Positions 1 to 64,000 of a DNA stretch of 64,000 nucleotides are shown here, one piece after another. The stretch comes from an uncultured Bacteroidales bacterium (GTDB lineage: Bacteria > Bacteroidota > Bacteroidia > Bacteroidales > VadinHA17). The notes under the pieces are model-generated. The model saw nothing but the letters and a program-made list of their open reading frames with translations, was not told the origin of the DNA and ran no database searches. The translations under genes and the position numbers were made by a program. Each line of letters starts with the position of its first letter. Position 1 is the stretch's first letter. The DNA lies in NCBI GenBank assembly GCA_963818295.1, contig CAWFRW010000007.1, positions 74,938-138,937 on the forward strand, in the 5' to 3' direction.

Positions 1-470
1 GTGATGAAATCACGAATAAAACTTATGAGCAGCTGAATAAATCATTTATAACGCCATTCGACAGGGAGGATATTCATGAACTCACTGCACATATCGATGA
101 TGTTGTTGATTCAATTAACGGTATCAGCCGGAGGATCTGTCTTTACAAACCAAAAAAACTTATTCCTCTCTATGCAGAGATGGCAGATCTTATCTGTGAA
201 GGTGCAAAAGAGATTGAAACAGCTATTCATTGTCTGAAGGATCCTGTTGCAAACAAAAGGAAAATAACTGATGCATGCGAAAGGGTAAAAGAAATTGAAC
301 ACAATGCTGATGAGCTGTATTTTGCCGGAATTGCTGAATTATTTGAAAAAGAAGAAGATACAAAGGAATTGCTCAAAAACAATAAAATCCTTGAAATCCT
401 TGAAAGATGTGTTGATGAAGAGGAGGATGTTACAGATACATTGAAGGCAATACTCATTAAAATGGCTTAA
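1..470 (+). CDS. DUF47 / PhoU-like phosphate-transport regulator family protein, copy A (5' end cut by window edge)
   Basis: Frame 3 is open from the window edge to TAA 468-470; track ORF 180..470 is its tail. About 90% aa identity over ~155 aa to the C-terminal part of 1731..2381 (FITPFDREDIHELTAHIDDVVDSINGI ... ILERCVDEEEDVTDTLK.ILIKMA). Lies directly upstream of a PiT gene. Confidence 0.8.
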   Translation, partial: DEITNKTYEQLNKSFITPFDREDIHELTAHIDDVVDSINGISRRICLYKPKKLIPLYAEMADLICEGAKEIETAIHCLKDPVANKRKITDACERVKEIEHNADELYFAGIAELFEKEEDTKELLKNNKILEILERCVDEEEDVTDTLKAILIKMA

Positions 471-704
471 GTGAGGCTGACTTACTCAAACTGAATATCA
501 AGCATATCCCGAATATCTGATATAAAACGGAATTAAAACTTAATGATCGAATCATTTTGAGTTTTGTTCCAATCTTATTATTTTGCACCGGTTGATTTTT
601 AAATTTTTGCAAAATATAACTATCACTATGATGTGGAGTTATCACGCAGATTTATTTTCAATTATATTTATTTATTTATAATTTCTGCCTAAAATAACAG
701 ACAG

Positions 705-1697
705 ATGACGATTCTTTATATTGTTGTAGCACTGGTTCTGATTTTTGATTTCTTAAACGGATTTCATGATTCGGCAAATTCAATTGCAACAGTTGTCTCC
801 ACGAAAGTTCTCTCTCCGTTCGCTGCAGTTATAATCGCAGCATTTTTCAATTTTATTGCGTTTACTGTTTTTCCTTTAAAGGTTGCCCATACAATTGGCA
901 AAGGTGTTGTCGATCCGGATGTACTTAATCATGACTGTTATATGCTTCAGCTCTTGTTGCAGCTATTACATGGAATCTTGCTTACATGGTGGTGGGGGCT
1001 TCCCTCAAGTTCATCACACACACTGGTAGGAGGGCTTGTTGGTGCTGCAATTGCACATGCCGGAATTTCATCGATTATTTTTGCAGGACTAATAAAAATA
1101 GTTGCATTTATTTTTATTGCTCCGATTCTTGGAATGGTATTATCCTTCCTTATATCCTCTTTTGTGGTTTATCTTTTCCGTAAATTCACCCCGTCAAATG
1201 TTGACAGGATATTCCGGAGGCTTCAGCTTTTATCATCCTCTACTCTCAGCCTTGGCCATGGAGGAAATGATGCACAGAAATCAATGGGTATAATCTGGGC
1301 AGCATTGATTGTATCAGGACTGGCTACAAAGAATGATCCGATAGCGCTATGGATAATACTGTCATGCCAGACGGCCATAGCACTGGGAACACTTTTTGGC
1401 GGATGGAGGATTGTAAAGACAATGGGGCAGAAGATTACAAAGGTAAAGCCATTTGAAGGATTCTGTTCAGAAACTGCAGGTGCATTAACACTTTTCGGTG
1501 CAACACATTTTGGAATTCCTGTGAGTACAACCCATACAATAACAGGTGCTATTATCGGAGTAGGAGCAAGAAAGGGAGTTACTGCTGTAAAATGGGGTGT
1601 TACTGCAAAAATATTCTGGGCATGGATACTCACAATTCCTGTATCGGCAACCATCGGGGCAACCATGTATTTTTTCTTCAATGCAATTTTTAAATAA
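705..1697 (+). CDS. pit: PiT-family inorganic phosphate transporter, copy 1
   Basis: 330-aa polytopic ORF with PiT signatures GFHDSANSIAT, GLPSSSSHTLVGG, GHGGNDAQKSMG and PVSTTHTITGAIIG. The ORF is open but contains a short out-of-frame stretch at 935-979 (see findings). Confidence 0.85.
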   Translation: MTILYIVVALVLIFDFLNGFHDSANSIATVVSTKVLSPFAAVIIAAFFNFIAFTVFPLKVAHTIGKGVVDPDVLNHDCYMLQLLLQLLHGILLTWWWGLPSSSSHTLVGGLVGAAIAHAGISSIIFAGLIKIVAFIFIAPILGMVLSFLISSFVVYLFRKFTPSNVDRIFRRLQLLSSSTLSLGHGGNDAQKSMGIIWAALIVSGLATKNDPIALWIILSCQTAIALGTLFGGWRIVKTMGQKITKVKPFEGFCSETAGALTLFGATHFGIPVSTTHTITGAIIGVGARKGVTAVKWGVTAKIFWAWILTIPVSATIGATMYFFFNAIFK

Positions 1698-1730
1698 CAG
1701 TAACAAATCCAAAATAAAATATCGACAATA

Positions 1731-2381
1731 ATGAATATAGATAGAATTCTTAAATTTTTTGTTCCAAAAGACCATTCATTCTTTCCGCTTTTTGAAAGTG
1801 ATGCCCACAACCTTGTAAAAGCTGCCTCTCTTCTTCAGGAACTGATGTCCAGTACAGAAAGTCTTGCTTATGAAAGGATCTACAAGGAAATACGTGATGT
1901 TGAACATATCGGTGATGACATCACCAACAAGACATATGAACAACTGAACAAATCCTTCATTACTCCGTTCGACAGGGAAGATATTCATGAGCTTACCGCA
2001 CATATTGATGATGTTGTTGATTCAATAAACGGAATTGCGCGCAGAATATGCCTCTATAAACCAAAGAAGCTTATACCGGTTTATGTTGAGATGGCTGACC
2101 TTATATACGATGGAGCGAAAGAGATTGAAACTGCCATTCATTGCCTCAAGGATCCTGTTGCAAACAAACGGAAAATTACGGATGCCTGCGACAGAGTTAA
2201 GGAAATAGAACACAAAGCGGATGAGCTCTATTTTGCAGGCGTCGCTGAACTATTTGAAAATGAAGAAGATCCAAAAGAATTACTGAAAAATAACAAGATT
2301 CTTGAAATACTTGAGAGATGTGTTGATGAGGAGGAGGATGTAACCGATACTCTCAAGTCTATACTCATTAAGATGGCCTAG
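1731..2381 (+). CDS. DUF47 / PhoU-like phosphate-transport regulator family protein, copy B
   Basis: Intact 216-aa ORF starting 33 nt after the PiT stop. Helical, acidic C-terminus, paralogous to copy A and to 48744..49394. Confidence 0.85.
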   Translation: MNIDRILKFFVPKDHSFFPLFESDAHNLVKAASLLQELMSSTESLAYERIYKEIRDVEHIGDDITNKTYEQLNKSFITPFDREDIHELTAHIDDVVDSINGIARRICLYKPKKLIPVYVEMADLIYDGAKEIETAIHCLKDPVANKRKITDACDRVKEIEHKADELYFAGVAELFENEEDPKELLKNNKILEILERCVDEEEDVTDTLKSILIKMA

Positions 2382-2382
2382 A

Positions 2383-2412
2383 TAAGCAATCCTCCAACTT
2401 GCTTACTTTTAA
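2383..2412 (+). terminator. weak hairpin plus T-run after DUF47 copy B
   Basis: TAAGCAA (2383-2389) pairs with TTGCTTA (2399-2405), 9-nt loop, followed by CTTTTAAAA. AT-rich stem, so weak. Confidence 0.3.
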
Positions 2413-2557
2413 AACTTTATATAATCAATTGGATTCAGAGGGGCCGGCATAATATGAACTTTCTTCCAGGGGATTGGTTAATCTTCAATGCAGCGCTGTA
2501 ATCAGACTATTTTAGATTATTACGTACTTCTTTAAAATATTAATTTAGAGTTCAGCA

Positions 2558-3664
2558 TTGATAAAAAAAGTTACACTATTCCTGTATTTTCCGGTAATAT
2601 TGCTCTGTATCAGGCCTGTTTATACAGACGCGCAGATACTGAAGGATACTGCTTCGCTGAGTATTGTCAAAAAGAGTATAAATGACATTTACAATCTGAG
2701 ATTTAGTGAATCACGCGAAGACCTTGGAAAGCTGGGCAGAAATTATCCGGGTCATCCTGTTTTAAACCTGCTCGAAGGAATGCAGTTATACTGGGAGAAT
2801 TATCCTCTGTCTCCCTCCTCTCCCGTATTTGTTACATTTGAAAGTAACCTTCGGAAATGTATTGAGTTGTGTGAAAGCAGGAAGGCTTCCCCTAACGATG
2901 CAGAATATTTACTGACAAATCTCTCCGCAAGGGGATTACTACTCCTGTTCTATGTTGACAACGACCTGACGATGAGCGTAATTCCATTGGCATCAAGCAC
3001 TTACAGGTACATCAGACGTTCATTTGATTATACTTCCGAATATTCTGATTTCTTTTTCTTCACGGGAATTTACAACTACACGCGAGAGGCTTATCCCGAA
3101 GCCTATCCGGTTTACAAGCCTCTGGCTCTTTTGTTTCCAAGGGGAGACAAAGCGAAGGGAATAATTGAAATCCGGAGGGCTGCTGAAAATTCAATATTTT
3201 TCAAGGCAGAAGCTTATACATTTCTTTCAGGAATAAATCTGAGCTTTGAAAATAATTTTGAACAGGCCTACCGTGCAAGTAAATCACTTCATGAACTATA
3301 CCCGGCAAACGCCGGTTTTCTTGCCTCTCACATAAGGAACCTGCTTCTTACAAAACGCTATGATGATGCAGAAAGGCTTATTGAGGCATTTAAGATCACG
3401 AATAAATATTATCTGGCGCAGCTTTCAATATTTAAAGGGGTTCTGCAGGAAAAAAAGTATAACAATGATAAACTGGCGGAACAATTTTATATAAAAGGGA
3501 TTCAGGATTTTACAGCTTACGGACAATTCAGCAACGAATTTTCGGCATATGGATATTTTGGACTCAGCCGCATCTGCGAACGCAAAGGAGACAACGATAT
3601 GAAAAAAAACTACCGCAAAAAAGCCCTTGAACTTACTGATTTCAAGAATGTGAATTTTGACTGA
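2558..3664 (+). CDS. hypothetical secreted helical-repeat (TPR-like) protein
   Basis: Intact 368-aa ORF (TTG start) with an N-terminal signal-like hydrophobic segment ending YTDAQ. Repetitive helical, aromatic-rich composition. No family recognised. Confidence 0.5.
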   Translation: MIKKVTLFLYFPVILLCIRPVYTDAQILKDTASLSIVKKSINDIYNLRFSESREDLGKLGRNYPGHPVLNLLEGMQLYWENYPLSPSSPVFVTFESNLRKCIELCESRKASPNDAEYLLTNLSARGLLLLFYVDNDLTMSVIPLASSTYRYIRRSFDYTSEYSDFFFFTGIYNYTREAYPEAYPVYKPLALLFPRGDKAKGIIEIRRAAENSIFFKAEAYTFLSGINLSFENNFEQAYRASKSLHELYPANAGFLASHIRNLLLTKRYDDAERLIEAFKITNKYYLAQLSIFKGVLQEKKYNNDKLAEQFYIKGIQDFTAYGQFSNEFSAYGYFGLSRICERKGDNDMKKNYRKKALELTDFKNVNFD

Positions 3665-3820
3665 TCCGTCTGCTGATTTTTCCTGGCATAAGAGCATGAC
3701 TTTCAGATACCAATAGGGCAAAATCATAAACTTTAACAAATATTTAACCTGTTTTATTGTCAATAATTGTTTACAGATTGACAACAAGTATTACTTTTGC
3801 CGGCTAAAATCTGATGAGTA

Positions 3821-4435
3821 ATGAAAAATTGGTTTAAGAAAATCCATGGCTGGAGTTTACAGTATGCAAATGCAAAGTGGGGACCATGGATATTATTTTT
3901 TGGAGGTGTTGCCGATGCATCATTTCTGCCATTACCTGTTACTACTATATTTCTCGCATTAATTCTGCTGAATACAAAGAACACTCTTAAATTCGTTTTG
4001 TCGCTTACCGCAGGTATAGTGGTAGGGGCAACAGCAGGATATCTGGCCGGTCGTTATGCATGGCTTGATCCGAAAATGGAATTCACAGGATTTGCTCAGT
4101 TCTTTATCGAGAAAATGCCCGGATTTTCAGTAGAAGGTTATGACAAAATACATCACCTCTTCTCAAAATGGGGATCAGGAATACTGCTTCTTGCAACAAC
4201 AACACCTCTCCCCTATGGTCTTTTTTCAGTATCATCGGGAGTGTTTGACATCAATATAGTGCTATTTGTCCTTTCGACACTGGTTGGTCATAGCATCAAA
4301 TATCTGACACTCGCTTACCTTACAAAAAGAATGGGTCCGGCCGTCAACCGGATTGTTGCATTCTCATGGAGACCAGTTACAGTAATTCCGGCAGCCTGTA
4401 TTGTAATAACAATTGTAATCCTGAAGGTTATATAA
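3821..4435 (+). CDS. YqaA/DedA-family membrane protein
   Basis: 204-aa ORF. N-terminal WGPWILFFGGVADASFLPLPVTT is typical of the YqaA (SNARE-associated/DedA) family; several TM helices. Confidence 0.7.
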   Translation: MKNWFKKIHGWSLQYANAKWGPWILFFGGVADASFLPLPVTTIFLALILLNTKNTLKFVLSLTAGIVVGATAGYLAGRYAWLDPKMEFTGFAQFFIEKMPGFSVEGYDKIHHLFSKWGSGILLLATTTPLPYGLFSVSSGVFDINIVLFVLSTLVGHSIKYLTLAYLTKRMGPAVNRIVAFSWRPVTVIPAACIVITIVILKVI

Positions 4436-4452
4436 TTGCTGTTAGCCTGAAA

Positions 4453-4786
4453 TCAATTGCTCCTTATCATTGTAAGGACCATCTTGAAATTCTCCTCAGC
4501 CTTTACAGCATGGGAAATATTTGCAGGCATTATGATGCTCTCCCCTGCCGGAGAGAAGAAATGACTTTCCACCGATAATTATCTCCCCTTTGCCATCCAC
4601 TACCTGGATAAGCGCATCAAAAGGGGCAGTGTGCTCACTCAGGGCCTCTCCCTTTGCAAATGAAAAAAGCGAGATATTACCTGTCTGTTTCTTCAGCACC
4701 GTTTTACTCACGATCCCTCCGTCAGCATAATCCACAGAGTCTTTGAAGCTGAACACTTTTGATTTTTCAAATTCGTTTGAAGACAT
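4453..4786 (-). pseudogene. cupin-domain protein (one frameshift near 4547-4550)
   Basis: Track ORF 4496..4786 (…GNISLFSFAKGEALSEHTAPFDALIQVVDGKGEIIIGGKSF) continues in another frame as AGESIIMPANISHAVKAEENFKMVLTMIRSN-stop (stop 4453-4455). This gives a complete small cupin. Confidence 0.7.
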
Positions 4787-4952
4787 TATAATGATATTTT
4801 AAATTATTATGAATCAGACCGGGTAATATAAACTTAAGAAGTTACCCGGAAACATATTTTAAAAAAGAGAGCCATAATTTCCCGCCGATGGCGGATCATT
4901 ATGACTCACTTTTTGTAATGTTTATTCAGACCAGAGATCCTGAACAGAGATG

Positions 4953-5306
4953 CTATCTGAAACTAATTCGTTGTACCGCTTTTGGTGCAGTTTCACAGCA
5001 TTTCTTGCCTTCACCTGAAGCAGAAGCACTTGCATTTTTACATGATTCATGATTGCATTTTCCTTCGCATTTTGCCTGATCGCCGCACTTTTCCTTGCAT
5101 TTTGCCTGATCACCTGCTTTTGCTTCAGTGGTGCTTCCGTATTTCATTTTGGAGCATGATGAAGCAGCCGGGCACTTTGAACCATCCTTTGACATTTCAG
5201 TACCGCACTTCTTTGTCTCCTTCTGGTCAGTCTGTGCATTCACGGCCAGTATAACAACAAATGCTGATATCAAGACTGCCGATAAACCAATTATTACTTT
5301 CTTCAT
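4953..5306 (-). CDS. small secreted Cys/Lys-rich protein with an internal 10-aa tandem repeat
   Basis: 117-aa ORF with a signal peptide (…VVILAVNAQ). The mature part has about 10 Cys and many Lys, including GDQAKCKEKC/GDQAKCEGKC encoded by a 30-nt tandem duplication (about 5062-5114). Confidence 0.6.
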   Translation of the reverse strand: MKKVIIGLSAVLISAFVVILAVNAQTDQKETKKCGTEMSKDGSKCPAASSCSKMKYGSTTEAKAGDQAKCKEKCGDQAKCEGKCNHESCKNASASASGEGKKCCETAPKAVQRISFR

Positions 5307-5395
5307 ATTGTCACATGTTAAATTTAAATTAATTATTCAAAAATAGTGAAAATTTTAATCTCCACTAATTTTGTGTAGTTAAGATTTTCTTAAAA

Positions 5396-6785
5396 TCAGC
5401 TCTTGATATTTGGCAATTCAAGTCCATAGCCTTTCTTTTTATCTTCTGCTTTAAGCAGTAATGCAAAAATCAGTGCAAGAACACCAAAAGCATGTGAATA
5501 TCATCATTGGAAGAGTATAATTATAGTTTGAAACTGAGACTCCGTCAACAAGTCGGGTACCTAGTAATACAATATTTATTCAGCACCCATCCGATCAAAA
5601 GCGGAACCAGCGATAATCCAATGTTCTGTACAAGAAATATCATTCCGTATGCTGTTCCCAGTTGTTTTTCAGGAATTATCTTTGGAACTGAAGGCCACAT
5701 TGCAGAAGGAACCAGTGAAAAGCGCAACTCCAAGAAGCATTATCATAACAATTGCCAGAGGTGTTGATGTTAGAAATGGAATTGAATATACTGCATGAAC
5801 AAGAATCAGAAGGACTGCTCCAATGATCATTATGGTGGCTCCTTTTCCTTTCCTGTCATAAATATTGCCGAAAAGAGGAGTAAGCAGGATTGTTCCAAAA
5901 GGCAGCAGGGCAGGAATATCACCGGCAATTTTCTCACTAACATGAAATTTATTAACCATAAGGTCGGTTGCATATTTGATAAATGGAAATACAGCAGAAT
6001 AGAACAGAACACATAGGATTGCAATATACCACCAGCCTTTGTTTTTCAGAATCTGCAGGACATGAGCTAACCTTGAATGATTCTTCGTCATCGACAGAAC
6101 CTGATCTGACATGCTTCATCAGCTACTGATTTATCAAGCTTCTTATCCATTGTTGCATAAAAGAAGAATGCGATCATACCGATGCAGAGCATTATCAGAC
6201 AAACAAGAATCGGTTTTGAAACTCCGTGCAAGTGCATGTTGCAATAGGAATTGAAGTAGCCATAGCCAGGGTGGTACCCAATCGGGCTGTAGCCATTTCA
6301 AGTCCCATCGCCAGAGCAAGTTCTTTTCCTTTAAACCATTTGACAATAATTTTTGAAACAGTAATACCTGCAACTTCAACACCGACTCCAAAGGTGGCAA
6401 AACCAAGTCCGGCAACCATAACCTGTGCCTTCCATCCAAGAATTGTATGTCCATCGAGCGAATGTGTTGAAATAGCCCAGTATTTAATTGCAGTACCGAT
6501 AACCATTATTATTGTAGCCATCTTACCGGTAAACCTGACTCCCATTTTATCAAGGATTATCCCACCGAAAATGAGCATGAGCAGAAATACATTGAACCAG
6601 CCATATGCACTTGTAAAGAATCCATAATCAGCACTGTTCCACAGAAGTTCTTTCTCAAGCATCGGCTTCAGAGGAGCCATCACATCAGTAAGGTAATAAC
6701 CGCATAACATGGTGAAGGCTACTACAGCCAGCGCTGTCCATCGGGCAACCTTGGAGTCGCGCAAAGTATTTGTTACTGTTTCCAT
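5396..6785 (-). pseudogene. MFS transporter (at least 3 frame changes)
   Basis: Fragments 6195..6785 (N-terminal six-TM half), 5669..6112 and 5545..5733, plus a tail ending …LLKAEDKKKGYGLELPNIKS-stop (5396-5398), join into one 12-TM MFS-type permease. Confidence 0.75.
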
Positions 6786-6891
6786 AAATTAAGTTTAGGT
6801 ATAAAATTTGCCGGTAAATGTAGAAAATTTATTGTATGAAAATAGTCAAATCTATTTATGTTAAATCAATTTTGTTCTGCCTCAGATATTA

Positions 6892-6978
6892 AGTTGGCAA
6901 AGAGCAGTTCGCAGTTGGCAATTATCGGCACATTTTGCCAACTCTTTTGCCAACTGCTTTTTGCCAACTGCCAACTGC
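6892..6978. repeat. inverted word array AGTTGGCAA x2 / TTGCCAACT x3-4
   Basis: AGTTGGCAA at 6892 and 6913. Its reverse complement TTGCCAACT at 6935, 6947 and 6961 (plus CCAACTGC at 6971). Can fold into a long imperfect hairpin in the divergent spacer between the MFS and thioredoxin-like genes. Confidence 0.8.
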
Positions 6979-7119
6979 TACTGAACCAAAATCATGAATG
7001 TTTGTTTAAAAGTTAAAAAAGCTTTACCCGATGGCAAATAGAAAGATTTTCATTTATTTTGCCTTTAATAGAAATCAAACTATCTGAATCATAATATTAA
7101 ACATATAATAGACATAAAA

Positions 7120-7665
7120 ATGAAATCAAGTCTTATAATTGCATTACTGACAGTTTTATCATACGCTGCCCATTCACAGGGAACTCCTCCGGAAGCCGGC
7201 ACAACGGTAAAATGGTATACAATCCAGGAAGCTGAGAAGCTGGCTCAGAAATCTCCCCGTCCGATCTTTATTGATACTTATACCGACTGGTGCGGATGGT
7301 GCAAAAAAATGGACAGGGACACATTTACAAATGCAGTCATCTCCGATCTTTTAAATAATAAATTCTATCCGGTTAAATTTGATGCAGAGGGAAAGGAAAG
7401 TGTAACATTCGCCGGAACAACCTTCATTAATGACGGGAAATCAGGAAATGCTCACCAGCTTGCAGTTTCTCTGCTGCAGGGACAGTTATCCTATCCGACA
7501 GTTGTATTTCTGACGCCGAAGGACGGGAAATTCGGTCTTGCTCCTGTACCGGGCTATAAGCCTCCAAAGGATATGGAAGTTCTCCTCAACTTCTTCGCTG
7601 ATAAAGCCTACGAAACTCAGGACTGGGAGGCATATCAGAAGAGCTTTAAGGGGAAGATCCAGTAG
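7120..7665 (+). CDS. secreted thioredoxin-fold protein (WCGWC active site)
   Basis: 181-aa ORF with a signal peptide. FIDTYTDWCGWCKKMD is a CxxC thioredoxin-family motif. Confidence 0.8.
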   Translation: MKSSLIIALLTVLSYAAHSQGTPPEAGTTVKWYTIQEAEKLAQKSPRPIFIDTYTDWCGWCKKMDRDTFTNAVISDLLNNKFYPVKFDAEGKESVTFAGTTFINDGKSGNAHQLAVSLLQGQLSYPTVVFLTPKDGKFGLAPVPGYKPPKDMEVLLNFFADKAYETQDWEAYQKSFKGKIQ

Positions 7666-7705
7666 AAGCGCTGAGCGTTAAGCGGAGGAAAAAGAAAATG
7701 GTATT

Positions 7706-7829
7706 CGGTAACCGGTAACCAGTAAAAAAGTTCGAGTAGGTTCAGGGTTCAGGGTTCAAAGTTCAAAGTTCAAAGTTGAGCTCCGTGAATCTCAGTGTGA
7801 CCAGGTTTAACTTTGCGCCTTCGCGCCTT
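7706..7829. repeat. 7-nt stuttered word island
   Basis: CGGTAAC x2 (7706-7719); AGGTTC AGGGTTC AGGGTTC AAAGTTC AAAGTTC AAAGTT (7738-7777); GCGCCTT / CGCGCCTT (7815-7829). Lies between convergent genes. Confidence 0.85.
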
Positions 7830-7915
7830 GGTGGCAAAAAAAAGTTTTCATTACAGATGAAACCTTGGCGTCCACCCTGGTTATGGCACCGATTTCAAAT
7901 CGGCGCCAGCCAACC

Positions 7916-9035
7916 CTACTTACCAATAATATAATTCGCCGGCAGCTGAACAACCTCCCCGAACTGGAATACAAGTCTCCTTGTATTGAGAAAGACTTCG
8001 GAGCCGTTGCTGACTTTAAGGTTTACCATATCCGGAACCCTGTAATACAGCTTGTCATATACCGGAGCATCTGAATCGGCTTTCGGTTTTTGTATTATCG
8101 CCAGATCTTTTGTTTTTTGTTCAGGAACAATATCAAGAGTTACAGCCTTGCCTCCCTTTCCAGCTGTGTTTGATGGTCCGGTAACTTCTGAAAACTGGAA
8201 CAGGGTTAATTGCTTATTTTCGCCGTCACGGTTTGGAATGATATTGTAAGTATATGTCACTTTCTGCCTTATGGTTTTCCCGGTGAACAATTCCATGTAC
8301 TGTTTTTCGAGCCTGTTCATTTCAATTATAGCAGCATCACTCTGCGGGAAAACATTCGCTTCACCGGTTAAAATAAGATGCTTGCCCTCCCTCATTTCCA
8401 TCAGACGCTTTGCGGCTCTTTCTGCCAGCTGATCAGTGCTGAGCCGCTTTTTCTTTTCAACAACGTATGGAACCCTTACAAAGGATGAGTCGATGCTCAG
8501 ACGCTTGTATGCTGTATCGCTCTGAACCATATAGTATTCATCGGATCCAAGATCTCTCGTTGATAACTGACTGAAATCCTGTTCATTTGCATGACTTACA
8601 CTGCCTGAATTATTCAATGGTTCCGGATTCAGATCGAGGATAAGTCCTTCTTTTTTAAGTGACAGAACATTTGTCTGGAAAAGTGAATTGCTTTGAATAA
8701 TATAAAACTCTGAAGGATCAAGCTCGTCGTGAGCGTTTAATGAAATGCCCTCTATCGCCCATGATTCATTTTCATTTGTAATTACATTATCAAGGCCCAG
8801 CAGGTCGCTTGCATACCTGGCATAAGGTCCGGGTTTTTCAATAGATCTTTCAAAAACGACTGTAAATGTAAAGACGGTTCGTGGTAAGCCGTAAACAATG
8901 CTCCCTTCCCTGTAGTTCAGATGGATCCGAAAGCGGAAGAATTACTTTTTGTGTATCAGCCGTTTTGGAGGAGGAACATGCAAACGCTGAAAGTGCAATT
9001 ATCAGGTATGTTGAAATTCGGAAGATTGTTTTCAT
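7916..9035 (-). pseudogene. lipoprotein, probably DUF4831 family (one frameshift near 8903-8910)
   Basis: N-terminal lipobox fragment 8850..9035 (…LSAFAC-SSSK) joins, via a one-base shift in a CCCTTCCC run, to the frame that continues into 7916..8617. The family name is from memory of similar Bacteroidota proteins. Confidence 0.5.
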
Positions 9036-9058
9036 AATGTATTTGTTTTGGTTGAAGG

Positions 9059-10574
9059 TTAGCTTTCCCGTATTCTGTTAAACGCTTTACCCAGACAATT
9101 AATTATATCTGATGCAATTAATGATTCAAAAGATGATTCTGCTGCTGCAATATCGCCTGCAAGTCCATGCAGATACACGCCGGCAACAGCTGCATTAACT
9201 GGTGTCAGGCCCTGTGCAAGCAAAGATAACAAGATTCCTGTAAGAACATCACCACTTCCTGCAGTTGCCATACCCGGATTTCCCGTACTGTTGAAAAATA
9301 CTGTCCCGTCGCTTGTTGTAATTGAAGTAAAGGCACCTTTCAGAATAACAATGCAATTGTGTTCCCTGCTGAATGCCAGCTGTCTGTCAAGCCTTGCAAA
9401 TCCATTATCAGTGCTGCCTGCAAGCCGTTCAAACTCTTTCGGGTGCGGTGTCAGGATAGTGTCAGGTTGAAGTAAAGAGAGCCAGTCTTTATGCATTGAC
9501 AGAATATTGAGGGCATCAGCATCAAGGACAACCGGCCTCCTGCAATTTTTCAGCAGCTGTTGGATTGCATTCTGTGTTTCAGCTCCCGTACCCAAACCGG
9601 GCCCTGCTCCCACAGCGCTGAAATGATCAGTGTTTCCGATATCAGAAACATATTCTGTCGAACGATCCGGTCTTATCATAGCTTCAGGAATCGCACCGGG
9701 CATTACAAGAGCTCCGCAAAAAGGAATATGGCAGGTTAATAATCCTATCCCTGATCTGAGAGCTGCTCCGGCGCCAAGGATACAGGCTCCTATTTTACCT
9801 GAGGATCCCGCGACAAGCAAACCATGACCAAAACTTCCTTTATGGTCAAAGCGTTTTCTCTTTTTCAGCAGAGGCAAAACATCACTGTTGCCTAAAAGGA
9901 TGAAAGGAGATCTGGTATCGCGTATTGCATTATTATGCAAGCCTATGGGCAGGGTGAACCATTCACCTGTGTACCGGAAGTTTTCGGCAAACATGAATGA
10001 AAGCCGGGGAAACTGAAAACAAAGGGTATAATCTGCCCTGACTATAGCTTCAGGGTTATTCATGCTGTTATCTTCACCGAACAATCCGGATGGCATATCT
10101 ATCGAAATCTTCAGAGCCTCTGTTCTGTTTATCTCCTTTATTATACCGGCCGCCAGTCCTTCAGCAGGCCGTGTTAGTCCTGAACCAAATATTGCATCGA
10201 TTATTACATCATCAGTGGAGATACCCGGAAATTGATCGGTACTTTTTATCTGCTTAAGTCTGACATCAGTCGTCTTCAAGAAGTCTTATCCTGTTCTGTT
10301 CCCAGTCTGAAGATGTTTTTTCGGTAAACTGCACATTATATACCTCCACATCGTATCGGTTTGCAGCCAGCATTCGTGCAAGAGCCAGACCGTCACCACC
10401 GTTGTTTCCGGGACCAGTAAAAATAAATACCCTGTGAGAACGCTCAAAACGGGCAATATACCAGTTCAGGAGCTGCTGGGCTGCCCTTTCCATAAGATCA
10501 ATAGAAGCTACCGGTTCATAGCTGATCGTATATTTATCAATTTCCCTTATCTGTTCGCACCTGAATATCTTCAT
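9059..10574 (-). pseudogene. nnr: bifunctional NAD(P)H-hydrate repair enzyme (epimerase + ADP-dependent dehydratase), one frameshift near 10270
   Basis: The YjeF_N part (MKIFRCEQIREIDKYTI…GPGNNGGDGLALAR) is in 10266..10574. The carbohydrate-kinase-like part (…GMATAGSGDVLTGI…) is in 9059..10279. Confidence 0.85.
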
Positions 10575-10843
10575 CCTGAAATTATTCATGATACGCAAAT
10601 TTACATAAAAAGAAAATGCCGGGCACCTAACTAGAGTATAGTTATCGTGATACCCGGCATTTGAACCCAATTCATACAGAGTTGTATTCAGAATTCAGTT
10701 AACATCACATTTCAATTATTATATATCGAATATTATTCAGAGCTCTGCTTCAATTTCAAGGCTTTAACCTGTTGAATCATTTGTCTTTCTTCTTTCACGG
10801 AAACAGATATCCATCGGCAGAATAATATATTTGTTCGCTGTGT

Positions 10844-10855
10844 TTTTTTGCTGTT
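10844..10855 (+). promoter_or_regulatory. promoter-like 12-mer AATATATTTGTT (contains TAnnTTTG)
   Basis: Same 12-mer as at 11268 and 48709. TAnnTTTG is the Bacteroidota -7 promoter element. No ORF follows within about 500 nt. Confidence 0.3.
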
Positions 10856-11267
10856 CAGTATCCCTGTTACATGGTGGTACATAATGTTTTCAGAAAGAGT
10901 GTTATTACTGAGGGTTAAAAGTAATAGTGGAGGTGAAAATCAACTCCACTATTTACGACCTAACCTAACCTGTAAAGAATGTCTCGTTTTCCTGTTCCTT
11001 TTCTTTAAATTTTAAATTAATACTTCCGTATTTTCTGAGGTACGGTTTACCTGTTTGCTTCCGATTAAACCAAAGGATGTGCCAGAATTTATCTGATTTC
11101 CTGAAAGCAACAGCCTCCTGTCTGCATGTGACTTAATATCAATGATTAACAGAACTAATCTAATTTATACAGCAGAAATTGACCTGAAAAAAAACGGAGC
11201 CGGGATGAAATTCCGGTGAAAAATTCGCACATGTGTGCGAAAACGGACCTATAAGGAATTAATATTT

Positions 11268-11279
11268 TAATATATTTGT
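11268..11279 (+). promoter_or_regulatory. promoter-like 12-mer AATATATTTGTT upstream of the POT gene
   Basis: TATATTTG at 11270-11277, about 105 nt before ATG 11384. A hairpin (TGCAAATCAG…CTGATTTGCA, about 11299-11331) lies in the putative leader. Confidence 0.35.
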
Positions 11280-11383
11280 TTACGGACCATTCTTAGTGCA
11301 AATCAGCCGGATGCTGTCTCTGATTTGCATTAGGAAAGCACCCGGTTGTTTTGCGATTAGTTATTAACCAATATTGTGCTTAT

Positions 11384-13216
11384 ATGCTAAAGAATCATCC
11401 CAATGGATTACTGGTAGCCTTTCTTCTCAAATATGGGTGAAAGATTTGGATTTTATACAATGATGGCTATCCTTGTTCTTTTTCTCCAGGCCAAATTCGG
11501 ACTTTCAGCTGAAAAAGCCGGGACTATTTACAGCTGGTTCTATTTCAGCATATATGCTCTTGCTCTTTTAGGAGGCATACTTGCTGATGCCACAAAGAAA
11601 TACAAGCTGGTTATTCTGTCCGGAATAATAATAATGTTTGCCGGGTATATTATTATGGCGGTTCCCGGGCATGACTCTCACAATAACTATTGTCGGTCTT
11701 TTCACAATTGCACTGGGGAATGGTTTGTTCAAGGGTAATCTTCAGGCTGTTGTCGGTCAGATGTATGATGATCCAAGATATTCAAAATTCAGGGACTCTG
11801 CATTTATGATCTTTTACATGGGGATAAATGTCGGGGCATTCTTTGCGCCATTTGCTGCAACCGGTATGCGAAACTGGTGGCTGAAAGTGAACGGATTCGC
11901 ACACGATGGCAGTCTTCCGTCACTATGCCATCAGCTCATTAACGGAACACTTACTGACACAACAACACTTCAGCAGCTTGCAGATAAGGTAAGCCTGAGT
12001 GGTCCGGTTACTGATCTTTCAGCCTTTGCAACACGATACCTCGAAGTATTTTCCAGGGGTTACAATTATGCTTTTGGTATTGCAGCCGGTGCTATGGTGA
12101 TCTCTCTGCTCGTTTATATCTTCTTCAGCAGACTTTTTCCAAACAAGGAGAAGAAGGTCACAGAGCTTGTTGAAAAAGTCGATTTCAGTCCAATGGCCCT
12201 CGTATTTGCAGCCGCTGCAATGGTGATAACTGCCTTTGGACTTCATTTTATAAAGAATGTAGGCTGGACATCAGGCTTTGCTTTCGGTCTTTTTGCAGGA
12301 TTCATAACATGGATCATTCTGAGTGCAAAGAAAGAGGAGATGGCAAGAATAGTTGCCCTTGTACTTGTCTTCATTGTTGTTATTTTCTTCTGGATGTCGT
12401 TCCATCAGAATGGACTTACTCTTACGCTTTTTGCCAGAGATTATACAGCCAAACAGGTGGGTCCGTTTACAAATATGTTTTTCACATTACCCTCAATGCT
12501 GGCAGTTGTTGGTGCAATTGCAGGACTGGTGCTGCTCCTTCGCAGGAATATTTCAGGAAAGGCAAGGATCACCGGAGGTATTTTGCTTGTTGCTTGCACT
12601 TGCATATTCCTCATTTCTTCTTACAGGCTTTGATCCTACTACAATTTTAGGCAGGGGCTTAACTCCCTTCGGCTCACAGAATTCAATTTCCCCTGAAGTC
12701 TTTCAGTCGTTTAATCCACTTTTCATTGTAGCACTTACTTTTCCTGTGATGGGAGCATTTGCATGGCTTAATAAAAAAGGGATTGAACCTTCAACACCAA
12801 AAAAGATCGGCATTGGAATGATAATAGCAGCAGTCGGATTTATTGTGGTTCTGATTTCATCAATCGGGCTTCCTTCACCCTCTTCGCTTGCAGGGGCACC
12901 GGTGAACGAGAGCTGACAGGGTATCACCATACTGGCTTATAAGCAGTTACCTCATACTTACAATTGCAGAACTATTCCTCAGTCCAATGGGTCTGTCATT
13001 CGTATCAAAAGTAGCTCCATCGAGGTTCCAGGGATTAATGCAGGGCGGCTGGCTGCTTGCAACTGCAGTCGGAAATAAACTGCTTGTGGTCGGAACAATT
13101 CTATGGGATAAGGTAGCGCTTTCAACACTCTGGATGGTTTTATTGTCTGCTGCCTTGTCTCAGCTGCATTCATATTCTCAATTCTTAAAAGACTGGATAA
13201 AGTCGGTAATGGCTGA
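11384..13216 (+). pseudogene. POT/PTR2-family di-/tripeptide:H+ symporter (at least 5 frame changes)
   Basis: MLKNHPNGLLVAF… shifts into …GERFGFYTMMAIL (POT ExxERFxYY-type motif). Fragments 11433..11738, 11638..12633, 12353..12916 and 12987..13328, plus a terminal frame ending …FIFSILKRLDKVGNG-stop (13214-13216). Confidence 0.8.
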
Positions 13217-13440
13217 AAATTTATCATGGTTATGCCATGGCATGATGAGTTTGGCGTGGCTTAGATCATCGAATCATCGGCAAGTCAACGATATTCGCAT
13301 GATCATGTGCAATGCACTGACATACTAAAATTGCAGTTTAGAAACGTTTATCTCAGTAACTGGATTTTCATTAATAAATTCTTCATTTTTACTAAAATGT
13401 ATTTACCATTTTATGCTATTATATTTAATAATTGGTAATT

Positions 13441-13520
13441 ATGACTCTTAAAATTATACTGATTATTACTATTTTTGCATCCTTATTTAGTGCATCTTTA
13501 GGAGATGCATTTTTCATTTT
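13441..13520 (+). promoter_or_regulatory. candidate thr leader: Ile/Thr-rich short ORF plus terminator-like hairpin
   Basis: ATG 13441 encodes MTLKIILIITIF…. TGCATCT (13491-13497) pairs with AGATGCA (13503-13509), followed by TTTTTCATTTT, ending 15 nt before the thrA ATG. Confidence 0.3.
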
Positions 13521-13531
13521 AGAAAAGGTAA

Positions 13532-15966
<2,435 letters not shown>

Positions 15967-15978
15967 AGAGCGTAGATT

Positions 15979-17347
15979 TTGAAGAATCAATTATACTATT
16001 CAACCAATCTGAAGTCAGACAGAGCTACCTTCAGGGAAGCACTGCTTAAGGGACTTGCTCCTGACGGCGGACTATACATGCCTGAATCAATTCCTTTTAT
16101 TGAAAGGGATGAAATGAAAGGATTTTCCGGCAAAAAATATTTTGAAATTGCCTTTTCAGTCCTGAACAGATTAATCGGCAATGAGATCGATGCAAGCGAC
16201 CTTCTTGAACTCTGCAGGGATGCCTATTATTTTGATGTGCCTCTCGAGAAAGTGAACAACCGGAAATATATACTATGCGTCTCGATCAGGGTCCTACAGC
16301 CTCCTTCAAGGATTTTGCTGCAAGGATGATGAGCAGGCTTATGCAGCATTATCTCTCTCTCAGCAACAGGCATCTGACAATCCTTACTGCAACATCAGGC
16401 GATACAGGAAGCGCTGTAGCCAATGCCTTCTTCGGACTAAAAAATATAAATGTAATTATTCTCTTCCCCTGCCAGTGAAGTAACTGCAATGCAGAGGAAG
16501 CAGATGACTACACTCAATGACAATATCAGTGTAATATCCCTGAATGGCAAATTTGATGACTGCCAGAGACTTGTAAAACAGGCTTTTACAGATCCTTCTC
16601 TTTCGGCAGTCCCGCTCTCATCTGCCAATTCGATAAACATCGGAAGGCTCTTGCCACAATCGGTCTATTATATTTATGCGTGGTCGAGACTGGCAGAAAG
16701 TATTGAGGATAAGGCTGTTTTCAGTGTTCCTTCCGGCAATTTCGGCAACCTGATGGGTGGCCTTATTGCAAGGCAGATGGGCCTTCCTGTTGAAAAATTT
16801 ATACTGTCCACAAATGAGAATGATGAAGTCCCTGAATTCCTCCGGACAGGTATTTATAACTCCATATCACCCTCACTCAATTGCATCTCAAGTGCAATGA
16901 ATGTCGGACATCCAAGTAATCTCGCCAGAATTGTTGCATTATACGGAGGAATGATGGATGAAACAGGTACAATCCATAAGGAGCCAGACCTGACAAGGAA
17001 TGCGGAAAGATCTTTATGGAATAAGTGTTACCGATAACGAGACCAGGGAAACTATTTCAGAGATATTCAGGGATTAGGGGTATTTTACTCGAGCCGCACG
17101 GAGCAATTGCATGGCGTGGAATGAATGAGTATCTGAGACAGAATGAAATCCCGGAAAATAATGACAAGCTGTTTATTTCGCTGGAAACAGCTCATCCTGC
17201 AAAATTTCCTGAAGAGTTACGCCGGATACTGAATACAGAACCATCGCTTCCTGAATCTCTGAAAGGCATTGAAGCAAAATCAGAAAACTATAAAACATGG
17301 ATAATAATTATGATTTGCTCAGGAAGTTTATCCTCAATAATTTTTAA
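15979..17347 (+). pseudogene. thrC: threonine synthase (several frame changes)
   Basis: LYYSTN…LAPDGGLYMPESIPF N-terminus and the PLP-lysine motif GPTASFKDFAA. Fragments 15979..16329, 16275..16478, 16489..17037 and 17025..17357; the true tail …SENYKT-MDNNYDLLRKFILNNF-stop ends at 17347. Confidence 0.9.
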
Positions 17348-17367
17348 ATACGTGTAACTGGTAAGAT

Positions 17368-17980
17368 ATGTATGTAATTTGTTCTGATCTCGAAGGGGTT
17401 TTTGTACCCGAAATATGGATAAATGTTTCAAAACAAACCGGTATTGATGAATTGAAGCTTACTACAAGAGATATAAGCGATTATGATGTATTGATGAAGA
17501 GAAGACTGGAACTGCTTGACGAACACAATCTTACACTTCATGACGTTCAGAGGGTCATATCGCCAGCTCAAACCACTTCCCGGTGCAATTGAATTTGTAG
17601 ACTGGGCCCGCTCATGCACACAGCTGATAGTTGTTTCCGACACATTTATAGAATTTGCCGATCCGCTTATAAGACAACTTGGAAGACCTACCCTGTTATG
17701 CCACCATCTCACCACCGATGGTGACGGAAAAATAACAAATTACAACCTCCGGCAAAAAGATGCAAAGAAGAAGGTAGTAGAGTCTCTGCAAAATCTTAAT
17801 TACAAAGTCATTGCAATCGGGGATTCCTATAATGACCTGAACATGCTCAGAAAAGCTGAACTTGGAATACTTTTTAATGCCCCTCAGAATATTAAAGATG
17901 AAAACACGGACCTTTTATCTGTGAATTCATTCGATGAACTCAGGGAAGTAATAACAAGACATCTCAACGGGGAGATATAA
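17368..17980 (+). pseudogene. thrH: phosphoserine phosphatase / homoserine phosphotransferase ThrH (one frameshift near 17560)
   Basis: Collinear, from memory, with Pseudomonas ThrH: CSDLEGVFVPEIWI…TTRDISDYDVLMKRRLELLDEH…; then …LKPLPGAIEFVDW…SDTF.EF..PL.RQLG.PTLLCH…LRQKD…IAIGDSYNDLNML. Confidence 0.75.
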
Positions 17981-18125
17981 ACAAAACATCATATATATCA
18001 TATCTACATATCAGAAGGGCAACTTCAATTTGGCTTACTTCAACCCTTCATTTTGACCGATATTGCATATTCATATGCAGTTAATAGAACAGATAATCAT
18101 GGTCGTAAATTGATTTTCTTCGTTT

Positions 18126-18180
18126 ACCCCGACCCCATGGGGAGCGAAGAAAATCGATTTTCTCCCCTTGGGGCCGGGGT
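18126..18180. repeat. 55-nt near-perfect palindrome (likely bidirectional terminator)
   Basis: ACCCCGACCCCATGGGGAG…centre AGAAAATCGATTTTCT…CTCCCCTTGGGGCCGGGGT, followed by an A-run. Lies after thrH. Confidence 0.8.
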
Positions 18181-18298
18181 AAAAAAATTGATTTTCGAGC
18201 GGTGGGTCAAAGCCTGTTTCTTTTTTTTTACAGATAGACTGATGTTTGCAATAATATTTTTATATTTTTACCCCATCTGAAATTTAAGCCTGATCCCT

Positions 18299-19798
18299 AT
18301 GAAATTACCTCCTTCATCCAAAAACTGGCTGACAATCATCGGTTCAATAATTGCAGCAATAAATCTTCTTCTTATTCTGCTTCTCTTTGTCATATCCACT
18401 ATTTTTGACAAGGGGAGTACCAATCTCGGGCTTTTTATCTATATAATCCTTCCGGGGTTTCTGATCTTCGGACTGCTTCTTATTCCAATCGGGATGTTTC
18501 TTGAGAGGAAAAGGATCTTTAAGGGTCTGGTTCATGAGGCGGCCCGTCTGCCATATATTGATCTGAATGATCCAAGCCACAGGAATGGTTTTATTATTTT
18601 TACAATTACAACAATCATAGTACTTTTTCTCTCAACACTTGGAAGTTTCAAGGCCTATCATATAACTGAATCAGTTGAATTTTGCGGAACCTTATGTCAC
18701 CAGGTAATGGAGCCAGAACATACAGCCTATCTGAATTCTCCTCATGCAAACGTTGCATGCGTAGAATGCCATGTAGGATCAGGAGCATCATGGTATGTAA
18801 AATCGAAGTTATCAGGTCTGCATCAGGTATATGCAGTAATGACAAACATTTATCCCCGGCCTATTGAGACACCTCTTCACGACCTGCGTCCTGCAAGGGA
18901 GACTTGCGAAAAATGCCACTGGCCTCAGAAATTTTATGCAAGATCGCTGTGGACTAACAAATATTTTCTTGCCGATTCTGCAAATACGGAATGGGATATA
19001 ATGCTTCAGATGAAAACAGGTCCGGAGTACAGCGGCTTAGGATTGAAAGAAGGAATTCACTGGCATATAAATCCTGATGTAAATATTGAATATATCTCTG
19101 AAAATGATAAGCGTGAGAATATTACTTATGTAAAATATACAAACAAATCGACCGGTAAGGTAACAATCTACAGAAATGAGAATAATCCTGTCTCAGACAG
19201 TCTTATTTCGGCATCTTCAACAAGAACAATGGATTGTATTGATTGTCACAACCGTCCTTCGCACAACTATAAATCACCTTCTGTTTATTTCAACAAAGCA
19301 ATGCTTACAGGCGCTGTTTCAAAAAGCATCCCATTTTTCAAGAAGGCAGCAATGGATATTTTGCGTGAAACCTTTACTGACAAAGACACTGCCATGATGA
19401 AAATTGAAGAGGGCATTGCAAGATTTTACAAAACAGATTACAGTGATTATTATGATAAAAACAGGAATCTTATTGACAGCTCTGTAGCATCAGTACAGAA
19501 GGCATTCAACCAGAATACTTTCCCAAGGATGAAGGTGACATATGATCATTATCCTGAGCATATCGGACATCTCGAATCAGATGGCTGTTTCAGGTGTCAC
19601 AATGATTCTTTTAAATCTGAAGATGGCAGAACGATCTCAAGGGACTGTAATCAGTGCCATACAATAGTGGGACAGGGAACTCCTGGCAATATGCAGTACA
19701 CAAGCATAAGAGAAAATCTGGAATTCCAGCATCCTGTTGATATTGGAACTGCATGGAAAGAATCCAATTGTTCGGAATGCCACAGCGCTCTTTATTAA
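18299..19798 (+). CDS. membrane-anchored multihaem c-type cytochrome, NapC/NirT-type (ImcH-like)
   Basis: Intact 499-aa ORF with three N-terminal TM helices. Six CxxCH motifs (CVECH, CEKCH, CIDCH, CFRCH, CNQCH, CSECH) plus one CGTLCH (CxxxCH). Confidence 0.8.
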   Translation: MKLPPSSKNWLTIIGSIIAAINLLLILLLFVISTIFDKGSTNLGLFIYIILPGFLIFGLLLIPIGMFLERKRIFKGLVHEAARLPYIDLNDPSHRNGFIIFTITTIIVLFLSTLGSFKAYHITESVEFCGTLCHQVMEPEHTAYLNSPHANVACVECHVGSGASWYVKSKLSGLHQVYAVMTNIYPRPIETPLHDLRPARETCEKCHWPQKFYARSLWTNKYFLADSANTEWDIMLQMKTGPEYSGLGLKEGIHWHINPDVNIEYISENDKRENITYVKYTNKSTGKVTIYRNENNPVSDSLISASSTRTMDCIDCHNRPSHNYKSPSVYFNKAMLTGAVSKSIPFFKKAAMDILRETFTDKDTAMMKIEEGIARFYKTDYSDYYDKNRNLIDSSVASVQKAFNQNTFPRMKVTYDHYPEHIGHLESDGCFRCHNDSFKSEDGRTISRDCNQCHTIVGQGTPGNMQYTSIRENLEFQHPVDIGTAWKESNCSECHSALY

Positions 19799-19899
19799 CC
19801 GTTGAAATTCCTGTAGAATTCAAATCATCCGCACGAAAAAATTTCTTTAAAATAACAGTATAATTGAGATAGTCTTACAAAAATATTTATAAAATCAAT

Positions 19900-21441
19900 A
19901 TGAAATCATCTGCAGTAAAAAATCGTATTATCCCGGCTTTTTTGACCCTTTTAAGGATACTGATAGGCTGGCAGTTTTTATACGAAGGACTTATTAAATT
20001 ATTCAATCCCGCCTGGACAGCCAGGCCATTTCTTGAAGGTTCGAGGTGGATTTTCGGCGATATTTTCAGGTGGATGATTTCAGGCAATACAGGTATGTGG
20101 CTCGTTGATACGGCTAATGCATACGGACTAACTCTTATAGGAATAGCGCTTATCCTTGGAATTTTCACAAGACTTGCAGCATGGGGTGGCGTTACGCTCC
20201 TGCTTATGTATTATGTTGCCTATCCACCTTTCGGAGGATTCAGCTATGGAGTGCCATCTGAAGGCAGTTATCTGATTGTTAACAAGAACATGATTGAGAT
20301 TTTTGCACTTGTTATGCTGGCGTTAACTGATGCAGGCAACTATTATGGGCTTGACGGACTGCGAAAAAGGAAGAAAGCTGAAGCCGCAGAAACCAAGGTA
20401 ATTGTAGAAGAACCTGATCCAAAGGAACCTAATTCACGTCGCGAACTGTTGAAAGGACTTGCCGGAATACCTGTTCTTGCAGTATTCTCAGGAGCCCTTG
20501 CAAGGAATATGTCCGAACTCGGACCAGATGCAATGTCAGGAGCAACGATTAAGGTTGATTTCAAGCAGAAGAATGATCTCAAGGGAAAACTCCCCGAAGG
20601 CAAACTGGGCAATCTGAATGTAAGCAGAATGATCCTGGGCTGCAACCTTATCGGAGGCTGGTCACATGCACGCGACCTCATTTATTCCGATAAGCTTTTC
20701 AAGGCATACAACAATGAGAGAAAGATTATTGAGACCCTTTACCTGGCAGAGCAGGCAGGAATAAATACTTCATTCATGGTAACCCAGTATTATGACACTT
20801 TCAATAAATATAAAAGCATATATAACAGCAATATGCAATCAATCTGCCAGGCTATGCTGCCCGACAAGGATTTCTTCTCGAATATAAATATGGCTATTGA
20901 CGCCGGTGCCACAGCAATTTATATACAGGGAGGCGAGGGTGACAGGTATTGCAACTCCCAGAAAGTAGATATGATCAACAAAGCTGTAGAGTATATTAAG
21001 AAGAACGGTTTCATGGCAGGAATGGGAGCACATTCAATTGAATCAATCAAAACAGTTGAAACTGCCGGTATCCCGGTTGATTTTTATGTAAAGACTTTAC
21101 ACCATGACAAATACTGGTCGGCTCATCCTATTGAGAACCGTGTCGAATACAGTGTTATAGGTCCGAACTCACCTGATCACAATCAGCTGCATGAAAATAT
21201 GTGGGATCTGTTTCCTCAGAAGACGATCGATTATATGAAGAGCATAAACAAACCATGGTTTGCCTTCAAGGTTCTGGCAGCAGGAGCAATTGAACCTAAG
21301 GAAGGCTTCAGGTTTGCATTCGAAAACGGAGCCGACTTTATCTGTGTTGGAATGTTTGATTTCCAGGTGATTGACAATGTCAATACAGCCTGTGAAGTCC
21401 TGGGTTCGCTTAACAACAGGGAAAGAGCCTGGTTCGCCTAG
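19900..21441 (+). CDS. DoxX-family membrane domain fused to an internal Tat-like motif and a ~330-aa soluble domain of unknown family
   Basis: Intact 513-aa ORF. Residues 1-150 are DoxX-like (FLTLLRILIGWQFLYEGLIK…AYPPFGG). A charged linker follows, then SRRELLKGLAGIPVLAVFSGALA (20434-20502), then a probable alpha/beta-barrel-like domain. Confidence 0.65.
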   Translation: MKSSAVKNRIIPAFLTLLRILIGWQFLYEGLIKLFNPAWTARPFLEGSRWIFGDIFRWMISGNTGMWLVDTANAYGLTLIGIALILGIFTRLAAWGGVTLLLMYYVAYPPFGGFSYGVPSEGSYLIVNKNMIEIFALVMLALTDAGNYYGLDGLRKRKKAEAAETKVIVEEPDPKEPNSRRELLKGLAGIPVLAVFSGALARNMSELGPDAMSGATIKVDFKQKNDLKGKLPEGKLGNLNVSRMILGCNLIGGWSHARDLIYSDKLFKAYNNERKIIETLYLAEQAGINTSFMVTQYYDTFNKYKSIYNSNMQSICQAMLPDKDFFSNINMAIDAGATAIYIQGGEGDRYCNSQKVDMINKAVEYIKKNGFMAGMGAHSIESIKTVETAGIPVDFYVKTLHHDKYWSAHPIENRVEYSVIGPNSPDHNQLHENMWDLFPQKTIDYMKSINKPWFAFKVLAAGAIEPKEGFRFAFENGADFICVGMFDFQVIDNVNTACEVLGSLNNRERAWFA

Positions 21442-21452
21442 CTGACAGCTTG

Positions 21453-22311
21453 CTATTTAAGTATTTCAGAGGTATACTGATCGGCAATATCTGCCTGATC
21501 TTTTGAGAGACCTGAAATAACCACAATCCGGTTATCTTTCCAGGCCAGGAAAACTGTACCGTTATAGCCATCGGCAAGAACATATTTGCCGCTTGACTGA
21601 TTCAAGTGCATCTGTTCCGGTCGAGGCAAGATAAGCTTCTGCTGATTTCCATGCTTCATCAGGTGTTTTGCAGTCAAAAATAAAAACAGAAAAATTATCT
21701 GGTCCTGACTCATAATTTGATTTAAAAGCCCTGTTCAGAAATTTATGTCCGAGAACACTCTCATTAATATACATCTCCTCATTCGGTTTTTTCCCTGTTG
21801 ACGGGGAACTGTGAAAGCACCGGCGGCATATCAGTGCTGCCTTCAAGCATACTCCGCCACTCTGAGAGCCAGTGATTCTACTGCCTGAAGTGTTTTCTCA
21901 CTTTTTGAAAAGGTCCTGATCTTTACATAATAATTCCCTTTGAAGAAATTTATTGAGCCGTCAGCACTGTAGCCCTGAGCTCCAAGCTTCATGTAATTGA
22001 ATGAAGGTGACCTTTCGGTTGAATAAATACCAAAAGCCATTAGTATGATCACTATGACGGTAAATTTCAAGCTTAATTACATTTTTCCCTTTTTTATATT
22101 CTGCAATATGAAGATCAGCAAATCCGTAGGCAAGATATGTCTCGGCTGCGCCATTTATAAAATCCCAGAGATTATCGGGCATGAATACCTGAAAATCAGT
22201 ATTTTTCTTATAACCTGACAAATCAGGGAACATAATTTCCTGAGCTGAGGCCGATCCTGTCAGCATAACAAGCAATAATCCGGAGAGAAGATTTTTTAAC
22301 ATTACAATCAA
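21453..22311 (-). pseudogene. hypothetical secreted protein (at least 3 frame changes)
   Basis: Signal peptide (…LTGSASAQE) in 21961..22311. Contiguous fragments 21843..22070, 21562..21846 and 21453..21713 read on from one another. No family recognised. Confidence 0.45.
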
Positions 22312-22357
22312 ATTGAATTATAATAAAATACAGATAGATATAATAATTACACAATCA

Positions 22358-23555
22358 TCAGCCAAGAAACTCAACAGGAACATTTACAAGCCTTGAAATA
22401 TCGGTAATTTTTTCCCTGATCCTGAACTTCTTCACACAGTTCACACTGCAGACAGTGACAATCATTACATGGATTATCCGATATTCCAATCTCGCTGAGC
22501 AGAGAATGTGCCATTGAAGGGCTTGAATATCCATAGGCATACATATATGCCCTCATAAGGTCAGGGACAGGAAGGTTTCCGGGACATTGAGAAATGCAGT
22601 TGCTGCAGCCATTGCAATAAAGTCCGGTTTCTGCGGTCGGAACAACGAGATCATTTTTTTCCTGATCAGTAAGTGTTATATCAGTCAGCATTTTCACATT
22701 CAGGTCAAGCTGATCAAAGTCTGTCATTCCGGGAATTGCAGTGGTTATATCTTCATTTGACAACGCCCATTTCAGAGCTGCCGAAGTATTTATAGGTTTG
22801 GTCTTTTCCTTGTCGAAGAATCCACCGCCGGCGAGAGTCTTCATTGCTACAATGCCAATTCCTGCCTCGGGATGCCTTTCTTATTGCACTTTTCAACTCT
22901 TCTGAATAAGTCTGCATGAAATTGTATGATGTAAGAATCACATCCCATTTTCCTTTCTCAGCTGCTGCATTGATCACAGCTGTTTCATTCCTGTGAGTTG
23001 AGAATCCAGTAAACCTGACCTTACCTTCCTTTCTTAATATCTTCAGGGCTTCGAGAATGGGTTTAAAGGTCAGCACTTCAGGATTATCAACACTGTGAAC
23101 ATATAAAATATCAACATAATCCATTTGCAGCCGGGAAAGACTGAGACTGAATTTTTCCAGAAAGTCTTCAGTTGTGGTCTGTTTCGTCGGCTTCCCTTCT
23201 TTGTCAAGCGCTGCAGGCTTCACCTTTGTGGCAAGAAGGAAGGAATCCCTTGGATAATCCTTCAGAACATTTCCCAGCATGGTTTCATTATTGCCATTCT
23301 GGTAACCATGAGCAGTATCAAACAGTTTTATCCCTTTCTCATATGCTGCCTTGCAGAGCCCGGGATTATCAGCTCTCATAACCCCGAAACTGATTACAGG
23401 GATCTTCAATCCGGTTTTTCCGAGAGTCCTGTATATAACTTCATTTTCCTGAATACCCTGTGAGGCAGTTATGATTGACGGAGCAAATGCCATCACCCCG
23501 GCAGCTCCTGTAATTCCTGTTCTCAGAAAACCTCTTCTGTCTATGTTCTTACCAT
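22358..23555 (-). pseudogene. Tat-signal aldo/keto reductase with C-terminal Cys-rich Fe-S domain (at least 3 frame changes)
   Basis: ATG 23553-23555 is followed by a one-base shift into …DRRGFLRTGITGAAG (Tat motif). AKR core in 22753..23496. Cys clusters CNGCSNCISQCP and C..C..C in 22371..22844, with tail 22358..22540. Confidence 0.75.
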
Positions 23556-23594
23556 TATTATCTTGAACTTAATTTTTATTTCTGTCTGACTATT

Positions 23595-24348
23595 TTATCT
23601 CAGGCTTCTTATCCGGACTTCAATACCGGAATCTTTCAGAAGTTTAACCAATTCATCAGGATTTGTATCACCGTAATGATATGGATAAAGTATTTTTGGT
23701 TTAAATGCCCTGGCAGCGTCGGCTACCATTGCCGGGGTCATTGTATATGGCAGATTCATCGGGAGGAATGCAATATCAATATTCTTAAGAGCCTTCATTT
23801 CGGGGGTATTTTCAGTATCACCTGCAACATAGATTCTTTTCCCTCCCATTGTCAGTATAAATCCGACTCCTGCTCCCTTTGGATGAAAAGGCTGTCCGGG
23901 AGCACGTTCATTTACAATATTATATGCTGCCACAGCTTCAATAGCAATATTCCCGATATTCTTTATGTCTCCTGCTTTCACTGCAGCAGCACCCGTTAAC
24001 CTTTGCAGCAGCTGCCCCATTGCATAGAATCACTGTTCCGCTCTTTCTTAATGCATCTATTAGGCTATTATCAAGATGATCTGAGTGTTCATGCGTAACC
24101 AGTATGATATCTGCTTTGGGAAGGTTATCATAATTTCCTGAACTTTTTACCGGATCAACATAAATCACTATATCATTCATTTTGAACATCAGTGATCCAT
24201 GTCCGATAAAATCAAGTTCAACATTTCCTGCAGCTGTTACCAACTGGTCAGATGCAGGAAGATTCTGAGATTTAACCTGGAAAGTCATTGCAGTAAGGAT
24301 TAATGTAAACGCAACTCCCAAAACTTCTGATTTATAACAATTTTTCAT
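23595..24348 (-). pseudogene. secreted MBL-fold metallo-hydrolase (one frameshift near 24000)
   Basis: Signal peptide plus the VTHEHSDHLD metallo-beta-lactamase motif in 23938..24348. The C-terminal half is in 23595..24020. Confidence 0.75.
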
Positions 24349-24467
24349 ATTTCTAAATATTATATATCAAGATATAAAATTAAGAAAATTATTTCACTTA
24401 AATCATGAATCGTGTGAAACACTGTACAACCTCGTGTACACTCTATGTAAGTTTCTAAACTGATTGT

Positions 24468-24512
24468 TACACAGATGATCCACAGAGAAGGCACTGAGAC
24501 ACACAGAGATCA
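24468..24512. repeat. CACAGA(G) word island
   Basis: CACAGA/CACAGAG at about 24470, 24481 and 24503, with CACTGAG between them. Related in word content to CTCAGTG at about 7790. Confidence 0.6.
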
Positions 24513-24647
24513 ATTAGGCCTGTAAAACTGTTAACCATACTGGAGTTCAGAGAGATCTAATCAAATAATTTGCTGATAAAATCAATAGTTGCTGAATTTT
24601 TAATAACTTGCCTCCAGAATTTAGGTTTAGGTGTTAATTAATTAACA

Positions 24648-27600
24648 TTGATGCGTTTAGGGAAATATAAACAAGTTATTGTATTTCCAGTTTTCCTGCT
24701 TTTTTCAGCATCAGTCAGCGGACAGGCAGGCTCTGGCTATAAATACCAGTTTGGCGTGGAACCTGCAAAGAATGAGATCATACCGTGGAATCAATCTCTC
24801 ACAATCAATTATTCAATATCTGAACTCAATTTAGAAGATCTTGACAAATTCCAACGGGTCATTCTACAGAGTATCCATACCCGGACATGTTTCATCAACT
24901 GCACCCGGCAAACCTGAACTTCCGGTATTAAGCCGGCTAATTACAGTTCCTGATGGATTGAGTTATAAAGTAAGAATTTCTGATATAAAATCATCAAGAA
25001 TAAATCCATCGCGCAGAAATATAAGGGGAATTCTCTATCCGGCACAGGAAGGTGAAACAAAGGAGACAAAACAGAATAATCGCCGGTTTTTAATTGATAA
25101 AAATGCTTATGCTGCCAGAGGAGTTATTTCTTCGGATACAGTAAGAATAGAAGAGATTGGTACTGTCAGAAACAAGAGGCTGGCCAACCTGTACATATCT
25201 CCTGTTCATTATAATCCCAGGACAAATGTTCTGGAGGTTATAACCTCAATGAAGATTGATATTGAATACAGTTCAATGGGAAGTGCAAAATCGGGTGCTT
25301 CGTATCCGGAATCAGAACTCTTCATTAAAACTCTGGATAAATCGATGATTGATTATAATCCGGGTGATGTGATTCCGGGTTATTCCACCAGCCCGTGAAA
25401 ATGGTAATAATTACTGACACAGCATTCAGAAAGCATCTGTTACCATTTCTTCAAATGGAAGACCCAGAAAGGATTTGATCTGAAGATCCTTTATAAAGGA
25501 GCAGACACTTGCCGGAACAACCTATGCTCCAATTAAAAGATTCTCTTAACAAGATCTATAATTCAGCCTCCGCTGATGATCCTGCTCCTGAATATCTCCT
25601 TATTATAGGTGATGTCAACCACATTCCAAGATCAGATGTTACAAGCAATATCTCGGATATGTATTACGGGGAATTTGACGGAGGCGGCGACTATATTCCT
25701 GAAATGTTTATCGGAAGATTGCCTGTTTCTGATACAAACGATGTTAAAACAGTTGTGAATAAAATCATCCAGTATGAAAAGTTCGAGTTTGCTGATACAA
25801 ATAAATTTTACAACAGGGCTCTGATAACTGCAGGCAATGATGTGACATATTCCGTAAATATGAACGGACAGTTGAATTATGTTCTGAACAACTATCTGAA
25901 AAGTTCAAATCATCTGGATGAATATCATTTTTTCTATCCCCAGGCAGCTTATGCCACTGTTGAGGATTCAATAAAAAAGCTTTTCAAAAAAGGGATCTCA
26001 TTTGTAAACTATACAGGACACGGTGATGCTTCCGGCTGGCTCGATCCGCTAATAAAGTCAAAGGATGTCGATTCATTGAAGAACAAGAACATGTATCCTT
26101 TTACAATCAGCAATGCATGCAGGACAGCCCAGTTCAATACAGCTTCATCGTTCGGTAACAGGATGGTCCTTGCAAAAGATAAGGGCGCCATAGGATTTAT
26201 AGGCTGTTCAAATGACTCTTACTGGGATGAGGATTATTTCTGGGCTATCGGGGCCGGAGCCGTTACAATAGAGCCTACCTATCAGACTACAGCGCTTGGA
26301 GCCTATGACAGGTTATTTCATATAAACGGAGAATCTCCGTCAGACTGGTATTTTACGATGGGACAGATTAATTATGCCGGCAATCTGGCAGTAAGTGCCA
26401 GCACATCCGCCAGAAAAAAATACTATTGGGAAACTTATAATCTTATCGGTGACCCAAGTGTAATCCCAATAATCGGAAATCCGGGTACTTTTACTGTCAC
26501 TGTACCTGATACACTGCCAAATGGCATCAAATCGCTTACATTAAATGCAGATCCGTTCACATATTTTGCTGTATCGCATTCCGACACATTGTGGGATGCT
26601 TCATTTGTGAGCGCCTTCAGGTTCTGTTGAGCTTACAATGCCGGGTTTATCAAATGATTCCTGCCTTGTGGTTGTCACTGGTCAGAATAAAAAACCAATT
26701 ATTAAGACTGTCCGCTTTTCGAACGTCACGGGTGAATATCTAAATCTCACCTCAAACAGTATAAATGATATTGAGGGAAATAATAACGCAAGGGCCGATT
26801 ACGGCGAAACCTTCTTTCTCAACCTTACAGTGAGCAATCTTGGCTCAGACTGATGCAAATAACCTTTATGCCAAAATCTCTTCATCATCGGAACTTCTGA
26901 CTATCAGTCAGGACTCTGTCTATATCGGCACTCTCAGGGCCAGATCAGAGAGGATACTTCATGACAATCTTAAGATGACAATTTCTGGCGATGTTATCGA
27001 TATGGGTGTTGTAACAATTGATCTTCTTCTTAAAGATTCAAAAACAGAGAAACATTATAAACTGGATATCTGCGTACATGCTCCTGATCTTGCAATAACA
27101 AACTGCACTCTGAATGATACAACTAGCCGGAAACAAGAATAATGTTGCAGACCCGGGAGAAACATTCTATCTGAATTTCAAGGTAATGAACCAGGGCAGC
27201 AGCAGCATTGCAGGACAGTTTTATGTAAGCAGCAACACACCTGAACTAACAATTCTCGAACCGAATGTAAAATCCGGAGATCTTAAATTCGGGGAGACAA
27301 CTGATATTCCGGTAAAAGTTAAACTGTCAGAATCGGCATCATCCGGAAGCTTTTTCTCAGTTTCATCAATGCTCGACTGTACATCCTTATGTGCTAAACA
27401 AAGATTTTTCATTCAGGGTTGGCAGGATCAGGGAGAGCTTTGAATCATTATCATTCACAGTCTTTCCATGGATCAATGTCGAGTGCAATACCATGGGTGA
27501 TTACAAGTACAAATCCCGTATGAAGGCGTTGTTTCAGCCCGTTCGGGCCCGATCTCTCATGGTGCAAGTACTTCTCTTAGCATCAGAACAATATTTGAAA

Positions 27601-28465
27601 AGGATGACTCCATCTCATTTTATTACAGAGTATCCTCTGAAGTCAATTATGACAATCTTACTTTCAAACTGAATGATATAGAAATATTCAAAAAATCAGG
27701 TGAAACACCATGGACACAGGATTTCTGTTCCGGTTACGGCAGGAACCAATAAAATGGAATGGATCTATAGCAAGGATCAGTCAGTGTCAAACGGAGCAGA
27801 CTGTGCATGGATTGACCTTATTGATTTTGCCGGATCGAGTCCGGTAAGTTATATTCAGAAAGATCTTCAGGTTGCGAGAATTGTGACACCTTTTCAGAAG
27901 GATAAATTCGGAAAAGAAACTGTCACTGTTAAGGTTCTTAACATTGGGAAGGATCCGATTGAAGGATTCAATATGGCATACAGTATTAATGATTATGGAA
28001 GCCCTGTTAAACAAACCTTCGATAATATTATTATGCCCTACTCCGATTCAGTTTCAGTATCATTCACGGCGAAGGCTGATCTTTCAAGATTCGGAGCCTA
28101 TAATATTGTTGCCTATGCCTTTGATAACAAAGATGATTACCTCCTGAATGACACTCTTCAGGATCTCTCTTGAAAACAATCAGTTAAATGATTCCCTGAG
28201 CGTTTATCCGAATCCTTTCACTGATCAGTTTACCCTTTATGTACAATCGTCAGGCAATGACAATCTTACCATTTCGATTATTAACAGCACCGGTATTAAA
28301 TTCTTTGAGACTGAAAAAGAGGTAACCACCGGAATGAATACAATTGTTATCTCAGATCTTGTCCTGCCACCGGCAGTTTATTATGTCAGAATCACAGGAT
28401 TATCAATTAAGAAAACAATTACCGGTTATCAAACTTGGAAAATAGTATTTATCTTTTGGCTTTAA
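24648..28465 (+). pseudogene. peptidase C25 (gingipain-like) with propeptide and T9SS C-terminal sorting domain (at least 8 frame changes)
   Basis: Nine consecutive ORF fragments (24648..24917 through 28148..28465). Catalytic motifs NYTGHGD (His) and ISNACRTAQF (Cys) are in 25509..26630. The C-terminal beta-sandwich tail …VYPNPFTDQFTLYV…YYVRITG is typical of T9SS CTDs. Confidence 0.8.
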
Positions 28466-28482
28466 TAATTTATTAACATAAT

Positions 28483-29030
28483 ATGTCGGTTACTCTGATA
28501 CCCACCCGCGAAATTGCCCTTGATCTGTTCAGGCAGTACAACAAATCTGAGAGCCTTTTAAGACATGCATTGTCGGTTGAGGGTGTAATGAGATATATGG
28601 CCGGAAAAGCCGGTGAGGATGAGGAAAAATGGGGAATTATCGGTCTTATACATGATCTTGATTATGAGATGTATCCTGATCAGCATTGCACAATGACACA
28701 GAAAATAATGTCAGAGAATAACTGGCCTGAAGAGTATATCAGGGCTGTTGTCAGTCATGGCTGGGGTATAGTATCCGATATTGAGCCTTGACACAGCTTG
28801 AAAAAACTCTCTTTGCGATGGATGAGCTGACTGGTCTTGTTACTACAAGTGCACTTGTCAGGCCATCAAAGAGTGTGATGGATATGGAAGCAAAATCGGT
28901 GAAAAAGAAATGGAATGATAAAAGATTTGCAGCCGGAGTTGACCGGACTGTAATTGAAAAAGGGGCTGCAATGCTTGGTGTTACACTCGATGAACTTATA
29001 ACGATTGCATTATGGGAATGCGAACGGTAG
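28483..29030 (+). pseudogene. HD-domain metal-dependent phosphohydrolase (one frameshift at about 28788)
   Basis: 28483..28791 (…LRHALSVEGVMRY…IGLIHDLDYE) and 28788..29030 (TQLEKTLFAMDELTG…) abut with a one-base frame change. Confidence 0.7.
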
Positions 29031-29051
29031 CTGATGAAATTGGTCTTAAAT

Positions 29052-29084
29052 AAAAGGCCGGATCGATATGATCCGGCCTTTTAT
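29052..29084. terminator. strong bidirectional rho-independent terminator
   Basis: AAGGCCGGATC (29054-29064), loop GATAT, GATCCGGCCTT (29070-29080). A-run before and T-run after. Lies between convergent genes. Confidence 0.8.
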
Positions 29085-29110
29085 AATTAATTTCTGAACT
29101 GCTGAACTCA

Positions 29111-30608
29111 CTATGCAGGCATAGCAGGCAGAGTAAAGCCGGCACGGTAGGTATGCTTAACCATCTCAGCTGCAAACTGCTTTGCATTCATTGGTTCTGT
29201 CCATTTCTTGTCAAATTTCGGATCACCGTCTGTGATTGTAAAGTTATCTGAAATACAGATTTTCACTGTTTCAGTATCGTCCGATATTTGTGAATTCCAT
29301 TTTCTCACCATTCCATTCAAGTTCTTTGTTCAGACCCTGAAGTCTGACAGCAAGAACTCCCATAACAACCATTTCGTTGAATGGACCTGCTTCTGAGAAG
29401 TCAGATTTTGATTTAACTCTGCTTTCAGGGCTCTCTTTACATGCACGTACCCAGTCCATTTCATGACCTCCGTCCATAGCATTTTCAACTCTTCTTTCAG
29501 TTTTTGGAACAACAGGAGTACGTCCTGATAATAACCATGGACGAACACCATAACATCCGCAGATGAGAGTGTCTTTGGTTCCATGAAAAATAACTCCTCC
29601 ACCGGCATCATTCATATTCTTTCCGGCTGGCCATCCGGCAGGTCTTGCAGGCTGTAAACCACCATCATACCAGATAACCTCTACCTGTGGATATTTGATC
29701 TTTGATCCTTTTGGAGCAACTCTTTCAGGATAAACCAGATTAACCATCTGTGCATTTGGAGCACAATCGGTCAGCAACAGTGTTGAACTGCCCTGAGCTT
29801 TAATCGGATACTGAAGTTTCAGACTTTTGAATACCGGATGAAGAATATGGCAAGCCATATCACCAAGAGCACCTGTACCAAAATCCCACCAGCCTCTCCA
29901 GTTCCATGGAGTATAAATACTGTTATATGGACGCATTTTTGCCGGTCCGATAAAAAGATCCCAGTTAAGTGTATCAGGAACCCATTCACCTTTTGGAACG
30001 TTTAATCCCTGCGGCCATATCGGACGGTCAGTAAATGCTTCAACTTTTCTTACTTCACCGATCTCACCATTCTGTATCCACTCAATTGTCAGGTTTACAC
30101 CTTCATCTGATGAACCCTGGTTACCCATCTGTGTTGCAACTTTATATTTGGCAGCCAGTTTGGTCAATAATCTTGATTCATAAACTGTATGTGTTAAAGG
30201 TTTCTGAACATATACATGTTTGCCCATGGCCATTGCATTGGCTGCAACAACAGCATGTGAATGGTCGGCTGTTGCAACAATAACAGCATCAATTGATTTT
30301 CCCATTTCATCATACATCTTTCGCCAATCCCAGTATTTTTTTGCATTTGGATTTGCTTCAAATACTTTTTTGGAATATCCCCAGTCAACATCGCAGAGAG
30401 CAACAATATTCTCAGTTGGTGAAACATGTTTCAGGTTTGAATTACCCATTCCTCCAATACCAATAACAGCAATATTCAGCTTGTCACTTGGAGCCTTGTG
30501 GCCAAAACCACTCATTACTGAGCCCGGAAGTATTGTCAGACCTGCAGCAACAGCACCGGTTCTTTCAATAAATGACCGGCGTGTAATGTGTTTTGAATTT
30601 TCTTTCAT
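29111..30608 (-). pseudogene. Tat-signal Gfo/Idh/MocA-family oxidoreductase (one frameshift near 29290)
   Basis: TRRSFIERTGAVAAGL Tat motif and IGIGGMGNSN Rossmann loop in 29271..30608. The conserved tail …KMEFTNI-SDDTETVKI…TEPMNAKQFAAEMVKHTYR is in 29111..29320. Confidence 0.85.
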
Positions 30609-30698
30609 TGTCAGGTAGATTAAAATTTAATATTTAGAATGTTAAAATTAATAATTAAATATTAAGTGATGTATTTTGAAAGCATATTTAACATAAAG

Positions 30699-30760
30699 AC
30701 CGAAGTCAGAAGTCACGAAGATTAAAATCTGAAATCCAGGATCCGAAATCCGAAATCTTC
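30699..30760. repeat. 7-nt stuttered word island
   Basis: GAAGTCA x2 (30702-30715) and CCGAAAT x2 (30743-30756). Lies between the DUF1080 stop and the Gfo/Idh/MocA start. Confidence 0.8.
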
Positions 30761-30763
30761 CGG

Positions 30764-31543
30764 TTACAACTCCCTGATCCAGATATTCCTGTAGGCAACA
30801 GGATTTCCATGATCCTGAAGAACCAGACTTCCCGGACCATGTTTTTTAACAAAGTATTCAGGAATTCCAATATATACAGTTGGCCCCCTTAAACTTACAT
30901 TATTCTGAACCAGAACACCATTATGAAGAACTGTAACCCTTGGAGGAGTGTAATATGTTACGGTATCATTGTTAAATGTAGGGGCTGTATAAATAATATC
31001 ATATGATCTGCCATTCACCTGGTTTTCTTGAAACATTTACCAGAGGGGCATACTGCTTGTACAGACTGCCAGCCTGACCATTACGGTAGGTACGGTTATT
31101 ATAGCTGTCAAGAACCTGAACTTCATACTGTTCCTGAAGGAAGACACCGCTGTTTCCTCTTCCCTGACTTTCACCGGATACTTCAGAAGGAGTTTTCCAT
31201 TCAATATGCAGCTGAAAATTTGTGAATTTACGTTTGCTTTTAATCACTCCTGCTCCTTTTACACTAACCAGTGCACCATCCTTAACAATCCATTTTGAAG
31301 GATTTCCATCATTATCTGTCCATTCCTGTGCTAACATCACTGCCATTAAACAGGATGATGGCATCTGAAGGAGCATCCCCTGGTTTTTCAGCCAGGCTGA
31401 ATAATTTTTACTTCCGGATCCCAGACTTCTGTCATCCCGGGGGTAATCTTCTCATCAACCGGCTTAAGGACTGGCTGCTGGGCCTTCAGAAAGGTGCCGG
31501 CAAACAGAAACAGTATTAAACTGATAGCAAATAACTTTTTCAT
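30764..31543 (-). pseudogene. DUF1080 (3-keto-disaccharide hydrolase-like) secreted protein (at least 2 frame changes)
   Basis: Signal peptide MKKLFAISLILFLFAG… from ATG 31541-31543. Fragments 30999..31376 and 30764..31036 carry …FQLHIEWK…GNSGVFL… and …LQDHGNPVAYRNIWIREL. Confidence 0.8.
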
Positions 31544-31721
31544 TTTGTAACAAATTTTAAAATTAGATTTAATTCAATGCCAATATACTTACAAATAATT
31601 TCTTTTAGAAACTTCTCAACCAATAAACTTCAGGATATTCATTTCATATCAAAAAACTCATATTTAAAGAAACGAGCACGATTACCTGTCTCTTTTGTCA
31701 ATATGAAGGGAAAACAATAAA

Positions 31722-32139
31722 TTGCACGAAATAAAATTTATGGAGACAAAATACTTTTCACTGGGCCCATCTGAAACAGGAATTGCCATAAAAATTATAA
31801 GGATATTATTCGGACTTGTATGCATTGCAATTGCAGTATTCTGGATGATTTTCAACATCAGGTCGGTACAATCTGACCGGATCTCTGTGGATCACAGTGC
31901 TGTTTCTCTCAGGATTTGGATTATACCAGGTGTGGGCCGGACTTGGCCGCACATTGAGATTTATTCAGATTGAAAGAGACAGGATATTGCTAAAGAAAAA
32001 TTCTCTCCTCCCGGTGAGTGAAATGAAATCATCAGAGATAAAAAAGATTGAGGTTTTTCCTTTGAATCTCATATTTCATTTTCACAACGGAGGTAAAACA
32101 ATTCTGAGGTTCGGCACTGCCTTATACAGACAATATTGA
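31722..32139 (+). pseudogene. hypothetical small membrane protein (frameshifted; 3' end uncertain, may extend to about 32215)
   Basis: Two overlapping fragments, 31722..31973 and 31897..32139, with two hydrophobic helices. No family recognised. Confidence 0.35.
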
Positions 32140-32225
32140 CCCTGTTAAAGATGAAATTGAGAAATTTGCATCACTTAACAACATTGATCTTGACATAGTT
32201 GCACGAAGAGATCTGACCATGTCAA

Positions 32226-33248
32226 TCACAAACTTGAAATCATCTCCCACACATCCCTGTCCAACCGGAATCCCTGATTTCAGGTTTTCATTTCTTATAC
32301 CAATAATATTTTCACCCGGGTAACGGATATCTGCAGTTGTCATTTTCCGGTATTGATTTACGCAGATCGCCAATGATAAGATCTATTGAATTCTGAATTG
32401 AGGGGAAGTTGTGAAGGTTTTTCAGCTGAATGGCGATAAACACCTGTGATACGCCTGATTCAGACACGCATGAACTGACCTGATGAGTAGAAAGTCCTCC
32501 TGAAAGCACTGTTGCAAGGATATCAAGCAACAGCGAAAGGGCTGATCCTTTCCAGTATCCTGCAGGCAGAGGCCTCCACGACTCAAGGATCTCACCAGGA
32601 TCATCGGTGAGTTTATTCTCTTTATTAAATCCTCCGGGATATGGCAGCTTTCTGCCTTCTTTTTTGAAGGTCTCCATTTTTCCGTAGGAGAACTGCGACA
32701 TTGCAGAATCGAAAACAACAGCTTCATTATGAAATGGTACTGCAATAATTAATGGATTGTTCCCAAGCCTCGGATCTTTTGCTCCCCATGCCGGCATGTT
32801 CGGACAGGTGTTTGTCCAGCAGATTAATACAAATCCTTTTCTGGCAGCATGCCACCCGTATGTTCCGCCTCTCATCCAGTGATTTGTATTTGCAAGTGAC
32901 ACAAGACCAATATTGTTTTCTGTTGCCACTTCAATAGCACGGTCAGTGGCAAACATGGCATTCAATGGACCCGGTCCCAGGTTCCCGTTCCACTGTTCTA
33001 TGGCTCCGTTCCTGTTAACAAGCGAAGGCACACCATCAGGCCTTATAAAACCTTCCCTGATGTTTTTTACAAATTTCGGGAACCTGTTAACACCATGGGA
33101 ATATACTCCTTCAAGACTGTTGAGCATAAATATCTCAGCACATTTATATGCCCGTTCAGTTGAAAAACCCAAGCCTTAAAAGGATTCTGAAAAATTCGGC
33201 TTTCATCTGGTCTGACGGAATTCTTAACTGCCCTTTTGTTGTATCCAT
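32226..33248 (-). pseudogene. Ldh_2-family (malate/L-lactate / 2,3-diketo-L-gulonate reductase-like) dehydrogenase (at least 3 frame changes)
   Basis: Collinear, from memory, with E. coli YiaK/DlgD: …SLEGVYSHGVNRFPKF…NTNHWMRGGTYGW…PAWGAKDPRLGNNPL…YWKGSALS…. N-terminus MDTTKGQLRIPSDQMKAEFF starts at ATG 33246-33248. The tail ends VWEMISSL-stop (32226-32228). Confidence 0.8.
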
Positions 33249-33407
33249 TTTATATAACAATATTCAAATTGCTAATTTATCGTATTGGAAATATTTATGC
33301 AAATTTTAATTCCCTCATGTAAAATTAAGATTCTTCTGTTAATCCCTGACATGATCGGATAAAAACCTGTTTTTATGTAGTAATTTTGTCCGAGGGAGTA
33401 AGTAATA

Positions 33408-34428
33408 ATGATACGCTCTTTACAAAACAGGCGATGGAGTGACTCAATGCATGCTGTGCCCTCATTTCTGTAAAATAGCACCGGGAAAAACAGGAATCTG
33501 TGGCGTCAGAAAAAATACCGGAGAGGAAATCGTATTGCAGACATACGGTGTACTCTCAGGATATTCACTCGATCCTGTCGAAAAAAAGCCGCTCTATCAT
33601 TTTTTCCCCGGATACAATATCCTCTCTGCCGGCTCTTACGGCTGCAATATGAGGTGCGACTTCTGCCAGAATTACCACATCTCACAGAATATCCCTGAAA
33701 GAATGGCTGAGTAAAATATTCACCGGAGAAACTTGCAGAATCAGCAAAATCATCTGAAAACAATATCGGACTGGCCTTTACATATAACGAACCTGTAATC
33801 TGGTTTGAATTCATGAGGGATGCTGCTGTGGCTGTGAAAGAGGCAGGGCTATATACTGTAATGGTAAGCAACGGATTTGTAAACGCTGATCCGCTGAAGG
33901 AGATAATCAGTTTTATAGATGGATTTAATATCGACCTGAAAGCTTTTAACAGTAAATTCTACAGGAATCTTACAGGTTCAGATATTGAACCTGTAAAGAG
34001 AAGTCTGAAACAGATAGCTGCTTCAGGAAAACATCTTGAAATCACCACTCTTATTATACCGGGTCAGAATGACAGTGAAAAGGAGATGGAACAGGAGGTT
34101 AAATGGATCTCAGGAGAACTGGGAAGGAATGTTCCATTTCATCTCAGCAGGTATTTCCCGACATTCAGGAGGAGATGATCCCTCCACAACCACTGAAAGC
34201 ATTGAGAGACTGGCTCAGATTGCTCTCATTCACCTTGATCATGTATATATAGGCAATACTACTTCCGCATCCGGACAAAACACTTTATGCCCGCATTGCG
34301 GAATAACTGTCACAATACGATCCGGTTATAAAACAAAACTTTTAAACCTTGATAAACAGGGAAGATGCACAGGGTGCGGAAATTTGATCTACAGATACTT
34401 TTCTGTTACTTCTTCGTCATCTCACTGA
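33408..34428 (+). pseudogene. amrS: AmmeMemoRadiSam-system-type radical SAM enzyme (several frame changes)
   Basis: …CMLCPHFCKIAPGKTGICGVRKN…SAGSYGCNMRCDFCQNYHISQ (CxxxCxxC). Fragments 33439..33714, 33813..34178 and 34036..34428. The likely ATG at 33408 is separated from them by a one-base shift. Confidence 0.7.
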
Positions 34429-34693
34429 GCCTGCTGAAGAGCTTATCAACTCCTGTCAGAAGATCTTTTTCAAGTGACTTGTAATAAGCCTTTACGATTT
34501 TGGGATTGTCTTTACCGTCAGGATTGTTGACCCTTGCAATCAGATCATTACGAAAATCTACCGCATCTGAAATAATTGCTGATAATTCATCTGCCTTGAT
34601 ATCAGGATGAAGGCCTGAAAAAACAAAACAGTCAGAAATCACCTCATATATCAGGAAATCGATATCTTTTTTAAGCTCTCTTACACTTGCCAT
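34406..34693 (-). CDS. hypothetical small helical protein
   Basis: Intact 95-aa ORF with good coding look. No family recognised. Confidence 0.45.
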   Translation of the reverse strand: MASVRELKKDIDFLIYEVISDCFVFSGLHPDIKADELSAIISDAVDFRNDLIARVNNPDGKDNPKIVKAYYKSLEKDLLTGVDKLFSRLSEMTKK

Positions 34694-34765
34694 ACAATAA
34701 AGTTTATATTAAAATCTGGCGCAAAGATAGTAAATTATCATTGAGTACGTTTCGCACCCTTAGCA

Positions 34766-35596
34766 TTATTGCGACCTGAAGCTAAGGATACTCTCCTCTG
34801 CTTCCAGAATATAAAGCTCCCTCAGTTTGGCCATCAGTGGCAAACCAGCATCAAAGAATTTATCCTCTATACAACAGAAAGGCAAGAACCATCGGTGATG
34901 TACCTGTCATAAAAACTGATTCATAACTGGAAATATCCTCAACTCTGACACTGTTGAATTCCACACTGATCTTTTCCATCTTACATATCTCGAAGAATAT
35001 GCTTTCTTGTTATACCATTCAGGATCAGGTTATCCGGTGCGGTAACAAGTGTATTCCCCTTCACGAAAAAATATATTCGATCTGCTCCCTTCAGTTATCA
35101 TATTTTTCTCATTGACAAGCAGTGCTTCATAAGCACCATCAAGAATAAGCTTGTGATATATGTCTGATCTGAGCCTGTGATTAATCAGCTTTGATTCAGG
35201 AATTTTCCGTTCGGCATGAAACAGAATTCCTTTAACGCCATTTTTGTACTGTTCAGTTGAAGGGTACATTGGTTCAATAAAATAGACAAGGAAATTCTCC
35301 AGTCCATTATTATAGTTAAAAACTATCTTCAGATTCATCTCCCTTTTCCTTTCAGACCTTGCAAGCTCAATAATTGACCTTCTCAGGACTTCAATGCTGA
35401 CAAGCATCTCTTTGCCCTGGAGCTTCACACTCGATGATAATCGTTCCATATGGTCATTAAAAAAGACAGGATTGCCCTTTGCCATTCTAATCACTTCATA
35501 TACCGAATCGCCATCGTAAACAAGAGAATTATCGAAAAGCTCTGCCGGCTGCATCTCTCCGTTGAGGATGAATTTTTTTCCGAAACATTCATTCAT
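34766..35596 (-). pseudogene. aminotransferase class IV family protein (several frame changes in the 3' third)
   Basis: 35030..35596 has the fold-type IV look (…FNDHMERLSSS…EALLVNEKNMITEGSRSNIFF). Downstream frames continue …TAPDNLILNGITRKHI… and end …LEAEESILSFRSQ-stop (34766-34768). Confidence 0.65.
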
Positions 35597-35696
35597 TATG
35601 GCATATCTTTAGACAAAACAAAAGTACAAACTAAAGGAGATTCTGCTATCATTTCTCATTATATTCGTAGCCGGTATAGAATAGGGAGAAAACGGG

Positions 35697-37070
35697 ATGT
35701 ATGCGATAATTGACATCGAGACAACAGGCGGGAGTTCGAGGATCGAAAAAATCACTGAAATTGCCATATATCTGCATGACGGTAACCAGATAACAGGAGA
35801 ATTTTCATCTCTTATCAATCCGGAAAGGAATATCCCCTACTTCATAACAAACCTTACTGGTATTACAAATGAGATGGTGGAAGATGCACCCCGTTTTTTT
35901 GAAATGGCAAAAACAATAGTCGAACTCACGGAAGGCAGAACATTCGTTGCCCACAATGCAAGATTTGACTATTCATTTATCCGGGAGGAATTTAAATCAC
36001 TCGGATTTAATTTTAAAAGAAGTGTTCTTGACACTGTTGCACTCAGCAGAAAACTGTTTCCGGGTCATGCCTCATACAGTCTTGGCAATATTTGCAAGGA
36101 TCTGAATATTAACATTAACGGGAGACACAGGGCAGCCGGCGATGCTCTGGCAACTGTAAGACTCTTCGAACTTCTTCTTGAGCGCGACAGGGAGGTCAGC
36201 GGAAACAAGCCGGGCCTGATGAAAAACAAAAAAGCCTCAAAATTGCATCCTTCACTCGATCTTTCCAAATTAGAGAATATACCTGAGGAACCCGGAATTT
36301 ATTTTTTTTATAATGAAAAAGGAGACCTGATTTACATTGGTAAGAGCAGAAACCTGCAGCAGAGGATCAGTACTCATCTTTCAAATAATACTACAAGCCG
36401 TGCCATGGAGATGCGCGATCTGATTGCTGACATCGACTGGGAAGTGACAGGCAGTGAGCTGATCGCTCTTCTTAAGGAATCAGCAGAAATAAAACAGAAT
36501 AAGCCTGTATATAACAGGGCTCAGCGAAGGACAAGCTTTCACTGGGGAATTTTCAGCTTCGCCGATGAAAATGGTTTTATAAATTACAGGTATGGAAACC
36601 TTGACAATGATGAAGCTCCTGTTTCAGTATTCTCATCGAAGGAGAAGAGCAAGAGGCAAAGCTTGAATCAATTGTTGAGAGATACAACCTTTGTCAGAAA
36701 TTATCGGGTCTGTACGAAACTGATGGCGCCTGTTTCCACCACCAGGTAGGGTATCTGCAGGGGCGCCTGCTGCGGGAAGGAAAATGCAGCAGATTACAAT
36801 GAAAGAGCTTCAAAGGCTATTGAGGAGTTTGTCTTCACAAGACGGAATTTCTTTGTAATTGACAAAGGTCGTGATGCAGATGAACGATGTGCAGTTAAAA
36901 TTATCAATGGGAAATACGCCGGATACGGATATTTCAGCATCAATGATATGGGATTCGGCCTTTCAGCCCTTCATGATTGCATTACACCATGCTCCGACAA
37001 CCGGGATATCCAGGTCATTCTGAAGCAATATCTGAAAAATAACAGGGTGGAAAAGATTATTGATTTCTGA
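35697..37070 (+). pseudogene. DnaQ-like 3'-5' exonuclease fused to a GIY-YIG nuclease domain (frameshift near 36650-36760)
   Basis: YAIIDIETTG (Exo I), …HNARFDYSF…, and GIYFFYNEKGDLIYIGKSRNLQQRISTH (GIY-YIG). The C-terminal region continues in another frame to the TGA at 37068-37070. Confidence 0.8.
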
Positions 37071-37071
37071 T

Positions 37072-37755
37072 TTATTCATGAAACCTATAACCAATTCCGG
37101 ATTCAGTTATCAGGAGTTTAGGCCGGGCAGGATCATCTTCTATTTTTTTCCGGAGCTGAGCTATGAAGACCCTTAGATATTGTGTTTGTCCGATATAGCT
37201 GAAACCCCACACTTCCTTTAGTATACTCTGATGAGTCATGACTCTTCCAGAATTTTTTGCAAGAAGTGACAATAATGAAAATTCAGTGACTGTCAGTTTT
37301 ACAGGTATTTTATTTTTAACTGCAGTATGATTTATCAGGTCAATTGAGAGTGATCCGAAAACAAGAACAGGATTGTCCTCTTCGCCATGACTCTGTCGCA
37401 AGGCAACCCTCATTCTTGCAAGCAGTTCACCGGTTCTGAATGGTTTTGAAAGGTAATCATTGGCACCATTATCAAGACAGCCTACAATATCTTCTTCAGA
37501 GTTCCTTACCGAAAGAATTATAATTGGCTTCTGATACCATTCTCTCAGCTTTTTCAGGATCTCAATACCGTCAATATCAGGCAATCCAAGATCAAGAATG
37601 ATCAGTTCAGGATGAATTGTTGCAGCTGTTATGAGTCCTTCCCTGCCCGTTGCTGCCTCTGAAATTTTATAACCATGTGATGAGAGCGTTATTTCAAGTA
37701 ATCTCCTGATCTGTACTTCATCATCAATAATCAGAATGTTATCAGGAATATCCAT
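37072..37755 (-). CDS. kdpE: OmpR-family response regulator KdpE
   Basis: Intact 227-aa ORF with a receiver domain (…LIIDDE…ILDLGLPDIDG…) and a winged-helix domain (…GIGYRF). Lies immediately downstream of kdpD. Confidence 0.85.
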   Translation of the reverse strand: MDIPDNILIIDDEVQIRRLLEITLSSHGYKISEAATGREGLITAATIHPELIILDLGLPDIDGIEILKKLREWYQKPIIILSVRNSEEDIVGCLDNGANDYLSKPFRTGELLARMRVALRQSHGEEDNPVLVFGSLSIDLINHTAVKNKIPVKLTVTEFSLLSLLAKNSGRVMTHQSILKEVWGFSYIGQTQYLRVFIAQLRKKIEDDPARPKLLITESGIGYRFHE

Positions 37756-37768
37756 GATTAATAATTTT

Positions 37769-40443
37769 TCAATCTTTTATATTAACAACCGGAACCTCTG
37801 TAGGAATTTTAATTGTGAATTTTGCACCTCCGTTCTGGCGGTTTTCAACAGTTATTGTTCCATTATGAGCTTCTACAAATCCTTTTGCAATAGAGAGTCC
37901 CAACCCTGTCCCCCTGCTTCCGAACCTTCAACCCTGTAAAATTTATTAAAGATAAGTGAAATTTCCTTTCGCGGAAAACCCGGACCTCTGTCCATAACCT
38001 GAATTGTAAGTAATCCATTGTCACAAAATGCTTTAACCCTAAGATTTGTTGATTTTGAAGCATATTGTGTTGCATTGTAGATAAGGTTATAGAGAACCTG
38101 TTCCATCAATCCGAAGTCGATCTTAACAAGTTGCATATCTTCAGGAATAACAATATGAAGGTTGAAAGGCTTAAGCTCATCACGGAGGTTTTCAAGAACA
38201 TTATTTATCAGATCGTGAATATCATACCAGTCGAGACGTGGAGTAATTCTTCCGCTTTCGAGTCTCGACATATTCAGGAGGTTTTCAATAAGTCTGTTTA
38301 ACCTTTTGGATGCTAAGAATATTTCAAGTGGAGAGCTCCTTTCTGATTTCTTCAGTATGCTGTGTTGTGAGCAATGAATCGGAAGCTCCCATAATTGTTG
38401 CAACAGGAATTCTAAGCTCATGCGAAATTGAATTAAAAAGAGTTTTATACAGTTTGTCTGATTCGTTTAATAAGAAGGCTTGTTTTGCCATATTCCGAAG
38501 ATATTCTCTTTCAAACTTTCCTGATATCTGGGAAATAAAAGCTTCCCAGAACTGTTCCTCTCCCTGGGTAAAGACAATATCCTGCTGTATTGCGATGACA
38601 CCCAAGTTCATCTGATTTCCCTTAAGAGGATAAAATGTATAGTTTGATGAAGGCAGAGTGTCAGTGTGTCTGCCGGCTTTGGCAGAGTGCTGAAATGTCC
38701 AGATTGCAACACTCATATCATTTTTTGAAATTGTAAAATTTGAATCTTTCTGGAGTGGATAATCAAGCTGGTTCGCATCATTTTTAAGCAAGATCCTGAA
38801 TTGAGCTGAAAATATTTTTTGATATCATTTTTGGCGATAGTTAATGACCTCTTCGATGCCATTAGCTGTAGAAAGTTCTCTTGTCAGCTGATAAAGAGCA
38901 TTTGTACGCGCCTCCCGGATTCTGATTTTCATCTCCTGTTTCTTGATTCTTGATGTAAGCACACCGCTTAGCAATGCAATTATGAAAAACATTATAAGCA
39001 TAAGCATATCCTCAGGTTTATCAACATGAAGAGTATACGGTGGCGGAATGAAAAAGAAATCCCAGATAAGGGCGCTCATTGTGGCTGCCAGAAGAATAGG
39101 ACCAGTACCAAAAAAGAATGCAAGAGTTGAAACAACAAACAATAATGCAAAAGAAACAACCTGGTAACCAATAAATCCTTTAATAAAAAAACAGACAACA
39201 GCCGCAAGTACAACTACTAATGCAGCAGTTAAATATTGGCGGATATTGGATGTGAATGAGGGCAGTGAAGCATGTGTTATGAATCTGTCTTTCGACTGAA
39301 TATCTGAACCAAATATATAAACATCAATATTTCCGCTGTAGCGGATAAGCCTGTTTACGAAGTTGCCAAGCCTCAAAAGAGTATAAGAGATTACGTACAC
39401 GGGGCTTACCAATTATTATGTGCGTTATATTTTCTTTCTGTGCAAAATCCACGATTGCCTTCACCATATCACGATTTGTAACTAATCCGGAATTTAATAC
39501 CTAATTGTCTGGCAAGATTGATATTCTTATTCAGCTGTTCACTTTCCTTTTTATCAGGTTTATAGGAGGTTTCGACATAAATAGCCTGCAGATCTGCCCC
39601 CATAGTATATGACAGGTTTTTTGCCCATCTCAGCAACTTGGCTGATTGCTGGGTATGACTTACTGCTACAAGCAGATGCAATCCTGATTTCCATGGACCC
39701 TTGATCCGCTTCAGCTGCATGTATTCATGGAGTTGCTTATCGACTCTGTCGGCAACTATCCGCAACGCCATTTCTCTTAAAGCAGTTATGTTTCCCTTGC
39801 GGAAAAAACTTTCAACAGCTTCCTGCGACCGTTCCTGGGTATATACTTTACCTTCTGAAAGTCGCTGCAACAATTCTTCAGGAGTAAGATCAATAACTTC
39901 AATTTCATCTGCGTTCTCAAAAATCTCATCCGGAATTGTTTCCCTGACAATAATACCTGTAATCTGAGCGACAGTATCTGAACGGCTCTCAAGATGCTGT
40001 ACATTAACAGTTGTATATACATTTATTCCGTTATCCAGAATTTCCAAGAACATCCTGATACCTTTTGGCATGACGGCTTCCGGGGGAATTAGTATGTGCA
40101 AGTTCATCAACCAGAACTATCTGTGGCTTCCGTGCAATAATTGCATCAAGATCCATTTCATAAAGTGTCGCGGTTTTATAGCTGTACTCCTTCCGGGGAA
40201 TAATCTCAAGGCCATTGAGAAGGTCAGCAGTCTCCTTCCGGTTGTGGGTTTCAACATAACCGACCACAACATCACATCTTTTTAGTTTCTCCGCCTGGGC
40301 AGTCTGGAGCATTGTATAAGTCTTCCCCACGCCGGCACACATTCCAAAGAATATTTTCAGTTTGCCTCGTTTGCTTTTTTCCTCTTCAAGTTTTATTGAG
40401 GCTAAAAGTTCATCGGGATCCGGACGGTCGTTGCTAAGCCCAT
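37769..40443 (-). pseudogene. kdpD: full-length sensor histidine kinase KdpD (at least 7 frame changes)
   Basis: Fragments in order: KdpD N-domain with P-loop (GMCAGVGKTYTML, 40031..40342); Usp domain (39469..40110); 4-TM domain (38825..39412); GAF-like (38324..38791); HisKA/HATPase (37873..38421); and a tail [24 protein letters not shown]…VVNIKD-stop (37769-37771). Confidence 0.85.
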
Positions 40444-40452
40444 AATAATCTA

Positions 40453-41350
40453 TTATTTTTTTTCAAATTTAGAAATCAGTGCTGATGCCTGTATTTCTGT
40501 ATTTCTTATTCTTAATAACATCTGTTTCAACTCCTCAATATCATCAGATCTTGATCTCTCTTCGCGGCTCATCCTTTGTAACCTACCGTACATTTTCGGC
40601 ATGTTTTTCTTCAATTTATCTGCAATTTCATTAAAGACAAGCGATATTTCATAGAATTCATCCTTACCGTAGAAATAGAGATGCTGGTCATAATTGTTTG
40701 AAACTATCTCTTTAATACCATTGTACAACTGAAAGAACCGCTGGCTAAAATATGCTGAGAAACTGAAAATAAATCCCATTCCTATCAGAAAACATAATGA
40801 AGCGAGAATCGTCATCTGTGTCAGGGCACTTTTTGAAAAAGCTTTGGCATCATCCGTCTTCATCTCAATGGCGTTCCCGTTCATCTGGACAAAATGAGCA
40901 AGTTTCTGATGGAGATCCTCTGATTTAGTATGCAGGTAAAGCATATCTTGCAATTGATTTTGGCGAATCTTACAATATTAAGTACTGAATCCCTGTATTC
41001 GGTGAATAGTCTGATTCAATACCTGAAACCAGTTTATCCTCACCAGGCTCAGTAATGTTGTTTTTCTCGGCTAGCAGCGATTTATTTATCAGCAAAAGTT
41101 CATTAACAATTTTCAGACTATCAGGCTTTTTGTCCGATAAAAAGCCACTGTAATTTCCTTATCTATATTTATCAATACCTTCAGACATTTCCCGGCATAA
41201 ACCACTGACAGATAGTTTTCCTTAAGGATTGCACTTGTTTTGTCCGACAGCTTATTCAGATAGTACCCGGAAAAACACTGATAAGATCAGGATGATCAGA
41301 AACAAAAAAATCATTCCTAACGTAAATCTTGTCCGTATTGAATGTTTCAT
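40453..41350 (-). pseudogene. membrane sensor-like protein: TM - four-helix-bundle - TM - HAMP, with no output domain (several frame changes)
   Basis: N-terminus MKHSIRTRFTLGMIFLFLIILILSVF-SGYYLNKLSDKTSAILKE (shift in an A5 run at 41272-41276). Track ORF 40453..40953 holds TM2 plus a HAMP-like segment (…FFQLYNGIKEIVSNNYDQHLYFYGKDEFYEISLVFNEIADKL) and about 45 more aa. Confidence 0.55.
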
Positions 41351-41384
41351 AATTTAAGGCGTATGTATGTAATTTAATGATAAC

Positions 41385-41958
41385 TTACATTTTATCAAGT
41401 ACTAAATTTAGGATTAATACATTAATCCGTAGGCTCTCCCAAGATATAAAAACTGAGGTGCTTCAGTCAGATCATGGATCATTTTTAAGAGTTTTTCTTT
41501 CTGCTGGCTGTTAAAATTTCTGGCCATAATAATCCTTTCGTCTGCATTAAAGCTGATTCAGGTGAAATATGAGGATCGAGACCGCTTCCTGATGCAAAAA
41601 TCATTTCTTTTGGGATGACTGATACTATCACTGACTGAATTCATTTTGCAAAATGATCACGTCTTGAAGCTACGAGTTTCCTCAGTGTGTCGCTTGTCGG
41701 CCCGTAATTGGATGCTCCGGATGGAATTGGATTGTACCCGATGACGGAGGGTCTTGACCAGAAGTAGATTGTACTGTCGAATTTTTGTCCTATCAGTTCT
41801 GAACCTATGAGTTTACCGTCTTTTAGTATCAGACTTCCATTGGCTTTGGAAGGAAATATTAATTGTGCAACACCTGTCATCATCAAAGGGTAAATGATAC
41901 CGGTCAGAATTGTGAGAAGCATTAGAAATTTTAATGCTGTAATTATTTGTGATTTCAT
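41385..41958 (-). pseudogene. kdpC: K+-transporting ATPase subunit C (at least 2 frame changes)
   Basis: 41641..41958 (MKSQIITALKFLMLLTILTGIIYPL…) continues as …ASGSGLDPHISPESA… and ends …EPT.NVLILNLVLDKM-stop (41385-41387). Confidence 0.85.
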
Positions 41959-41993
41959 AATTAGATATTATAAGATTCTTAATTTCCGCATAT

Positions 41994-44086
41994 TTATATC
42001 AGGTGTGTTGAGACCAGCAGCATATCTATCAGCTTTATACCGATAAATGGAACTATTATTCCCCCGATTCCATATATGACAATATTAAGCGCCAGCACAC
42101 GGTTAGCTGAAACAGGGCGATACTTCACACCTCTGAGGGCAAGCGGTATAAGGATTATGATTATTAAGGCATTGAAAATAACTGCACTTAAAATAGCGCT
42201 TTCGGGAGAGGTGAGCTTCATAATATTAAGTACGCTCAACGGGGATACTCCGGAAGCAGTAACATATAATAACGTTGCAATGGCCGGAATGATAGCAAAA
42301 TATTTGGCCACATCGTTAGCAATGCTGAAAGTTGTTAGTGCCCCGCGTGTCATAAGCAGTTGTTTCCCGGTTTCAACAACTTCAATCAGTTTTGTGGGAT
42401 TACTGTCAAGGTCAACCATGTTACCCGCTTCCCGGGCTGCCTGTGTACCTGTATTCATCGCCAGTCCGACATCAGCCTGGGCAAGGGCAGGTGCATCATT
42501 TGTACCATCACCGATCATTCCAACCAGATGGCCTTTTGCCTGTTCTTCCCTTATCCGGAAAAGTTTATCTTCAGGTTTAGCCTCAGCCAGAAAATCATCA
42601 ACACCGGCCTCAGCAGCGATAGCTGCCGCAGTTTGAGGGTTGTCTCCGGTTATCATCACTGTTCTGATACCCATCATCCTGAGCTGTGCAAAACGTTGTT
42701 TAATACCCCCTTTCACTATATCCTTAAGGTGAATGACTCCAAGTACCTGACCATTTTCAGCAACTACAAGCGGAGTAGCTCCCTGGCGTGAAAGATCTGT
42801 TACTATTTCTTCTACTTTGACAGGGAAAAAACCATTGTTGTTCTCAATGAATTTTCTGATTGCAGCAGCTGAGCCTTTTCTTATGCTTCGTAACTGGCCT
42901 GCCAGGTAATTTTATATCTATACCGCTCATGCTTGTCTGTGCAGTAAAGGGTATGAATACACTTTCAAGGGAATGCATTTCTCTGGCTCTAAGATTAAAT
43001 TTCTCCTTGGCAAGGACAACTATCGAACGTCCTTCAGGCGTCTCATCGGCAAGAGATGCAAGCTGGGCGGCGTCAGCCAGAACCTCCTCCGTGATACCTT
43101 CAGCAGGTATGAATTCAGTTGCCATACGGTTACCTAATGTAATTGTTCCGGTTTTATCAAGGAGCAGAACATCGGTGTCTCCTGCGGCTTCAATAGCTCT
43201 CCCGCTTGTGGCGATAACATTTTTTCTCAGTAGTCTGTCCATTCCGCTGATGCCTATTGCACTGAGCAATCCACCTATTGTAGTCGGAATAAGACAGACA
43301 AGGAGTGAGATCAGGACTGGAAGCGAAAGATTGTGACCGGAAGATACCCCTGATGCATGAAGGCTGTAGCCAAAGTAAGCCGGCAGGGAGATAACCACCA
43401 GCAGGAATATCAGGGTAAGGCCCGACAGCAGAATAATCAGTGCTATTTCGTTAGGTGTCTTATGCCGTTTTGCCCCCTCTACAAGAGCAATCATTCTGTC
43501 CAAAAAAGTGAAACCGGGTTCCGAGGTTACACGAATTGTGATTTTATCACTGATTACTTTTGTACCGCCTGTCACAGCAGAGCGATCTCCTCCGCTTTCA
43601 CGGATCACAGGAGCGGATTCACCCGTAATAGCAGATTCATCGACACTTGCAATTCCCTCTGTTACATCACCGTCAGCAGCTATTATATCGCCTGCTTCGC
43701 AGATAATAATATCTCCTTTTCTTAACTCCGTGGCCAGAACAAACTCCTCCTTACTATTTACCAGTTTCCGGGCCTTCGTCTGGGTACGGCTTTTTCGTAA
43801 ACTATCTGCCTGTGCCTTTCCCCTTCCTTCAGCCACTGCTTCGGCGAAATTGGCAAACAGTACAGTAAACCAGAGCCATACAGAGATCTGAAAATTAAAG
43901 CCTGAAAAATGGTTGGTAATGATATCGATGAAATACCACCACCGTGGTCATTACAGCTCCGATACCCACAATGAAAATTACAGGATTCTTCACAAGAACC
44001 GACGGATTCAATTTAATAAAAGAGTCTATTAATGCCTGCAGCGCTATTTCTTTTGTAATCAAGCGACTCGAATTTCGTTGTTCCAT
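41994..44086 (-). pseudogene. kdpB: K+-transporting P-type ATPase subunit B (at least 2 frame changes)
   Basis: Fragments 43895..44086, 42844..43836 ([14 protein letters not shown]) and 41994..42716 ([26 protein letters not shown]). Confidence 0.9.
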
Positions 44087-44103
44087 ACTATTTATCTTAG
44101 AAA

Positions 44104-45789
44104 TTAAAATCCAATACCCAGATTCATTAATAAATGTTCAACTATGGGGCCTAATGCCAGAGGAGGAAAGAATGTCAGACCACCAACAATTAGAATAACA
44201 CTTATTAACAACATCACAAACAGCCAGTTATCAGTTCTGAAAGTACCTGAAGAAACCGGAGTTTTCCTTTTCCCTGCCATACTTCCTGCGATTGCCATCA
44301 CAGGTACTATTACACCAAACCGGCCAATGATCATCCCAAATGCAAGCATCACATTATAAAATACATTATTGGTTCCAAGCCCTCCAAAGGCGCTGCCGTT
44401 ATTTCCGGCTGCGGAACTGAAGGCATACAAAATTTCTGACAGCCCGTGAGGACCCGCATTTGTCAGACCCGACAGTCCCGCTGGCACTGAACAGGCGATC
44501 GCAGAAAAAATCTTTATGACTACACTTGGAGCTAAAATGGCAAGGATTGTCATTTTCATCTCATAAGCCTCTACCTTCTTGCCCAGAAATTCAGGCGTCC
44601 GTCCAACCATTAATCCCGCAATAAATACAGTGAGAAGGATAAAAATAATTATACCATACAGGCCTGATCCTACTCCTCCAAAAATTATCTCTCCCAGCAT
44701 GATATTGAACATGGAAACCATCCCCGACAGAGGAGACAAACTATCATGCATTGCGTTCACCGCTCCACAGGATGTAACCGTAGTAACTACAGACCACAAG
44801 ACGCTGTTTGCAATACCAAAACGGGTTTCTTTCCCCTCCATGCTTCCTGACACATTCAGTAAATTGTTATGGCTGTATTCTGACCACAGTGATATGCCAA
44901 GGCCTATTACGAGCAGTACGAACATTGTAATAAAGACAGTCCGTGCCTGGCGCCCGGACCCCGCATAATGGCCATACGTAAAGACCAAACCGCCCGAAAT
45001 AATGATCAGTGCAAACATCTCCAGAAAATTGGAAAAAGGGGTTGGGTTCTCAAAAGGGTGAGCACTGTTTGCTCCGAAAAATCCTCCTCCGTTTGTGCCA
45101 AGTTGCTTGATAGCAATCTGTGAGGCAGCGGGACCAAGAGGTATAATTTGCTCTGTTCCCTGCAAAGTTGTTGCACTGGCATAATGAGAAAATGTCTGTA
45201 CTACTCCCTGTCCCATCAACAAAACTGCAAGAATAACAGACAGAGGCAATAAAACATAGACTACGCTTCTTGTCAGGTCCACCCAGAAACTGCCGAGTGC
45301 ATCAGAAGTTTTCCTTGTCAACCCCCTAATCAGGGCCAGCGCAACAGCTATACCGGTCCCCGCGCTGACAAAATTCTGAACTGTCAGTCCCAGCATCTGC
45401 ACAAAGTAACTCAATGTATTTTCACCGCTGTAGGATTGCCAGTTTGTATTCGTTACAAAACTGACAGCTGTATTAAACGAAAGATGCCATGAAACATCAG
45501 GCAGATGTTCAGTGTTAAGTGGCAGATATGACTGAAATATTTGCAGGAGGAAGAGAATAACAATACCAAATAAATTGAATAGCAGAACACCATATAAATA
45601 TGTCTTCCAGTTCATTTCCTCATCACCGGTGATTCCGGCCATCCTGTAGATGAATTTTTCAAGCCAGCCAAGAACAGGCTTCATAAAGTGCTTTTCCCCC
45701 ATAAATACCCTCGCCATATACTTTCCCAGCAAGGGAGCAAGGGCAATCAGCACCAATAAATAAATAATCAGTTGTATCGCTTCATTCAT
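44104..45789 (-). CDS. kdpA: K+-transporting ATPase subunit A
   Basis: Intact 561-aa ORF, KdpA-like along its full length (…NTNWQSYSGE…GTNGGGFFGANSAHPFENP…). Confidence 0.95.
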   Translation of the reverse strand: MNEAIQLIIYLLVLIALAPLLGKYMARVFMGEKHFMKPVLGWLEKFIYRMAGITGDEEMNWKTYLYGVLLFNLFGIVILFLLQIFQSYLPLNTEHLPDVSWHLSFNTAVSFVTNTNWQSYSGENTLSYFVQMLGLTVQNFVSAGTGIAVALALIRGLTRKTSDALGSFWVDLTRSVVYVLLPLSVILAVLLMGQGVVQTFSHYASATTLQGTEQIIPLGPAASQIAIKQLGTNGGGFFGANSAHPFENPTPFSNFLEMFALIIISGGLVFTYGHYAGSGRQARTVFITMFVLLVIGLGISLWSEYSHNNLLNVSGSMEGKETRFGIANSVLWSVVTTVTSCGAVNAMHDSLSPLSGMVSMFNIMLGEIIFGGVGSGLYGIIIFILLTVFIAGLMVGRTPEFLGKKVEAYEMKMTILAILAPSVVIKIFSAIACSVPAGLSGLTNAGPHGLSEILYAFSSAAGNNGSAFGGLGTNNVFYNVMLAFGMIIGRFGVIVPVMAIAGSMAGKRKTPVSSGTFRTDNWLFVMLLISVILIVGGLTFFPPLALGPIVEHLLMNLGIGF

Positions 45790-45826
45790 GTTTCTAAAGT
45801 ATAAGATATAAAATCAGGTAAGGTGA

Positions 45827-45877
45827 GTCGGAAGTCGGAAGCAGGCTTCGGTCTTCGGCTTCGGACTTCCGTCTTCC
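45827..45877. repeat. 7-nt stuttered inverted word island inside the kdp operon
   Basis: GTCGGAA GTCGGAA GCAGG CTTCGGT CTTCGGC TTCGGAC TTCCGTC. The left and right halves are near reverse complements, so it can form a hairpin. It fills most of the 87-nt kdpF-kdpA spacer. Confidence 0.85.
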
Positions 45878-46041
45878 TAAAATTTTTCCGGATGCAATAA
45901 TGTATATATTAAATAACCCAGAATAAAGAGAGCAATTATGCCTCCGGTAATATAGCTTATGTGACTGTTGGATACGGCCTCGCCCGGATGAACAGGAACT
46001 ACCCCTAAGGGCATGAACAAAGCTGCAAATTTTGTTTTCAT
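45877..46041 (-). CDS. kdpF: K+-transporting ATPase subunit F (start uncertain; only the last ~26 codons look KdpF-like)
   Basis: Unlisted short ORF ending …ITGGIIALFILGYLIYTLLHPEKF-stop (45877-45879), a single TM with the KdpF-type tail, directly upstream of kdpA. In-frame ATGs at 46041 and 46014. Confidence 0.5.
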   Translation of the reverse strand: MKTKFAALFMPLGVVPVHPGEAVSNSHISYITGGIIALFILGYLIYTLLHPEKF

Positions 46042-46163
46042 TTTATCTTGCTTTTAAACAATCTTTAATGCAGCAAAATTGCACCGGAAGTTATAATGCT
46101 TTTATAAGAAGTAAGAGTTAAACCATAAAGATTTCATAAATATTGAAACGCCATTAATACATA

Positions 46164-46405
46164 GGGGCTGTAGAAAAAGTCTTTTTAACCGCAAAGCTTT
46201 GTCAGCCGAAGCTTCAGCGAAGGCTGGGACGCTAAGGTTTTCACAAAGTGCGCAAAGATAATACATTGATATAAAGATCTTTGCGACCTTTGCGTAATTG
46301 CCACCAGCGCAATCTGGCCCCTGCGCTAATGAATAGCCCACCGGGCTATTTCTTCACGCTTGGTCCCCTCTGCGGTTAATGGATTTTGACTTTTTCTACA
46401 GCCCC
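46164..46405. repeat. 242-nt composite structured element bounded by 18-nt perfect inverted repeats
   Basis: GGGGCTGTAGAAAAAGTC (46164-46181) and GACTTTTTCTACAGCCCC (46388-46405), extended by AACCGCA/TGCGGTT. The interior is a chain of small hairpins (GCAAAGAT…ATCTTTGC, ATTGC…GCAAT, AATAGCCC…GGGCTATT). It shares GACCTTTGC and CGGTTAATGGATTT with 53284-53308. Confidence 0.75.
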
Positions 46406-46460
46406 ACAACAATTTTACATTGCATCGTAGGGCCACAACATGGCTTTGTCGACATTTCAT

Positions 46461-48467
46461 TCAGTCAACCCTGATTGGAAAAATGACAATCGGAATACCA
46501 AATTTAAAGAATCTCTTCTGAATAGAAAAAATTGTATGATTATGCAGCAGTTTTGAAAGGTAGAATGTTTTGGAGAAAACCAGCTGTCCGCCAAAGAAAG
46601 CTGCTCCCGATAACCTGGGTCTTAGTCTTTTCACTATGCTGTAAATTTCATTCACTGGATCAGTTCCGATTGTCCAGATGCTTTTTCCGTAAAGGCCAAA
46701 CTGATTGGCGACATTAACATATTTTTCACCATCCTCCCTTACTTGTCTTTTAAAATGTTCCAGTTCCTCAGTCCCCCTGTAAATCTTGGAATTTAGAATA
46801 CCAATTCTTACAAACACAATATTGTTATAAACACCTTTAAAATTTTCGAGAATTCTAGGAAGGTGTACAATCCTGTTCCCCAAAACCGCTTACTAAAATA
46901 ATTGCAGTTTTTCCTTCCTTGTTAAATGGGACTTTTTTCAGATTCCTGTCTTCACAAGGTCGCTGACCAATTAGTTTTTCAATCTCATTAAATGCGTTTA
47001 ATCTTAGTTTCTGAAGTTTGAGAGCAGTTTTGAAATAATGACGTTTAATATTTATTGCCAGCAGGACCAGCAAACCTGTAATTACTATAGTTACCCAGCC
47101 ACCCTGTCCGAATTTCAGAATTATTACTGAGACCAGGATAAAGGAGGTAAGAATCAGACCAATGCCATTTATTGCTAGTTTTCGCTTCCATGATACTTTC
47201 TTTCCTCTCATCTCCCACCAATGTTTCACCATTCCAACCTGTGAAATAGTAAATGTTATGAACACATTAATACTATAAAGAACAACCAGCAATGCAACAG
47301 ATCCTTTTGAAAAAACCATCAGAATAAAAGCTCCTGATGCCCATTAATAAAACTCCATTCATTGTTACCAGCCGGTCGCTCAGGGAAGCAAATCTTTTAG
47401 GCAACCAGTGATCAATTGCCATATTTGCCATTATTCTCGGGCCATCAATAAATCCTGTTTGTGCAGCAACAAACAGAAAGTGCAGCTTCAGAAATCAGAG
47501 TAATGAGGACAAAACTTCTAGACCAGAAATATCCCCATCCGGCAGTCAGATTATCAAGTAATACTGCATTTAAAGTTTTATGGGTATCGAGCTGAACATT
47601 AAAAAGCATATAGCAGATCATTAATCCCAGCACCATAAATGAGAGTGAGATCACCATCAGAAACATTGTTTTACGTGCTGTTGCAACTTTAGGTTCTCGC
47701 AGAATTGGCATGCCATTACTTACAGCTTCGATTCCTGTATAGGTTCCGGCACCCATACTATATGCCCGGAGAATTATAAAGAATGTAGCAAAAAAACCAA
47801 ACTGAGATACTGTTGAATGTAATTTCACTGGAAGTCTGACTGGCAACTGCTGCAAAATTTGAGGCATGAATAAAAATTCCATATAAAATGGCAATCACAT
47901 GTGTTAGTAATAAAGACTATAAATATTGGAGTAAGAGAAAGTACTGATTCCTTTAACTCCTCTTAGATTTAAAAGAATCAGAAAACATACTCCTACAAGG
48001 GCAAAAGAAAGTTTGAAGGGTTGCCATTCAGCCGGGAAAAAACTAAATAGGGCATCAGCACCACTTGAGACTGAAAGCGTAATTGTAAGAACATAATCGA
48101 TTATAAGGGCAGAACCAGAGATCATTCCTGTAGTTGGTGATAATAGTTTACTGCCAACCAGATAACCTCCGCCTCCATGTGGAAAAAGACGTGACTATCT
48201 GGTTGTAACTTGAACTTATGATTATAATTGTAAAAACTGTGCCAAGGGCTACAAAAATAGCCAGACTTGTATGGCCCTGTAAATTTCGAAAGCCTCTTCA
48301 GGACCATAACATGATGATGAAATGCCATCCGCTCCAAGACCAATCCATGCAAAAAATGCTACAAGTGTTAATTTATGAAATAATCCTTTGTCCTGAATAG
48401 TTTTTGCTTTGCCAATAAAGGTATTTTTCAGTTTCTCATTGAACGAAGAGCTTACAGTCTGGTCCAT
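46461..48467 (-). pseudogene. APC-superfamily transporter with C-terminal cytoplasmic domain, KimA-like K+ importer candidate (at least 6 frame changes)
   Basis: Fragments 48249..48467, 47904..48125, 47445..47894, 46855..47319 and 46461..46883, plus unlisted pieces. Reconstructed stretches LFPHGGGGYLVGSKLLSPTTGMISGSALIIDYVLTITLSVSSGADA, LRAYSMGAGTYTGIEAVSNGMPILREPK and the tail LLHNHTIFSIQKRFFKFGIPIVIFPIRVD parallel B. subtilis KimA as I remember it. Confidence 0.65.
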
Positions 48468-48708
48468 CTACACTCCTTGTTTGTAGTCCCATCAACACTT
48501 TATCTTACTGCAGGCTTTTCGGTATTCCAACATGTCAGACAATTAGTTGCGCGAAAATAGGGGATACCCATAAGGAACATATAAAGAATATAAAAGAACA
48601 TATAAAGATTTTATAAAGATCTTTAAGGATCTTTTTTTCTGAATCAGACAAAGTGAACGAGTAGAAGTTACAGCTTCCCGGAATTTTATCCGTTTAATAA
48701 TGAATATT

Positions 48709-48720
48709 AATATATTTGTT
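48709..48720 (+). promoter_or_regulatory. promoter-like 12-mer AATATATTTGTT upstream of DUF47 copy C
   Basis: TATATTTG at 48711-48718, 25 nt before ATG 48744. Confidence 0.4.
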
Positions 48721-48743
48721 TATCAAACCAATAAACATCGAAT

Positions 48744-49394
48744 ATGGCGGTATTTACAAGAACAACAAAGAACCTGATCCTGAAGATTGATGAGTTCTTT
48801 GACAATATAGATCTTGGACTGCTTGTTTTCAGGGAAGGGATAAAGGCATATCTTGATAAGGATATGGAGGCATTTGAACGGCATCTTCAGAAGGTTGATT
48901 CCCTCGAGAGCAATGCTGACAAGCTTCAGCGCGCGATTGAAAATGAGATGATCACTCATTCAATACTTCCTCAGCACAGGGCGGAGGTCAGCACACTTAT
49001 AGATCAGCTTGATGAGATAATAGATGCCGTAAAAAGCACTCTGAACGAGATCAGCATCGAACTGCCCGATATCCCGGAATCACTTAACAAAAATTTTATA
49101 AGTCTAACAGAGACTTCAATAAACTCTGCAGAGGAGCTTATACCTGCAGCAAGGGCATTCTTCAGGGCCCCATATACAGTCAGGGATAAGCTGCTTAAAG
49201 TCTATTATTTTGAAACTGAAACAGATAAAATATCTTTTTCCACAAAGAAGATCATTTTTCAGGAGATGAATGAACTTGATCTGGCTCATAAGTCTCATTT
49301 GAGATATATAATTCACCACATAGAAAATATTTCCGATCTGGCACAGAAGGCTGCTGACTCTGTTGTCAGTGCGCAATGGCGATTAAAATTATGA
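48744..49394 (+). CDS. DUF47 / PhoU-like phosphate-transport regulator family protein, copy C (divergent paralogue)
   Basis: Intact 216-aa ORF of the same length and helical pattern as copy B, but much lower identity. Directly upstream of the second PiT gene. Confidence 0.75.
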   Translation: MAVFTRTTKNLILKIDEFFDNIDLGLLVFREGIKAYLDKDMEAFERHLQKVDSLESNADKLQRAIENEMITHSILPQHRAEVSTLIDQLDEIIDAVKSTLNEISIELPDIPESLNKNFISLTETSINSAEELIPAARAFFRAPYTVRDKLLKVYYFETETDKISFSTKKIIFQEMNELDLAHKSHLRYIIHHIENISDLAQKAADSVVSAQWRLKL

Positions 49395-49400
49395 TGTAAT

Positions 49401-50646
49401 ATGATTCTGTTCTTCCTGACAAGCGGTCTTTTCCTTGGCTGGTCGCTCGGGGCAAATGATGCCTCCACATGTGTTCGGTTCAGCTGTGGGTTCAAAGATG
49501 GTAACATTCAGAAAAGCGGCAATAATTGCTTCAGTATTTTTCATTCTGGGAGCCGTTCTTCAGGGTTCAGGGACATCTCATACTCTTGGTAAGCTTGGAG
49601 CCGTGAATGCACTCGGCGGATCATTCACAGTTGCACTGGCGGCTGCGATTACAATCTACATGATGACAAAGTTTGCGATGCCTATATCGACAACCCAGGC
49701 TATTGTCGGAGCAATTATCGGATGGAACTTTTTTACCGGAAACCATACAGACAGCAAGACCCTGTCTACCATTGTGATGGCATGGATGGCTGGTCCTGTA
49801 ATGGGTGCGATATTCGCAATCATCCTGTATATAATCGTAAAGATATTCAAGAAATCGATGAAGATACATCTGATACGATTTGAGTCATTTATAAAGACAG
49901 GATTAATTGTTGTCGGCGCTTTCGGCTCTTACAGTCTTGGAGCCAATAACATTGCCAATGTTATGGGAGTCTTTCTGCCTGCATTCAATCTTAATGATCT
50001 CGATCTGGGCATCTTTACGCTGAACTCAGCACAACAGCTATTCCTCCTTGGCGGAATTGCAATTGCCGCAGGAATAATTACATATTCACGGAAAGTGATG
50101 AATACCCTGGGAAACAATATTTTAGAACTCTCTGCCGAAGCTGCCCTTGTTGTTGTTCTGGCACAGGCGATTGTACTTTTTATTTTTTCATCAACCGGTC
50201 TGTCGACCTTTGTTGTCAATCACGGCCTCCCTCCTATTCCAATGGTCCCGGTTTCAAGCTCACAGGTAATTGTAGGCTGTATTATCGGGATTGGTCTTTA
50301 TAAGGGTGGCAGAAACATAAATTTCAGAATCCTTGGCGAGATCGGGCTGGGCTGGATCATATCACCTCTTTCATCAGGTTTACTTACATTTTTCATGCTG
50401 TTCTTCATGAAGAATATATTCGGTATTGATGTCGGATTTAATGCCGGTGATCCGGTTGCTGTTGCTGCCCATTTAAATAATCCGATGATGGCAGGTCAGT
50501 CAGATATATCGGATATAGTCAAATATCTCCTTCTCGGATTGTTTGTCTTTGGAGCTCTTGGACTTGCATATTATATCCTTCTTGAAAACAAAAAAAGAAG
50601 AGAGCTGCAAAAATCAGAAGCCAAATTCTGGAAGAATATGAAATGA
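49401..50646 (+). pseudogene. pit: PiT-family inorganic phosphate transporter, copy 2 (one frameshift near 49460)
   Basis: MILFFLTSGLFLGWSLGANDAS (49401..) shifts into …VFGSAVGSKMVTFRKAAIIA… (49435..50646). The second half has …YSLGANNIANVMG…. Confidence 0.8.
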
Positions 50647-50681
50647 GATCACCATCACTTCTTTCATGACCAACCCCCAAA

Positions 50682-50697
50682 TCCCCCAAATGGGGGA
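50682..50697. terminator. GC hairpin TCCCCC-AAAT-GGGGGA in a convergent spacer
   Basis: Preceded by a duplicated word CCCCCAAAT x2 (50674-50691). Between the PiT copy 2 stop and the M49 peptidase stop. The T-run is poor. Confidence 0.35.
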
Positions 50698-50816
50698 CTT
50701 TAGCCTCCTCTTTACAGTGATATATAAAAGATATCAGAGCTTCCGAATTCTTTATCTGAGTAGATATTAGCCCTCCTTCAGGGGGGTTGAGGGGTTGCCT
50801 GACAAAAAATTAGATT

Positions 50817-52906
50817 TTACTGTTTAACTCCATTCTTCCTCCGTGAAACTATTTTTACCGCTGTGGATCTCCAAAGAGTTGTATTACGTTTACAGCACAA
50901 AAATGAATAATTCTTCCCGTAATCCATCATCTGTCCGAGATAATCATCCGTATACTTAACCACTACATCCGAAATAGTCCCATTTGTATCATAAACCGGT
51001 GATAATACTGGATTTACAAAACCTGTATATGGAGCCAGATGTAGCTTTTCGTAACGATCAAGAATTTCAGCATGAAGCACCGGATCAATCTTCACTCCGT
51101 AGTCCTCAATCAGTTTTTTACCTGAGACAAAATCGCCTTCCGATTTAATCCGCTGGATCTCCATGAGTAATTCTCCGAAAAGCGTTCTGAGCCTGTCATA
51201 ATCATTTATCTTCACAGATGTCTTGCCGTCATGATTAATGAATTCAACGACATTTTCACTTTTTCCCCGGCAATAAGCCCACTGTGAAATTACCGACCTG
51301 CAGCGCATATGTGCCTCTTCAATATCTTTTCCTCGCTTTATTCTGACTATCTGTGTAAGCAAGCCATTCCTGAGGTAAGAGTCATATTCAGCCTCTGCAG
51401 CTTCACGTCCGGGCAGCAGTCCCAGTTCTGTTATCTTATTGTCCATTATGAAATATAGCGCAAACAGGTCTGCCCTTGCCTCCTCAAGCGTCGAAGCATA
51501 ATTTTTCAAGGCATTCGGATCAGTACCTTCAGCCAGTTTGCCGCTGGCGTGTCCGATACACTCATGAAGATCTGTATGAAGGGCATCAGCTATAGCGGCA
51601 TATTTTTTACTCCTTGCTACTTCATCTGCATCAGCTGCAAACTCTTCAAGGAAACCATTCCCCTGAGATGATACATCGTATGCATTTGTTATATTGGCCA
51701 GTGTAACGGATTTGGATCCGACCTCTTTTCTTATCCAGTCGGCATTGGGAAGATTTATACCCAGAGGAGATGCAGGATAACAATCTCCTCCGAGCATTGC
51801 AATATTTATTACTTTGGCAGCAACACCTGTAACTTTCTCTTTTTTGTACTTCGGCTGGATAGGTGAATTATCTTCAAACCACTGGGCATTCGAAGTTATA
51901 ATTCTTGTCCTCTTCGTCGCTTCGAGGTCTGTATAATCAACTATCGCCTCCCATGTTGCCTTCATTCCAAGCGGATCTTCATAGTTCTCAATAAACCCAT
52001 TTATATAATCTATCATGGAATCGCTGTTCTTCACCCAGGCTACATTGTATTCATCCCATTTCCTGAGATCTCCCGATTTATAATATTCAATCAGAAGACC
52101 AAGTTCATTCTTTTGGGCAAGTGTCTCAGCTACTGATGCCGCCTTTTCAAGCCATTTAACAATTACCTCAATCGCCTGACCATACTTACCATTTAAACTG
52201 TAGACCTCTTCGGTCAGCTTCTCCCTTGGCCTTTACAATTTTTGAATTCAGTCCCAGAGAAACAGGATGAGGATCCATTGGGATTGGTTTTTCCTGCATA
52301 AAACTCCTCAACCTCCTTCTGTGTAACACCTTCATAAAAGTTGGATGCCGATTCGGCAACCATATCCGCTCCCTCCCTCTGTTCAACCTTTCTGGGATAA
52401 AGCTTCTCGCTCGAATATAACCGGAGACAATTCTGATATCAGCTGATCTAGTAGACTGACCGGAAGAAAGCGGAAGTTTCACGGGATCGCTTTCCTTCAC
52501 CAGCCGGGCAAAATATTCTTCTGAAAAACCCGGCTTCAGTCTTGTCTCTCGAATAGTGGTGATGAATTCCGTTAGCAAAGAATACCCTTTTAGCATAGAT
52601 GAGAAATGAATTGTAATCGGCAGACTCCCTGTCGCCTGAATAGCTTTCAATAATCGCTTCAAGGGTCTTTCTTATTTTAAGGTTATACCTGAAGTTCTGA
52701 TCCCACAGGATATCCCGGCCTGAAAGTGCAGCCTGACTCAGATAATATAAATACTCTTTTTCATTAAGTGCAAGCGATTCAAATCCGGGAAGCTTATATT
52801 TAAGAACCCTCATATCATCGAACTGTTCAACGAAGTATACGAAATCATCTTTGATTTCAGCTGTGGGTAGTTCATTATTGCTATGAATCATGCTCAGTGT
52901 TACCAT
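50817..52906 (-). pseudogene. M49 (dipeptidyl-peptidase III) family metallopeptidase (at least 3 frame changes in the 5' third)
   Basis: HECIGHASGK (HExxGH) and EEARADL are in the intact 50817..52034 block. N-terminal fragments are 52448..52906 and 52186..52662. Confidence 0.8.
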
Positions 52907-53050
52907 AAAGAGTAAATATTTACAAGCTGCAAAATTATAAAAATTGCAATGATTATGTCTGACTGCTCTTTTTCGAAACTACCCTTTATCTGCATGCTGT
53001 TAGCTTACCCTCCGCTTTTTTTTAAGCGTTGGGCCATTATGAGGTGGGCG

Positions 53051-53133
53051 GGGGGAAGAAGTGGCGATTCGCCAATAGAAATTTCACATTTCCAAAGCCA
53101 AATCCCGGTTGGCGAAGCGCCACTTCTTCCCCC
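53051..53133. repeat. long hairpin with 16-bp perfect GC-rich arms
   Basis: GGGGGAAGAAGTGGCG (53051-53066) and CGCCACTTCTTCCCCC (53118-53133), extended by ATTCGCCAA / TTGGCGAAG. Confidence 0.85.
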
Positions 53134-53164
53134 TATTGTACCAAACTGATATTGTCATTCCGAA

Positions 53165-53214
53165 TTAATCCACAAAACTCGTTTACGCATCCTTTGTGTT
53201 ATACTGTGGATTAA
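53165..53214. repeat. hairpin TTAATCCACA … TGTGGATTAA
   Basis: 10-bp perfect arms at 53165-53174 and 53205-53214, with partly complementary flanks. Confidence 0.8.
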
Positions 53215-53249
53215 TGAGGAATCTCCCGGACCGATCACAATTCCACCTT

Positions 53250-53277
53250 CAGCCCTCAGCCTTCTGCCCTTAGCCCT
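53250..53277. repeat. 7-nt stuttered word island CAGCCCT CAGCCTT CTGCCCT TAGCCCT
   Basis: Four consecutive heptamers with one or two substitutions each. Confidence 0.8.
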
Positions 53278-53390
53278 GTTTCCCCGACCTTTGCCGGTTA
53301 ATGGATTTCATGCACAGGCAAAACAATGAATCAACCACCCCGGCCGGGAAACAACTTTTGTAAATATCAGATAATCAGTAGTCCCGGCCA

Positions 53391-53467
53391 CCCCTCCTTC
53401 AAAAAGGAGGGGAAAATGACAATATAATTGTTACAGGGGGACCCTCCCCTTATTTTTTAAGGGGAGG
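53391..53467. repeat. two GC-clamp hairpins
   Basis: CCCCTCCTTC-AAAAA-GGAGGGG (53391-53412) and CCTCCCCTT-ATTTTTT-AAGGGGAGG (53443-53467). Confidence 0.8.
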
Positions 53468-53620
53468 CAGGGAGGGGTTAAAACTCACATGGTTTGACGG
53501 CCTTGGGTTAGTTGGTATTTAATTATCTTGAACCTGATGCCGGTTTTTTTGTTTAATAATTTGATACGAAAGAGAAATTGAAGCTGAGAATTTATTAATT
53601 AACCGAAAAATCAAATCCCA

Positions 53621-54022
53621 ATGAAAAAGATGAGTCCTGTTGTACATTTTGAGTTGCCGGCAGCAGACAGAATGCGGATGGCAAAATTTTACACAAAGGT
53701 ATTCGGCTGGCAGACGGAGATGCTCGGAGAGGATATGGGCAACTATGTTACTGCTTCAACAACATCAACAGATGCAAATGGACGTCCCTCAACCCCGGGA
53801 GCAATCAACGGAGGTTTTTATCCGGTCAGCGCCGATGAACCTGCACAGTATCCATCTGTAGTAATAGCTGTTGATGACATAAAAGAGGCTGCAGCAGATG
53901 TGGCAAAATCAGGCGGCACCGTACTGGGAGAACCCGTAATGATACCGGGGGTAGGACTGTATGTTTCATTCATTGACACCGAGGGCAACAGGTTAAGTAT
54001 TCTTCAACCGTCAATGGGATGA
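53621..54022 (+). CDS. VOC (glyoxalase/bleomycin-resistance) family protein
   Basis: Intact 133-aa ORF. The VHFELPAAD…FYTKVFGW…GGFY…VDDI…GG…PGVG…F.D.EGN pattern is typical of small VOC proteins. Confidence 0.75.
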   Translation: MKKMSPVVHFELPAADRMRMAKFYTKVFGWQTEMLGEDMGNYVTASTTSTDANGRPSTPGAINGGFYPVSADEPAQYPSVVIAVDDIKEAAADVAKSGGTVLGEPVMIPGVGLYVSFIDTEGNRLSILQPSMG

Positions 54023-54141
54023 AGTCAGATAGCAGGAGAAGCTGATAATATTTAAATTATTCGCTCACAGACTCTGTTCTTCGTGTGTCAGGATTGTTTT
54101 TTTTTATAATTTTAAATCAGTCCTTAACCAGTACATCATAC

Positions 54142-55404
54142 ATGAAGAAGAGAATACCATTTTGCCATTTTACACCTCTTGTATCAATTTTATTTTTACT
54201 TTATGCCAATCCCCGGCAGACACTTGCAGCAGAGGCTGATCATAAACTAAATGTTCTTGTAATCTTTGCTCATCCTGATGAAGGAGAGATCTATGCAGGA
54301 GGAATCTCTGCCATCTATTCGAAAATGGGTCACAGTGTCAGGTTTCTCTCACTCACAAATGGTGATGCCGGCCACTGGTCGATGAATCCCGATTCACTTG
54401 CCAAACGTCGCTACAATGAAGCAATGGAAGCAAAGAAGATTCTGGGGCTGGCAGATTATGAAATTCTTGATTTTCATGATGGAAAACTGAAAAACTCACC
54501 TGAAATACAAAAAATTGTAGCCAACAGGATAGAGAAGTGGAAGAGTGATATTGTGCTTCTTTATTATCCAATTGTAACAGAACCGGGCGGACATAATGAC
54601 AATATGCAGGCGGGGCTGATCGCAAGGGATGCGGCATCACTGGTTAAAATGGAAAAGATGCCTCTTTTCCTCTACATGCGTGACTATTTCACAACCGGAT
54701 TTTCTCACATTCCGGATATCGCCTTTAACATTGAAGATGTCTGGGATATAAAACTTCTCGCGATGAAAGCCCACGAATCGCAGGTGGTTGAAGCTAATCC
54801 TCATGCCGATGGCATTCTTGATGAAGTGTTAAAGAGTGAAACGAAACGACAGGAGTATCTTTTTTACAATTCATATCCCTTCAGCAGGATCACACCTGAT
54901 ATTAAACTGGCAATTAAAAAATGGTATGGATCGGATAAAGCCGAACAGATCAGCTGGGTTGAAGCTTTTGAATTCGCAGAAATAGGAAGACAAATCAATA
55001 ATCAGGCTATTGCTGAATTATTCCCTATGCTCCCGGCTCCTTATACCTTACAAGGAAAAACAGCGTGGCTGGATACGGGGATTGATCTTGTGAGCGGACA
55101 GGGAGTAGAAATCCGGGCGGAAGGTGAGGTTGTGTGGAAGAAAGAGGGATATAACTGGTGCGGTCCGGATGGCAATTCACCATATACACGCTGGGGCAAA
55201 CGACCAGTCCTGGGTTCAGGTGTCGGCGCACTGATCGGTAGAATAGGGCAATCTTCAGAGTATACGTTTTTTATCGGCAATAATCTGTCTATGGAGGCCT
55301 GCGCAGACGGACGGCTTTTCATTGGCATCAATGATGACAACACAAGTGACAATGCAGGCTTTTTTAGTGTCTGGATCAAAAGGATTTTAATACAAAAACC
55401 ATGA
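54142..55404 (+). CDS. secreted PIG-L/LmbE-family deacetylase fused to a C-terminal lectin-like beta-sandwich (PA-IL/LecA-like)
   Basis: The track ORF starts at GTG 54085; ATG 54142 (MKKRIPF…signal) is more plausible. LVIFAHPDEGEIYAGG LmbE motif. C-terminal ~115 aa: …WLDTGIDLVSGQGVEIRAEGEVVW…IGINDDNTSDNAGFFSVWI. Confidence 0.7.
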   Translation: MKKRIPFCHFTPLVSILFLLYANPRQTLAAEADHKLNVLVIFAHPDEGEIYAGGISAIYSKMGHSVRFLSLTNGDAGHWSMNPDSLAKRRYNEAMEAKKILGLADYEILDFHDGKLKNSPEIQKIVANRIEKWKSDIVLLYYPIVTEPGGHNDNMQAGLIARDAASLVKMEKMPLFLYMRDYFTTGFSHIPDIAFNIEDVWDIKLLAMKAHESQVVEANPHADGILDEVLKSETKRQEYLFYNSYPFSRITPDIKLAIKKWYGSDKAEQISWVEAFEFAEIGRQINNQAIAELFPMLPAPYTLQGKTAWLDTGIDLVSGQGVEIRAEGEVVWKKEGYNWCGPDGNSPYTRWGKRPVLGSGVGALIGRIGQSSEYTFFIGNNLSMEACADGRLFIGINDDNTSDNAGFFSVWIKRILIQKP

Positions 55405-56567
55405 AATCATCAATAACCCGTCGCGATTTTCTCATAAAATCATCATTGCCTGCAGTCGCCTCGCTTATCTCCCCGTCAATCATCGGTAGTGTCTCAACAG
55501 GTATGCCGGATGCCCAGGAGATGAAAAGAAAATGCCGGATGAAAGTCGGATCTGATACCGACAAGCTGCCTTCCGAAGTGAAAAAACAGGGTGCTTTTGC
55601 AGTTCTTGATTATCTCCATGCTAGAGGATTTGACGGAGCTTTTTTCAGGCTTATGCTTGATCTGAGCCCGACTCTCGATCATGGTGAACTTAAGGAGGTT
55701 AAAGCTCATGCTGATTCACTCGGATTATTTCTTGAAGCAGGAATTGGATGGGTCAATCCGTATAATACACCTGAAAGACCGGAGATCCGCAGATTCGGAA
55801 ATGGAGATTACCGCCTCGCTGTCGAAAAAATGATTTCAGCAGCACGTATCATCAATTGCACTGAACTATGGGCCGTATCAGCCCACTCAATCCATGGTGA
55901 CCCGTTTTATGTAGCATACGACAGATTCAGAACAGATGTTACGTGGAACGACCAGCTTGATGCAATCGTAAAATTTATCGGCCTGCTGGCCCCGATGCTG
56001 AGAGACCTTGGTTGCAGGATTAATCTTGAAACACATGGCGACGAAACATCATTTGAAGCGATCAGAATTATTGAAAAATCGGGCAAGGATATTGTCGGCA
56101 TAACACTCGATACAGGCAACCTGCCACTGCAGGCAGATGTCCCGCTAAGTTCGATCAAAAGGATGGCTCCATATGTACATCTGACCCATTGTAAGGATGG
56201 TATCCTGTTTCGTACCGATGAAGGGCTTAACCAGCAGATCCGGAGTCTTGGCGATGGGATAACTGACTGGAAATCAGCTCTTGAAATTTTAAACGACCAT
56301 AATCCTGATCTTCATCTTTGTATCGAGGAGTACCGTGCTGAAAATCTCCTGTTCTGGTCAACTCCAAAGTACAGTAAATCATATCCCGATCTTCAGTGTA
56401 AGGATATTGCCGAATTTGACAGATTAACAGGAATATGCGATCAGAAAATCAGGGAAGGAAAAATTCCGGGAGTCGGGGAGTTCCGGAAGATTCCTTTCGG
56501 CGAACCACAAAGGGATGCCTCATATATAAAAGGGCAGCGTATCTCCGAAATGTTATTGAGACGATAA
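55401..56567 (+). CDS. Tat-signal sugar phosphate isomerase/epimerase (xylose-isomerase-like TIM barrel)
   Basis: Intact 388-aa ORF with the ITRRDFLIKSSLPAVA Tat motif and an …INLETHGDE… TIM-barrel metal-site pattern. Its ATG overlaps the upstream stop (ATGA at 55401-55404). Confidence 0.75.
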   Translation: MKSSITRRDFLIKSSLPAVASLISPSIIGSVSTGMPDAQEMKRKCRMKVGSDTDKLPSEVKKQGAFAVLDYLHARGFDGAFFRLMLDLSPTLDHGELKEVKAHADSLGLFLEAGIGWVNPYNTPERPEIRRFGNGDYRLAVEKMISAARIINCTELWAVSAHSIHGDPFYVAYDRFRTDVTWNDQLDAIVKFIGLLAPMLRDLGCRINLETHGDETSFEAIRIIEKSGKDIVGITLDTGNLPLQADVPLSSIKRMAPYVHLTHCKDGILFRTDEGLNQQIRSLGDGITDWKSALEILNDHNPDLHLCIEEYRAENLLFWSTPKYSKSYPDLQCKDIAEFDRLTGICDQKIREGKIPGVGEFRKIPFGEPQRDASYIKGQRISEMLLRR

Positions 56568-56673
56568 ATTAATTGCTAAAATGTCTTCAGTGGATTATCC
56601 GGCCAATCATAGAGATTGAGATAAATTAGGCAATAGAAATTTAGTAATTGATGTAATTTAGAGTGTGAGTGTT

Positions 56674-57381
56674 ATGAGCGAATTAATTGAAATATTAAGA
56701 CAAGAACTCTTAAGTAATGCGGATGAAAAGGTAAAAAAGTCCGGAGAAAGATTTTTTAAGGAAGAGGTCAGGCTATATGGTATAAAATCAGCCACTGTTG
56801 TAAGATTGGAAAGGAACATTACAAGCACTTAAAGGATAGAAAGCAAAGCTGAAATATTCAGTCTTTGCGAAGAATTATGGAAATCGGGAATCATGGAGGA
56901 GTCGTTTATTGCATGCAACTGGTCATATTATGTAAATAAACAGTACGAACAGTCTGACTTTGAAATCTTTAACAGATGGGTGAACAATTATGTAGGCAAC
57001 TGGGCATCATGTGACACTCTCTGCAATCATTCTGTCGGCACTCTTGTCGAAATGTATCCCATCCTTCTTGCAGAACTGAAAAAATGGGCAAAATCGAAAA
57101 ACCGCTGGGTAAAGCGTGCATCCTCAGTTTCACTTATCGTACCTGCAAGGCGCGGATTGTTTCTGGATGACATCTTTGAAATAGCTGATATTCTGCACTC
57201 TGACCAGGATGACATGGTTCAGAAAGGGTATGGCTGGATGCTTAAGGCTGCCAGCCAGGCTCATCAGGAAGAGGTCTTCCGGTATGTAATGAATAAGAAG
57301 GCAACAATGCCCAGAACATCACTCAGATATGCAATAGAAAAGATGCCGGCAGAATTAAAAGCAAGGGCTATGGCAAAATAG
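56674..57381 (+). pseudogene. DNA alkylation repair protein (HEAT-like repeat family), 1-2 frame changes near 56820-56890
   Basis: MSELIEILRQELLSNADEKVKKSGERFFKEEVRLYGIKSA… from ATG 56674. The remainder is in 56893..57381 (…NRWVKRASSVSLI…VQKGYGWMLK…). Confidence 0.7.
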
Positions 57382-57422
57382 TAGTGCCAGTTTTTTACCT
57401 TTGCATTTTAAAAAATTCCGCG

Positions 57423-59114
57423 ATGGTCAGAATATTTTCATTTATTCCTTTTAATTTTTATTCAATTCAGTCTGTTCTCTCAGGACCGGATCACCGGTCA
57501 TGATTTTGCTACAAGATCGGAAGTTATTGCCCGCAACGGGATGGCTGCTACAAGTCATCCGCTTGCAACCCAGGCTGCTCTTGATATTCTCAAAAAAGGA
57601 GGCAATGCAATAGATGCTGCAATTGCTGCCAATGCTGTACTTGGAGTTGTAGAACCAACAGGAGCCGGTATTGGCGGAGATATTTTTGCACTGATCTGGA
57701 GTGCAGATAAAGAAAAGCTATATGGATTAAATGGCAGCGGCAGATCTCCAAGATCTCTTAAAATGGAATATTTCAGGGAGAATGGCTATGATTTCATTCC
57801 TTCATACGGTCCTCTGCCGGTTTCTGTACCCGGATGTGTTGACGGCTGGTATGAGATGAATGAGATGTTCGGACGTCTTTCGATGAAAGATATTCTCCAG
57901 CCTGCAATAAATTATGCCAGGGATGGATTTCCGGTTACTGAAGTTATTGCATGGTCGCTTGCAAGGAACTGCTGAGCTCCTTAAGGACTATCCCAATATA
58001 AAAGAGGTATATATGCCCGGAGGCAAATCTCCTTCAAAGGGGGAAATATTTAAAAATCCGCTGCTTGCAAACACTCTCGAAAAAATTGTAAGAGGTGGCA
58101 GAAATGAGTTTTACAGGGGAAGTATAGCAAGGGATATTGATCTTTTCATGAAAAAACAGGGAGGTTTTCTCTCATATGAAGACCTGGCACGTCATCATTC
58201 CGAATGGGTGGAACCTGTAAGCACAACATACCGGGGCTATGAAGTCTGGGAACTGCCTCCAAACGGACAGGGAATTGCTGCCCTGCAGATGCTGAATATC
58301 CTTGAAGGATTTGATCTTGCCTCAATGGGATTCGGATCAGCTGAATATATTCATGTTTTTACCGAAGCAAAAAAACTTGCTTTTGAAGACAGGGCAAGGT
58401 ATTATGCTGATCCTGTTTTCAGTGCAACACCTGTTGCACAGCTTCTCTCAAAGAAATATGCAGCTGAAAGACGCAAACTTATCAACCCCGATAAGGCAGC
58501 AAAGATCTATGACAGTGGTAAAATAGAAGCAGGCAATACAATATATCTGACAGTTGCTGACAGGTACGGCAATATGGTATCACTTATCCAGAGCAATTAC
58601 AGAGGCATGGGATCAGGAATGTGTCCTACCGGACTGGGATTTGTTCTGCAGGACAGGGGTGAAATGTTCAGCCTCTCAGAAGGTCATAACAATATGTATG
58701 CTCCGGGCAAAAGACCTTTTCATACAATAATACCTGCCTTTATAACAAAGAACCATAAGCCCTGGATCAGCTTTGGTGTTATGGGTGGTGATATGCAGCC
58801 TCAGGGACATGTACAGATTATTGTCAACCTTATTGATTTCAAAATGAATCTTCAGGAGGCAGGTGATGCCCCGAGGATACATCATATAGGATCATCCGAA
58901 CCGACAGGCCAGCAGATGACCGATGGCGGAATCCTTCTGCTTGAAAACGGATTTCGCTGGGAGGTGATACAGAAACTTATGAGACATGGGACATAAAGTT
59001 CAATGGGATCTTGGAGGTTATGGAGGATATCAGGCAATAATGTGGGATGCCAAAAATAAAGTCTGGTTCGGAGCCTCAGAATCAAGGAAAGACGGACAGG
59101 CTGCAGGGTATTAG
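57423..59114 (+). pseudogene. ggt: gamma-glutamyltransferase (at least 3 frame changes)
   Basis: …NGMAATSHPLATQAALDILKKGGNAIDAAIA…, GNTIYLTVADRYGNMVSLIQSN (Thr nucleophile region), MGGDMQPQGH. The tail …YGGYQAIMWD…ESRKDGQAAGY-stop ends at 59114. Confidence 0.9.
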
Positions 59115-59129
59115 AAGGAGTGAAGGACT

Positions 59130-59166
59130 GAGGCGTGAGGCGTGCAGGCGTCAGTGCGTGAGGCAA
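59130..59166. repeat. 7/8-nt stuttered word island GAGGCGT GAGGCGT GCAGGCGT CAGTGCGT GAGGCAA
   Basis: Consecutive near-identical words in the convergent spacer between ggt and the NuoB-like gene. Further GAGG-containing words run to about 59195. Confidence 0.8.
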
Positions 59167-59201
59167 GAATGTGAGGGATGAGGTAGTGAGGCAAGTGTAA
59201 A

Positions 59202-59647
59202 TTATTTTATACCAAGCAAATCAACCAATCCGTTGATAAAAGTAAGCGGATGAACCGGGTTACCCGGAACATACAGATCAATATGATTCTGTTCAATGAA
59301 TTTTCTGTCAAGGGCCGGACTTCCGGCAAAGATTCCTCCGCTTATTGCATCTGTTCCTGCAAGTATTATAATTTTTGGTGAAGGTGTGGCATCATAGGTT
59401 ATCTGAAGCGGTTCAGCCATATTCCTTGATATTGGTCCTGTAATAACAATTCCGTCAGCATGGCGCGGTGAAGCAACAAATTCAATCCCATACCGTCCCA
59501 TATCAAAATTCACATTACCGCATGCATTCAGTTCAAGTTCAGTGCTGTTATCTCCACCTGCAGAAACCTGTCTCAGTTTGAGTGAACCGCTGAAATAGCT
59601 TCGTATCTCCTTTCTGATCAGATCAGGATTGAGTCTTACAGGTTCAT
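59202..59647 (-). pseudogene. NuoB/HycG-like small subunit lacking all four [4Fe-4S] cysteine ligands (start unresolved; likely ATG 59645-59647 plus a one-base shift)
   Basis: …RQVSAGGDNSTELE…RYGIEFVASPRHADGIVITGPISRNM…IIILAGTDAISGGIF…YVPGNPVHP…. The NuoB core is conserved but Cys is replaced at every ligand position. Confidence 0.75.
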
Positions 59648-59953
59648 GCTGAACCTTCTGTTAATTATCAGCCTGTTCCTCTCATTTGCAGAGAGTCTGT
59701 AATCAGTTGTAAAGCTTATTTTCTCTGGAAACAGTCTTGCACATTCACCGCAGAAGGTACACTTGCCAAGGTCAATCGTGAATGGATCGGTATTAATTGC
59801 ATCTGTCGGACAGATATCAGCAATGGCCTTTCCATCAACGCTCTCCATACTTATTTCAGGCCTTCCCCTGAATATTCCGGGAACTTTTGCCGTTGTCAGA
59901 TCAGGAATAAATTGTTTACCCTGGTGATATAATATTTTAAGTGTTCTTAACAT
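59636..59953 (-). CDS. NuoI/HycF-like ferredoxin subunit retaining ligands for only one [4Fe-4S] cluster
   Basis: Intact 105-aa ORF. Motif 1 is degenerate (SVDGKAIADICP, only the last Cys is kept). Motif 2 is CTFCGECARLFP (first three Cys kept, the fourth is Phe). Confidence 0.7.
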   Translation of the reverse strand: MLRTLKILYHQGKQFIPDLTTAKVPGIFRGRPEISMESVDGKAIADICPTDAINTDPFTIDLGKCTFCGECARLFPEKISFTTDYRLSANERNRLIINRRFSMNL

Positions 59954-59974
59954 TGCACTGATTCATTTAAATAT

Positions 59975-61481
59975 CTAAAGATCATGTCCGCAATATGACA
60001 GATTGAAACTCTTGTTGCACACCGGGAAATCTGAAATTTCATTATTCCTCACTGCAAGAGCCAGAGCAAGCCAGTTATGAAATGATGGATCCTTAACCTT
60101 ATATAATAAGCAGCTCTCCATTTTTGTCTGTTATTGCAGCATGGCAGATCTCTCCTCTCCATCCTTCGGTAAGGGATATTGCGAACATATCAGGTTCAGG
60201 CTGAATGTTTCCGTTCTGAGCTCATTCCAGGTTCAGGTATCTGTTGCAGCAATTGCCTTATATAGCCAATAGACTGTTTCACCTCTTCCTTTCTTATCTG
60301 TACTCTTGAATATACATCACCATGATGTTTCAGAACAGGAGCATGGTTAAATTCACTGTACAGGCCATATGGATGAGAACTCCGGATATCCCTGTTCAAT
60401 GCATTCATTCTGGCTGACATCCCAACTGTACCGATTGACAGCAACTGATCATAGCTTAACATTCCTGTCCTTTCAAATCTCGAGAGACAGCTTGGCATTT
60501 TTGAAAGCTCACTGTTCATTTCAATAAAGTCGGGTTCAAAATCATTCAGAACCTTTTCAAGCCTTGCAAGCCAGTTCGTTTGTAAATGGATATGGATTAT
60601 AACCAGCTCTCATCAAGCCCTTTTGCCAGACGGTTGCCGCACCATTCCTGGAAAAAATTAATAATTGGTGTTCTGAGCCTTCCGAACACTGAACTGCCAA
60701 GCTGGTATGCAACATCAGTGCATATAGCACTGAGATCACCTGTATGTATTGCAATACGCTCAATTTCCTGGGCCAGAGTCCTGTGCATAAAGAATATCCC
60801 TGCTCTGCGAAATACCGCAAAGACTCTCCCACAAATAGGCAAAAGCAGTTGTATGACCAACAGCACTGTCACCTGCAACAGATTCAGCCAGAATAGTCCG
60901 CTGAAGAAGCTTCTTCTTTTCAAGAAACAGTTGTTCAACTCCCCGGTGCTGATATCCAAGCTGAATTTCAAGGTGAAGAATCTGTTCCCCGTTACAGACA
61001 AACCTGAAATGGCCTGGTTCAATAATTCCTGCATGAACAGGCCCTACTCCCACTTCATGAAGTTCTTCACTTGCAATATTAAAAAATGGGTAATCAGGTA
61101 TTATTTTTGATTTATCTGCCCTGCTTTCAGAATATCTGACTGGTTTTAGCCAGGGATGGTCATTATATGAAATATCAAAATTTTCATGTATTTCACGTTC
61201 AAATTTTTCAAAGGCAATATTCCTGGCAGAAAAAGAATTGAGGCGAATCTCCATGCATTTACCCTTGATGATGAAACCATTATATTATGCTTGATATCAT
61301 CAGCCATACAACAGATCAGCCTGATTGCATTGCTTTCCCTGTAACCAAAATAGAGAACACAATGTCTGTAAGGACTTTCCTCAGTAAGCGTTGTATTCAG
61401 CTCAAGGAAAATGCTATAGTCCATTTCAGGTATACTGCTTACCGGAACAGACTGATGGTTTAATATTGTTTTCAAGTTCAT
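59975..61481 (-). pseudogene. fused NuoC-NuoD / HycE-like large subunit lacking the Ni-Fe cysteine ligands (at least 4 frame changes)
   Basis: NuoC-like N-terminus (FEREIHENFDISYNDHPWL); GPVHAGIIEPGHFRF; L1 position reads ESVAGDSAVGH; the C-terminus reads FPVCNKSFNLSYCGHDL-stop. Fragments 61146..61508, 60760..61254, 60597..61034 (middle part, …LAQEIERIAIHTGDL…), 60557..60832 and 60196..60519, plus an unlisted tail. Confidence 0.8.
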
Positions 61482-61482
61482 A

Positions 61483-62913
61483 TCAGACGGGTAAAATTTT
61501 AACTGCATCCTGAATTAACTGAACAAATATGGCCGGAGGATTGAGTCCAAGCCAGATAGCTGTAAACATCAGCAGATACTGAGTCAGTGATTCCCATGGG
61601 TTTATCTTTGGGATCTTTGATTCATCCAATCCGGGAACAGGCAGAAACAGGATCTTCAGGATATTCTTTCCAAAAGCCCAGATAACAATTGTAAGCAACA
61701 ATAAAACAATTGCCAGAAGGATAATATAATTTGCTTCAAAGAGTGATCTGAAAATCAGAAATTCACTCACAAACAGACCTGAAGGAGGCATTGCTGTTGC
61801 GCTTATAAAACCAAGAAGCAATACAATAGCCCCGGCAGGATTATATTTAAAATAATTCCCTACATGCTGAATGCTTTTGCTCTGAAATGTCCTGTATAAC
61901 TGGTTAAACTGAAAAAACAGGCCGGATTTTACAAAGGCATGCAAAATAATATGCAGAACAGCTGCATAATAACCAACTCCTCCGGCAGCAATTCCAAGCA
62001 TTACAATACCCATATGCTCAATACCCGAATAGGCAAACATTCTTTTTATATTCATAACCTTTGTCATATAGACAGTTGCTACAAATATTGAGAGGATAGC
62101 TGCTATAAAGATTACAAGGTTTGCCCAATGAAAAAGTGAAGTATGGGAAACAACAGCATAAAATCTGAAGATTCCGACAAAACCAAGATTCATGAGGACG
62201 CTTGCAAGCAAAGCACCTGCCGGAGCCGGTGCTTTATCCTTGGCATCGATACCGGCAGTATACATTGGGACCAAGTCCAAGTTTTGCGGTAAATCCTGTA
62301 AAGATAAAGAGGAAAGCCAGCCTGAGCCAGAATGGATTAAGCTTGTCTCTGTAATGCCATCAGGTTTGAGAAGGAGAGATCATTCGATCCGGCATGCTGG
62401 AGAGAAAGACTGAGAAAAAGTATGCCGATGAAAACAAATGTAATGCTTATTGCACAAATAAATACATATTTCCATGTTCCCTCAAGGGCAAGTTTATTCC
62501 TGTGATGATAAATAAGCATTGAGGCCGAAAGTGTTGTCATCTCGGTAAAAATCCAGATCACTGCAATATGATTGGCAAGATATGCTGCCGTAATTGAGGT
62601 TATAAGAAATACAAGCGCTGCAAAATATATGGCCCGCGACTCAGGTGTTTCATCGTGACGCATTATATACAGATAGCTGTGAAAAAGTGCCGGGATTGTA
62701 ATAATGCTCAAAGTCATAAGGAGCAGTAATCCAAGAGAATCAAATGTAAAATATTCAAGAACATGTGCTCTTATAATTGTAACATGCAAATATTGTAAAA
62801 CAGGTCTGAAGTATTCCGAAAATAACAATGAGAATATTGTTTACAACAGTGTTCCTGTTGGCAAAAATCAGTCCTGAAATTACAAATGCGCTTATAAGAT
62901 AGATCCCGGTCAT
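61483..62913 (-). pseudogene. NuoL/M/N (HyfB/F)-type antiporter-like membrane subunit (at least 2 frame changes)
   Basis: ATG 62911-62913 (MTGIYLISAFVISGL…). Fragments 62337..62828 and 61483..62280 (…FAYSGIEHMGIVMLGIA…ILHAFVKSGLF…). Confidence 0.8.
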
Positions 62914-62924
62914 TTTTTTCTTGT

Positions 62925-63557
62925 TTAATAATCTTTCAAATTGCTGAGCTGATCAACATCAACATCTTTAAATACATCACCGATTTTGTTCAGGAAGATC
63001 CCCAGTATTAAAACACTTGCAAATACATCAAGCATGATACCAAGGTTTACAAGGTTCGGCATTTCGTTCCCGACAGCAAGTGAAAGGACAAAAACACCGT
63101 TTTCAATCATCAGATAGCCCATAACATGGGTAATTATCTTTTTTCTTGAAGCGATGAAGTACAGTCCTGTGAAAAGAGTCGACAATGATACAATGAAGAA
63201 GATCTTATCGAGGTGAGTATCCTGTATTGAATTTGCAAGCAAAACTGTTACCACAACGATCATTGTAATAATTATCAGGGAGACAAAGTGTGGCAGATAG
63301 GGTTCAGTCTCCCTTGTAATTTTGTTTCTCTTTATCAGATAGCCTAAAAACATTGGGACGGCAAGTGCCCTGAATACAATTGTCTCAAGCAGGATCAGTA
63401 CAAGGTTCCAGGTCTGAATATCCTTAAGCTGAAGGAAAGTGACGCCAAAAAGAATAAATCCCTGCAGGGCAAGAACCCTTACATAAGTAATTATCCTGTT
63501 CGCAATTGAAACATATAAAAGGCTAATAATGAATATGATCAGAAGTACGTTTGTCAT
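62925..63557 (-). CDS. HyfE-like small polytopic membrane subunit
   Basis: Intact 210-aa ORF with about 7 TM helices, positioned as hyfE is in Hyf-type clusters (…GYLMIENGVFVLSLAVG…). Confidence 0.65.
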   Translation of the reverse strand: MTNVLLIIFIISLLYVSIANRIITYVRVLALQGFILFGVTFLQLKDIQTWNLVLILLETIVFRALAVPMFLGYLIKRNKITRETEPYLPHFVSLIIITMIVVVTVLLANSIQDTHLDKIFFIVSLSTLFTGLYFIASRKKIITHVMGYLMIENGVFVLSLAVGNEMPNLVNLGIMLDVFASVLILGIFLNKIGDVFKDVDVDQLSNLKDY

Positions 63558-63567
63558 TGTGAATTAT

Positions 63568-64000
63568 TTAAACAAATTTTTCCAGAACAAGCAATACACC
63601 AAGAAAGATTAAAAAGCTGACCGATGAGAGAGCCAGAATAAACTGAGGATTATGGTTCATCCTGAAGCGTGCCATGAATGATTCTATCAATCCTACAGTA
63701 ACTGCAAACAATGCCTGAATAAACAGGTAAAGTGGAATCAGCAAGGGAGAGTGACAATGATCCGATAAAAAAATCTGCAATAATTGCCCCGTACATTGCA
63801 AACTTAAGATAACCGGCTGTAAGTATAAGTCCAAGATCGAATCCGCTGTTGTCCAGAACCATTACTTCGTGAATCATTGTTAATTCAAGATGGGTTTTTG
63901 GGTCATCCAGGGGCATCCTGCTGTTCTCGATCATAGCAATCAGAACAAGTACACCTGCAGCAAGCCCTCCAAGAGTATATGTAATTGATGATCCAAGATG
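63568..64000 (-). pseudogene. NuoH/HycD/HyfC-like membrane subunit (3' part only; runs off the window; one frameshift near 63830)
   Basis: …ENSRMPLDDPKTHLELTMIHEVMVLDNSGFDLGL… (63650..63934) and the tail …FMARFRMNHNPQFILALS… (63568..63834). Confidence 0.75.

What the first reader, a model, noticed from the sequence alone, without database searches (positions are those of the whole stretch)
1..64000. Bimodal gene integrity: about 33 of 52 genes are frame-broken, yet three multi-kb blocks are flawless
Full-length family proteins can be rebuilt only by changing frame in thrA (at least 4 times), the POT transporter (at least 5), the C25 peptidase (at least 8), kdpD (at least 7), the kimA-like gene (at least 6) and many others. 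That is roughly one indel per 300-500 nt in those genes. By contrast, 18299-21441 (3.1 kb), kdpA (1.7 kb) and 53621-56567 (2.9 kb) are uninterrupted. The lesions are frame changes, not in-frame stops. Those I could localise sit in short homopolymer or simple runs: A5 at 41272-41276, TT where TTT is expected at 23549-23550, A5 at 33163-33167, and CCCTTCCC at 8903-8910. Homopolymer consensus error is the most economical explanation, but a uniform error rate cannot give such long clean blocks. The alternatives are patchy polishing or coverage, a chimeric consensus, or real pseudogenisation. Under real pseudogenisation an intact kdpA beside broken kdpB/C/D would be odd.
Basis: partly seen in the sequence, partly recalled or inferred. 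Interest (0 to 1): 0.6.

Follow-up and report, generated by a model that had tools for sequence, protein, structure and literature searches.

The report
Patchy insertion errors in draft genome
The broken genes in this window are almost certainly uncorrected single-base insertion errors in a draft genome assembled from environmental DNA, so the pattern is a data-quality warning, not biology.

Summary
35 of 49 genes in the window carry frameshifts, 118 in all (about 1 per 490 nt), and only 3 in-frame stops. The named clean blocks are clean.

The homopolymer explanation does not hold. About 80-85% of lesions are one extra base in non-repeat sequence. Sites are depleted, not enriched, near runs of 4 or more bases (18% vs 25% background, P=2e-6).

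The damage is genome-wide: 1,043 frameshifts in 455 genes, 890 of them extra bases, and 18 stops. It hits essential genes (ileS, secA, gyrA). Marker completeness is 67% for a full-sized 4.4 Mb genome.

Broken genes are as conserved as intact ones (83.1% vs 83.6% identity to the nearest relative). Close relatives have them full-length. In a 1,353-nt public contig (95% identical), the only two indels are the two predicted extra bases.

The patchiness is real. A two-rate model fits far better than one rate. Segments at about 0.3 per kb (near the method's background of 0.13) alternate with segments at about 3 per kb. Mean segment lengths are 5-7 kb, and rpoB and rpoC are clean.

Best reading: stochastic long-read insertion errors whose correction depended on local read depth or short-read support.

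Real pseudogenisation is very unlikely. Interest is low.

The parts
1..64000 (.). Whole window: 118 frameshift lesions (92 extra-base class, 26 missing-base class) in 35 of 49 genes; 3 in-frame stops
   Evidence: Frameshift-aware alignment to orthologues of four relatives. Between-relative control gives 0.13 calls per kb.
17566..21595 (+). Clean segment: multihaem cytochrome c (NapC/NirT-like, 18299-19798) and a DoxX-domain protein (19900-21441). No lesions in 3.6 kb of aligned coding sequence.
43933..46463 (-). Clean segment: kdpA (44104-45789), the kdpF region and an interspersed repeat. No lesions.
   Evidence: An identical KdpA occurs on a JGI wetland contig.
53621..56567 (+). Clean block of three open ORFs: glyoxalase-fold protein, PIG-L/LmbE deacetylase, xylose-isomerase-like TIM barrel. 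These are non-essential accessory genes.
   Evidence: Pfam. The 420-aa PIG-L protein is identical in Logan assemblies of ERR12035931 and ERR15459707. The two larger genes gave no DNA match in the 30 relatives searched.
49470..52217 (.). Clean segment: most of PHO4 and the C-terminal 1.3 kb of dipeptidyl-peptidase III
52218..52541 (-). Burst of five single-base insertions within about 320 nt, in the N-terminal part of dipeptidyl-peptidase III (gene 50880-52907)
   Evidence: All four references place the five events at the same positions to within 3 nt. The JGI contig with identical KdpA has this gene open for 660 aa.
24585..28437 (+). C25-family peptidase gene: 14 frameshifts (13 extra-base class) and 1 stop
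37775..40442 (-). kdpD: 7 frameshifts. Read through, it is 87.5% identical to the G006 KdpD.
46464..48447 (-). kimA-like APC transporter: 9 frameshifts against the G007 orthologue (90% identity), directly beside the clean kdpA
13532..15964 (+). thrA (aspartokinase/homoserine dehydrogenase): 4 frameshifts, at about 13667, 14061, 14407 and 14664
   Evidence: Same four sites against 12 full-length 808-823-aa homologues (89-91% identical) from other assemblies.
11384..13211 (+). POT-family peptide transporter: 5 frameshifts
62762..62762 (-). Directly verified extra base: a G on the coding (minus) strand, in ACAT[G]TTCTT, in the NuoL/M/N-like gene. Not in a homopolymer.
   Evidence: blastn alignment to Logan contig L141 (ERR12035932), 95.1% identical. 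It coincides with the predicted site 62760-62764.
62353..62354 (-). Directly verified extra T (GCAT[T]ACAG) in the same gene
   Evidence: It coincides with the predicted site 62351-62355.
10271..10275 (-). The single extra base that breaks the Nnr (NAD(P)H-hydrate repair) gene
   Evidence: A full-length 504-aa JGI protein is 98.6% identical to the read-through, with one frameshift.

Best explanation
The frame breaks are errors left in the consensus of a long-read (or hybrid) metagenome assembly. They are not mutations in the organism.

Shown:
- The residual error is mostly one spurious extra base at an arbitrary position.
- The error rate switches between two regimes along the contigs. About 40% of coding sequence is essentially error-free (about 0.3 calls per kb, close to the method's background of 0.13). 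The rest carries about 3 indels per kb, with local bursts.
- Segments average 5-7 kb and ignore gene boundaries.

Inferred:
- The clean segments are places where enough reads, or accurate short reads or short-read contigs, supported the consensus. The dirty segments are places where they did not.
- The insertion-rich, context-free spectrum fits the raw error profile of PacBio continuous long reads better than that of Nanopore reads.
For: 1. Genome-wide spread. 455 orthologue pairs (567 kb) give 890 extra-base and 153 missing-base frameshifts and only 18 stops, on every well-sampled contig. Rates range from 0.26 to 2.6 per kb (contigs with at least 5 genes).
2. Essential single-copy genes are broken. 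ileS has its middle in another frame. secA and gyrA are each split between reading frames, and neither has a piece that reaches its family cut-off.
3. Marker completeness is 67% for a 4.43 Mb, 33-contig genome. Several same-genus relatives of similar size (4.4-5.0 Mb) score 99-100%.
4. Wrong mutation spectrum for biology. 85% are +1 insertions and they are depleted near homopolymers. Stops are not in excess: 0.03 per kb vs 0.06 per kb in the between-relative control.
5. No relaxed constraint. Broken genes are 83.1% identical to G006 and intact genes 83.6% (P=0.52).
6. Close relatives are intact.
   - Contig L141 (95.1% DNA identity) differs by exactly two indels in 1,353 nt, and both are the predicted extra bases.
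   - Nnr is 98.6% identical and full-length, and GGT is 95.9% identical and full-length.
   - The window's fragments of thrA, the Gfo/Idh/MocA oxidoreductase, the DnaQ-like gene, GGT and Nnr each cluster at 90% identity or more with full-length proteins.
   - A JGI wetland contig with a 100% identical KdpA has DPP3, PHO4 and kdpB open across 8 of the window's frameshift sites.
7. Region-wise patchiness.
   - The two-state model gains 144 log-likelihood units, with rates of 0.31 and 2.98 per kb.
   - The rate in neighbouring genes predicts a gene's own rate (rho=0.35, P=2e-14) better than conservation does (rho=-0.14).
   - 20-kb bins range from 0.17 to 4.0 per kb.
8. Published raw error profiles: PacBio about 8% insertions vs 3% deletions, Nanopore about equal. 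Rare metagenome members are often too thinly covered to polish (proovframe preprint, doi 10.1101/2021.08.23.457338).
Against: - The platform and the cause of the patchiness are therefore inferred.
- No same-strain DNA could be read. The JGI contig and two Logan contigs gave no DNA, and two metagenome scans found nothing.
- The closest DNA comparator is 95% identical, so it is a sister population, not the same strain.
- More conserved genes have slightly fewer lesions (rho=-0.14, P=0.0035), and rpoB and rpoC (8.1 kb) are flawless. Selection would also predict this, though extra read recruitment to conserved genes and alignment noise in divergent genes explain it too.
Confidence: 0.93

Rival explanations
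1. Homopolymer-type consensus error: run lengths are miscalled, as in Nanopore assemblies.
For: A few lesions lie next to A5 or C3 runs, e.g. near 41274, 33172 and 8911.
Against: - Window: a run of at least 4 bases lies within 9 nt of 21.5% of sites vs 25.3% background.
- Genome: 18.2% vs 25.0% for the 890 extra-base sites (odds ratio 0.67, P=2e-6).
- 47 of 64 well-aligned inserted bases are not next to an identical base, though gap placement in those alignments is somewhat arbitrary.
- Insertions outnumber deletions about 6 to 1, whereas a run-length error would mostly shorten runs (my own knowledge).
- The homopolymer spectrum of G000 equals that of G006.
Confidence: 0.03
2. Real, recent, massive pseudogenisation of accessory genes in a lineage undergoing genome decay, with essential genes such as rpoB, rpoC and kdpA spared.
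For: - rpoB and rpoC are intact.
- There is a weak negative correlation between conservation and lesion rate.
- 7 distinct long genes (8 reference alignments) are intact vs 0.19 expected.
Against: - Essential ileS, secA and gyrA are broken.
- Clean blocks in the window encode dispensable genes: glyoxalase, PIG-L, a cytochrome c.
- There is no excess of stops and no large deletions. 455 of 465 aligned orthologues passed the filters of at least 60% identity and 80% coverage.
- The bias is towards insertions, while bacterial mutation is deletion-biased (established knowledge).
- Up to 14 lesions sit in one gene with no drop in amino-acid identity.
- Lesion rate follows position and contig rather than gene.
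Confidence: 0.02
3. Chimeric consensus of co-occurring strains: indel differences between strains are merged into a mosaic.
For: - Sister populations exist in other public assemblies, at 95% DNA identity and with identical KdpA and PIG-L proteins.
- The JGI contig lacks the kimA-like gene.
Against: Strains would have to carry frame-breaking indels themselves. All relatives and sister contigs examined have open frames at these sites. Merging intact alleles gives substitutions, not single extra bases.
Confidence: 0.02

Closest known systems
Residual indel errors in long-read (meta)genome assemblies that truncate predicted proteins, as described in the proovframe preprint (doi 10.1101/2021.08.23.457338) and in a nanopore metagenome assembler comparison (PMC7423617)
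   Same: - Frameshifts without stops, genome-wide.
- Lowered marker completeness.
- Orthologues can be recovered by frameshift-aware alignment.
- Dependence on coverage and polishing.
   Different: - Here the spectrum is about 85% single-base insertions and is depleted at homopolymers. This is unlike the usual Nanopore homopolymer-deletion pattern.
- The error switches sharply between near-zero and about 3 per kb on a 5-7 kb scale.
PacBio continuous-long-read raw error profile (about 8% insertions, 3% deletions, 2% substitutions)
   Same: Insertion-dominated. The lesions here show no sequence-context preference; that PacBio continuous-read errors are largely context-independent is my own knowledge, not in the cited text.
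   Different: The platform of this assembly is unknown. The rate here (about 0.3% in dirty segments) is that of a partly corrected consensus, not of raw reads.
Reductive-evolution genomes rich in pseudogenes (e.g. Mycobacterium leprae, Sodalis glossinidius; from my own knowledge)
   Same: A large fraction of genes is interrupted while neighbours stay intact.
   Different: Those genomes show stops, deletions, sequence decay and spared essential genes. Here there are none of the first three, and essential genes are hit.

Membership tests
Assembly or consensus indel artefact | Lesions spread over the whole assembly, including indispensable single-copy genes | tested here: met
   1,043 frameshifts in 455 genes on all well-sampled contigs. 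ileS, secA and gyrA are split across frames. Completeness is 67% at full genome size.
Assembly or consensus indel artefact | Lesions absent from the closest independent sequences of the same or a sister population | tested here: met
   L141 has exactly the two predicted extra bases as its only indels. The JGI contig has open genes. Full-length proteins at 96-99% identity exist.
Assembly or consensus indel artefact | No sign of relaxed selection in broken genes | tested here: met
   Identity to G006 is 83.1% for broken and 83.6% for intact genes (P=0.52). Stops are at or below the control rate.
Assembly or consensus indel artefact | Lesions disappear in raw-read pile-ups, and lesion rate tracks read depth | not testable with these tools
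Homopolymer run-length error (Nanopore type) | Indels concentrated in homopolymer runs and mostly deletions | tested here: not met
   Sites are depleted at runs of 4 or more (odds ratio 0.67, P=2e-6). 85% are insertions. The run-length spectrum is unchanged.
True pseudogenisation or genome decay | Mix of nonsense, frameshift and deletion lesions, with essential genes spared and divergence raised | tested here: not met
   18 stops vs 1,043 frameshifts. 455 of 465 orthologues passed the identity and coverage filters (at least 60% and 80%). Essential genes are broken. Identity is equal in broken and intact genes.
Programmed +1 frameshifting or quadruplet decoding | A shared slippery or stop-adjacent motif at shift sites | tested here: not met
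   No 3- to 5-mer is enriched within 9 nt of sites after allowing for multiple tests. The best is ACATG, 9 vs 2.1 expected, nominal P=2e-4. Aligned contexts are heterogeneous.

The most novel reading that the evidence does not exclude
The extra bases are real. On this reading, the lineage has a replication or repair defect that produces context-free +1 insertions, and it is caught at the very onset of genome decay, with a few regions protected.
Probability: 0.01. Interest if true: 0.8.

Novelty: not a real feature. Interest (0 to 1): 0.1.

Why it matters
- This assembly is the one held for its species in the genome collection searched here. About two thirds of its genes in this region are mis-translated by standard gene callers.
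- Any claim of gene loss, truncated domains, small ORFs or missing pathways in this genome must first be checked against frameshift-aware alignments. That includes the other notes made on this window.
- The error signature is a useful diagnostic for similar assemblies: insertion-rich, not at homopolymers, and switching between clean and dirty segments of a few kb.
- It also shows that "indels sit in homopolymers" should be tested, not assumed.

Tried and rejected
2. Same-species DNA:
   - Two exact or degenerate kdpA patterns in metagenome contigs found nothing.
   - The JGI contig (3300075153) and the Logan contigs of ERR12035931 and ERR15459707 that carry identical proteins gave gene tables but no DNA.
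   - Seven exact look-ups of intact window proteins found no other contig.
   - Only L141 gave DNA.
3. A search with the read-through DPP3 protein found nothing closer than 82% identity. The nearest KdpA other than the window's own is 94% identical, on a 2-kb contig.
4. Motif search around the lesions for methylation-type or slippery motifs such as GATC or CTGCAG: nothing significant.
5. rRNA as an independent non-coding check: G000 has no 23S rRNA match.
6. Rfam and tRNA scans of the window: nothing found.
7. Frameshift correction guided by protein databases, as a cause of the bimodality: rejected by inference. Nearly all the broken genes have close homologues in public data and would have been corrected too.
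8. The accession search turned up only a paper that names JGI 3300075153 as a wetland surface sediment co-assembly.
Full report
**Source**

The window is G000:C7:74938-138937, from a 4.43 Mb assembly of 33 contigs. Marker completeness is 67% and contamination 3.3%. It belongs to an uncultured Bacteroidales genus. The nearest species-level genome held (G006) is 74-81% identical in DNA and syntenic across almost the whole window. ORFs of at least 300 aa cover only 36% of the window, against 64-76% of the syntenic stretches of four relatives. Across the assembly's own contigs this figure ranges from 0 to 69%.

**Checking the observation**

I wrote a protein-to-DNA dynamic-programming aligner that allows frame changes. 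I aligned the intact orthologues of G006, G018, G010 and G007 to the window.

- Events seen with at least two references number 107 in 49.4 kb: 85 of the extra-base class, 22 of the missing-base class, and only 3 in-frame stops.
- Adding genes with one reference gives 118 frameshifts. 35 of 49 genes are broken.
- Counts per gene are thrA 4, POT transporter 5, C25 peptidase 14, kdpD 7 and the kimA-like gene 9.
- The blocks 18299-21441 and kdpA are full-length and free of lesions.
- 53621-56567 holds three open accessory genes. Its PIG-L protein is letter-for-letter identical to a protein in two other public assemblies.
- The same method run between relatives.13 frameshifts per kb with no insertion bias, so the window's 2.0 per kb is about 15 times background.

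**Are the lesions in homopolymers?**

No.

- In the window, a run of at least 4 bases lies within 9 nt of 21.5% of sites, against 25.3% of random coding positions.
- Genome-wide, the 890 extra-base sites are significantly depleted near such runs: 18.2% vs 25.0%, odds ratio 0.67, P=2e-6.
- DNA alignments of the window with up to four relatives (three or four per site) show one extra base in ordinary sequence, for example CCCGGG[C]ATGAC.
- In 47 of 64 well-aligned cases the inserted base is not next to an identical base, although gap placement in these alignments is somewhat arbitrary.
- The homopolymer-length spectrum of G000 is the same as that of G006.
- No short motif is enriched at the sites.

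**Error or biology?**

Using 617 ORFs from 853 kb of G006 as references, 455 orthologues in G000 (567 kb) carry 890 extra-base and 153 missing-base frameshifts and 18 stops. Five lines of evidence point to error.

1. Essential single-copy genes are hit. The middle of ileS is in another frame, a second class-I tRNA-synthetase gene is in four pieces, and secA and gyrA are split across frames. This fits 67% marker completeness in a genome of normal size.
2. Stops are not in excess: 0.03 per kb, against 0.06 per kb in the control.
3. Genes are not decayed. Broken genes are 83.1% identical to G006 and intact genes 83.6% (P=0.52). One gene has 14 lesions and still 79.5% identity.
4. The spectrum is 85% insertions, whereas bacterial mutation is deletion-biased and run-associated (established knowledge).
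5. Sister sequences are intact.
   - Logan contig L141 from run ERR12035932 (1,353 nt, 95.1% identical) encodes an identical 210-aa protein. It differs from the window by 64 substitutions and exactly two indels. Both are extra bases in the window, at 62762 and 62353, exactly where the aligner had placed frameshifts.
   - An 8,655-nt contig of JGI 3300075153, a wetland sediment co-assembly, carries a 100% identical KdpA. It has DPP3 open for 660 aa, PHO4 for 414 aa and kdpB for 559 aa. These span eight of the window's frameshift sites.
   - The window's fragments cluster at 90% identity or more with full-length proteins.
   - A 504-aa Nnr protein is 98.6% identical with one frameshift in the window. 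A 562-aa GGT is 95.9% identical with three. Twelve full-length ThrA proteins all give the same four sites.

**Is the integrity really patchy?**

- Within the window the evidence is modest. The largest clean gap is 3,630 coding nt (P=0.03). 14 genes are intact against 8.0 expected (P=0.014). Six genes of at least 1.1 kb are intact against 1.1 expected (P=6e-4).
- Genome-wide it is strong. The dispersion index is 2.1. 147 genes are intact against 81.5 expected. Eight alignments of at least 2.4 kb, covering 7 distinct genes, are intact against 0.19 expected. These include rpoB and rpoC, 8.1 kb together.
- A two-state Poisson hidden Markov model beats one rate by 144 log-likelihood units. It gives 0.31 and 2.98 frameshifts per kb. 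Mean segment lengths are 4.8 and 7.1 kb, and 41% of coding sequence is in the low state.
- The low rate is close to the method's background, so those segments are essentially error-free.
- A three-state model is a little better, and same-sign events are somewhat bunched. One example is five insertions in about 320 nt of DPP3.
- Rates differ between contigs and between 20-kb bins, from 0.17 to 4.0 per kb.
- A gene's rate is predicted better by its neighbours (rho=0.35, P=2e-14) than by its conservation (rho=-0.14, P=0.0035).
- In the window, clean segments ignore gene function and gene borders. kdpA is clean, the adjacent kimA-like gene has nine lesions, and DPP3 is clean for 1.3 kb and then has five lesions.

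**Mechanism**

What is shown is a region-wise, insertion-rich, context-free consensus error. The cause is inferred.

- The spectrum resembles the raw error profile of PacBio continuous long reads, quoted as about 8% insertions, 3% deletions and 2% substitutions. For Nanopore the quoted insertion and deletion rates are about equal. Polishing fails for thinly covered metagenome members.
- With random insertions, a majority consensus removes them steeply as depth rises. Depth that varies on the scale of read length would then give clean and dirty stretches of a few kb. It would also give differences between contigs.
- An alternative technical route is a hybrid assembly, or short-read polishing that reached only part of the genome. 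That would explain why the clean class is so close to zero.
The lack of any 23S rRNA in G000, where relatives have two tandem operons, hints at reads or scaffolds that did not span about 11 kb of repeat.

**Comparison and verdict**

This is the well-known problem of indel errors in long-read assemblies, with a less usual signature: insertions rather than homopolymer deletions, and sharp patchiness. It is not a biological feature.

- Real pseudogenisation, programmed frameshifting and strain-chimeric consensus were each tested against their defining features and failed.
- Interest is low, except as a caution for every other reading of this genome.

Noticed in passing
window 46157-46407: An interspersed repeat of about 175-250 nt with 18-nt terminal inverted repeats (GGGGCTGTAGAAAAAGTC ... 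GACTTTTTCTACAGCCCC). blastn gives 40 full or partial matches in G000, including the query itself, on at least ten of its contigs, and copies at 70-97% identity occur in genus relatives. It looks like a miniature transposable element. No Rfam match.
   Followed up: partly
window 18098-18211: A GC-rich palindromic element of about 100 nt, just upstream of the clean cytochrome c block. There are few copies in G000 but dozens at 84-94% identity in relatives G018, G007, G016 and G010.
   Followed up: no
window 46464-48447: The kimA-like transporter gene lies between kdpF and PhoU here. In G007 and G016 it also lies beside the kdp genes. It is missing from that position in G006 and in the JGI wetland contig that carries an identical KdpA. 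This is a strain-level presence/absence difference.
   Followed up: partly
window 59202-64000: In the hydrogenase-like complex, the cysteine-less motifs that earlier notes report are also present in the intact G006 orthologues (LAESIAGDSVVGH, RQVSAAGDNSCELE, GTDAISGGIF, VPGNPVHP). They are therefore not sequencing artefacts, even though the window copies carry about 11 frameshifts.
   Followed up: partly
G000 whole genome: No 23S rRNA match in G000, although three of the four relatives searched (G006, G018, G004) have two tandem operons.
   Followed up: no
G000 contigs C29 and C11: These contigs have higher GC (0.44 vs 0.41) and much better ORF integrity (69% and 54% covered by long ORFs). Possible causes are higher coverage, different polishing or mis-binned DNA.
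   Followed up: no
window 693-1692: This PHO4 gene is an uninterrupted ORF, yet alignment to G006 suggests three single-base insertions within about 50 nt (930-981) that together restore the frame. If so, lesions can hide inside open ORFs.
   Followed up: no

Follow-up and report, generated by a model that had tools for sequence, protein, structure and literature searches.

What does a membrane-bound relative of the group-4 hydrogenases do when nearly all of its metal sites have been replaced? The question is raised by positions 59202–64000 of the window, by which we mean the whole 64,000-nucleotide stretch of Bacteroidales DNA that was analysed. A sequence-only reading had described six co-directional minus-strand genes here. 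The strand and the tight spacing stand, with intergenic spacers of −3 to 21 nt, but the genes number five, since the NuoI-like and NuoB-like parts, listed in that reading as separate genes, form a single fused gene in all relatives. The subunit identities that it proposed (NuoH/HycD, HyfE, antiporter, NuoC-NuoD, ferredoxin, and NuoB) were borne out by the Pfam and NCBIfam profiles with which we assigned the parts of the cluster. The convergent next gene, also noticed before, is ggt (gamma-glutamyltranspeptidase; 57442–59111, plus strand, two frame shifts), which lies outside the complex and delimits the operon at its 3' end. The Ggt protein of the related locus L002 matches the window in three frames by tblastn, and PF01019 is assigned to ggt in relatives. 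No hyp or hycI maturation genes were found within ~17 kb downstream of the operon, again as first described. The remaining 5' genes, which that reading placed beyond 64000, can be supplied from relatives, where complete operons have 6 or 7 genes, with one or two upstream genes of the HyfB/NuoL type (670 aa). The full order in relatives is EhrA-1 (where present), EhrA-2 (HyfB/NuoL-like), EhrB, EhrC, EhrD, EhrL, and EhrS, and NuoA, J, E, F, and G are absent from these complete operons. Crp/Fnr-like regulators flank about 13 of 80 ehr loci, and a canonical nuo operon with intact NuoB and NuoD motifs adjoins the ehr operon in the relative L073. The invariance counts given below refer to species-level loci of Bacteroidota from several orders (80 for EhrS, 72 for EhrL, 69 for EhrD, and 62 for EhrB).

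Cofactor ligands have been lost in the ferredoxin-NuoB fusion EhrS (59202–59953, minus strand, 249 aa). Homologues in all relatives are single proteins of 248–251 aa, and the split in the window gene comes solely from an inserted nucleotide near 59659 and another near 59646. Residues 1 to ~100 form a truncated HycF/NuoI-like ferredoxin domain and residues ~120–249 a NuoB/HycG-like domain, with matches to PF00037, NF009053 (HycF, over residues 2–103), and PF01058 (E 8.5e-18); among solved structures, the C-terminal domain matches MbhJ (6cfw_J, E 3.7e-20) and HycG (7z0s_G). Four of the eight ferredoxin cysteines have been lost, leaving one [4Fe-4S] site, the sole intact Fe-S motif (59726–59812, minus strand): Cys48-Pro49 together with Cys65-x2-Cys68-x2-Cys71-x3-Phe75-Pro76. 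Cys48 is the last cysteine of motif 1, whose first three are absent, and Phe75 replaces the last cysteine of motif 2. The four remaining cysteines are invariant in 80/80 loci, and position 75 is Phe in 65, Tyr in 9, and Cys in 3. All four cluster cysteines of NuoB/HycG are replaced as well. The former proximal/N2-type ligand positions (59247–59558, minus strand) are occupied by Asp134, Thr137, Asp201, and Asn231, in the contexts GGDNSTELE (134, 137), GTDAISGG (201), and PGNPVHP (231), which align with SGSCNGCDIE, GACPTGG, and PGCPPRP of MbhJ and also with HycG. Asp134, Asp201, and Asn231 are each found in 80/80 loci, and position 137 is Cys in 67, Thr in 9, Asn in 2, Ser in 1, and Ala in 1. 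Constraint is strongest in the NuoB-like domain, where 57% of the positions are at least 97% invariant. The retained cluster, which we take to be the N6b equivalent from the ferredoxin topology and the Thermus structure, would adjoin the former N2 position.

The large subunit EhrL (59975–61481, minus strand, 499 aa, with an alternative start upstream at 61508) is a fused NuoC-NuoD/HycE-like protein whose reading frame is interrupted at six places by insertions, near 61256 (2 nt), 60782, 60624, 60565, 60223, and 60104. It matches PF00346 (E 3e-20), with a PF00329 match present in some relatives, and its best solved matches are HycE (7z0s_E, E 8.7e-32), MbhL (6cfw_L), and Nqo4. Structure prediction, which the sequence-only reading had proposed, agrees with a fused subunit: the AF2 model (pTM 0.68) aligns at full length with fused HycE/NuoCD (519–584 columns; Foldseek E 5e-13 over 519 columns for HycE), whereas unfused NuoD covers only ~330. 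Alignment to the solved HycE and MbhL shows that all four NiFe cysteines are replaced (Ala, Ser, Ser, and Gly). In the former N-terminal motif (60853–60885, minus strand), ESVAGDSAVGH stands against R-V-C-G-I-C-G-F-A-H of HycE, whose Cys pair aligns to Ala202 and Ser205. Position 202 is Ala in 68 and Ser in 4 of 72 loci, position 205 is Ser in 43, Thr in 25, and Cys in 2, and Gly203, Asp204, and His209 are found in 72/72. The former C-terminal motif (59978–60004, minus strand) reads NLSYCGHDL and is followed directly by the stop codon. HycE has DPCYSC plus a cleavable extension at this place, and the alignment stops at its DPCY. The Cys positions are Ser493 and Gly496, each in 72/72 loci, as are Tyr494 and Asp498. 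The protein thus ends in SYCGHDL without any C-terminal extension, as had been claimed, and the quinone-site His38/Tyr87 of NuoD align to Ile153/Gly203. The earlier claim that every metal site except one [4Fe-4S] had been substituted is confirmed by the alignments to solved HycE, MbhL, MbhJ, and HycG.

In the membrane arm, the conserved Lys/Glu/His relay is retained. EhrB (63568–64000, minus strand, running on past the window end) represents the last 144 codons of a gene for a NuoH/HycD-like membrane subunit, which has 301 aa in relatives; it carries one 1-nt insertion near 63739, and residues 159–300 of the L002 protein match it split over two frames. The full-length L002 orthologue has HycD (7z0s_D, E 1.4e-22) as its best solved match, and 38% of the positions, including many acidic residues, are invariant among 62 orthologues. 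EhrC (62925–63557, minus strand, 210 aa) is intact and 96% identical to its L002 orthologue. This HyfE-like membrane subunit matches NF008556 ('hydrogenase 4 membrane subunit', E 5.4e-21) and, under the gathering score, PF00420 (E 2e-5); Glu152 in its NuoK-like C-terminal half is invariant, and no solved structure was found for it by sequence match. EhrD (61483–62913, minus strand, 475 aa) is a HyfF/NuoM/N-like antiporter-type subunit matching PF00361 (E 4.9e-34), NF006427, and NF005044 (hydrogenase membrane subunit / hydrogenase 4 subunit F), and single inserted nucleotides break its frame near 62763, 62358, and 62276. Its corrected translation has no stops and 92.6% identity to L002, with 193 synonymous and 35 nonsynonymous codon differences. 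TM5 Glu124, TM7 Lys210, His324/Lys328, and TM12 Glu383 are invariant in 69/69 loci. The TM8 Lys, however, has become Asn in 68/69 loci and WLPxAH is lost too, so that EhrD, one of the three antiporter-like modules, may be inactive. EhrA-1 and EhrA-2 retain the TM5 Glu, TM7 Lys, HxWLPxAH, TM8 Lys, TM11 His/Lys, and TM12 Glu.

The clade spans at least 433 species genomes, including those of the cultured Chitinophagaceae Niastella vici and Flavihumibacter profundi, which are presumably aerobes. Across the wider fused-EhrS family, the ligands were lost stepwise. L083 has lost the NiFe ligands and kept all three clusters, L084 and L086 have also lost the distal ferredoxin cluster, and the Bacteroidota have lost the N2 ligands as well. 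The EhrL motifs AGD(S/T) and LSYCGxDL remain constant through all of these stages. At the former N2 positions, other N2-less clades have unrelated residues such as RHEL and HREA, and the D-x-D-[N/S/D/H] pattern recurs among divergent fused EhrS clusters. The invariance of the substituted residues and of the one cluster motif in 72–80 species-level loci supports the earlier claim of selection rather than decay. The fusion of NuoI with NuoB, the wide spread of the clade, and the stepwise loss were not part of the earlier account.

The locus is very probably the 3' part of an ehr (energy-converting-hydrogenase-related) operon from a Bacteroidota-wide clade whose members have lost the ligands of the NiFe site, of the proximal N2-type cluster, and of one of the two ferredoxin clusters. 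A hydrogenase is ruled out by the absence of the four NiFe cysteines, of the C-terminal extension, and of nearby maturation genes; a complex I module is ruled out by the replaced N2 ligands, the missing quinone-site His/Tyr, and the lack of NuoA/J/E/F/G, and is also opposed by the separate nuo operon in L073. Both exclusions had been drawn before, as had the resemblance to the Ehr class, which is supported by the seven-gene number, four named subunit types, and the NiFe cysteine loss. We presume that the Geobacter genes are likewise ordered EhrA-1, EhrA-2, EhrB, EhrC, EhrD, EhrL, and EhrS. Loss of the NiFe cysteines is a hallmark of the class (PMC3569383, PMC10284858, PMC6349859). The Ehr cluster of Geobacter sulfurreducens (GSU0739-45), for which the name was first used, has seven genes, and the four subunit types named for it, EhrA-1 (NuoL-like), EhrC (HyfE-like), EhrL, and EhrS (PMC7894505), all have counterparts here; its subunits rise on formate (PMC7894505), and its large subunit likewise has no NiFe CxxC pairs (PMC3569383, PMC10284858). 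The Bacteroidota EhrS differs from other fused-EhrS members, which keep two or three clusters, in having lost all proximal-cluster ligands and one of two ferredoxin clusters. The Ehr class is already known, but of this one-cluster variant we found no description.

Escherichia coli Hyf/Hyc (7Z0S) matches best in both sequence and fold (HycE, HycD, HycC, and HycG); the order HyfB-C-(D)-E-F-G-H-I parallels EhrA-B-C-D-L-S, and the NuoC-like domain is fused in both. Unlike Hyf/Hyc, the ehr operon is without NiFe ligands, C-terminal extension, maturation genes, HyfA/HycB polyferredoxin, and a formate dehydrogenase partner, and its counterparts of HyfH and HyfI are joined in one protein and depleted of cofactors. 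MbhJ, MbhL, MbhH, and MbhM from Pyrococcus Mbh and Mbs/Mbx (6CFW, 6U8Y) are top or near-top solved homologues, and Mbs/Mbx is an earlier case in which a group-4 relative has ceased to be a hydrogenase. Mbh and Mbs retain a three-cluster chain, a redox active site, and Mrp-type small subunits, whereas this Ehr complex has a single cluster site and lacks subunits of the Mrp type. The ehr products are homologous to the NuoB, C, D, H, I, K, and L/M/N modules of respiratory complex I (Nuo, 11–14 subunits), and a similar L shape is expected despite the differences noted above. The Mrp cation/proton antiporter (6Z16, 7QRU, 7D3U) has antiporter-like subunits with the same Lys/Glu/His relay and needs no redox input, but contains neither a NuoH-like subunit nor a peripheral arm, and the ehr operon has no MrpB, E, F, or G homologues.

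With Mrp as the working analogy, we tentatively propose, at a probability of roughly 0.35–0.4, that the complex is a redox-inert or merely redox-sensing, gradient-driven putative cation/proton translocator, Mrp-like in function. The continuous electron path to the subunit interface, by which hydrogenases and complex I are powered, would have been lost, while the membrane arm would keep its Lys/Glu/His relay for gradient-driven translocation. The former hydrogenase module might persist as a chamber, tightly conserved and seated on EhrB, that couples or gates transport and is lined by carboxylates (EhrS Asp134 and Asp201; EhrL Asp204 and Glu154) into which the former metal sites would have been converted. 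The single cluster could be structural or serve as a redox or O2 sensor. Since complex I clusters are spaced ~10 Å edge to edge and electron tunnelling is limited to ~14 Å, the distance from the remaining cluster to the former active site would be too great. The proposal is also favoured by the lack of any conserved redox-partner gene beside the 80 loci, the absent quinone-site His/Tyr, the presumably aerobic members, the coexisting nuo operon, the relay residues of EhrA-1/EhrA-2, the EhrB acidic residues, and EhrC Glu152. Several observations argue against it. A plain antiporter would not need the peripheral arm, yet this is the most conserved part and bears an invariant cluster, and EhrD lacks the TM8 Lys and WLPxAH. 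The second N2 Cys is kept in 67/80 loci, and the Asp/Cys/Asp/Asn set could bind a metal, reopening a redox path. The formate response in Geobacter (PMC7894505) suggests that Ehr complexes at large may be tied to redox chemistry, and the Crp/Fnr-like regulators also count against the proposal.

A rival reading, which we consider unlikely, is a pump still driven by redox chemistry. Electrons would enter the single [4Fe-4S] from ferredoxin, flavodoxin, or an unlinked dehydrogenase, pass a non-cysteinyl metal site (Asp134, Cys/Thr137, Asp201, Asn231) or another cofactor as relay, and reach a new active site around EhrL Asp204, Ser493, and His497. The 80/80 cluster cysteines, the invariant and metal-competent replacements (Asp, Asp, Asn, mostly Cys), the recurrence of D-x-D-[N/S/D/H], and the high conservation of the former active-site region would fit such a route, and Ehr is viewed in the literature as a probable redox-coupled complex (PMC6349859, PMC10432482), with the formate response as further support (PMC7894505). 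However, the sole Cys position is Thr in 9/80 loci, the window included, other N2-less clades have unrelated residues there, and the distal cluster, which would face the electron donor, is without ligands; the absence of a conserved partner oxidoreductase nearby and of the quinone-site residues also counts against it. We know of no [4Fe-4S] cluster held by one Cys plus Asp/Asp/Asn.

PF00361 subunits can also be coupled to non-redox chemistry. By analogy with CO2 hydration of the CupA/NDH-1MS or DAB type, the carboxylate chamber might bind a small substrate, and the proton-motive force might drive its reaction via the membrane arm. We consider such energy-coupled vectorial chemistry, other than ion antiport, improbable. 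These precedents, a peripheral chamber more constrained than the antiporter-like subunits, and the conserved Asp, His, Ser, and Tyr lining the former NiFe site would be compatible with it; on the other side, no carbonic-anhydrase-like or other catalytic gene was found in or beside the operon, no identifiable catalytic metal motif is present, and analogy is its sole support.

The frame breaks of the window copy raise the separate possibility of a young pseudogene cluster with real frame shifts in a family that is functional elsewhere. Some 12 one-base insertions disrupt the ehr reading frames (12 events in 4.75 kb of coding sequence, 2.5 per kb), against 3 in 6.3 kb of the farther genes for M49 peptidase, PHO4, PhoU, KdpA, and KdpB (p = 0.004). 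Yet ggt and the adjacent alkylation-repair gene are struck at a similar rate (1.7 per kb, p = 0.33), so the excess is regional rather than gene-specific, and 15 of the 16 frame-breaking events are +1 insertions, with one deletion (p = 5e-4). Once corrected, the ehr genes have no stop codons or larger deletions, and synonymous differences far exceed nonsynonymous ones. The identities of the window proteins to L002 (81–96%) match those of intact orthologues in other species, and the nearest relative (97–98% identical) has an intact operon. Decay of this copy is thus very improbable; because of the insertion bias, the stop-free correction, the synonymous excess, the similar rate in neighbouring genes, and the intact relative, the frame breaks are assembly or sequencing insertions. 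Indel errors, abundant as they are in this region, do not make a normal group-4 hydrogenase or nuo module that merely appears to lack its cysteines a credible reading, which is already refuted by the intact proteins of relatives: the same substitutions recur in intact database proteins by the thousand, as well as in 80/80 species loci, and intact canonical NuoB and NuoD motifs coexist with them in L073.

The complex encoded at 59202–64000 on the minus strand is of the energy-converting-hydrogenase-related (Ehr) type. Profile HMMs placed its ORF fragments, all on that strand, in the families of the subunit set and order proposed by the sequence-only reading, which thus proved real. They comprise a NuoB-like fragment (59202–59513; PF01058, E = 8.5e-18), a 4Fe-4S ferredoxin fragment (59636–59953; PF00037, and the HycF-type model NF009053 over residues 2–103), several fragments of a NuoD/HycE-like subunit (PF00346 with NuoD and FpoD models, E = 3e-20), two fragments of an antiporter-type subunit (PF00361 with hydrogenase-4 subunit F models, E = 5e-34), and an intact HyfE-like protein of 210 residues (62925–63557; NF008556, E = 5e-21). 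The truncated NuoH/HycD-like gene at the window end gave no match in a family scan of one of its fragments and was identified through its orthologue in an intact Bacteroidales MAG locus (L002). Six genes had been counted originally, and the number must be lowered to five because the NuoI-like and NuoB-like ORFs form a single fused gene in all relatives: the relatives of the NuoB-like piece are all proteins of 248–251 residues, with the "NuoI-like" ORF as their N-terminal half. The window therefore holds EhrB (partial), EhrC, EhrD, EhrL, and the ferredoxin-NuoB fusion EhrS, with ggt as the convergent gene downstream. Complete loci have the order [EhrA-1]-EhrA-2-EhrB-EhrC-EhrD-EhrL-EhrS, that is, six or seven Ehr genes and nothing else. 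EhrL begins with a NuoC-like stretch of 125 residues, and PF00329 is present in a few relatives. An AF2 model of EhrL (pTM 0.68, N-terminal domain pLDDT about 90) aligned over its full length with fused HycE and NuoCD, but for unfused NuoD the alignment covered only about 330 columns; the model of EhrS, for which the input consisted of near-identical sequences only, was poor, with a pLDDT of 46.6.

Alignment to solved proteins bears out the proposed loss of the NiFe site and of all Fe-S clusters but one. The N-terminal NiFe motif 'VCGICGFAH' of HycE (7Z0S_E, E = 8.7e-32) corresponds to 'VAGDSAVGH' in EhrL, and the C-terminal 'DPCYSC' to 'NLSYCG', five residues before the stop codon. All four NiFe cysteines are thus gone, their positions being occupied by A, S, S, and G, and the large subunit has no cleavable C-terminal extension, as had been claimed. 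The four cysteines of the proximal N2-type cluster in MbhJ (6CFW_J) and HycG (7Z0S_G) correspond to Asp134, Thr137, Asp201, and Asn231 of EhrS. In the ferredoxin half, only the last cysteine of motif 1 is left (Cys48-Pro49), while motif 2 keeps Cys65, Cys68, and Cys71 and has Phe at its fourth position. The last cysteine of motif 1 and the first three of motif 2 ligate one and the same cluster in 2x[4Fe-4S] ferredoxins, and a single [4Fe-4S] site is therefore retained. From the Thermus complex I structure we take this cluster to be the N6b equivalent, which adjoins N2.

The pattern of substitution is strongly conserved. In a scan with one genome per species, at least 433 genomes encode the ferredoxin-NuoB fusion, and residues were counted in the best 72–80 loci. 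Nearly all of the best 80 genomes are named as Bacteroidota, the others being one Candidatus Dadabacteria and two without a taxon name; the carriers among these 80 include Bacteroidales, Chitinophagaceae (the cultured Niastella vici and Flavihumibacter profundi), Saprospiraceae, Flavobacteriaceae, Mucilaginibacter, Prolixibacteraceae, and Paludibacter. Gene order is conserved among the loci, and the EhrS identity for the best 80 is 69–84%. Asp134, Asp201, and Asn231 of EhrS, together with the four cluster cysteines, are each found in 80/80 loci, whereas position 137 varies (C67/T9/N2/S1/A1). Gly203, Asp204, Ser493, and Gly496 of EhrL are invariant (each 72/72), position 202 is A68/S4, and position 205 is S43/T25/C2; the last is the only former NiFe position that is ever cysteine (2/72), and cysteine never occurs at 202, 493, or 496 in the 72 loci. 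Constraint is strongest in the NuoB-like domain, where 57% of positions are at least 97% invariant; the share is 35% in the ferredoxin domain, 39% in the NuoD-like domain, and 19–25% in the antiporter-like subunits. This conservation is the signature of selection, not of decay, as the sequence-only reading had argued.

Genome surveys have listed Ehr complexes since 2005. The cluster analyzed here has the NuoL-like EhrA, NuoH-like EhrB, HyfE-like EhrC, NuoN/HyfF-like EhrD, EhrL, and EhrS of this class, and matches in composition both the seven-gene GSU0739-45 of Geobacter sulfurreducens (EhrA-1 NuoL-like, EhrC HyfE-like, EhrL, and EhrS, as listed in PMC7894505) and the six-gene Desru_3260-65 of Desulfotomaculum (PMC3569383). 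It also shares with Ehr a large subunit without NiFe-binding cysteines, so that the likeness to this class noted earlier was well founded on both counts. Unlike group 4 [NiFe]-hydrogenases, the complex lacks the N- and C-terminal CxxC of the large subunit, the four proximal-cluster cysteines, and the cleavable extension, the protein ending 5 residues past the HycE 'DPCY'; as had been claimed, no hyp or hycI maturation gene was found within about 17 kb downstream or in the flanks of relatives' operons. It is thus not a hydrogenase. Nor is it a standard complex I module, since the N2 ligands of NuoB are absent, the NuoD quinone-site His38 and Tyr87 (Thermus Nqo4 numbering) are replaced by Ile153 and Gly203 of EhrL, both invariant in 72/72 loci, and complete ehr operons of relatives contain none of NuoA, NuoJ, and NuoE/F/G. 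Ehr is an already known class; we found no description in the literature of an N2-less single-cluster Ehr or of Ehr in Bacteroidota, so that this form and its Bacteroidota-wide spread appear undescribed, although the paper defining Ehr (Marreiros et al., 2013, BBA 1827:198) may already report the loss of N2 ligands.

A search of 1.84 billion representative proteins revealed that the fusion of about 250 residues is a broad family with three cofactor states. The first has eight plus four cysteines, the second joins a one-cluster ferredoxin to four NuoB cysteines, and in the third the ferredoxin again has one cluster but the NuoB cysteines are substituted, often in the pattern D-x-D-[N/S/D/H]. 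Named members of the cysteine-containing states belong to Wallbacteria, Cloacimonadota, and Nitrospirota; Ehr has been reported in Nitrospira (PMC10284858), and cluster look-ups of the fused EhrS family found no Geobacter member. In the EhrL partners of all three states (loci L083, L084, and L086), the NiFe cysteines are already absent, and these proteins share the 'AGD(S/T)' and 'LSYCGxDL' motifs. We infer that the NiFe site was lost first, the distal ferredoxin cluster second, and N2 last, with the Bacteroidota clade as the end point. In one further locus (L087, 10001–10807), a 268-residue EhrS-like protein (P0129) with D/N/D/H at the former N2 positions stands alone without other ehr genes; its neighbors encode an AIRS-family protein and a MeaB/CobW-like GTPase. 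The NuoC-like domain of EhrL (residues 39–62; window 61296–61367) contains a separate conserved group, with His40, Cys41, and Cys58 each in 72/72 loci and Cys57 in 71/72, spread over two neighboring beta-strands of the prediction. The non-Bacteroidota EhrL proteins of L083, L085, and L086 lack these residues, which may constitute a metal or disulfide site specific to the lineage and acquired in the N2-losing clade.

The membrane arm has kept most of its conserved relay residues. EhrA-1 and EhrA-2, with MbhH (E = 6e-60) and HycC as their best solved matches, retain TM5 Glu, TM7 Lys, HxWLPxAH, TM8 Lys, TM11 His/Lys, and TM12 Glu. Compared with MrpA/D-type Mrp antiporter subunits, the TM5 Glu, TM7 Lys, TM8 Lys, and TM12 Lys/Glu are complete in these two and partial in EhrD. 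The TM8 lysine is conserved in NuoM/N and MrpD-type subunits. EhrD keeps most relay residues, but its TM8 (window 62182–62211) has Asn in place of Lys in 68 of 69 orthologues, and its TM7b reads 'YTAGIDAK' where 'HxWLPxAH' is expected, the other two antiporter-like subunits being canonical. EhrB, best matched by HycD among solved proteins, has many invariant acidic residues, including a modified TM5-6 loop motif, and EhrC, for which no solved homologue was found by sequence, has an invariant Glu152 in its NuoK-like half. Unlike Mrp, the ehr operon encodes a NuoH-like subunit and a peripheral arm; Ehr subunits account for its entire content, which includes no set of the small subunits MrpB, C, E, F, and G.

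Clusters in this enzyme family lie about 10 Å apart edge to edge, and the tunnelling limit is about 14 Å; the lone cluster therefore should not be able to feed the former active site, and electron transfer is probably not what drives the complex. Ion translocation is suggested by the intact relay residues. We favor, at a probability of roughly 0.35–0.4, a non-redox mechanism in which translocation would be driven by an existing gradient in the manner of Mrp, the peripheral module might persist as a chamber for coupling or gating that is lined by carboxylates, and the remaining cluster could be structural or sensory. A broader proposal, which we advance only tentatively, is that a complex-I/hydrogenase-type machine evolved into a redox-independent or merely redox-gated ion translocator, with carboxylates replacing the NiFe and N2 sites. 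The invariant Asp204 of EhrL and Asp134 and Asp201 of EhrS would then occupy these former sites, the charge of two Asp residues could approximate that of an oxidized cluster including its thiolates, and protonation or cation binding, not electron transfer, might operate the chamber. Such a redox-independent form would be standard in hundreds of Bacteroidota species, including aerobes. The Ehr literature calls the function unknown and usually assumes an electron-transfer role (PMC6349859, PMC10284858, PMC10432482, PMC7894505, bioRxiv 10.1101/765248). A still-redox enzyme with a non-cysteinyl metal site would agree with that assumption but is unlikely. Another kind of vectorial chemistry is more improbable still. 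In the Bacteroidota clade, the electron path was dismantled stepwise, yet the scaffold, one cluster, and the membrane relay are under strong purifying selection, which argues for a conserved function, at least in this branch, other than conventional redox-driven pumping. If the redox-independent reading is correct, the complex would be a natural 'cofactor-less Q-module' with which the conformational coupling of complex I could be separated from redox chemistry, and cultured hosts (such as Niastella, Flavihumibacter, and Mucilaginibacter relatives) would allow the drive from peripheral chamber to membrane arm in complex-I-like machines to be studied without that chemistry. This would concern specialists in complex I and hydrogenases and is not a new kind of system.

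Frame breaks in the window copy raise the question of a young pseudogene in this particular genome, a minor alternative to which we give very little weight. Window 56600–64000 was aligned to L002 (79% identical in DNA), revealing 12 events in ehr coding sequence, essentially all 1-nt insertions in the window and one of 2 nt, with further insertions in ggt and the alkylation-repair gene. Only two insertions, 13 nt apart, part the NuoI-like from the NuoB-like ORF, all such positions being accurate to a few bases given the 79%-identical relative. Insertions outnumber deletions 15:1 (p = 5e-4). With the insertion columns removed, all seven genes are without internal stops, and synonymous codon differences from L002 far exceed nonsynonymous ones (193:35 in EhrD, 84:8 in EhrC). 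The insertion rate in ehr (2.5 per kb) does not differ from the rate in ggt and the alkylation-repair gene taken together (1.7 per kb; p = 0.33), and both exceed that of more distant genes (0.5 per kb; p about 0.004–0.005), so that the excess is regional and not gene-specific. A metagenome contig (JGI sample 3300075153) whose EhrS is 97–98% identical carries an intact operon of 675/673/301/210/475/508/249 residues. We therefore rejected the pseudogene as the main explanation and attributed the frame shifts to errors of assembly or sequencing; with 0.5 to 2.5 insertions per kb, it is unsafe to read gene decay from this contig. Along 41994–64000, frame-shifting insertions are unevenly spread, at about 0.5 per kb in the KdpA/B, PhoU, PHO4, and M49 peptidase genes and 1.7–2.5 per kb from the alkylation-repair gene through the window end. 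Same-strand overlapping ORF pairs at 22371–23496, 23595–24348, and 37873–38791 suggest split genes throughout the window.

Clustering of flanking ORFs from 80 loci identified lineage-specific neighbors only, such as ggt and the alkylation-repair gene in Bacteroidales, scattered Crp/Fnr-like regulators, and a methyltransferase-like ORF, and no conserved partner oxidoreductase beside the operon. Crp/Fnr-type regulator genes (cNMP-binding plus HTH) flank about 13 of the 80 loci (8 + 5; for example L078 2434–3204 and L010 395–1051), which hints at O2- or redox-dependent regulation. In a Paludibacter MAG (L073), a canonical nuo operon (11307–20747) with all four NuoB cysteines and His38/Tyr87-type NuoD motifs lies directly downstream of the ehr operon; Ehr therefore adds to complex I and does not replace it. 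Some Bacteroidales genomes have, immediately upstream of the main operon, a second and partial cluster of paralogues in divergent orientation (L019 1–3302, L007 1–1338, L024 1–1309), with EhrA-, EhrB-, and EhrC-like genes at 52–70% identity.

Three genes that lie between those for the M49 peptidase and alkylation repair in the window (53621–56567) are missing at that place in L002; they encode a glyoxalase-family protein, a PIG-L deacetylase-family protein, and a xylose-isomerase-like TIM barrel with a Tat-type signal. Scans of the whole 64-kb window for tRNAs and against Rfam (gathering threshold) found nothing, and no hairpin terminator was detected when the ehr-ggt spacer was scanned. The stop-codon spacer between EhrS and ggt (59129–59164) consists of a heptamer tandem repeat, TGAGGCG x 4.9, and in L002 the same spacer (about 10770–10960) carries an array of related 7-mers that is far longer, by about 130 nt. 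Short 7-nt arrays of a similar kind are present in the window at 7738–7777, 45844–45876, and 53246–53275.

Follow-up and report, generated by a model that had tools for sequence, protein, structure and literature searches.

A fused small subunit predicted to lack N2 and to bind a single [4Fe-4S] cluster in a Hyf-type Ehr operon of an uncultured Bacteroidales bacterium

Introduction

Ehr (Ech-/energy-converting-hydrogenase-related) complexes were reportedly treated by Coppi in 2005 and by Marreiros et al. in 2013, and the Ehr complex of Geobacter sulfurreducens comprises EhrA-D, EhrL and EhrS. Descriptions of such complexes are available (PMC7894505, PMC3569383, PMC6349859, PMC10284858), their defining feature being a large subunit without Ni-Fe ligands (PMC3569383, PMC6349859, PMC10284858). 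The operon analyzed here lies in a 64,000-nucleotide stretch of DNA from an uncultured Bacteroidales bacterium (GCA_963818295.1, CAWFRW010000007.1:74938-138937), referred to as the window in the following. Like the Ehr systems, it is a group-4-hydrogenase-like operon encoding antiporter-like and NuoH-like subunits, a NuoB-like small subunit and a large subunit devoid of the N- and C-terminal CxxC Ni-Fe ligands. In contrast to Ehr as described, ferredoxin and small subunit form a single fused protein, two clusters out of three appear to be gone, and the genes, among them those of three antiporter-type subunits, follow a Hyf-like order. The papers covered by a full-text literature search characterize Ehr solely via its large subunit, and a loss of the cluster from the small subunit finds no mention in them; Marreiros et al. 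2013 may cover it. What would be new is the fused, one-cluster, N2-less small subunit, the Ehr complexes themselves being already known.

With hydrogenase-4 and formate hydrogenlyase of E. coli, the system shares equivalents of HyfB, C, E, F, G, H and I in the same order. For the NuoB domain, HycG (7z0s) is one of the top matches in sequence as well as in fold, and for the ferredoxin domain HycF is a match. Unlike in Hyf/Hyc, a HyfA/HycB or FdhF partner, Ni-Fe ligands and the proximal cluster are missing, one ferredoxin cluster is left instead of two, H and I are fused and HypD is absent from most carriers. Of the features by which group 4 [NiFe]-hydrogenases (Hyf/Hyc/Mbh/Ech) are recognized, the Ni-Fe ligands of the large subunit and the proximal cluster of the small subunit are both absent here, and of the Hyp maturation machinery HypD was not found in the window's genome. 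MbhJ of Pyrococcus furiosus (6cfw_J) is the best sequence and fold match to the NuoB-like domain; it binds a proximal [4Fe-4S] cluster via CxxC...C...C, whereas all four of these positions are non-Cys in the window. The complex I subunit NuoB/PSST has the same fold as this domain, shares its SPRxAD and GG(I/M)F core and is likewise located where the peripheral and membrane arms meet. However, the tandem CC and the other Cys ligands are lacking and the gene content is of the Hyf type, not that of NDH-1 with tandem-Cys N2, the full set of NuoA, J and K and a separate NuoI. Finally, Mrp antiporters likewise possess NuoL/M/N-type subunits with the TM5 Glu and the TM7/TM12 Lys/Glu and work without redox chemistry. 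They differ by having MrpE/F/G, absent here, and no NuoB/NuoD/NuoI-like arm, which is present here, and are thus regarded as a functional analogue only, not as a family assignment.

Results and Discussion

Extent and start of the small-subunit gene

The small-subunit gene is spread over two open reading frames joined by a frame break:

59202..59953, minus strand: whole small-subunit gene, a fusion of an N-terminal one-cluster ferredoxin (NuoI/HycF-like) and a C-terminal NuoB/HycG-like domain
59636..59953, minus strand: ORF of the ferredoxin-like domain, with ligands for one [4Fe-4S] cluster
59636..59668, minus strand: frame break in the linker between the two domains, with a net +2 bases versus intact orthologues
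59202..59660, minus strand: ORF of the NuoB-fold domain (PF01058), an open frame translating into 152 residues with a single Cys

A protein search gave more than 8000 homologues of the small subunit, the best 120 of which, at 86-97% identity, are mostly 248-256 aa long and span both window ORFs; intact orthologues have about 249-250 aa. The N-terminus of the homologues, MLRTLKILYHQGKQ, is the start of the ferredoxin-like ORF 59636-59953, and the proteins continue uninterrupted into the NuoB-like part. In line with this, residues 1-97 of the orthologue from a Bacteroidales MAG (L005) were mapped by tblastn to 59953-59663 in frame -1 and its residues 104-249 to 59642-59205 in frame -3. At the linker, DNA alignment shows a 2-base gap in L005 and a further orthologue (L004) opposite the window, the extra bases being located near 59640-59665. 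Read in the three window frames, the linker gives LIIN, EGSA and HEPVRL, corresponding to the orthologous LIIKEGSQEPVRL, and the net +2 fits two separate single-base insertions (frames A to C to B).

As the homologues span both ORFs and the linker carries a net +2 bases, the small-subunit gene starts with the ATG at 59953, whereas that at 59645 lies within it. The initial annotation had correctly pointed out that no canonical start follows the upstream stop in the NuoB-like frame, where the first start codon is a GTG at 59513. Its proposal that the ATG at 59645-59647 becomes usable after a one-base correction has to be abandoned, since this codon lies inside a fusion of about 250 aa, the orthologue DNA reveals two extra bases and the NuoB-like frame is not a separate gene.

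The frame break is not peculiar to this gene. Compared with intact orthologues, 24 distinct frame switches were counted in about 16 kb of coding sequence (window 48744-64000 plus the adjoining L006, G000:C7:138000-150000), that is, about one per 650 bp coding. Of these, 19 are +1 and 5 are +2, none of the 24 requires a deletion, and the operon and unrelated neighbours (GGT, M49, PHO4) are hit alike. Real decay is expected to mix insertions and deletions. Because the errors are one-directional and found in every gene, the split of the small-subunit gene is an insertion-type assembly artefact and not decay. The assembly comprises 4.4 Mb in 33 contigs and is 67% complete, as would be expected if many marker genes were frame-shifted. 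Consequently, whenever a "pseudogene", "split gene" or "missing start" is encountered in this genome, an artefact should be suspected first.

Missing N2 ligands in the NuoB-like domain

The frame 59202-59660 matches PF01058 (Oxidored_q6) with 67 bits versus a cut-off of 27, covering profile positions 5-127 of 128, whereas the NuoB models of NCBIfam score at most 76 bits on this domain against cut-offs of 116-312. Best matches among solved structures (phmmer) are MbhJ 6cfw_J (E = 2.4e-20) and E. coli HycG 7z0s_G. At residue level, "aggDnsTelel" stands opposite "sgsCngCdiei" of MbhJ and "CggCngCeiei" of HycG, and in the alignments to these two proteins "gtDaisgg" is found opposite "gaCptgg" and "vpgNpvhp" opposite "vpgCpprp". 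Hence, the four [4Fe-4S] ligand positions in the window are Asp, Thr, Asp and Asn, assigned by alignment to the sequences of solved structures as follows:

59573-59532, minus strand: RQVSAGGDNSTELE, motif of ligands 1 and 2
59552-59550, minus strand: GAT, Asp at ligand 1 of the former CxxC
59543-59541, minus strand: ACT, Thr at ligand 2 of the former CxxC
59357-59328, minus strand: GTDAISGGIF, motif of ligand 3
59351-59349, minus strand: GAT, Asp at ligand 3 (GxCxxxGG)
59270-59247, minus strand: VPGNPVHP, motif of ligand 4
59261-59259, minus strand: AAC, Asn at ligand 4 (PGCPP)

At none of the four aligned positions does the NuoB-like domain have a Cys ligand for the proximal/N2 cluster. All four ligand-equivalent codons are two substitutions away from any Cys codon, so that indel-type assembly errors cannot hide a Cys. 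An alternative four-Cys set within the NuoB domain was also considered and is ruled out, the single Cys there being non-conserved.

The initial annotation had described a NuoB-fold subunit without ligands for the proximal/N2 cluster and hence with the terminal electron-transfer site gone, locating the motifs to within 8 bases of the positions given above. This description is borne out by PF01058 and by the profile alignment to NuoB/HycG-type proteins it had proposed, with D/T/D/N at the Cys positions of MbhJ and HycG; likewise, the structural core it regarded as kept is present in the MbhJ/HycG alignment as SPRHAD.(I/V)ITGP.

An AlphaFold2 model of an orthologue (P0018; 86 sequences) reached a mean pLDDT of 85.7 and a pTM of 0.86, the only weak stretch being residues 131-150 (pLDDT 54-58), which correspond to the former CxxC loop and the next helix. 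Searching the PDB with this model (Foldseek) gave HycG, MbhJ 6cfw_J (TM 0.81, rmsd 1.7 Å, 126 columns) and many PSST/NuoB chains. According to the model, the NuoB fold is predicted to be kept, with a cluster-binding loop deprived of its anchor.

One cluster site left in the ferredoxin domain

In the ferredoxin domain, the Cys-Pro of motif 1 (ICPT, 59815-59804, minus strand) and the CxxCxxC of motif 2 (CTFCGEC, 59761-59741, minus strand) are kept. The other four ferredoxin Cys are lost, with Phe or Tyr at the fourth position of motif 2. The four remaining Cys are invariant in 119 of 119 close homologues and 79 of 79 species loci. In the usual wiring of 2x[4Fe-4S] ferredoxins, Cys-Pro and CxxCxxC together form the complete ligand set of one cluster. 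Following the ligand scheme of Thermus Nqo9, we take the retained cluster to be the equivalent of N6b, in the middle of the N6a-N6b-N2 wire. As judged from the sequence, the small subunit would thus have ligands for one N6b-like cluster only, the distal ferredoxin cluster being lost too.

A lineage trait and not decay of one copy

Among the 120 closest homologues, ligand 1 is Asp in all, ligand 2 is Cys in 57, Thr in 55, Ser in 7 and Asn in 1, ligand 3 is Asp in 119 and Glu in 1, and ligand 4 is Asn throughout. A similar picture emerges from 79 species-representative loci, with Asp at ligand 1 (79), Cys (73), Asn (3), Ser (2) or Ala (1) at ligand 2, Asp at ligand 3 (79) and Asn (78) or Asp (1) at ligand 4. 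These loci stem from Bacteroidales, Rikenellaceae, Prolixibacteraceae, Lentimicrobiaceae, Paludibacter, Chitinophagaceae, Saprospiraceae, Cyclobacteriaceae and Flavobacteriaceae and include the cultured Chryseolinea serpens DSM 24574 (L068). Accordingly, substitution of all four ligands, as stated in the initial annotation, holds for the window's sub-lineage with its Thr at ligand 2 and not for the wider clade, where ligand 2 is still mostly Cys among the species loci and in nearly half of the closest homologues. From these alignments, three ligands have been lost across the whole clade and the fourth in the window's sub-lineage. Looking for the same substitutions in related genomes had been suggested as a check, and as they are shared by the same-clade homologues, they represent a lineage trait and not decay of the window copy.

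The dN/dS of the window copy versus seven orthologues is 0.03-0.06 for the unbroken NuoB domain, with dS of at least 1 and thus near saturation, and the copy is under strong purifying selection. Nearly every gene of the operon being out of frame in the window, one might think of a decaying pseudogene operon in which Cys losses and frameshifts are both signs of decay. Yet this reading appears very improbable in view of the low dN/dS, of substitutions common to all intact orthologues, of unrelated neighbour genes broken at an equal rate and of 24 out of 24 frame switches fitting +1 insertions, a technical signature. That sequencing errors have masked real Cys codons can practically be dismissed: the assembly is indeed error-rich, but its errors are insertions, not substitutions, each codon is two substitutions from Cys, the neighbouring residues are in frame and identical residues are present in hundreds of independent assemblies.

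In the same genome, two canonical NuoB genes with an intact tandem-Cys N2 motif were found (L001, G000:C15:86380-86712; L002, G000:C24:151659-151982). As both have all Cys, the ordinary complex I type enzymes of this genome are unaffected. The two genes also suggest that two complex-I-type operons exist besides the Ehr operon.

Operon structure and the other subunits

The operon is self-contained and consists of seven genes in the order two HyfB/NuoL-like subunits (about 675 aa each), NuoH/HyfC-like, HyfE-like and HyfF-like subunits, a NuoCD/HycE-like large subunit and, as last gene, the Fd-NuoB fusion. The same order was found in every locus long enough. Upstream of the small-subunit gene, the window contains:

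59975..61514, minus strand: NuoC/NuoD-HycE-like large subunit without Ni-Fe ligands, six frame switches in the window
61483..62913, minus strand: HyfF-like antiporter-type subunit, three frame switches in the window
62925..63557, minus strand: HyfE-like membrane subunit, intact, 96% identity to the L005 orthologue
63568..64000, minus strand: NuoH/HyfC-like subunit, 3' part, one frame switch

The two NuoL/HyfB-like subunits of about 675 aa lie beyond the window end, in the upstream extension of the operon. The HyfE-like subunit scores 76 bits with NF008556, below the cut-off of 136 bits. That the gene under study encodes the NuoB-like C-terminal domain of a fused small subunit in a Hyf-type Ehr operon is, taken as a statement on identity alone, highly probable.

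In orthologues, the large subunit has 499 aa. The window's version shows ESVAGDSAVGH in place of RxCGxCxxxH; in comparison with HycE and HyfG, orthologues have SIAGD(S/T)xIGH opposite RVCGICGFAH and DLSY(C/A)GHD opposite DPCYSCTDR. With both Ni-Fe ligand motifs replaced, the large subunit has no Ni-Fe site. A search for HypD (PF01924) gave no hit in the genome of the window (67% complete), nor in three of four complete genomes of N2-less carriers. Besides, the motifs ESIAGD[ST]xIGH and DLSY[CA]GHD are kept across three-, two- and one-cluster Ehr (L005:8482-9981 and the large subunits of L089-L106), and the His and Asp in the replaced Ni-Fe motifs might point to a site for another metal or for a substrate.

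For the antiporter-type subunits, 42-68 orthologues were aligned with NuoL/M/N and HyfB/D/F of E. coli. The TM5 Glu and TM7 Lys are invariant, as is the Lys equivalent to K342 of NuoL in all three antiporter-type subunits. In TM8, the Lys is retained except in the HyfF-like subunit, which shares an Asn with HyfF of E. coli. Two of the subunits have an invariant Glu in TM12; for the first HyfB-like one, this Glu is present in 37 orthologues and replaced by Lys in 5. In the HyfF-like orthologues, TM5 Glu, TM7 Lys and TM12 Glu are present in 68 of 68.

Distribution and order of cluster loss

A relative of the gene is present in at least 548 species-representative genomes. Examination of 98 loci resulted in 83 N2-less ones and at least 14 relatives keeping N2. 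Of 401 Bacteroidota species genomes, sampled evenly, 19 contain the fused Fd-NuoB Ehr, representing 16 of 180 genera; the distribution of the operon across the phylum is patchy. Cluster counts were compared in the 18 of these 19 genomes other than the window's own. All eight ferredoxin Cys and all four N2 Cys, hence three clusters, are encoded in 12 of them; a one-cluster ferredoxin is combined with N2 in 2 (two clusters) and is found N2-less in 4. Common to all 18 are the same operon and a Ni-Fe-less large subunit. As N2 and both ferredoxin clusters are still encoded in sister Ehr operons, the losses are most simply explained if Ni-Fe went first, the distal cluster second and N2 last. In the three-cluster sisters (L093-L103 and L105, from G329, G249, G004, G193, G325, G333, G105, G121, G161, G015, G020 and G109), the first ferredoxin motif is oddly spaced (CxxxCxxCxxxCP), and the large subunits are already Ni-Fe-less.

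From all public data, the 150 nearest representatives at 50% identity were taken for a maximum-likelihood tree, in which the N2-less forms are scattered over at least three positions. A tree constrained to unite them in a single clade is worse by 185 log-likelihood units (AU p = 1e-6, an optimistic value as the N2-less group was named after a first tree had been seen). N2 has therefore been lost at least three times in the fused family. Separate N2-less clades repeatedly show Asp at ligand 1 and Asp or Glu at ligand 3 (DxDN, DxDS/D, ExED/TDES). In a diverged fusion clade (P0150, P0165, P0166, P0205, P0214, P0222, P0230, P0238), the four ferredoxin Cys are invariant, the SPRHAD core motif is lost and the NuoB domain is degenerate and without an acidic triad. 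This clade rules out that the Asp/Asp/Asn triad is universal in N2-less forms; the triad is clade-specific and no general rule.

Proposed function and competing explanations

Without a Ni-Fe site and N2, an electron wire into the former active-site/quinone pocket would be missing, and the complex would be neither a hydrogenase nor a quinone reductase, because electrons could not reach that pocket. Instead, it may act as an Mrp-like secondary transporter of H+ or Na+, in which the peripheral arm serves for assembly or gating and the single retained cluster has a structural role or is a redox sensor. Given the missing wire and the presence of all key Glu/Lys in the three antiporter-like subunits, ion movement would be the most probable activity. 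Taken jointly, identity and mechanism, that is, a fused one-cluster, N2-less Ehr small subunit in a complex translocating ions without an electron wire, form the reading favoured here on balance. The mechanism on its own, secondary H+/Na+ transport by a complex that retains its peripheral arm for assembly or gating, is more tentative and falls somewhat short of an even chance.

Counter to pure transport, the retained [4Fe-4S] site is perfectly conserved, which speaks for a remaining role in redox chemistry or sensing, and the strict conservation of Asp/Asp/Asn, SIAGD[ST]xIGH and DLSY[CA]GHD could mean that the pocket is not dead but has become a site for a metal or substrate. The complex might still be a redox enzyme, in which the ferredoxin-domain cluster takes electrons from a soluble donor and passes them on within a remodelled pocket to drive ion pumping, an acceptor or non-Fe-S metal being bound at the Asp/Cys/Asp/Asn site or at the large-subunit motifs GD[ST]xxGH and GHD. 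In line with this, none of the clades examined deviates from the four Cys of the remaining cluster, including those with a degenerate NuoB domain, Asp/Asp/Asn is invariant in the window's clade, and the replacement motifs of the large subunit are conserved with and without N2. However, judging from complex I structures, the N6b position is too far from the former active site for physiological electron transfer once N2 is missing, ligand 2 varies freely (C, T, S, N or A), acidic residues are missing from the ligand positions of a related clade, and a conserved partner oxidoreductase gene was not found near the operon in related loci, all of which makes a redox enzyme unlikely. Slightly less likely still is an antiporter gated by redox state or oxygen, in which an existing gradient drives transport and the lone [4Fe-4S] cluster serves as on/off sensor. 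One cluster kept without a wire, intact antiporter residues and carriers that are both anaerobic (Bacteroidales, Paludibacter) and aerobic (Chitinophagaceae, Saprospiraceae, Chryseolinea) would agree with gating, but this idea is purely inferential, a regulator or sensor-type motif was not found, and a structural role of the cluster explains the same facts.

A further speculation, improbable to about the same degree as gating, is that the fixed carboxylates at the N2 site either imitate the cluster by their negative charge or serve to bind a cation, thereby turning a redox pump into an electron-free machine. The carboxylates would be more than filler because independent lineages converged on Asp at ligand 1 and Asp or Glu at ligand 3. 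If true, the swap of carboxylates for a cluster would be a natural experiment on how coupling in complex-I-type machines is triggered.

Returning to ion translocation without an electron wire, the favoured reading, the ion-translocating arm would have stayed under strong selection while Ni-Fe, the distal cluster and N2 were removed, with the sister operons as intermediate stages. These would provide a comparative series for the role of the peripheral arm without electron flow and for a membrane arm running alone, and with Chryseolinea serpens DSM 24574 a cultured carrier makes the question open to test. Genes of this kind are routinely annotated as "Ni,Fe-hydrogenase III small subunit" or "NADH:ubiquinone oxidoreductase", and hydrogen metabolism or respiration inferred from N2-less genes would be wrong.

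Genomic surroundings of the operon

A conserved flanking partner gene was not found, the commonest flanking family occurring at 6 of 85 loci, in close relatives only. After the seven operon genes, the window's genome and intact relatives share genes for GGT, alkylation repair, an M49 peptidase, PHO4 and PhoU. The 5' leaders of the operons are short and located behind Bacteroidota-type TAnnTTTG promoters; when seven loci, including the window's upstream region, were searched for riboswitches, the crcB/fluoride type among them, Rfam gave no match except a tmRNA. Ion-homeostasis genes, namely those for PhoU and the PHO4 phosphate transporter and kdpFABC, are located near the operon both in the window (37072-50643) and in its closest relatives. 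This neighbourhood is probably coincidental, as it is absent outside close relatives. In a Draconibacterium sp. MAG (L079:10917-15836), a second, more divergent Ehr-type operon with antiporter-like, NuoH-like, HyfE-like and HyfF-like genes directly follows downstream of the first one, and at 45-70% identity looks like a tandem duplicate.

Follow-up and report, generated by a model that had tools for sequence, protein, structure and literature searches.

The window analyzed here is a 64,000-nucleotide stretch of contig CAWFRW010000007.1 (assembly GCA_963818295.1) from an uncultured Bacteroidales bacterium. At its high-numbered end it carries the following genes of an ehr operon, given in operon order:

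63568..64000, minus strand: ehrB, HyfC/NuoH-like; C-terminal part only, the rest lying past the window end; frame broken at least once, near 63741
62925..63557, minus strand: ehrC, HyfE-like membrane subunit; 210 aa, intact
61483..62913, minus strand: ehrD, HyfF/NuoN-like antiporter-type subunit; three +1 frame breaks; TM5 Glu, TM7 Lys, and TM12 Glu invariant in the family
59975..61481, minus strand: ehrL, large subunit, a fusion of NuoC-like and NuoD/HycE-like parts; 499 aa after correction of six +1 frame breaks
59202..59953, minus strand: ehrS, small subunit, a fusion whose N-domain (59639-59953) is ferredoxin-like and whose other domain (59202-59642) is NuoB/HyfI-like; frame broken once, near 59640

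The gene for the HyfB/NuoL-like subunit, ehrA, lies beyond the window end and is present in the syntenic locus L001 and in 70 related loci. The order of HyfB-, HyfC-, HyfE-, HyfF-, and HyfG-like genes followed by a HyfH+HyfI fusion is kept in almost all 80 related loci, as far as their contigs reach. No conserved soluble partner gene and no adjoining hydrogenase maturation gene (hyp/hyc) were found in the window or the 80 related loci, the latter of which also have no conserved donor module (FDH, NuoEF, or HycB) adjoining the operon; the only recurrent neighbor is a second ehrA paralog. Scans of the window for tRNAs and Rfam families, as well as a terminator scan downstream of ehrS, found nothing.

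In the literature, Ehr complexes are described as having a group-4-like large subunit that lacks the CxxC motifs and a gene order of ehrABCDLS (PMC4378227, PMC6688271, PMC7894505, PMC6349859, PMC10284858), and Lentisphaerae and spirochaete sequences have been placed among them (PMC6349859). The earlier note on this DNA had pointed to annotated Ehr large subunits for comparison, and this proved to be the right choice: ehrBCDLS in the window, with ehrA past its end, reproduces the published architecture (PMC6688271, PMC4378227). A literature search for an Ehr structure, a functional study, or a description of a Bacteroidetes Ehr returned none. One example of Ehr is reportedly GSU0739-0745 of Geobacter sulfurreducens, said to have been treated by Coppi in 2005 and by Marreiros et al. 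in 2013. Ehr is therefore an already known kind of complex, to which the gene studied here adds a Bacteroidales member.

Frame Breaks in the ehr Genes

The ehrL reading frame is broken at six places (near 61255/61244, 60782, 60624, 60569, 60226-60205, and 60104). Relative to L001, each break in the ehr genes is a +1 insertion, with net counts of 7 in ehrL, 3 in ehrD, and 2 in ehrS. The GGT, M49 peptidase, PHO4, and DNA_alkylation genes are likewise broken; across the syntenic 15 kb the majority of genes carry breaks, and in other parts of the window the kdpB-like and thrA-like genes are affected too. Once corrected, the 494 codons of ehrL contain no stop, and comparison with L001 gives dN = 0.105 and dS = 1.41, a dN/dS ratio of about 0.07 that equals the value between intact relatives.

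Because the neighbors are broken too, no stops remain after correction, and the dN/dS ratio is so low, the breaks are most likely spurious one-base insertions introduced by a noisy assembly, as opposed to signs of decay, and the true ehrL is unbroken and subject to strong purifying selection. Were ehrL instead a genuine pseudogene in a decaying operon, with its breaks as real mutations, the higher density of breaks in this gene (6 in 1.5 kb versus about 1 per kb in neighbors) would be accounted for. However, a genome in which most syntenic genes carry exclusively +1 insertions would not be sustainable for a cell, the corrected gene shows neither stops nor relaxed selection, and natural bacterial pseudogenes usually accumulate indels with a bias toward deletions; the pseudogene reading is thus largely rejected and is considered very unlikely.

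EhrL as a Large Subunit of Hydrogenase Descent

The stitched EhrL is colinear with >100 intact homologs of 498-508 aa (75-90% identity), an upstream alternative ATG being located at 61508. It matches Pfam family PF00346 (1e-30), and its best PDB match is HycE, with E = 3.7e-32 for the single sequence. The proposal that this is a HycE-type large subunit was borne out by a profile search (E = 2e-107 for HycE) and by an AlphaFold model (pLDDT 90) for which Foldseek returned HycE (7z0s_E) with a TM score of 0.87; the corresponding score for E. coli NuoCD is ~0.85. A NuoC-like N-terminal region of ~170 aa had also been suggested: the fusion itself stands, since PF00329 matches 31/35 family members and the HycE alignment begins inside this domain, but the length does not, the domain having about 120 residues. 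On this homology, together with the operon and the ligand replacements described below, EhrL is identified as an Ehr large subunit, descended from group-4 (4f-like) membrane-bound [NiFe]-hydrogenases.

Absence of the Ni-Fe Ligands and of a Quinone Site

The positions of the four cysteine ligands were mapped by HMMER and MAFFT against HycE (7z0s_E), MbhL (6cfw_L), E. coli HyfG, and NuoCD, which placed three features in EhrL:

60853..60891, minus strand: former L1 motif, LAESVAGDSAVGH; Ala (GCA) in place of Cys1 and Ser (AGT) in place of Cys2, with an invariant Asp between them
59978-60031, minus strand, followed by stop TAG at 59975-59977: former L2 motif and C-terminus, DFPVCNKSFNLSYCGHDL; Ser in place of Cys3 and Gly in place of Cys4, with no C-terminal extension
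61000..61044, minus strand: beta1-beta2 loop, GPVHAGIIEPGHFRF; hydrogenase-type E-P-G-H, invariant in the family, without the NuoD quinone His

At L1, RVCGICGFAH aligns with SVAGDSAVGH, such that RxCGxC reads SVAGDS; at L2, DPCYSCTDR aligns with NLSYCGHDL, in which the lone Cys is off-register. In 80 intact relatives that are 63-90% identical to EhrL (from Bacteroidales, Prolixibacteraceae, Lentimicrobiaceae, and Paludibacter), the four ligand columns contain Ala in 67, Thr in 10, Ser in 2, and Val in 1; Thr in 67, Ser in 11, Asn in 1, and Cys in 1; Ser in all 80; and Gly in all 80, respectively, the sole Cys being that of one sequence at the second L1 position. Since these relatives share the non-Cys columns, the replacements are a conserved trait of the family, as opposed to chance or base-calling error. 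Among 126 complete representatives of 50%-identity clusters, 110 have none of the four Cys, 12 have one, and only 4 have all four. Invariant in the family are the segments that flank the motifs (the EPGHFRF loop, GD[ST], and KSFNLSY.G.DL). The claim that both CxxC pairs are lost while their flanks are conserved thus holds, in the alignments, in the columns of the 80 relatives, and in the invariance of GPVHAGIIEPGHFRF, and the coordinates first given for the motifs were right within 3 nt. EhrL cannot bind the Ni-Fe cofactor and is therefore not a hydrogenase.

The absence of a protease-removed tail, also recorded earlier, stands as an observation, as EhrL ends where the mature HycE C-terminus lies; its diagnostic value does not, because the Cys-bearing sister L085 ends in ...CYSCTDL and is likewise tail-less. 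Separately, Cys495 and His497 at the C-terminus of EhrL were considered as a new metal site, for which the case is weak: the Cys column contains Cys in 43, Ser in 28, and Ala in 8 family members, and the His497 position is occupied by His, Asn, Phe, or Val in the wider Ehr.

Two readings would return EhrL to a conventional catalytic role. That it is a working [NiFe]-hydrogenase, its ligand Cys masked by sequencing errors or a mis-set frame, might be entertained given how rich in errors the window sequence is. A nearby frame change misplacing the Cys was nevertheless not found: L1 lies within an unbroken segment of 154 residues sharing 90% identity with an intact relative, and L2 within one of 44 residues sharing 95% (both by tblastn). 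The 80 intact relatives, apart from the one Cys at the second L1 position, have no Cys to mask, and a change from Ala (GCA) to Cys takes two base substitutions. This reading is already refuted, with practically no chance of being correct. It is also highly improbable that EhrL belongs to a NuoD-type quinone-reducing module, as in a complex-I-like or Hyq-like quinone oxidoreductase. Its relatives are publicly labeled 'NADH-quinone oxidoreductase subunit C' and NCBIfam NuoD models do match EhrL, although at 141 bits versus a cut-off of 360 they fall far short, and HycE and HyfG are nearer to EhrL than NuoCD is by sequence, profile, and fold. The quinone ligands of NuoD are His38, in the beta1-beta2 loop, and Tyr87 (T. 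thermophilus Nqo4 numbering). The earlier note had asked whether they are present, and both are absent, His38 being replaced by Ile and Tyr87 by the invariant Gly of AGD; the ligands of the N2-equivalent cluster are missing as well. The beta1-beta2 loop is modeled by AlphaFold with low confidence, as expected of a mobile loop.

Cofactor Depletion in EhrS

The following features were located in the small subunit:

59532-59564 (SAGGDNSTELE, containing D and T), 59334-59360 (AGTDAISGG, containing D), and 59247-59270 (VPGNPVHP, containing N), minus strand: proximal-cluster positions
59798-59818 (DICP) and 59741-59761 (CTFCGEC), minus strand: the only four Cys of the ferredoxin domain, sufficient for one [4Fe-4S] cluster

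HMMER alignment places the four proximal-cluster Cys of MbhJ and HycG at D134, T137, D201, and N231 of EhrS, and comparison with HyfI and NuoB likewise revealed no Cys ligands. D134 and N231 are found in 77/77 family members and D201 in 76/77, as are the ferredoxin-domain residues C65, C68, and C71 (77/77 each) and C48 (76/77). Elsewhere in Ehr, the proximal ligands are retained: 4/4 in Aquicultor, Persephonella, and Lentisphaeria, and 3/4 in a spirochaete. A Rikenellaceae relative has D, S, E, and A at the four positions. In the Bacteroidota clade, EhrS has thus been stripped of every proximal [4Fe-4S] cluster ligand as well as of one of two ferredoxin clusters, leaving one isolated cluster, and the Bacteroidota Ehr is the most cofactor-depleted form among those compared. 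A metal or cluster ligated by Asp and Asn may occupy the former proximal site. The loss of cluster ligands from EhrS was not part of the earlier note.

Cys137 and Cys185 of EhrS were also examined as a conserved pair (a disulfide or ligands); they vary independently, both are Thr in the window clade, and the residual Cys137 is dispensable in the family.

Comparison With Known Systems

The window operon shares with known Ehr systems the six-subunit set and its order, the loss of both CxxC motifs, and the absence of a maturation-protease tail, and the signature [AS]GD[ST]...KSFNLSY.G.DL is common to the window family and its Lentisphaeria, spirochaete, Persephonella, and Aquicultor relatives. 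It differs in its EhrS, which has 0/4 proximal Cys and one ferredoxin cluster, whereas the Aquicultor, Persephonella, and Lentisphaeria proteins have 4/4. The nearest Cys-bearing sister is L085 from a Planctomycetota genome (protein P0292; group-4f-like), ~29% identical to the window family. It has the same gene order, a fused ferredoxin and NuoB small subunit, the EPGHFRF loop, and a C-terminus of the same length as that of EhrL, but it keeps the four Ni-Fe Cys, the four proximal-cluster Cys, and eight ferredoxin Cys.

The best match of solved structure is to E. coli hydrogenase 4/formate hydrogenlyase (HyfBCEFGHI; HycE, 7Z0S), with counterparts EhrA-HyfB (32% identity), EhrB-HyfC, EhrC-HyfE, EhrD-HyfF, EhrL-HyfG (26%), and EhrS-HyfH+HyfI. 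In contrast to these enzymes, Ehr here lacks the Ni-Fe ligands, the proximal cluster, HyfA, HyfD, HyfJ, formate dehydrogenase, and the cleaved tail, and its HyfH and HyfI equivalents are fused and reduced. The Q-module of complex I (NuoCD/NuoB/NuoI/NuoH) has the same fold and is likewise accompanied by NuoH-like and antiporter-like partners whose charged residues are conserved, but Ehr here has no quinone His/Tyr, N2 cluster, or N-module and is closer to hydrogenases. Pyrococcus MBS/MBX (sulfane-sulfur reductase, 6U8Y) is also hydrogenase-derived, with a large subunit that no longer binds Ni-Fe, yet matches EhrL far more weakly (E = 1e-8 versus 4e-32 for HycE); MBS has 13 subunits and retains three [4Fe-4S] clusters. 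The antiporter-like subunits are of the MrpA/MrpD type and have the full set of TM5 Glu, TM7 Lys, and TM12 Glu. Mrp systems are composed of MrpA-G, seven subunits of which none is NuoH-, NuoD-, or NuoB-like; Ehr has all three of these types and falls outside the Mrp family. Mrp-type cation/proton antiporters have no obligatory redox input, and by analogy the Ehr complex may work in an Mrp-like manner.

Proposed Function

All charged residues associated with ion translocation are conserved in the membrane subunits: TM5 Glu, TM7 Lys, TM8 Lys, and TM12 Glu of EhrA are invariant in 61/61 members; TM5 Glu, TM7 Lys, and TM12 Glu of EhrD in 75/75, with Asn or Cys at the TM8 position as in HyfF; and the equivalents of NuoH E157 and E220 are retained. 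EhrA, EhrB, EhrC, and EhrD would therefore make up a fully conserved ion-translocating arm of the complex-I/Mrp type, with apparently no electron wire leading to the former active-site pocket. Taken together, the observations are probably best explained by an ehrL gene of a nickel-free Bacteroidales Ehr operon, in which the frame breaks are errors, clusters have been lost from EhrS, and ions are translocated without an electron wire. From the conserved residues we infer that H+ or Na+ would most likely move without hydrogenase-type redox chemistry at the pocket, that the EhrL/EhrS cap would serve as a gating or regulatory module, and that the remaining [4Fe-4S] cluster may be structural or sensory. 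The very strong conservation of the peripheral subunits (EPGHFRF, GD[ST], KSFNLSY.G.DL) speaks for a role beyond that of a passive cap, and it could reflect catalytic chemistry in EhrL/EhrS.

A rival reading is a pump that is still redox driven, in which reduced ferredoxin or another donor passes electrons to the remaining [4Fe-4S] cluster and on to a substrate in the remodeled EhrL pocket, perhaps via a non-cysteinyl (Asp/Asn-ligated) cluster or other cofactor at the former proximal site. The near-invariance of the four Cys of one ferredoxin cluster, and of the acidic or amide side chains that occupy three old ligand positions out of four (D134, D201, and N231), is consistent with such a path; the Ehr family may be redox-active because other lineages keep a complete proximal cluster, and in Geobacter the Ehr subunits reach higher abundance on formate (PMC7894505). 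However, the Rikenellaceae residues (D, S, E, A) and those of the window clade (D, T, D, N) do not form a common ligand set, Cys137 and Cys185 vary freely, and no conserved donor module adjoins the operon. Moreover, judged by ferredoxin motifs, the ferredoxin cluster lost from EhrS is the one that would be donor-facing. A redox-driven pump is accordingly considered rather unlikely. A specific form of the preferred reading, ion translocation without an electron wire, is put forward tentatively, as possible though doubtful: the Bacteroidota Ehr would be a complex-I-type machine without electron transfer to the old site, in which Asp and Asn form a new, non-redox site that gates or drives an Mrp-like translocator, or in which the ion gradient powers a non-redox reaction in the pocket. 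The site would comprise D134, D201, and N231 of EhrS and D204 of EhrL and would bind a proton, a cation, or a small-molecule ligand. An analogy for the gradient-powered variant is provided by the Cup and Dab proteins, in which an ion gradient powers CO2 hydration. If true, the coupling machinery of complex I would here have been naturally dissected from its redox chemistry.

Significance

The analysis of this locus indicates that motifs in frame-broken genes of noisy assemblies can still be read reliably with intact relatives as a guide. Ehr is widespread, the Cys-less form accounting for 110/126 complete cluster representatives, and is routinely misannotated as 'Ni,Fe-hydrogenase III large subunit' or 'NADH-quinone oxidoreductase subunit C'; a hydrogenase or complex I label for ehrL in metabolic reconstructions of Bacteroidales is wrong. 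If the complex has no electron path yet keeps all of its ion-translocation residues and an invariant coupling loop, it would be a good system in which to probe complex-I coupling without redox chemistry.

Structure and family assignment of ehrL

The large-subunit gene ehrL (59975-61481, minus strand) is not a single ORF: translation in three frames, together with tblastn searches using an intact relative, resolved it into seven in-frame segments separated by six frame changes. Stitched together, these segments encode a protein of ~499 aa that is colinear end to end with >100 uninterrupted proteins of 498-508 aa at 75-90% identity. The few relatives bearing organism names derive from Bacteroidales/Bacteroidota MAGs, and a genome scan located at least 590 additional loci; of these, the top 80 lie mostly in Bacteroidales, Prolixibacteraceae, Lentimicrobiaceae, and Paludibacter MAGs. 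The HycE-type NuoC-NuoD fusion proposed in an earlier, sequence-only note was confirmed by three approaches: Pfam detected Complex1_49kDa in EhrL and Complex1_30kDa (NuoC-like) in 31 of 35 family members; the family profile matched HycE best (E = 2e-107), with the NuoC-like N-domain inside the match; and an AlphaFold2 model of P0001, a homolog 90% identical to the window EhrL (pLDDT 90.3, pTM 0.92), superposed on HycE with a TM-score of 0.87 and on E. coli NuoCD with ~0.85. Scores against the NCBIfam NuoD models were far under their cut-offs.

Replacement of the Ni-Fe ligands

The peptides cited in the earlier note were all found where it had placed them:

60853-60891, minus strand, L1 peptide LAESVAGDSAVGH
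61000-61044, minus strand, beta1-beta2 loop peptide GPVHAGIIEPGHFRF
59978-60031, minus strand, C-terminal/L2 peptide DFPVCNKSFNLSYCGHDL, followed by TAG at 59975-59977

HMMER aligned RVCGICGFAH of E. coli HycE (7z0s_E) to SVAGDSAVGH in the window, and DPCYSCTDR to NLSYCGHDL. Since a MAFFT alignment that took in HyfG and NuoCD from E. coli, along with a Cys-bearing sister, gave an identical register, the four ligand positions are read as Ala, Ser, Ser, and Gly; the lone Cys close to the C-terminus lies one position off the ligand register. A hidden frame change at the motifs is ruled out because L1 and L2 each fall within a long in-frame segment, 90% and 95% identical to L001, the closest syntenic intact relative. 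The NuoD-type quinone pocket, which the same note had proposed to check, is likewise missing, with Ile at Nqo4 His38 and the invariant Gly of AGD at Nqo4 Tyr87.

Among 80 intact relatives, the ligand columns read A67/T10/S2/V1, T67/S11/N1/C1, S80, and G80, and the flanks (EPGHFRF, the GD pair, and KSF.LSY.G.DL) are invariant or nearly so. A wider sample was drawn from clusters at 50% identity. Among its best 150 representatives, 126 sequences, including the query P0003, were complete at the ligand positions: 110 have no Cys there, 12 have one, and four have all four. These counts mark the replacement as an old trait, conserved in the EhrL family. The protease-removed tail is indeed absent, EhrL terminating precisely at the mature HycE end, but this is no mark of cofactor loss: because the closest Cys-bearing sister is also tailless, the absence is ancestral to the group.

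Origin of the frame breaks

Relative to L001, the ehr genes are broken by single-base insertions in every case, for a net gain of 7 nt in ehrL, 3 in ehrD, 2 in ehrS, and none in ehrC. Breaks of the same kind occur in GGT, PHO4, and M49 peptidase; a short stretch of the DNA-alkylation gene is out of frame; and thrA-like and kdpB-like genes elsewhere in the window are also split. The affected genes are:

13626-15966, plus strand, thrA-like
41994-43836, minus strand, kdpB-like
49401-50646, plus strand, PHO4
50817-52906, minus strand, M49 peptidase
56674-57381, plus strand, DNA-alkylation repair
57436-59111, plus strand, gamma-glutamyltranspeptidase (GGT)

Across the window, frameshifts split most genes, and the mappable breaks are mostly +1 insertions at ~1 per kb, a pattern that fits an insertion-biased, unpolished assembly. 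The frame-corrected ehrL has 494 codons and no stop codons, and its divergence from L001 (dN = 0.105, dS = 1.41) is indistinguishable from comparisons between intact relatives. A genome with most of its genes frameshifted could not be viable, and a spectrum made up entirely of insertions, as in the ehr genes, is a sign of faulty sequencing or assembly, not of decay. Break density in ehrL (six in 1.5 kb) is ~4x that of its neighbors (~1 per kb), and no homopolymer or motif context accounts for this excess.

Other genes in the window include an intact kdpA (561 aa) beside the split kdpB (41994-45789, minus strand), a PhoU-like and PHO4 phosphate-transporter pair syntenic with L001 (48744-50646, plus strand), and a Peptidase_C25 (gingipain-type) domain protein that is probably a piece of a larger split gene (25509-26630, plus strand). 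At 18299-21441 (plus strand), a multihaem cytochrome c of the NapC/NirT type (499 aa) precedes a 513-aa DoxX-domain protein; the two may be an electron-transfer pair in the membrane with no relation to ehr.

Operon architecture

The window contains the C-terminal part of ehrB together with ehrC, ehrD, ehrL, and ehrS, and ends before ehrA, which is beyond position 64000. L001, with an EhrL 84% identical and the same GGT, DNA-alkylation-repair, and M49 peptidase genes on its flanks, carries a complete operon of six co-directional genes:

Gene 1, HyfB/NuoL-like, 675 aa
Gene 2, HyfC/NuoH-like, 301 aa
Gene 3, HyfE-like, 210 aa
Gene 4, HyfF/NuoN-like, 475 aa
Gene 5, large subunit, 499 aa
Gene 6, ferredoxin-like and NuoB/HyfI-like fusion, 249 aa

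Their top E. coli matches are, in turn, HyfB, HyfC, HyfE, HyfF, HyfG, and HyfH+HyfI. Wherever the contig is long enough, almost every one of the 80 related loci keeps this order; the flanks are not conserved, and the sole recurrent neighbor is a second tandem ehrA paralog (50 of 60 loci). The paralogs in such HyfB/NuoL-like pairs, found among L002-L081 (e.g., L002, 966-2987 and 3026-5005), are 44% identical to each other; L001 has a single ehrA, and the window stops short of this region. The operon is not linked to formate dehydrogenase, NuoEF, HycB-like, or maturation genes in the loci examined.

The comparison with Ehr suggested in the earlier note bore out: the window/L001 architecture is that of the published gene set ehrABCDLS (PMC6688271), previously described as six syntenic Ehr-like genes with missing binding site motifs and reported unknown function (PMC4378227), named in Geobacter as EhrA-1, EhrC, EhrL, and EhrS (PMC7894505), and reported near group 4f yet without CxxC (PMC10284858; PMC6349859).

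Loss of small-subunit clusters

EhrS (59202-59953, minus strand) is a ferredoxin-like and NuoB-like fusion; other Ehr lineages still have its proximal cluster. Alignment to MbhJ (6cfw_J), HycG (7z0s_G), HyfI, and NuoB placed Asp, Thr, Asp, and Asn at the proximal (N2-equivalent) [4Fe-4S] ligand positions, in the following peptides:

59532-59564, SAGGDNSTELE
59334-59360, AGTDAISGG
59247-59270, VPGNPVHP

Across the family (n=77, L001 numbering), D134 (77/77), D201 (76/77), and N231 (77/77) are near-invariant, suggesting a selected replacement, for example a cation site or hydrogen-bond network, instead of random drift. Position 137 is Cys in 70 of 77 (otherwise Thr, as in the window, Ser, Tyr, Gly, Asn, or Ala) and does not co-vary with position 185, the other frequent Cys. 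In Rikenellaceae, positions 134/201/231 are Asp, Glu, and Ala. With neither the first CxxCxxC nor the final Cys-Pro, the ferredoxin-like N-domain keeps only Cys48 (76/77) and the invariant Cys65, 68, and 71. By the 2x[4Fe-4S] ferredoxin ligation scheme, this set corresponds to one complete cluster and nothing of the other; in terms of the T. thermophilus complex I structure, the retained one would be the inner cluster (N6b type, adjoining N2).

Cofactor ligands in relatives (in order: large-subunit Ni-Fe Cys; EhrS proximal-cluster Cys; state of the ferredoxin domain)
L085 (Planctomycetota): 4/4; 4/4; 8 Cys
L090 (Aquicultor, Ehr): 0; 4/4; ~8 Cys
L089 (Persephonella, Ehr): 0; 4/4; absent
L088 (Lentisphaeria, Ehr): 0; 4/4; reduced
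L084 (spirochaete-type): 1; 3/4; 8 Cys
L091 (Rikenellaceae): 0; 0/4; 4 Cys
Most Bacteroidales: 0; 1/4; 4 Cys
Window clade: 0; 0/4; 4 Cys

Judged by ligand residues, the distant relatives form a series of cofactor loss, with the Bacteroidota form the most depleted among the loci compared. Two of these loci carry other genes between those for the large and small subunits: a PDDEXK_3 gene in L085 (9001-11871), the Cys-bearing sister, and a Fic-domain gene pair in L089 (1859-4722).

Proposed function

The Ehr membrane arm is intact and under strong constraint. EhrA retains the TM5 Glu, TM7 Lys, TM8 Lys, and TM12 Glu in 61/61 sequences, and EhrD the TM5 Glu, TM7 Lys, and TM12 Glu in 75/75, with Asn/Cys at the TM8 position; these patterns are those of HyfB and HyfF. 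EhrB has counterparts of NuoH E157 and E220. The beta1-beta2 loop of EhrL is invariant in the family and modeled with low confidence, as expected for a mobile coupling loop in this superfamily.

With the Ni-Fe site, quinone ligands, and proximal cluster all absent, and the outer ferredoxin cluster absent as well under the ferredoxin motif scheme, the window clade is predicted to encode no route for electrons into the former catalytic pocket. Given this missing route and the constrained membrane arm, the most likely activity is Mrp-like movement of H+/Na+ that involves no hydrogenase-type redox chemistry. Under this model, EhrL/EhrS would form a conserved cap with a gating or regulatory role, and the cluster left in EhrS would have a structural or sensory one. 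That this cap is so strongly conserved, and that Asp/Asn are kept at the old ligand positions, leaves room for an unknown cofactor or for a non-redox reaction in the pocket, with Mrp-like ion movement still the most likely reading.

The window thus holds a Bacteroidales Ehr complex, a new member of a family already known, in an error-rich assembly; the earlier observation was confirmed and its interpretation supported. To a specialist in hydrogenase classification, a Bacteroidales ehrL is ordinary, and it is worth flagging against mis-annotation. The further loss of small-subunit clusters is of moderate interest.
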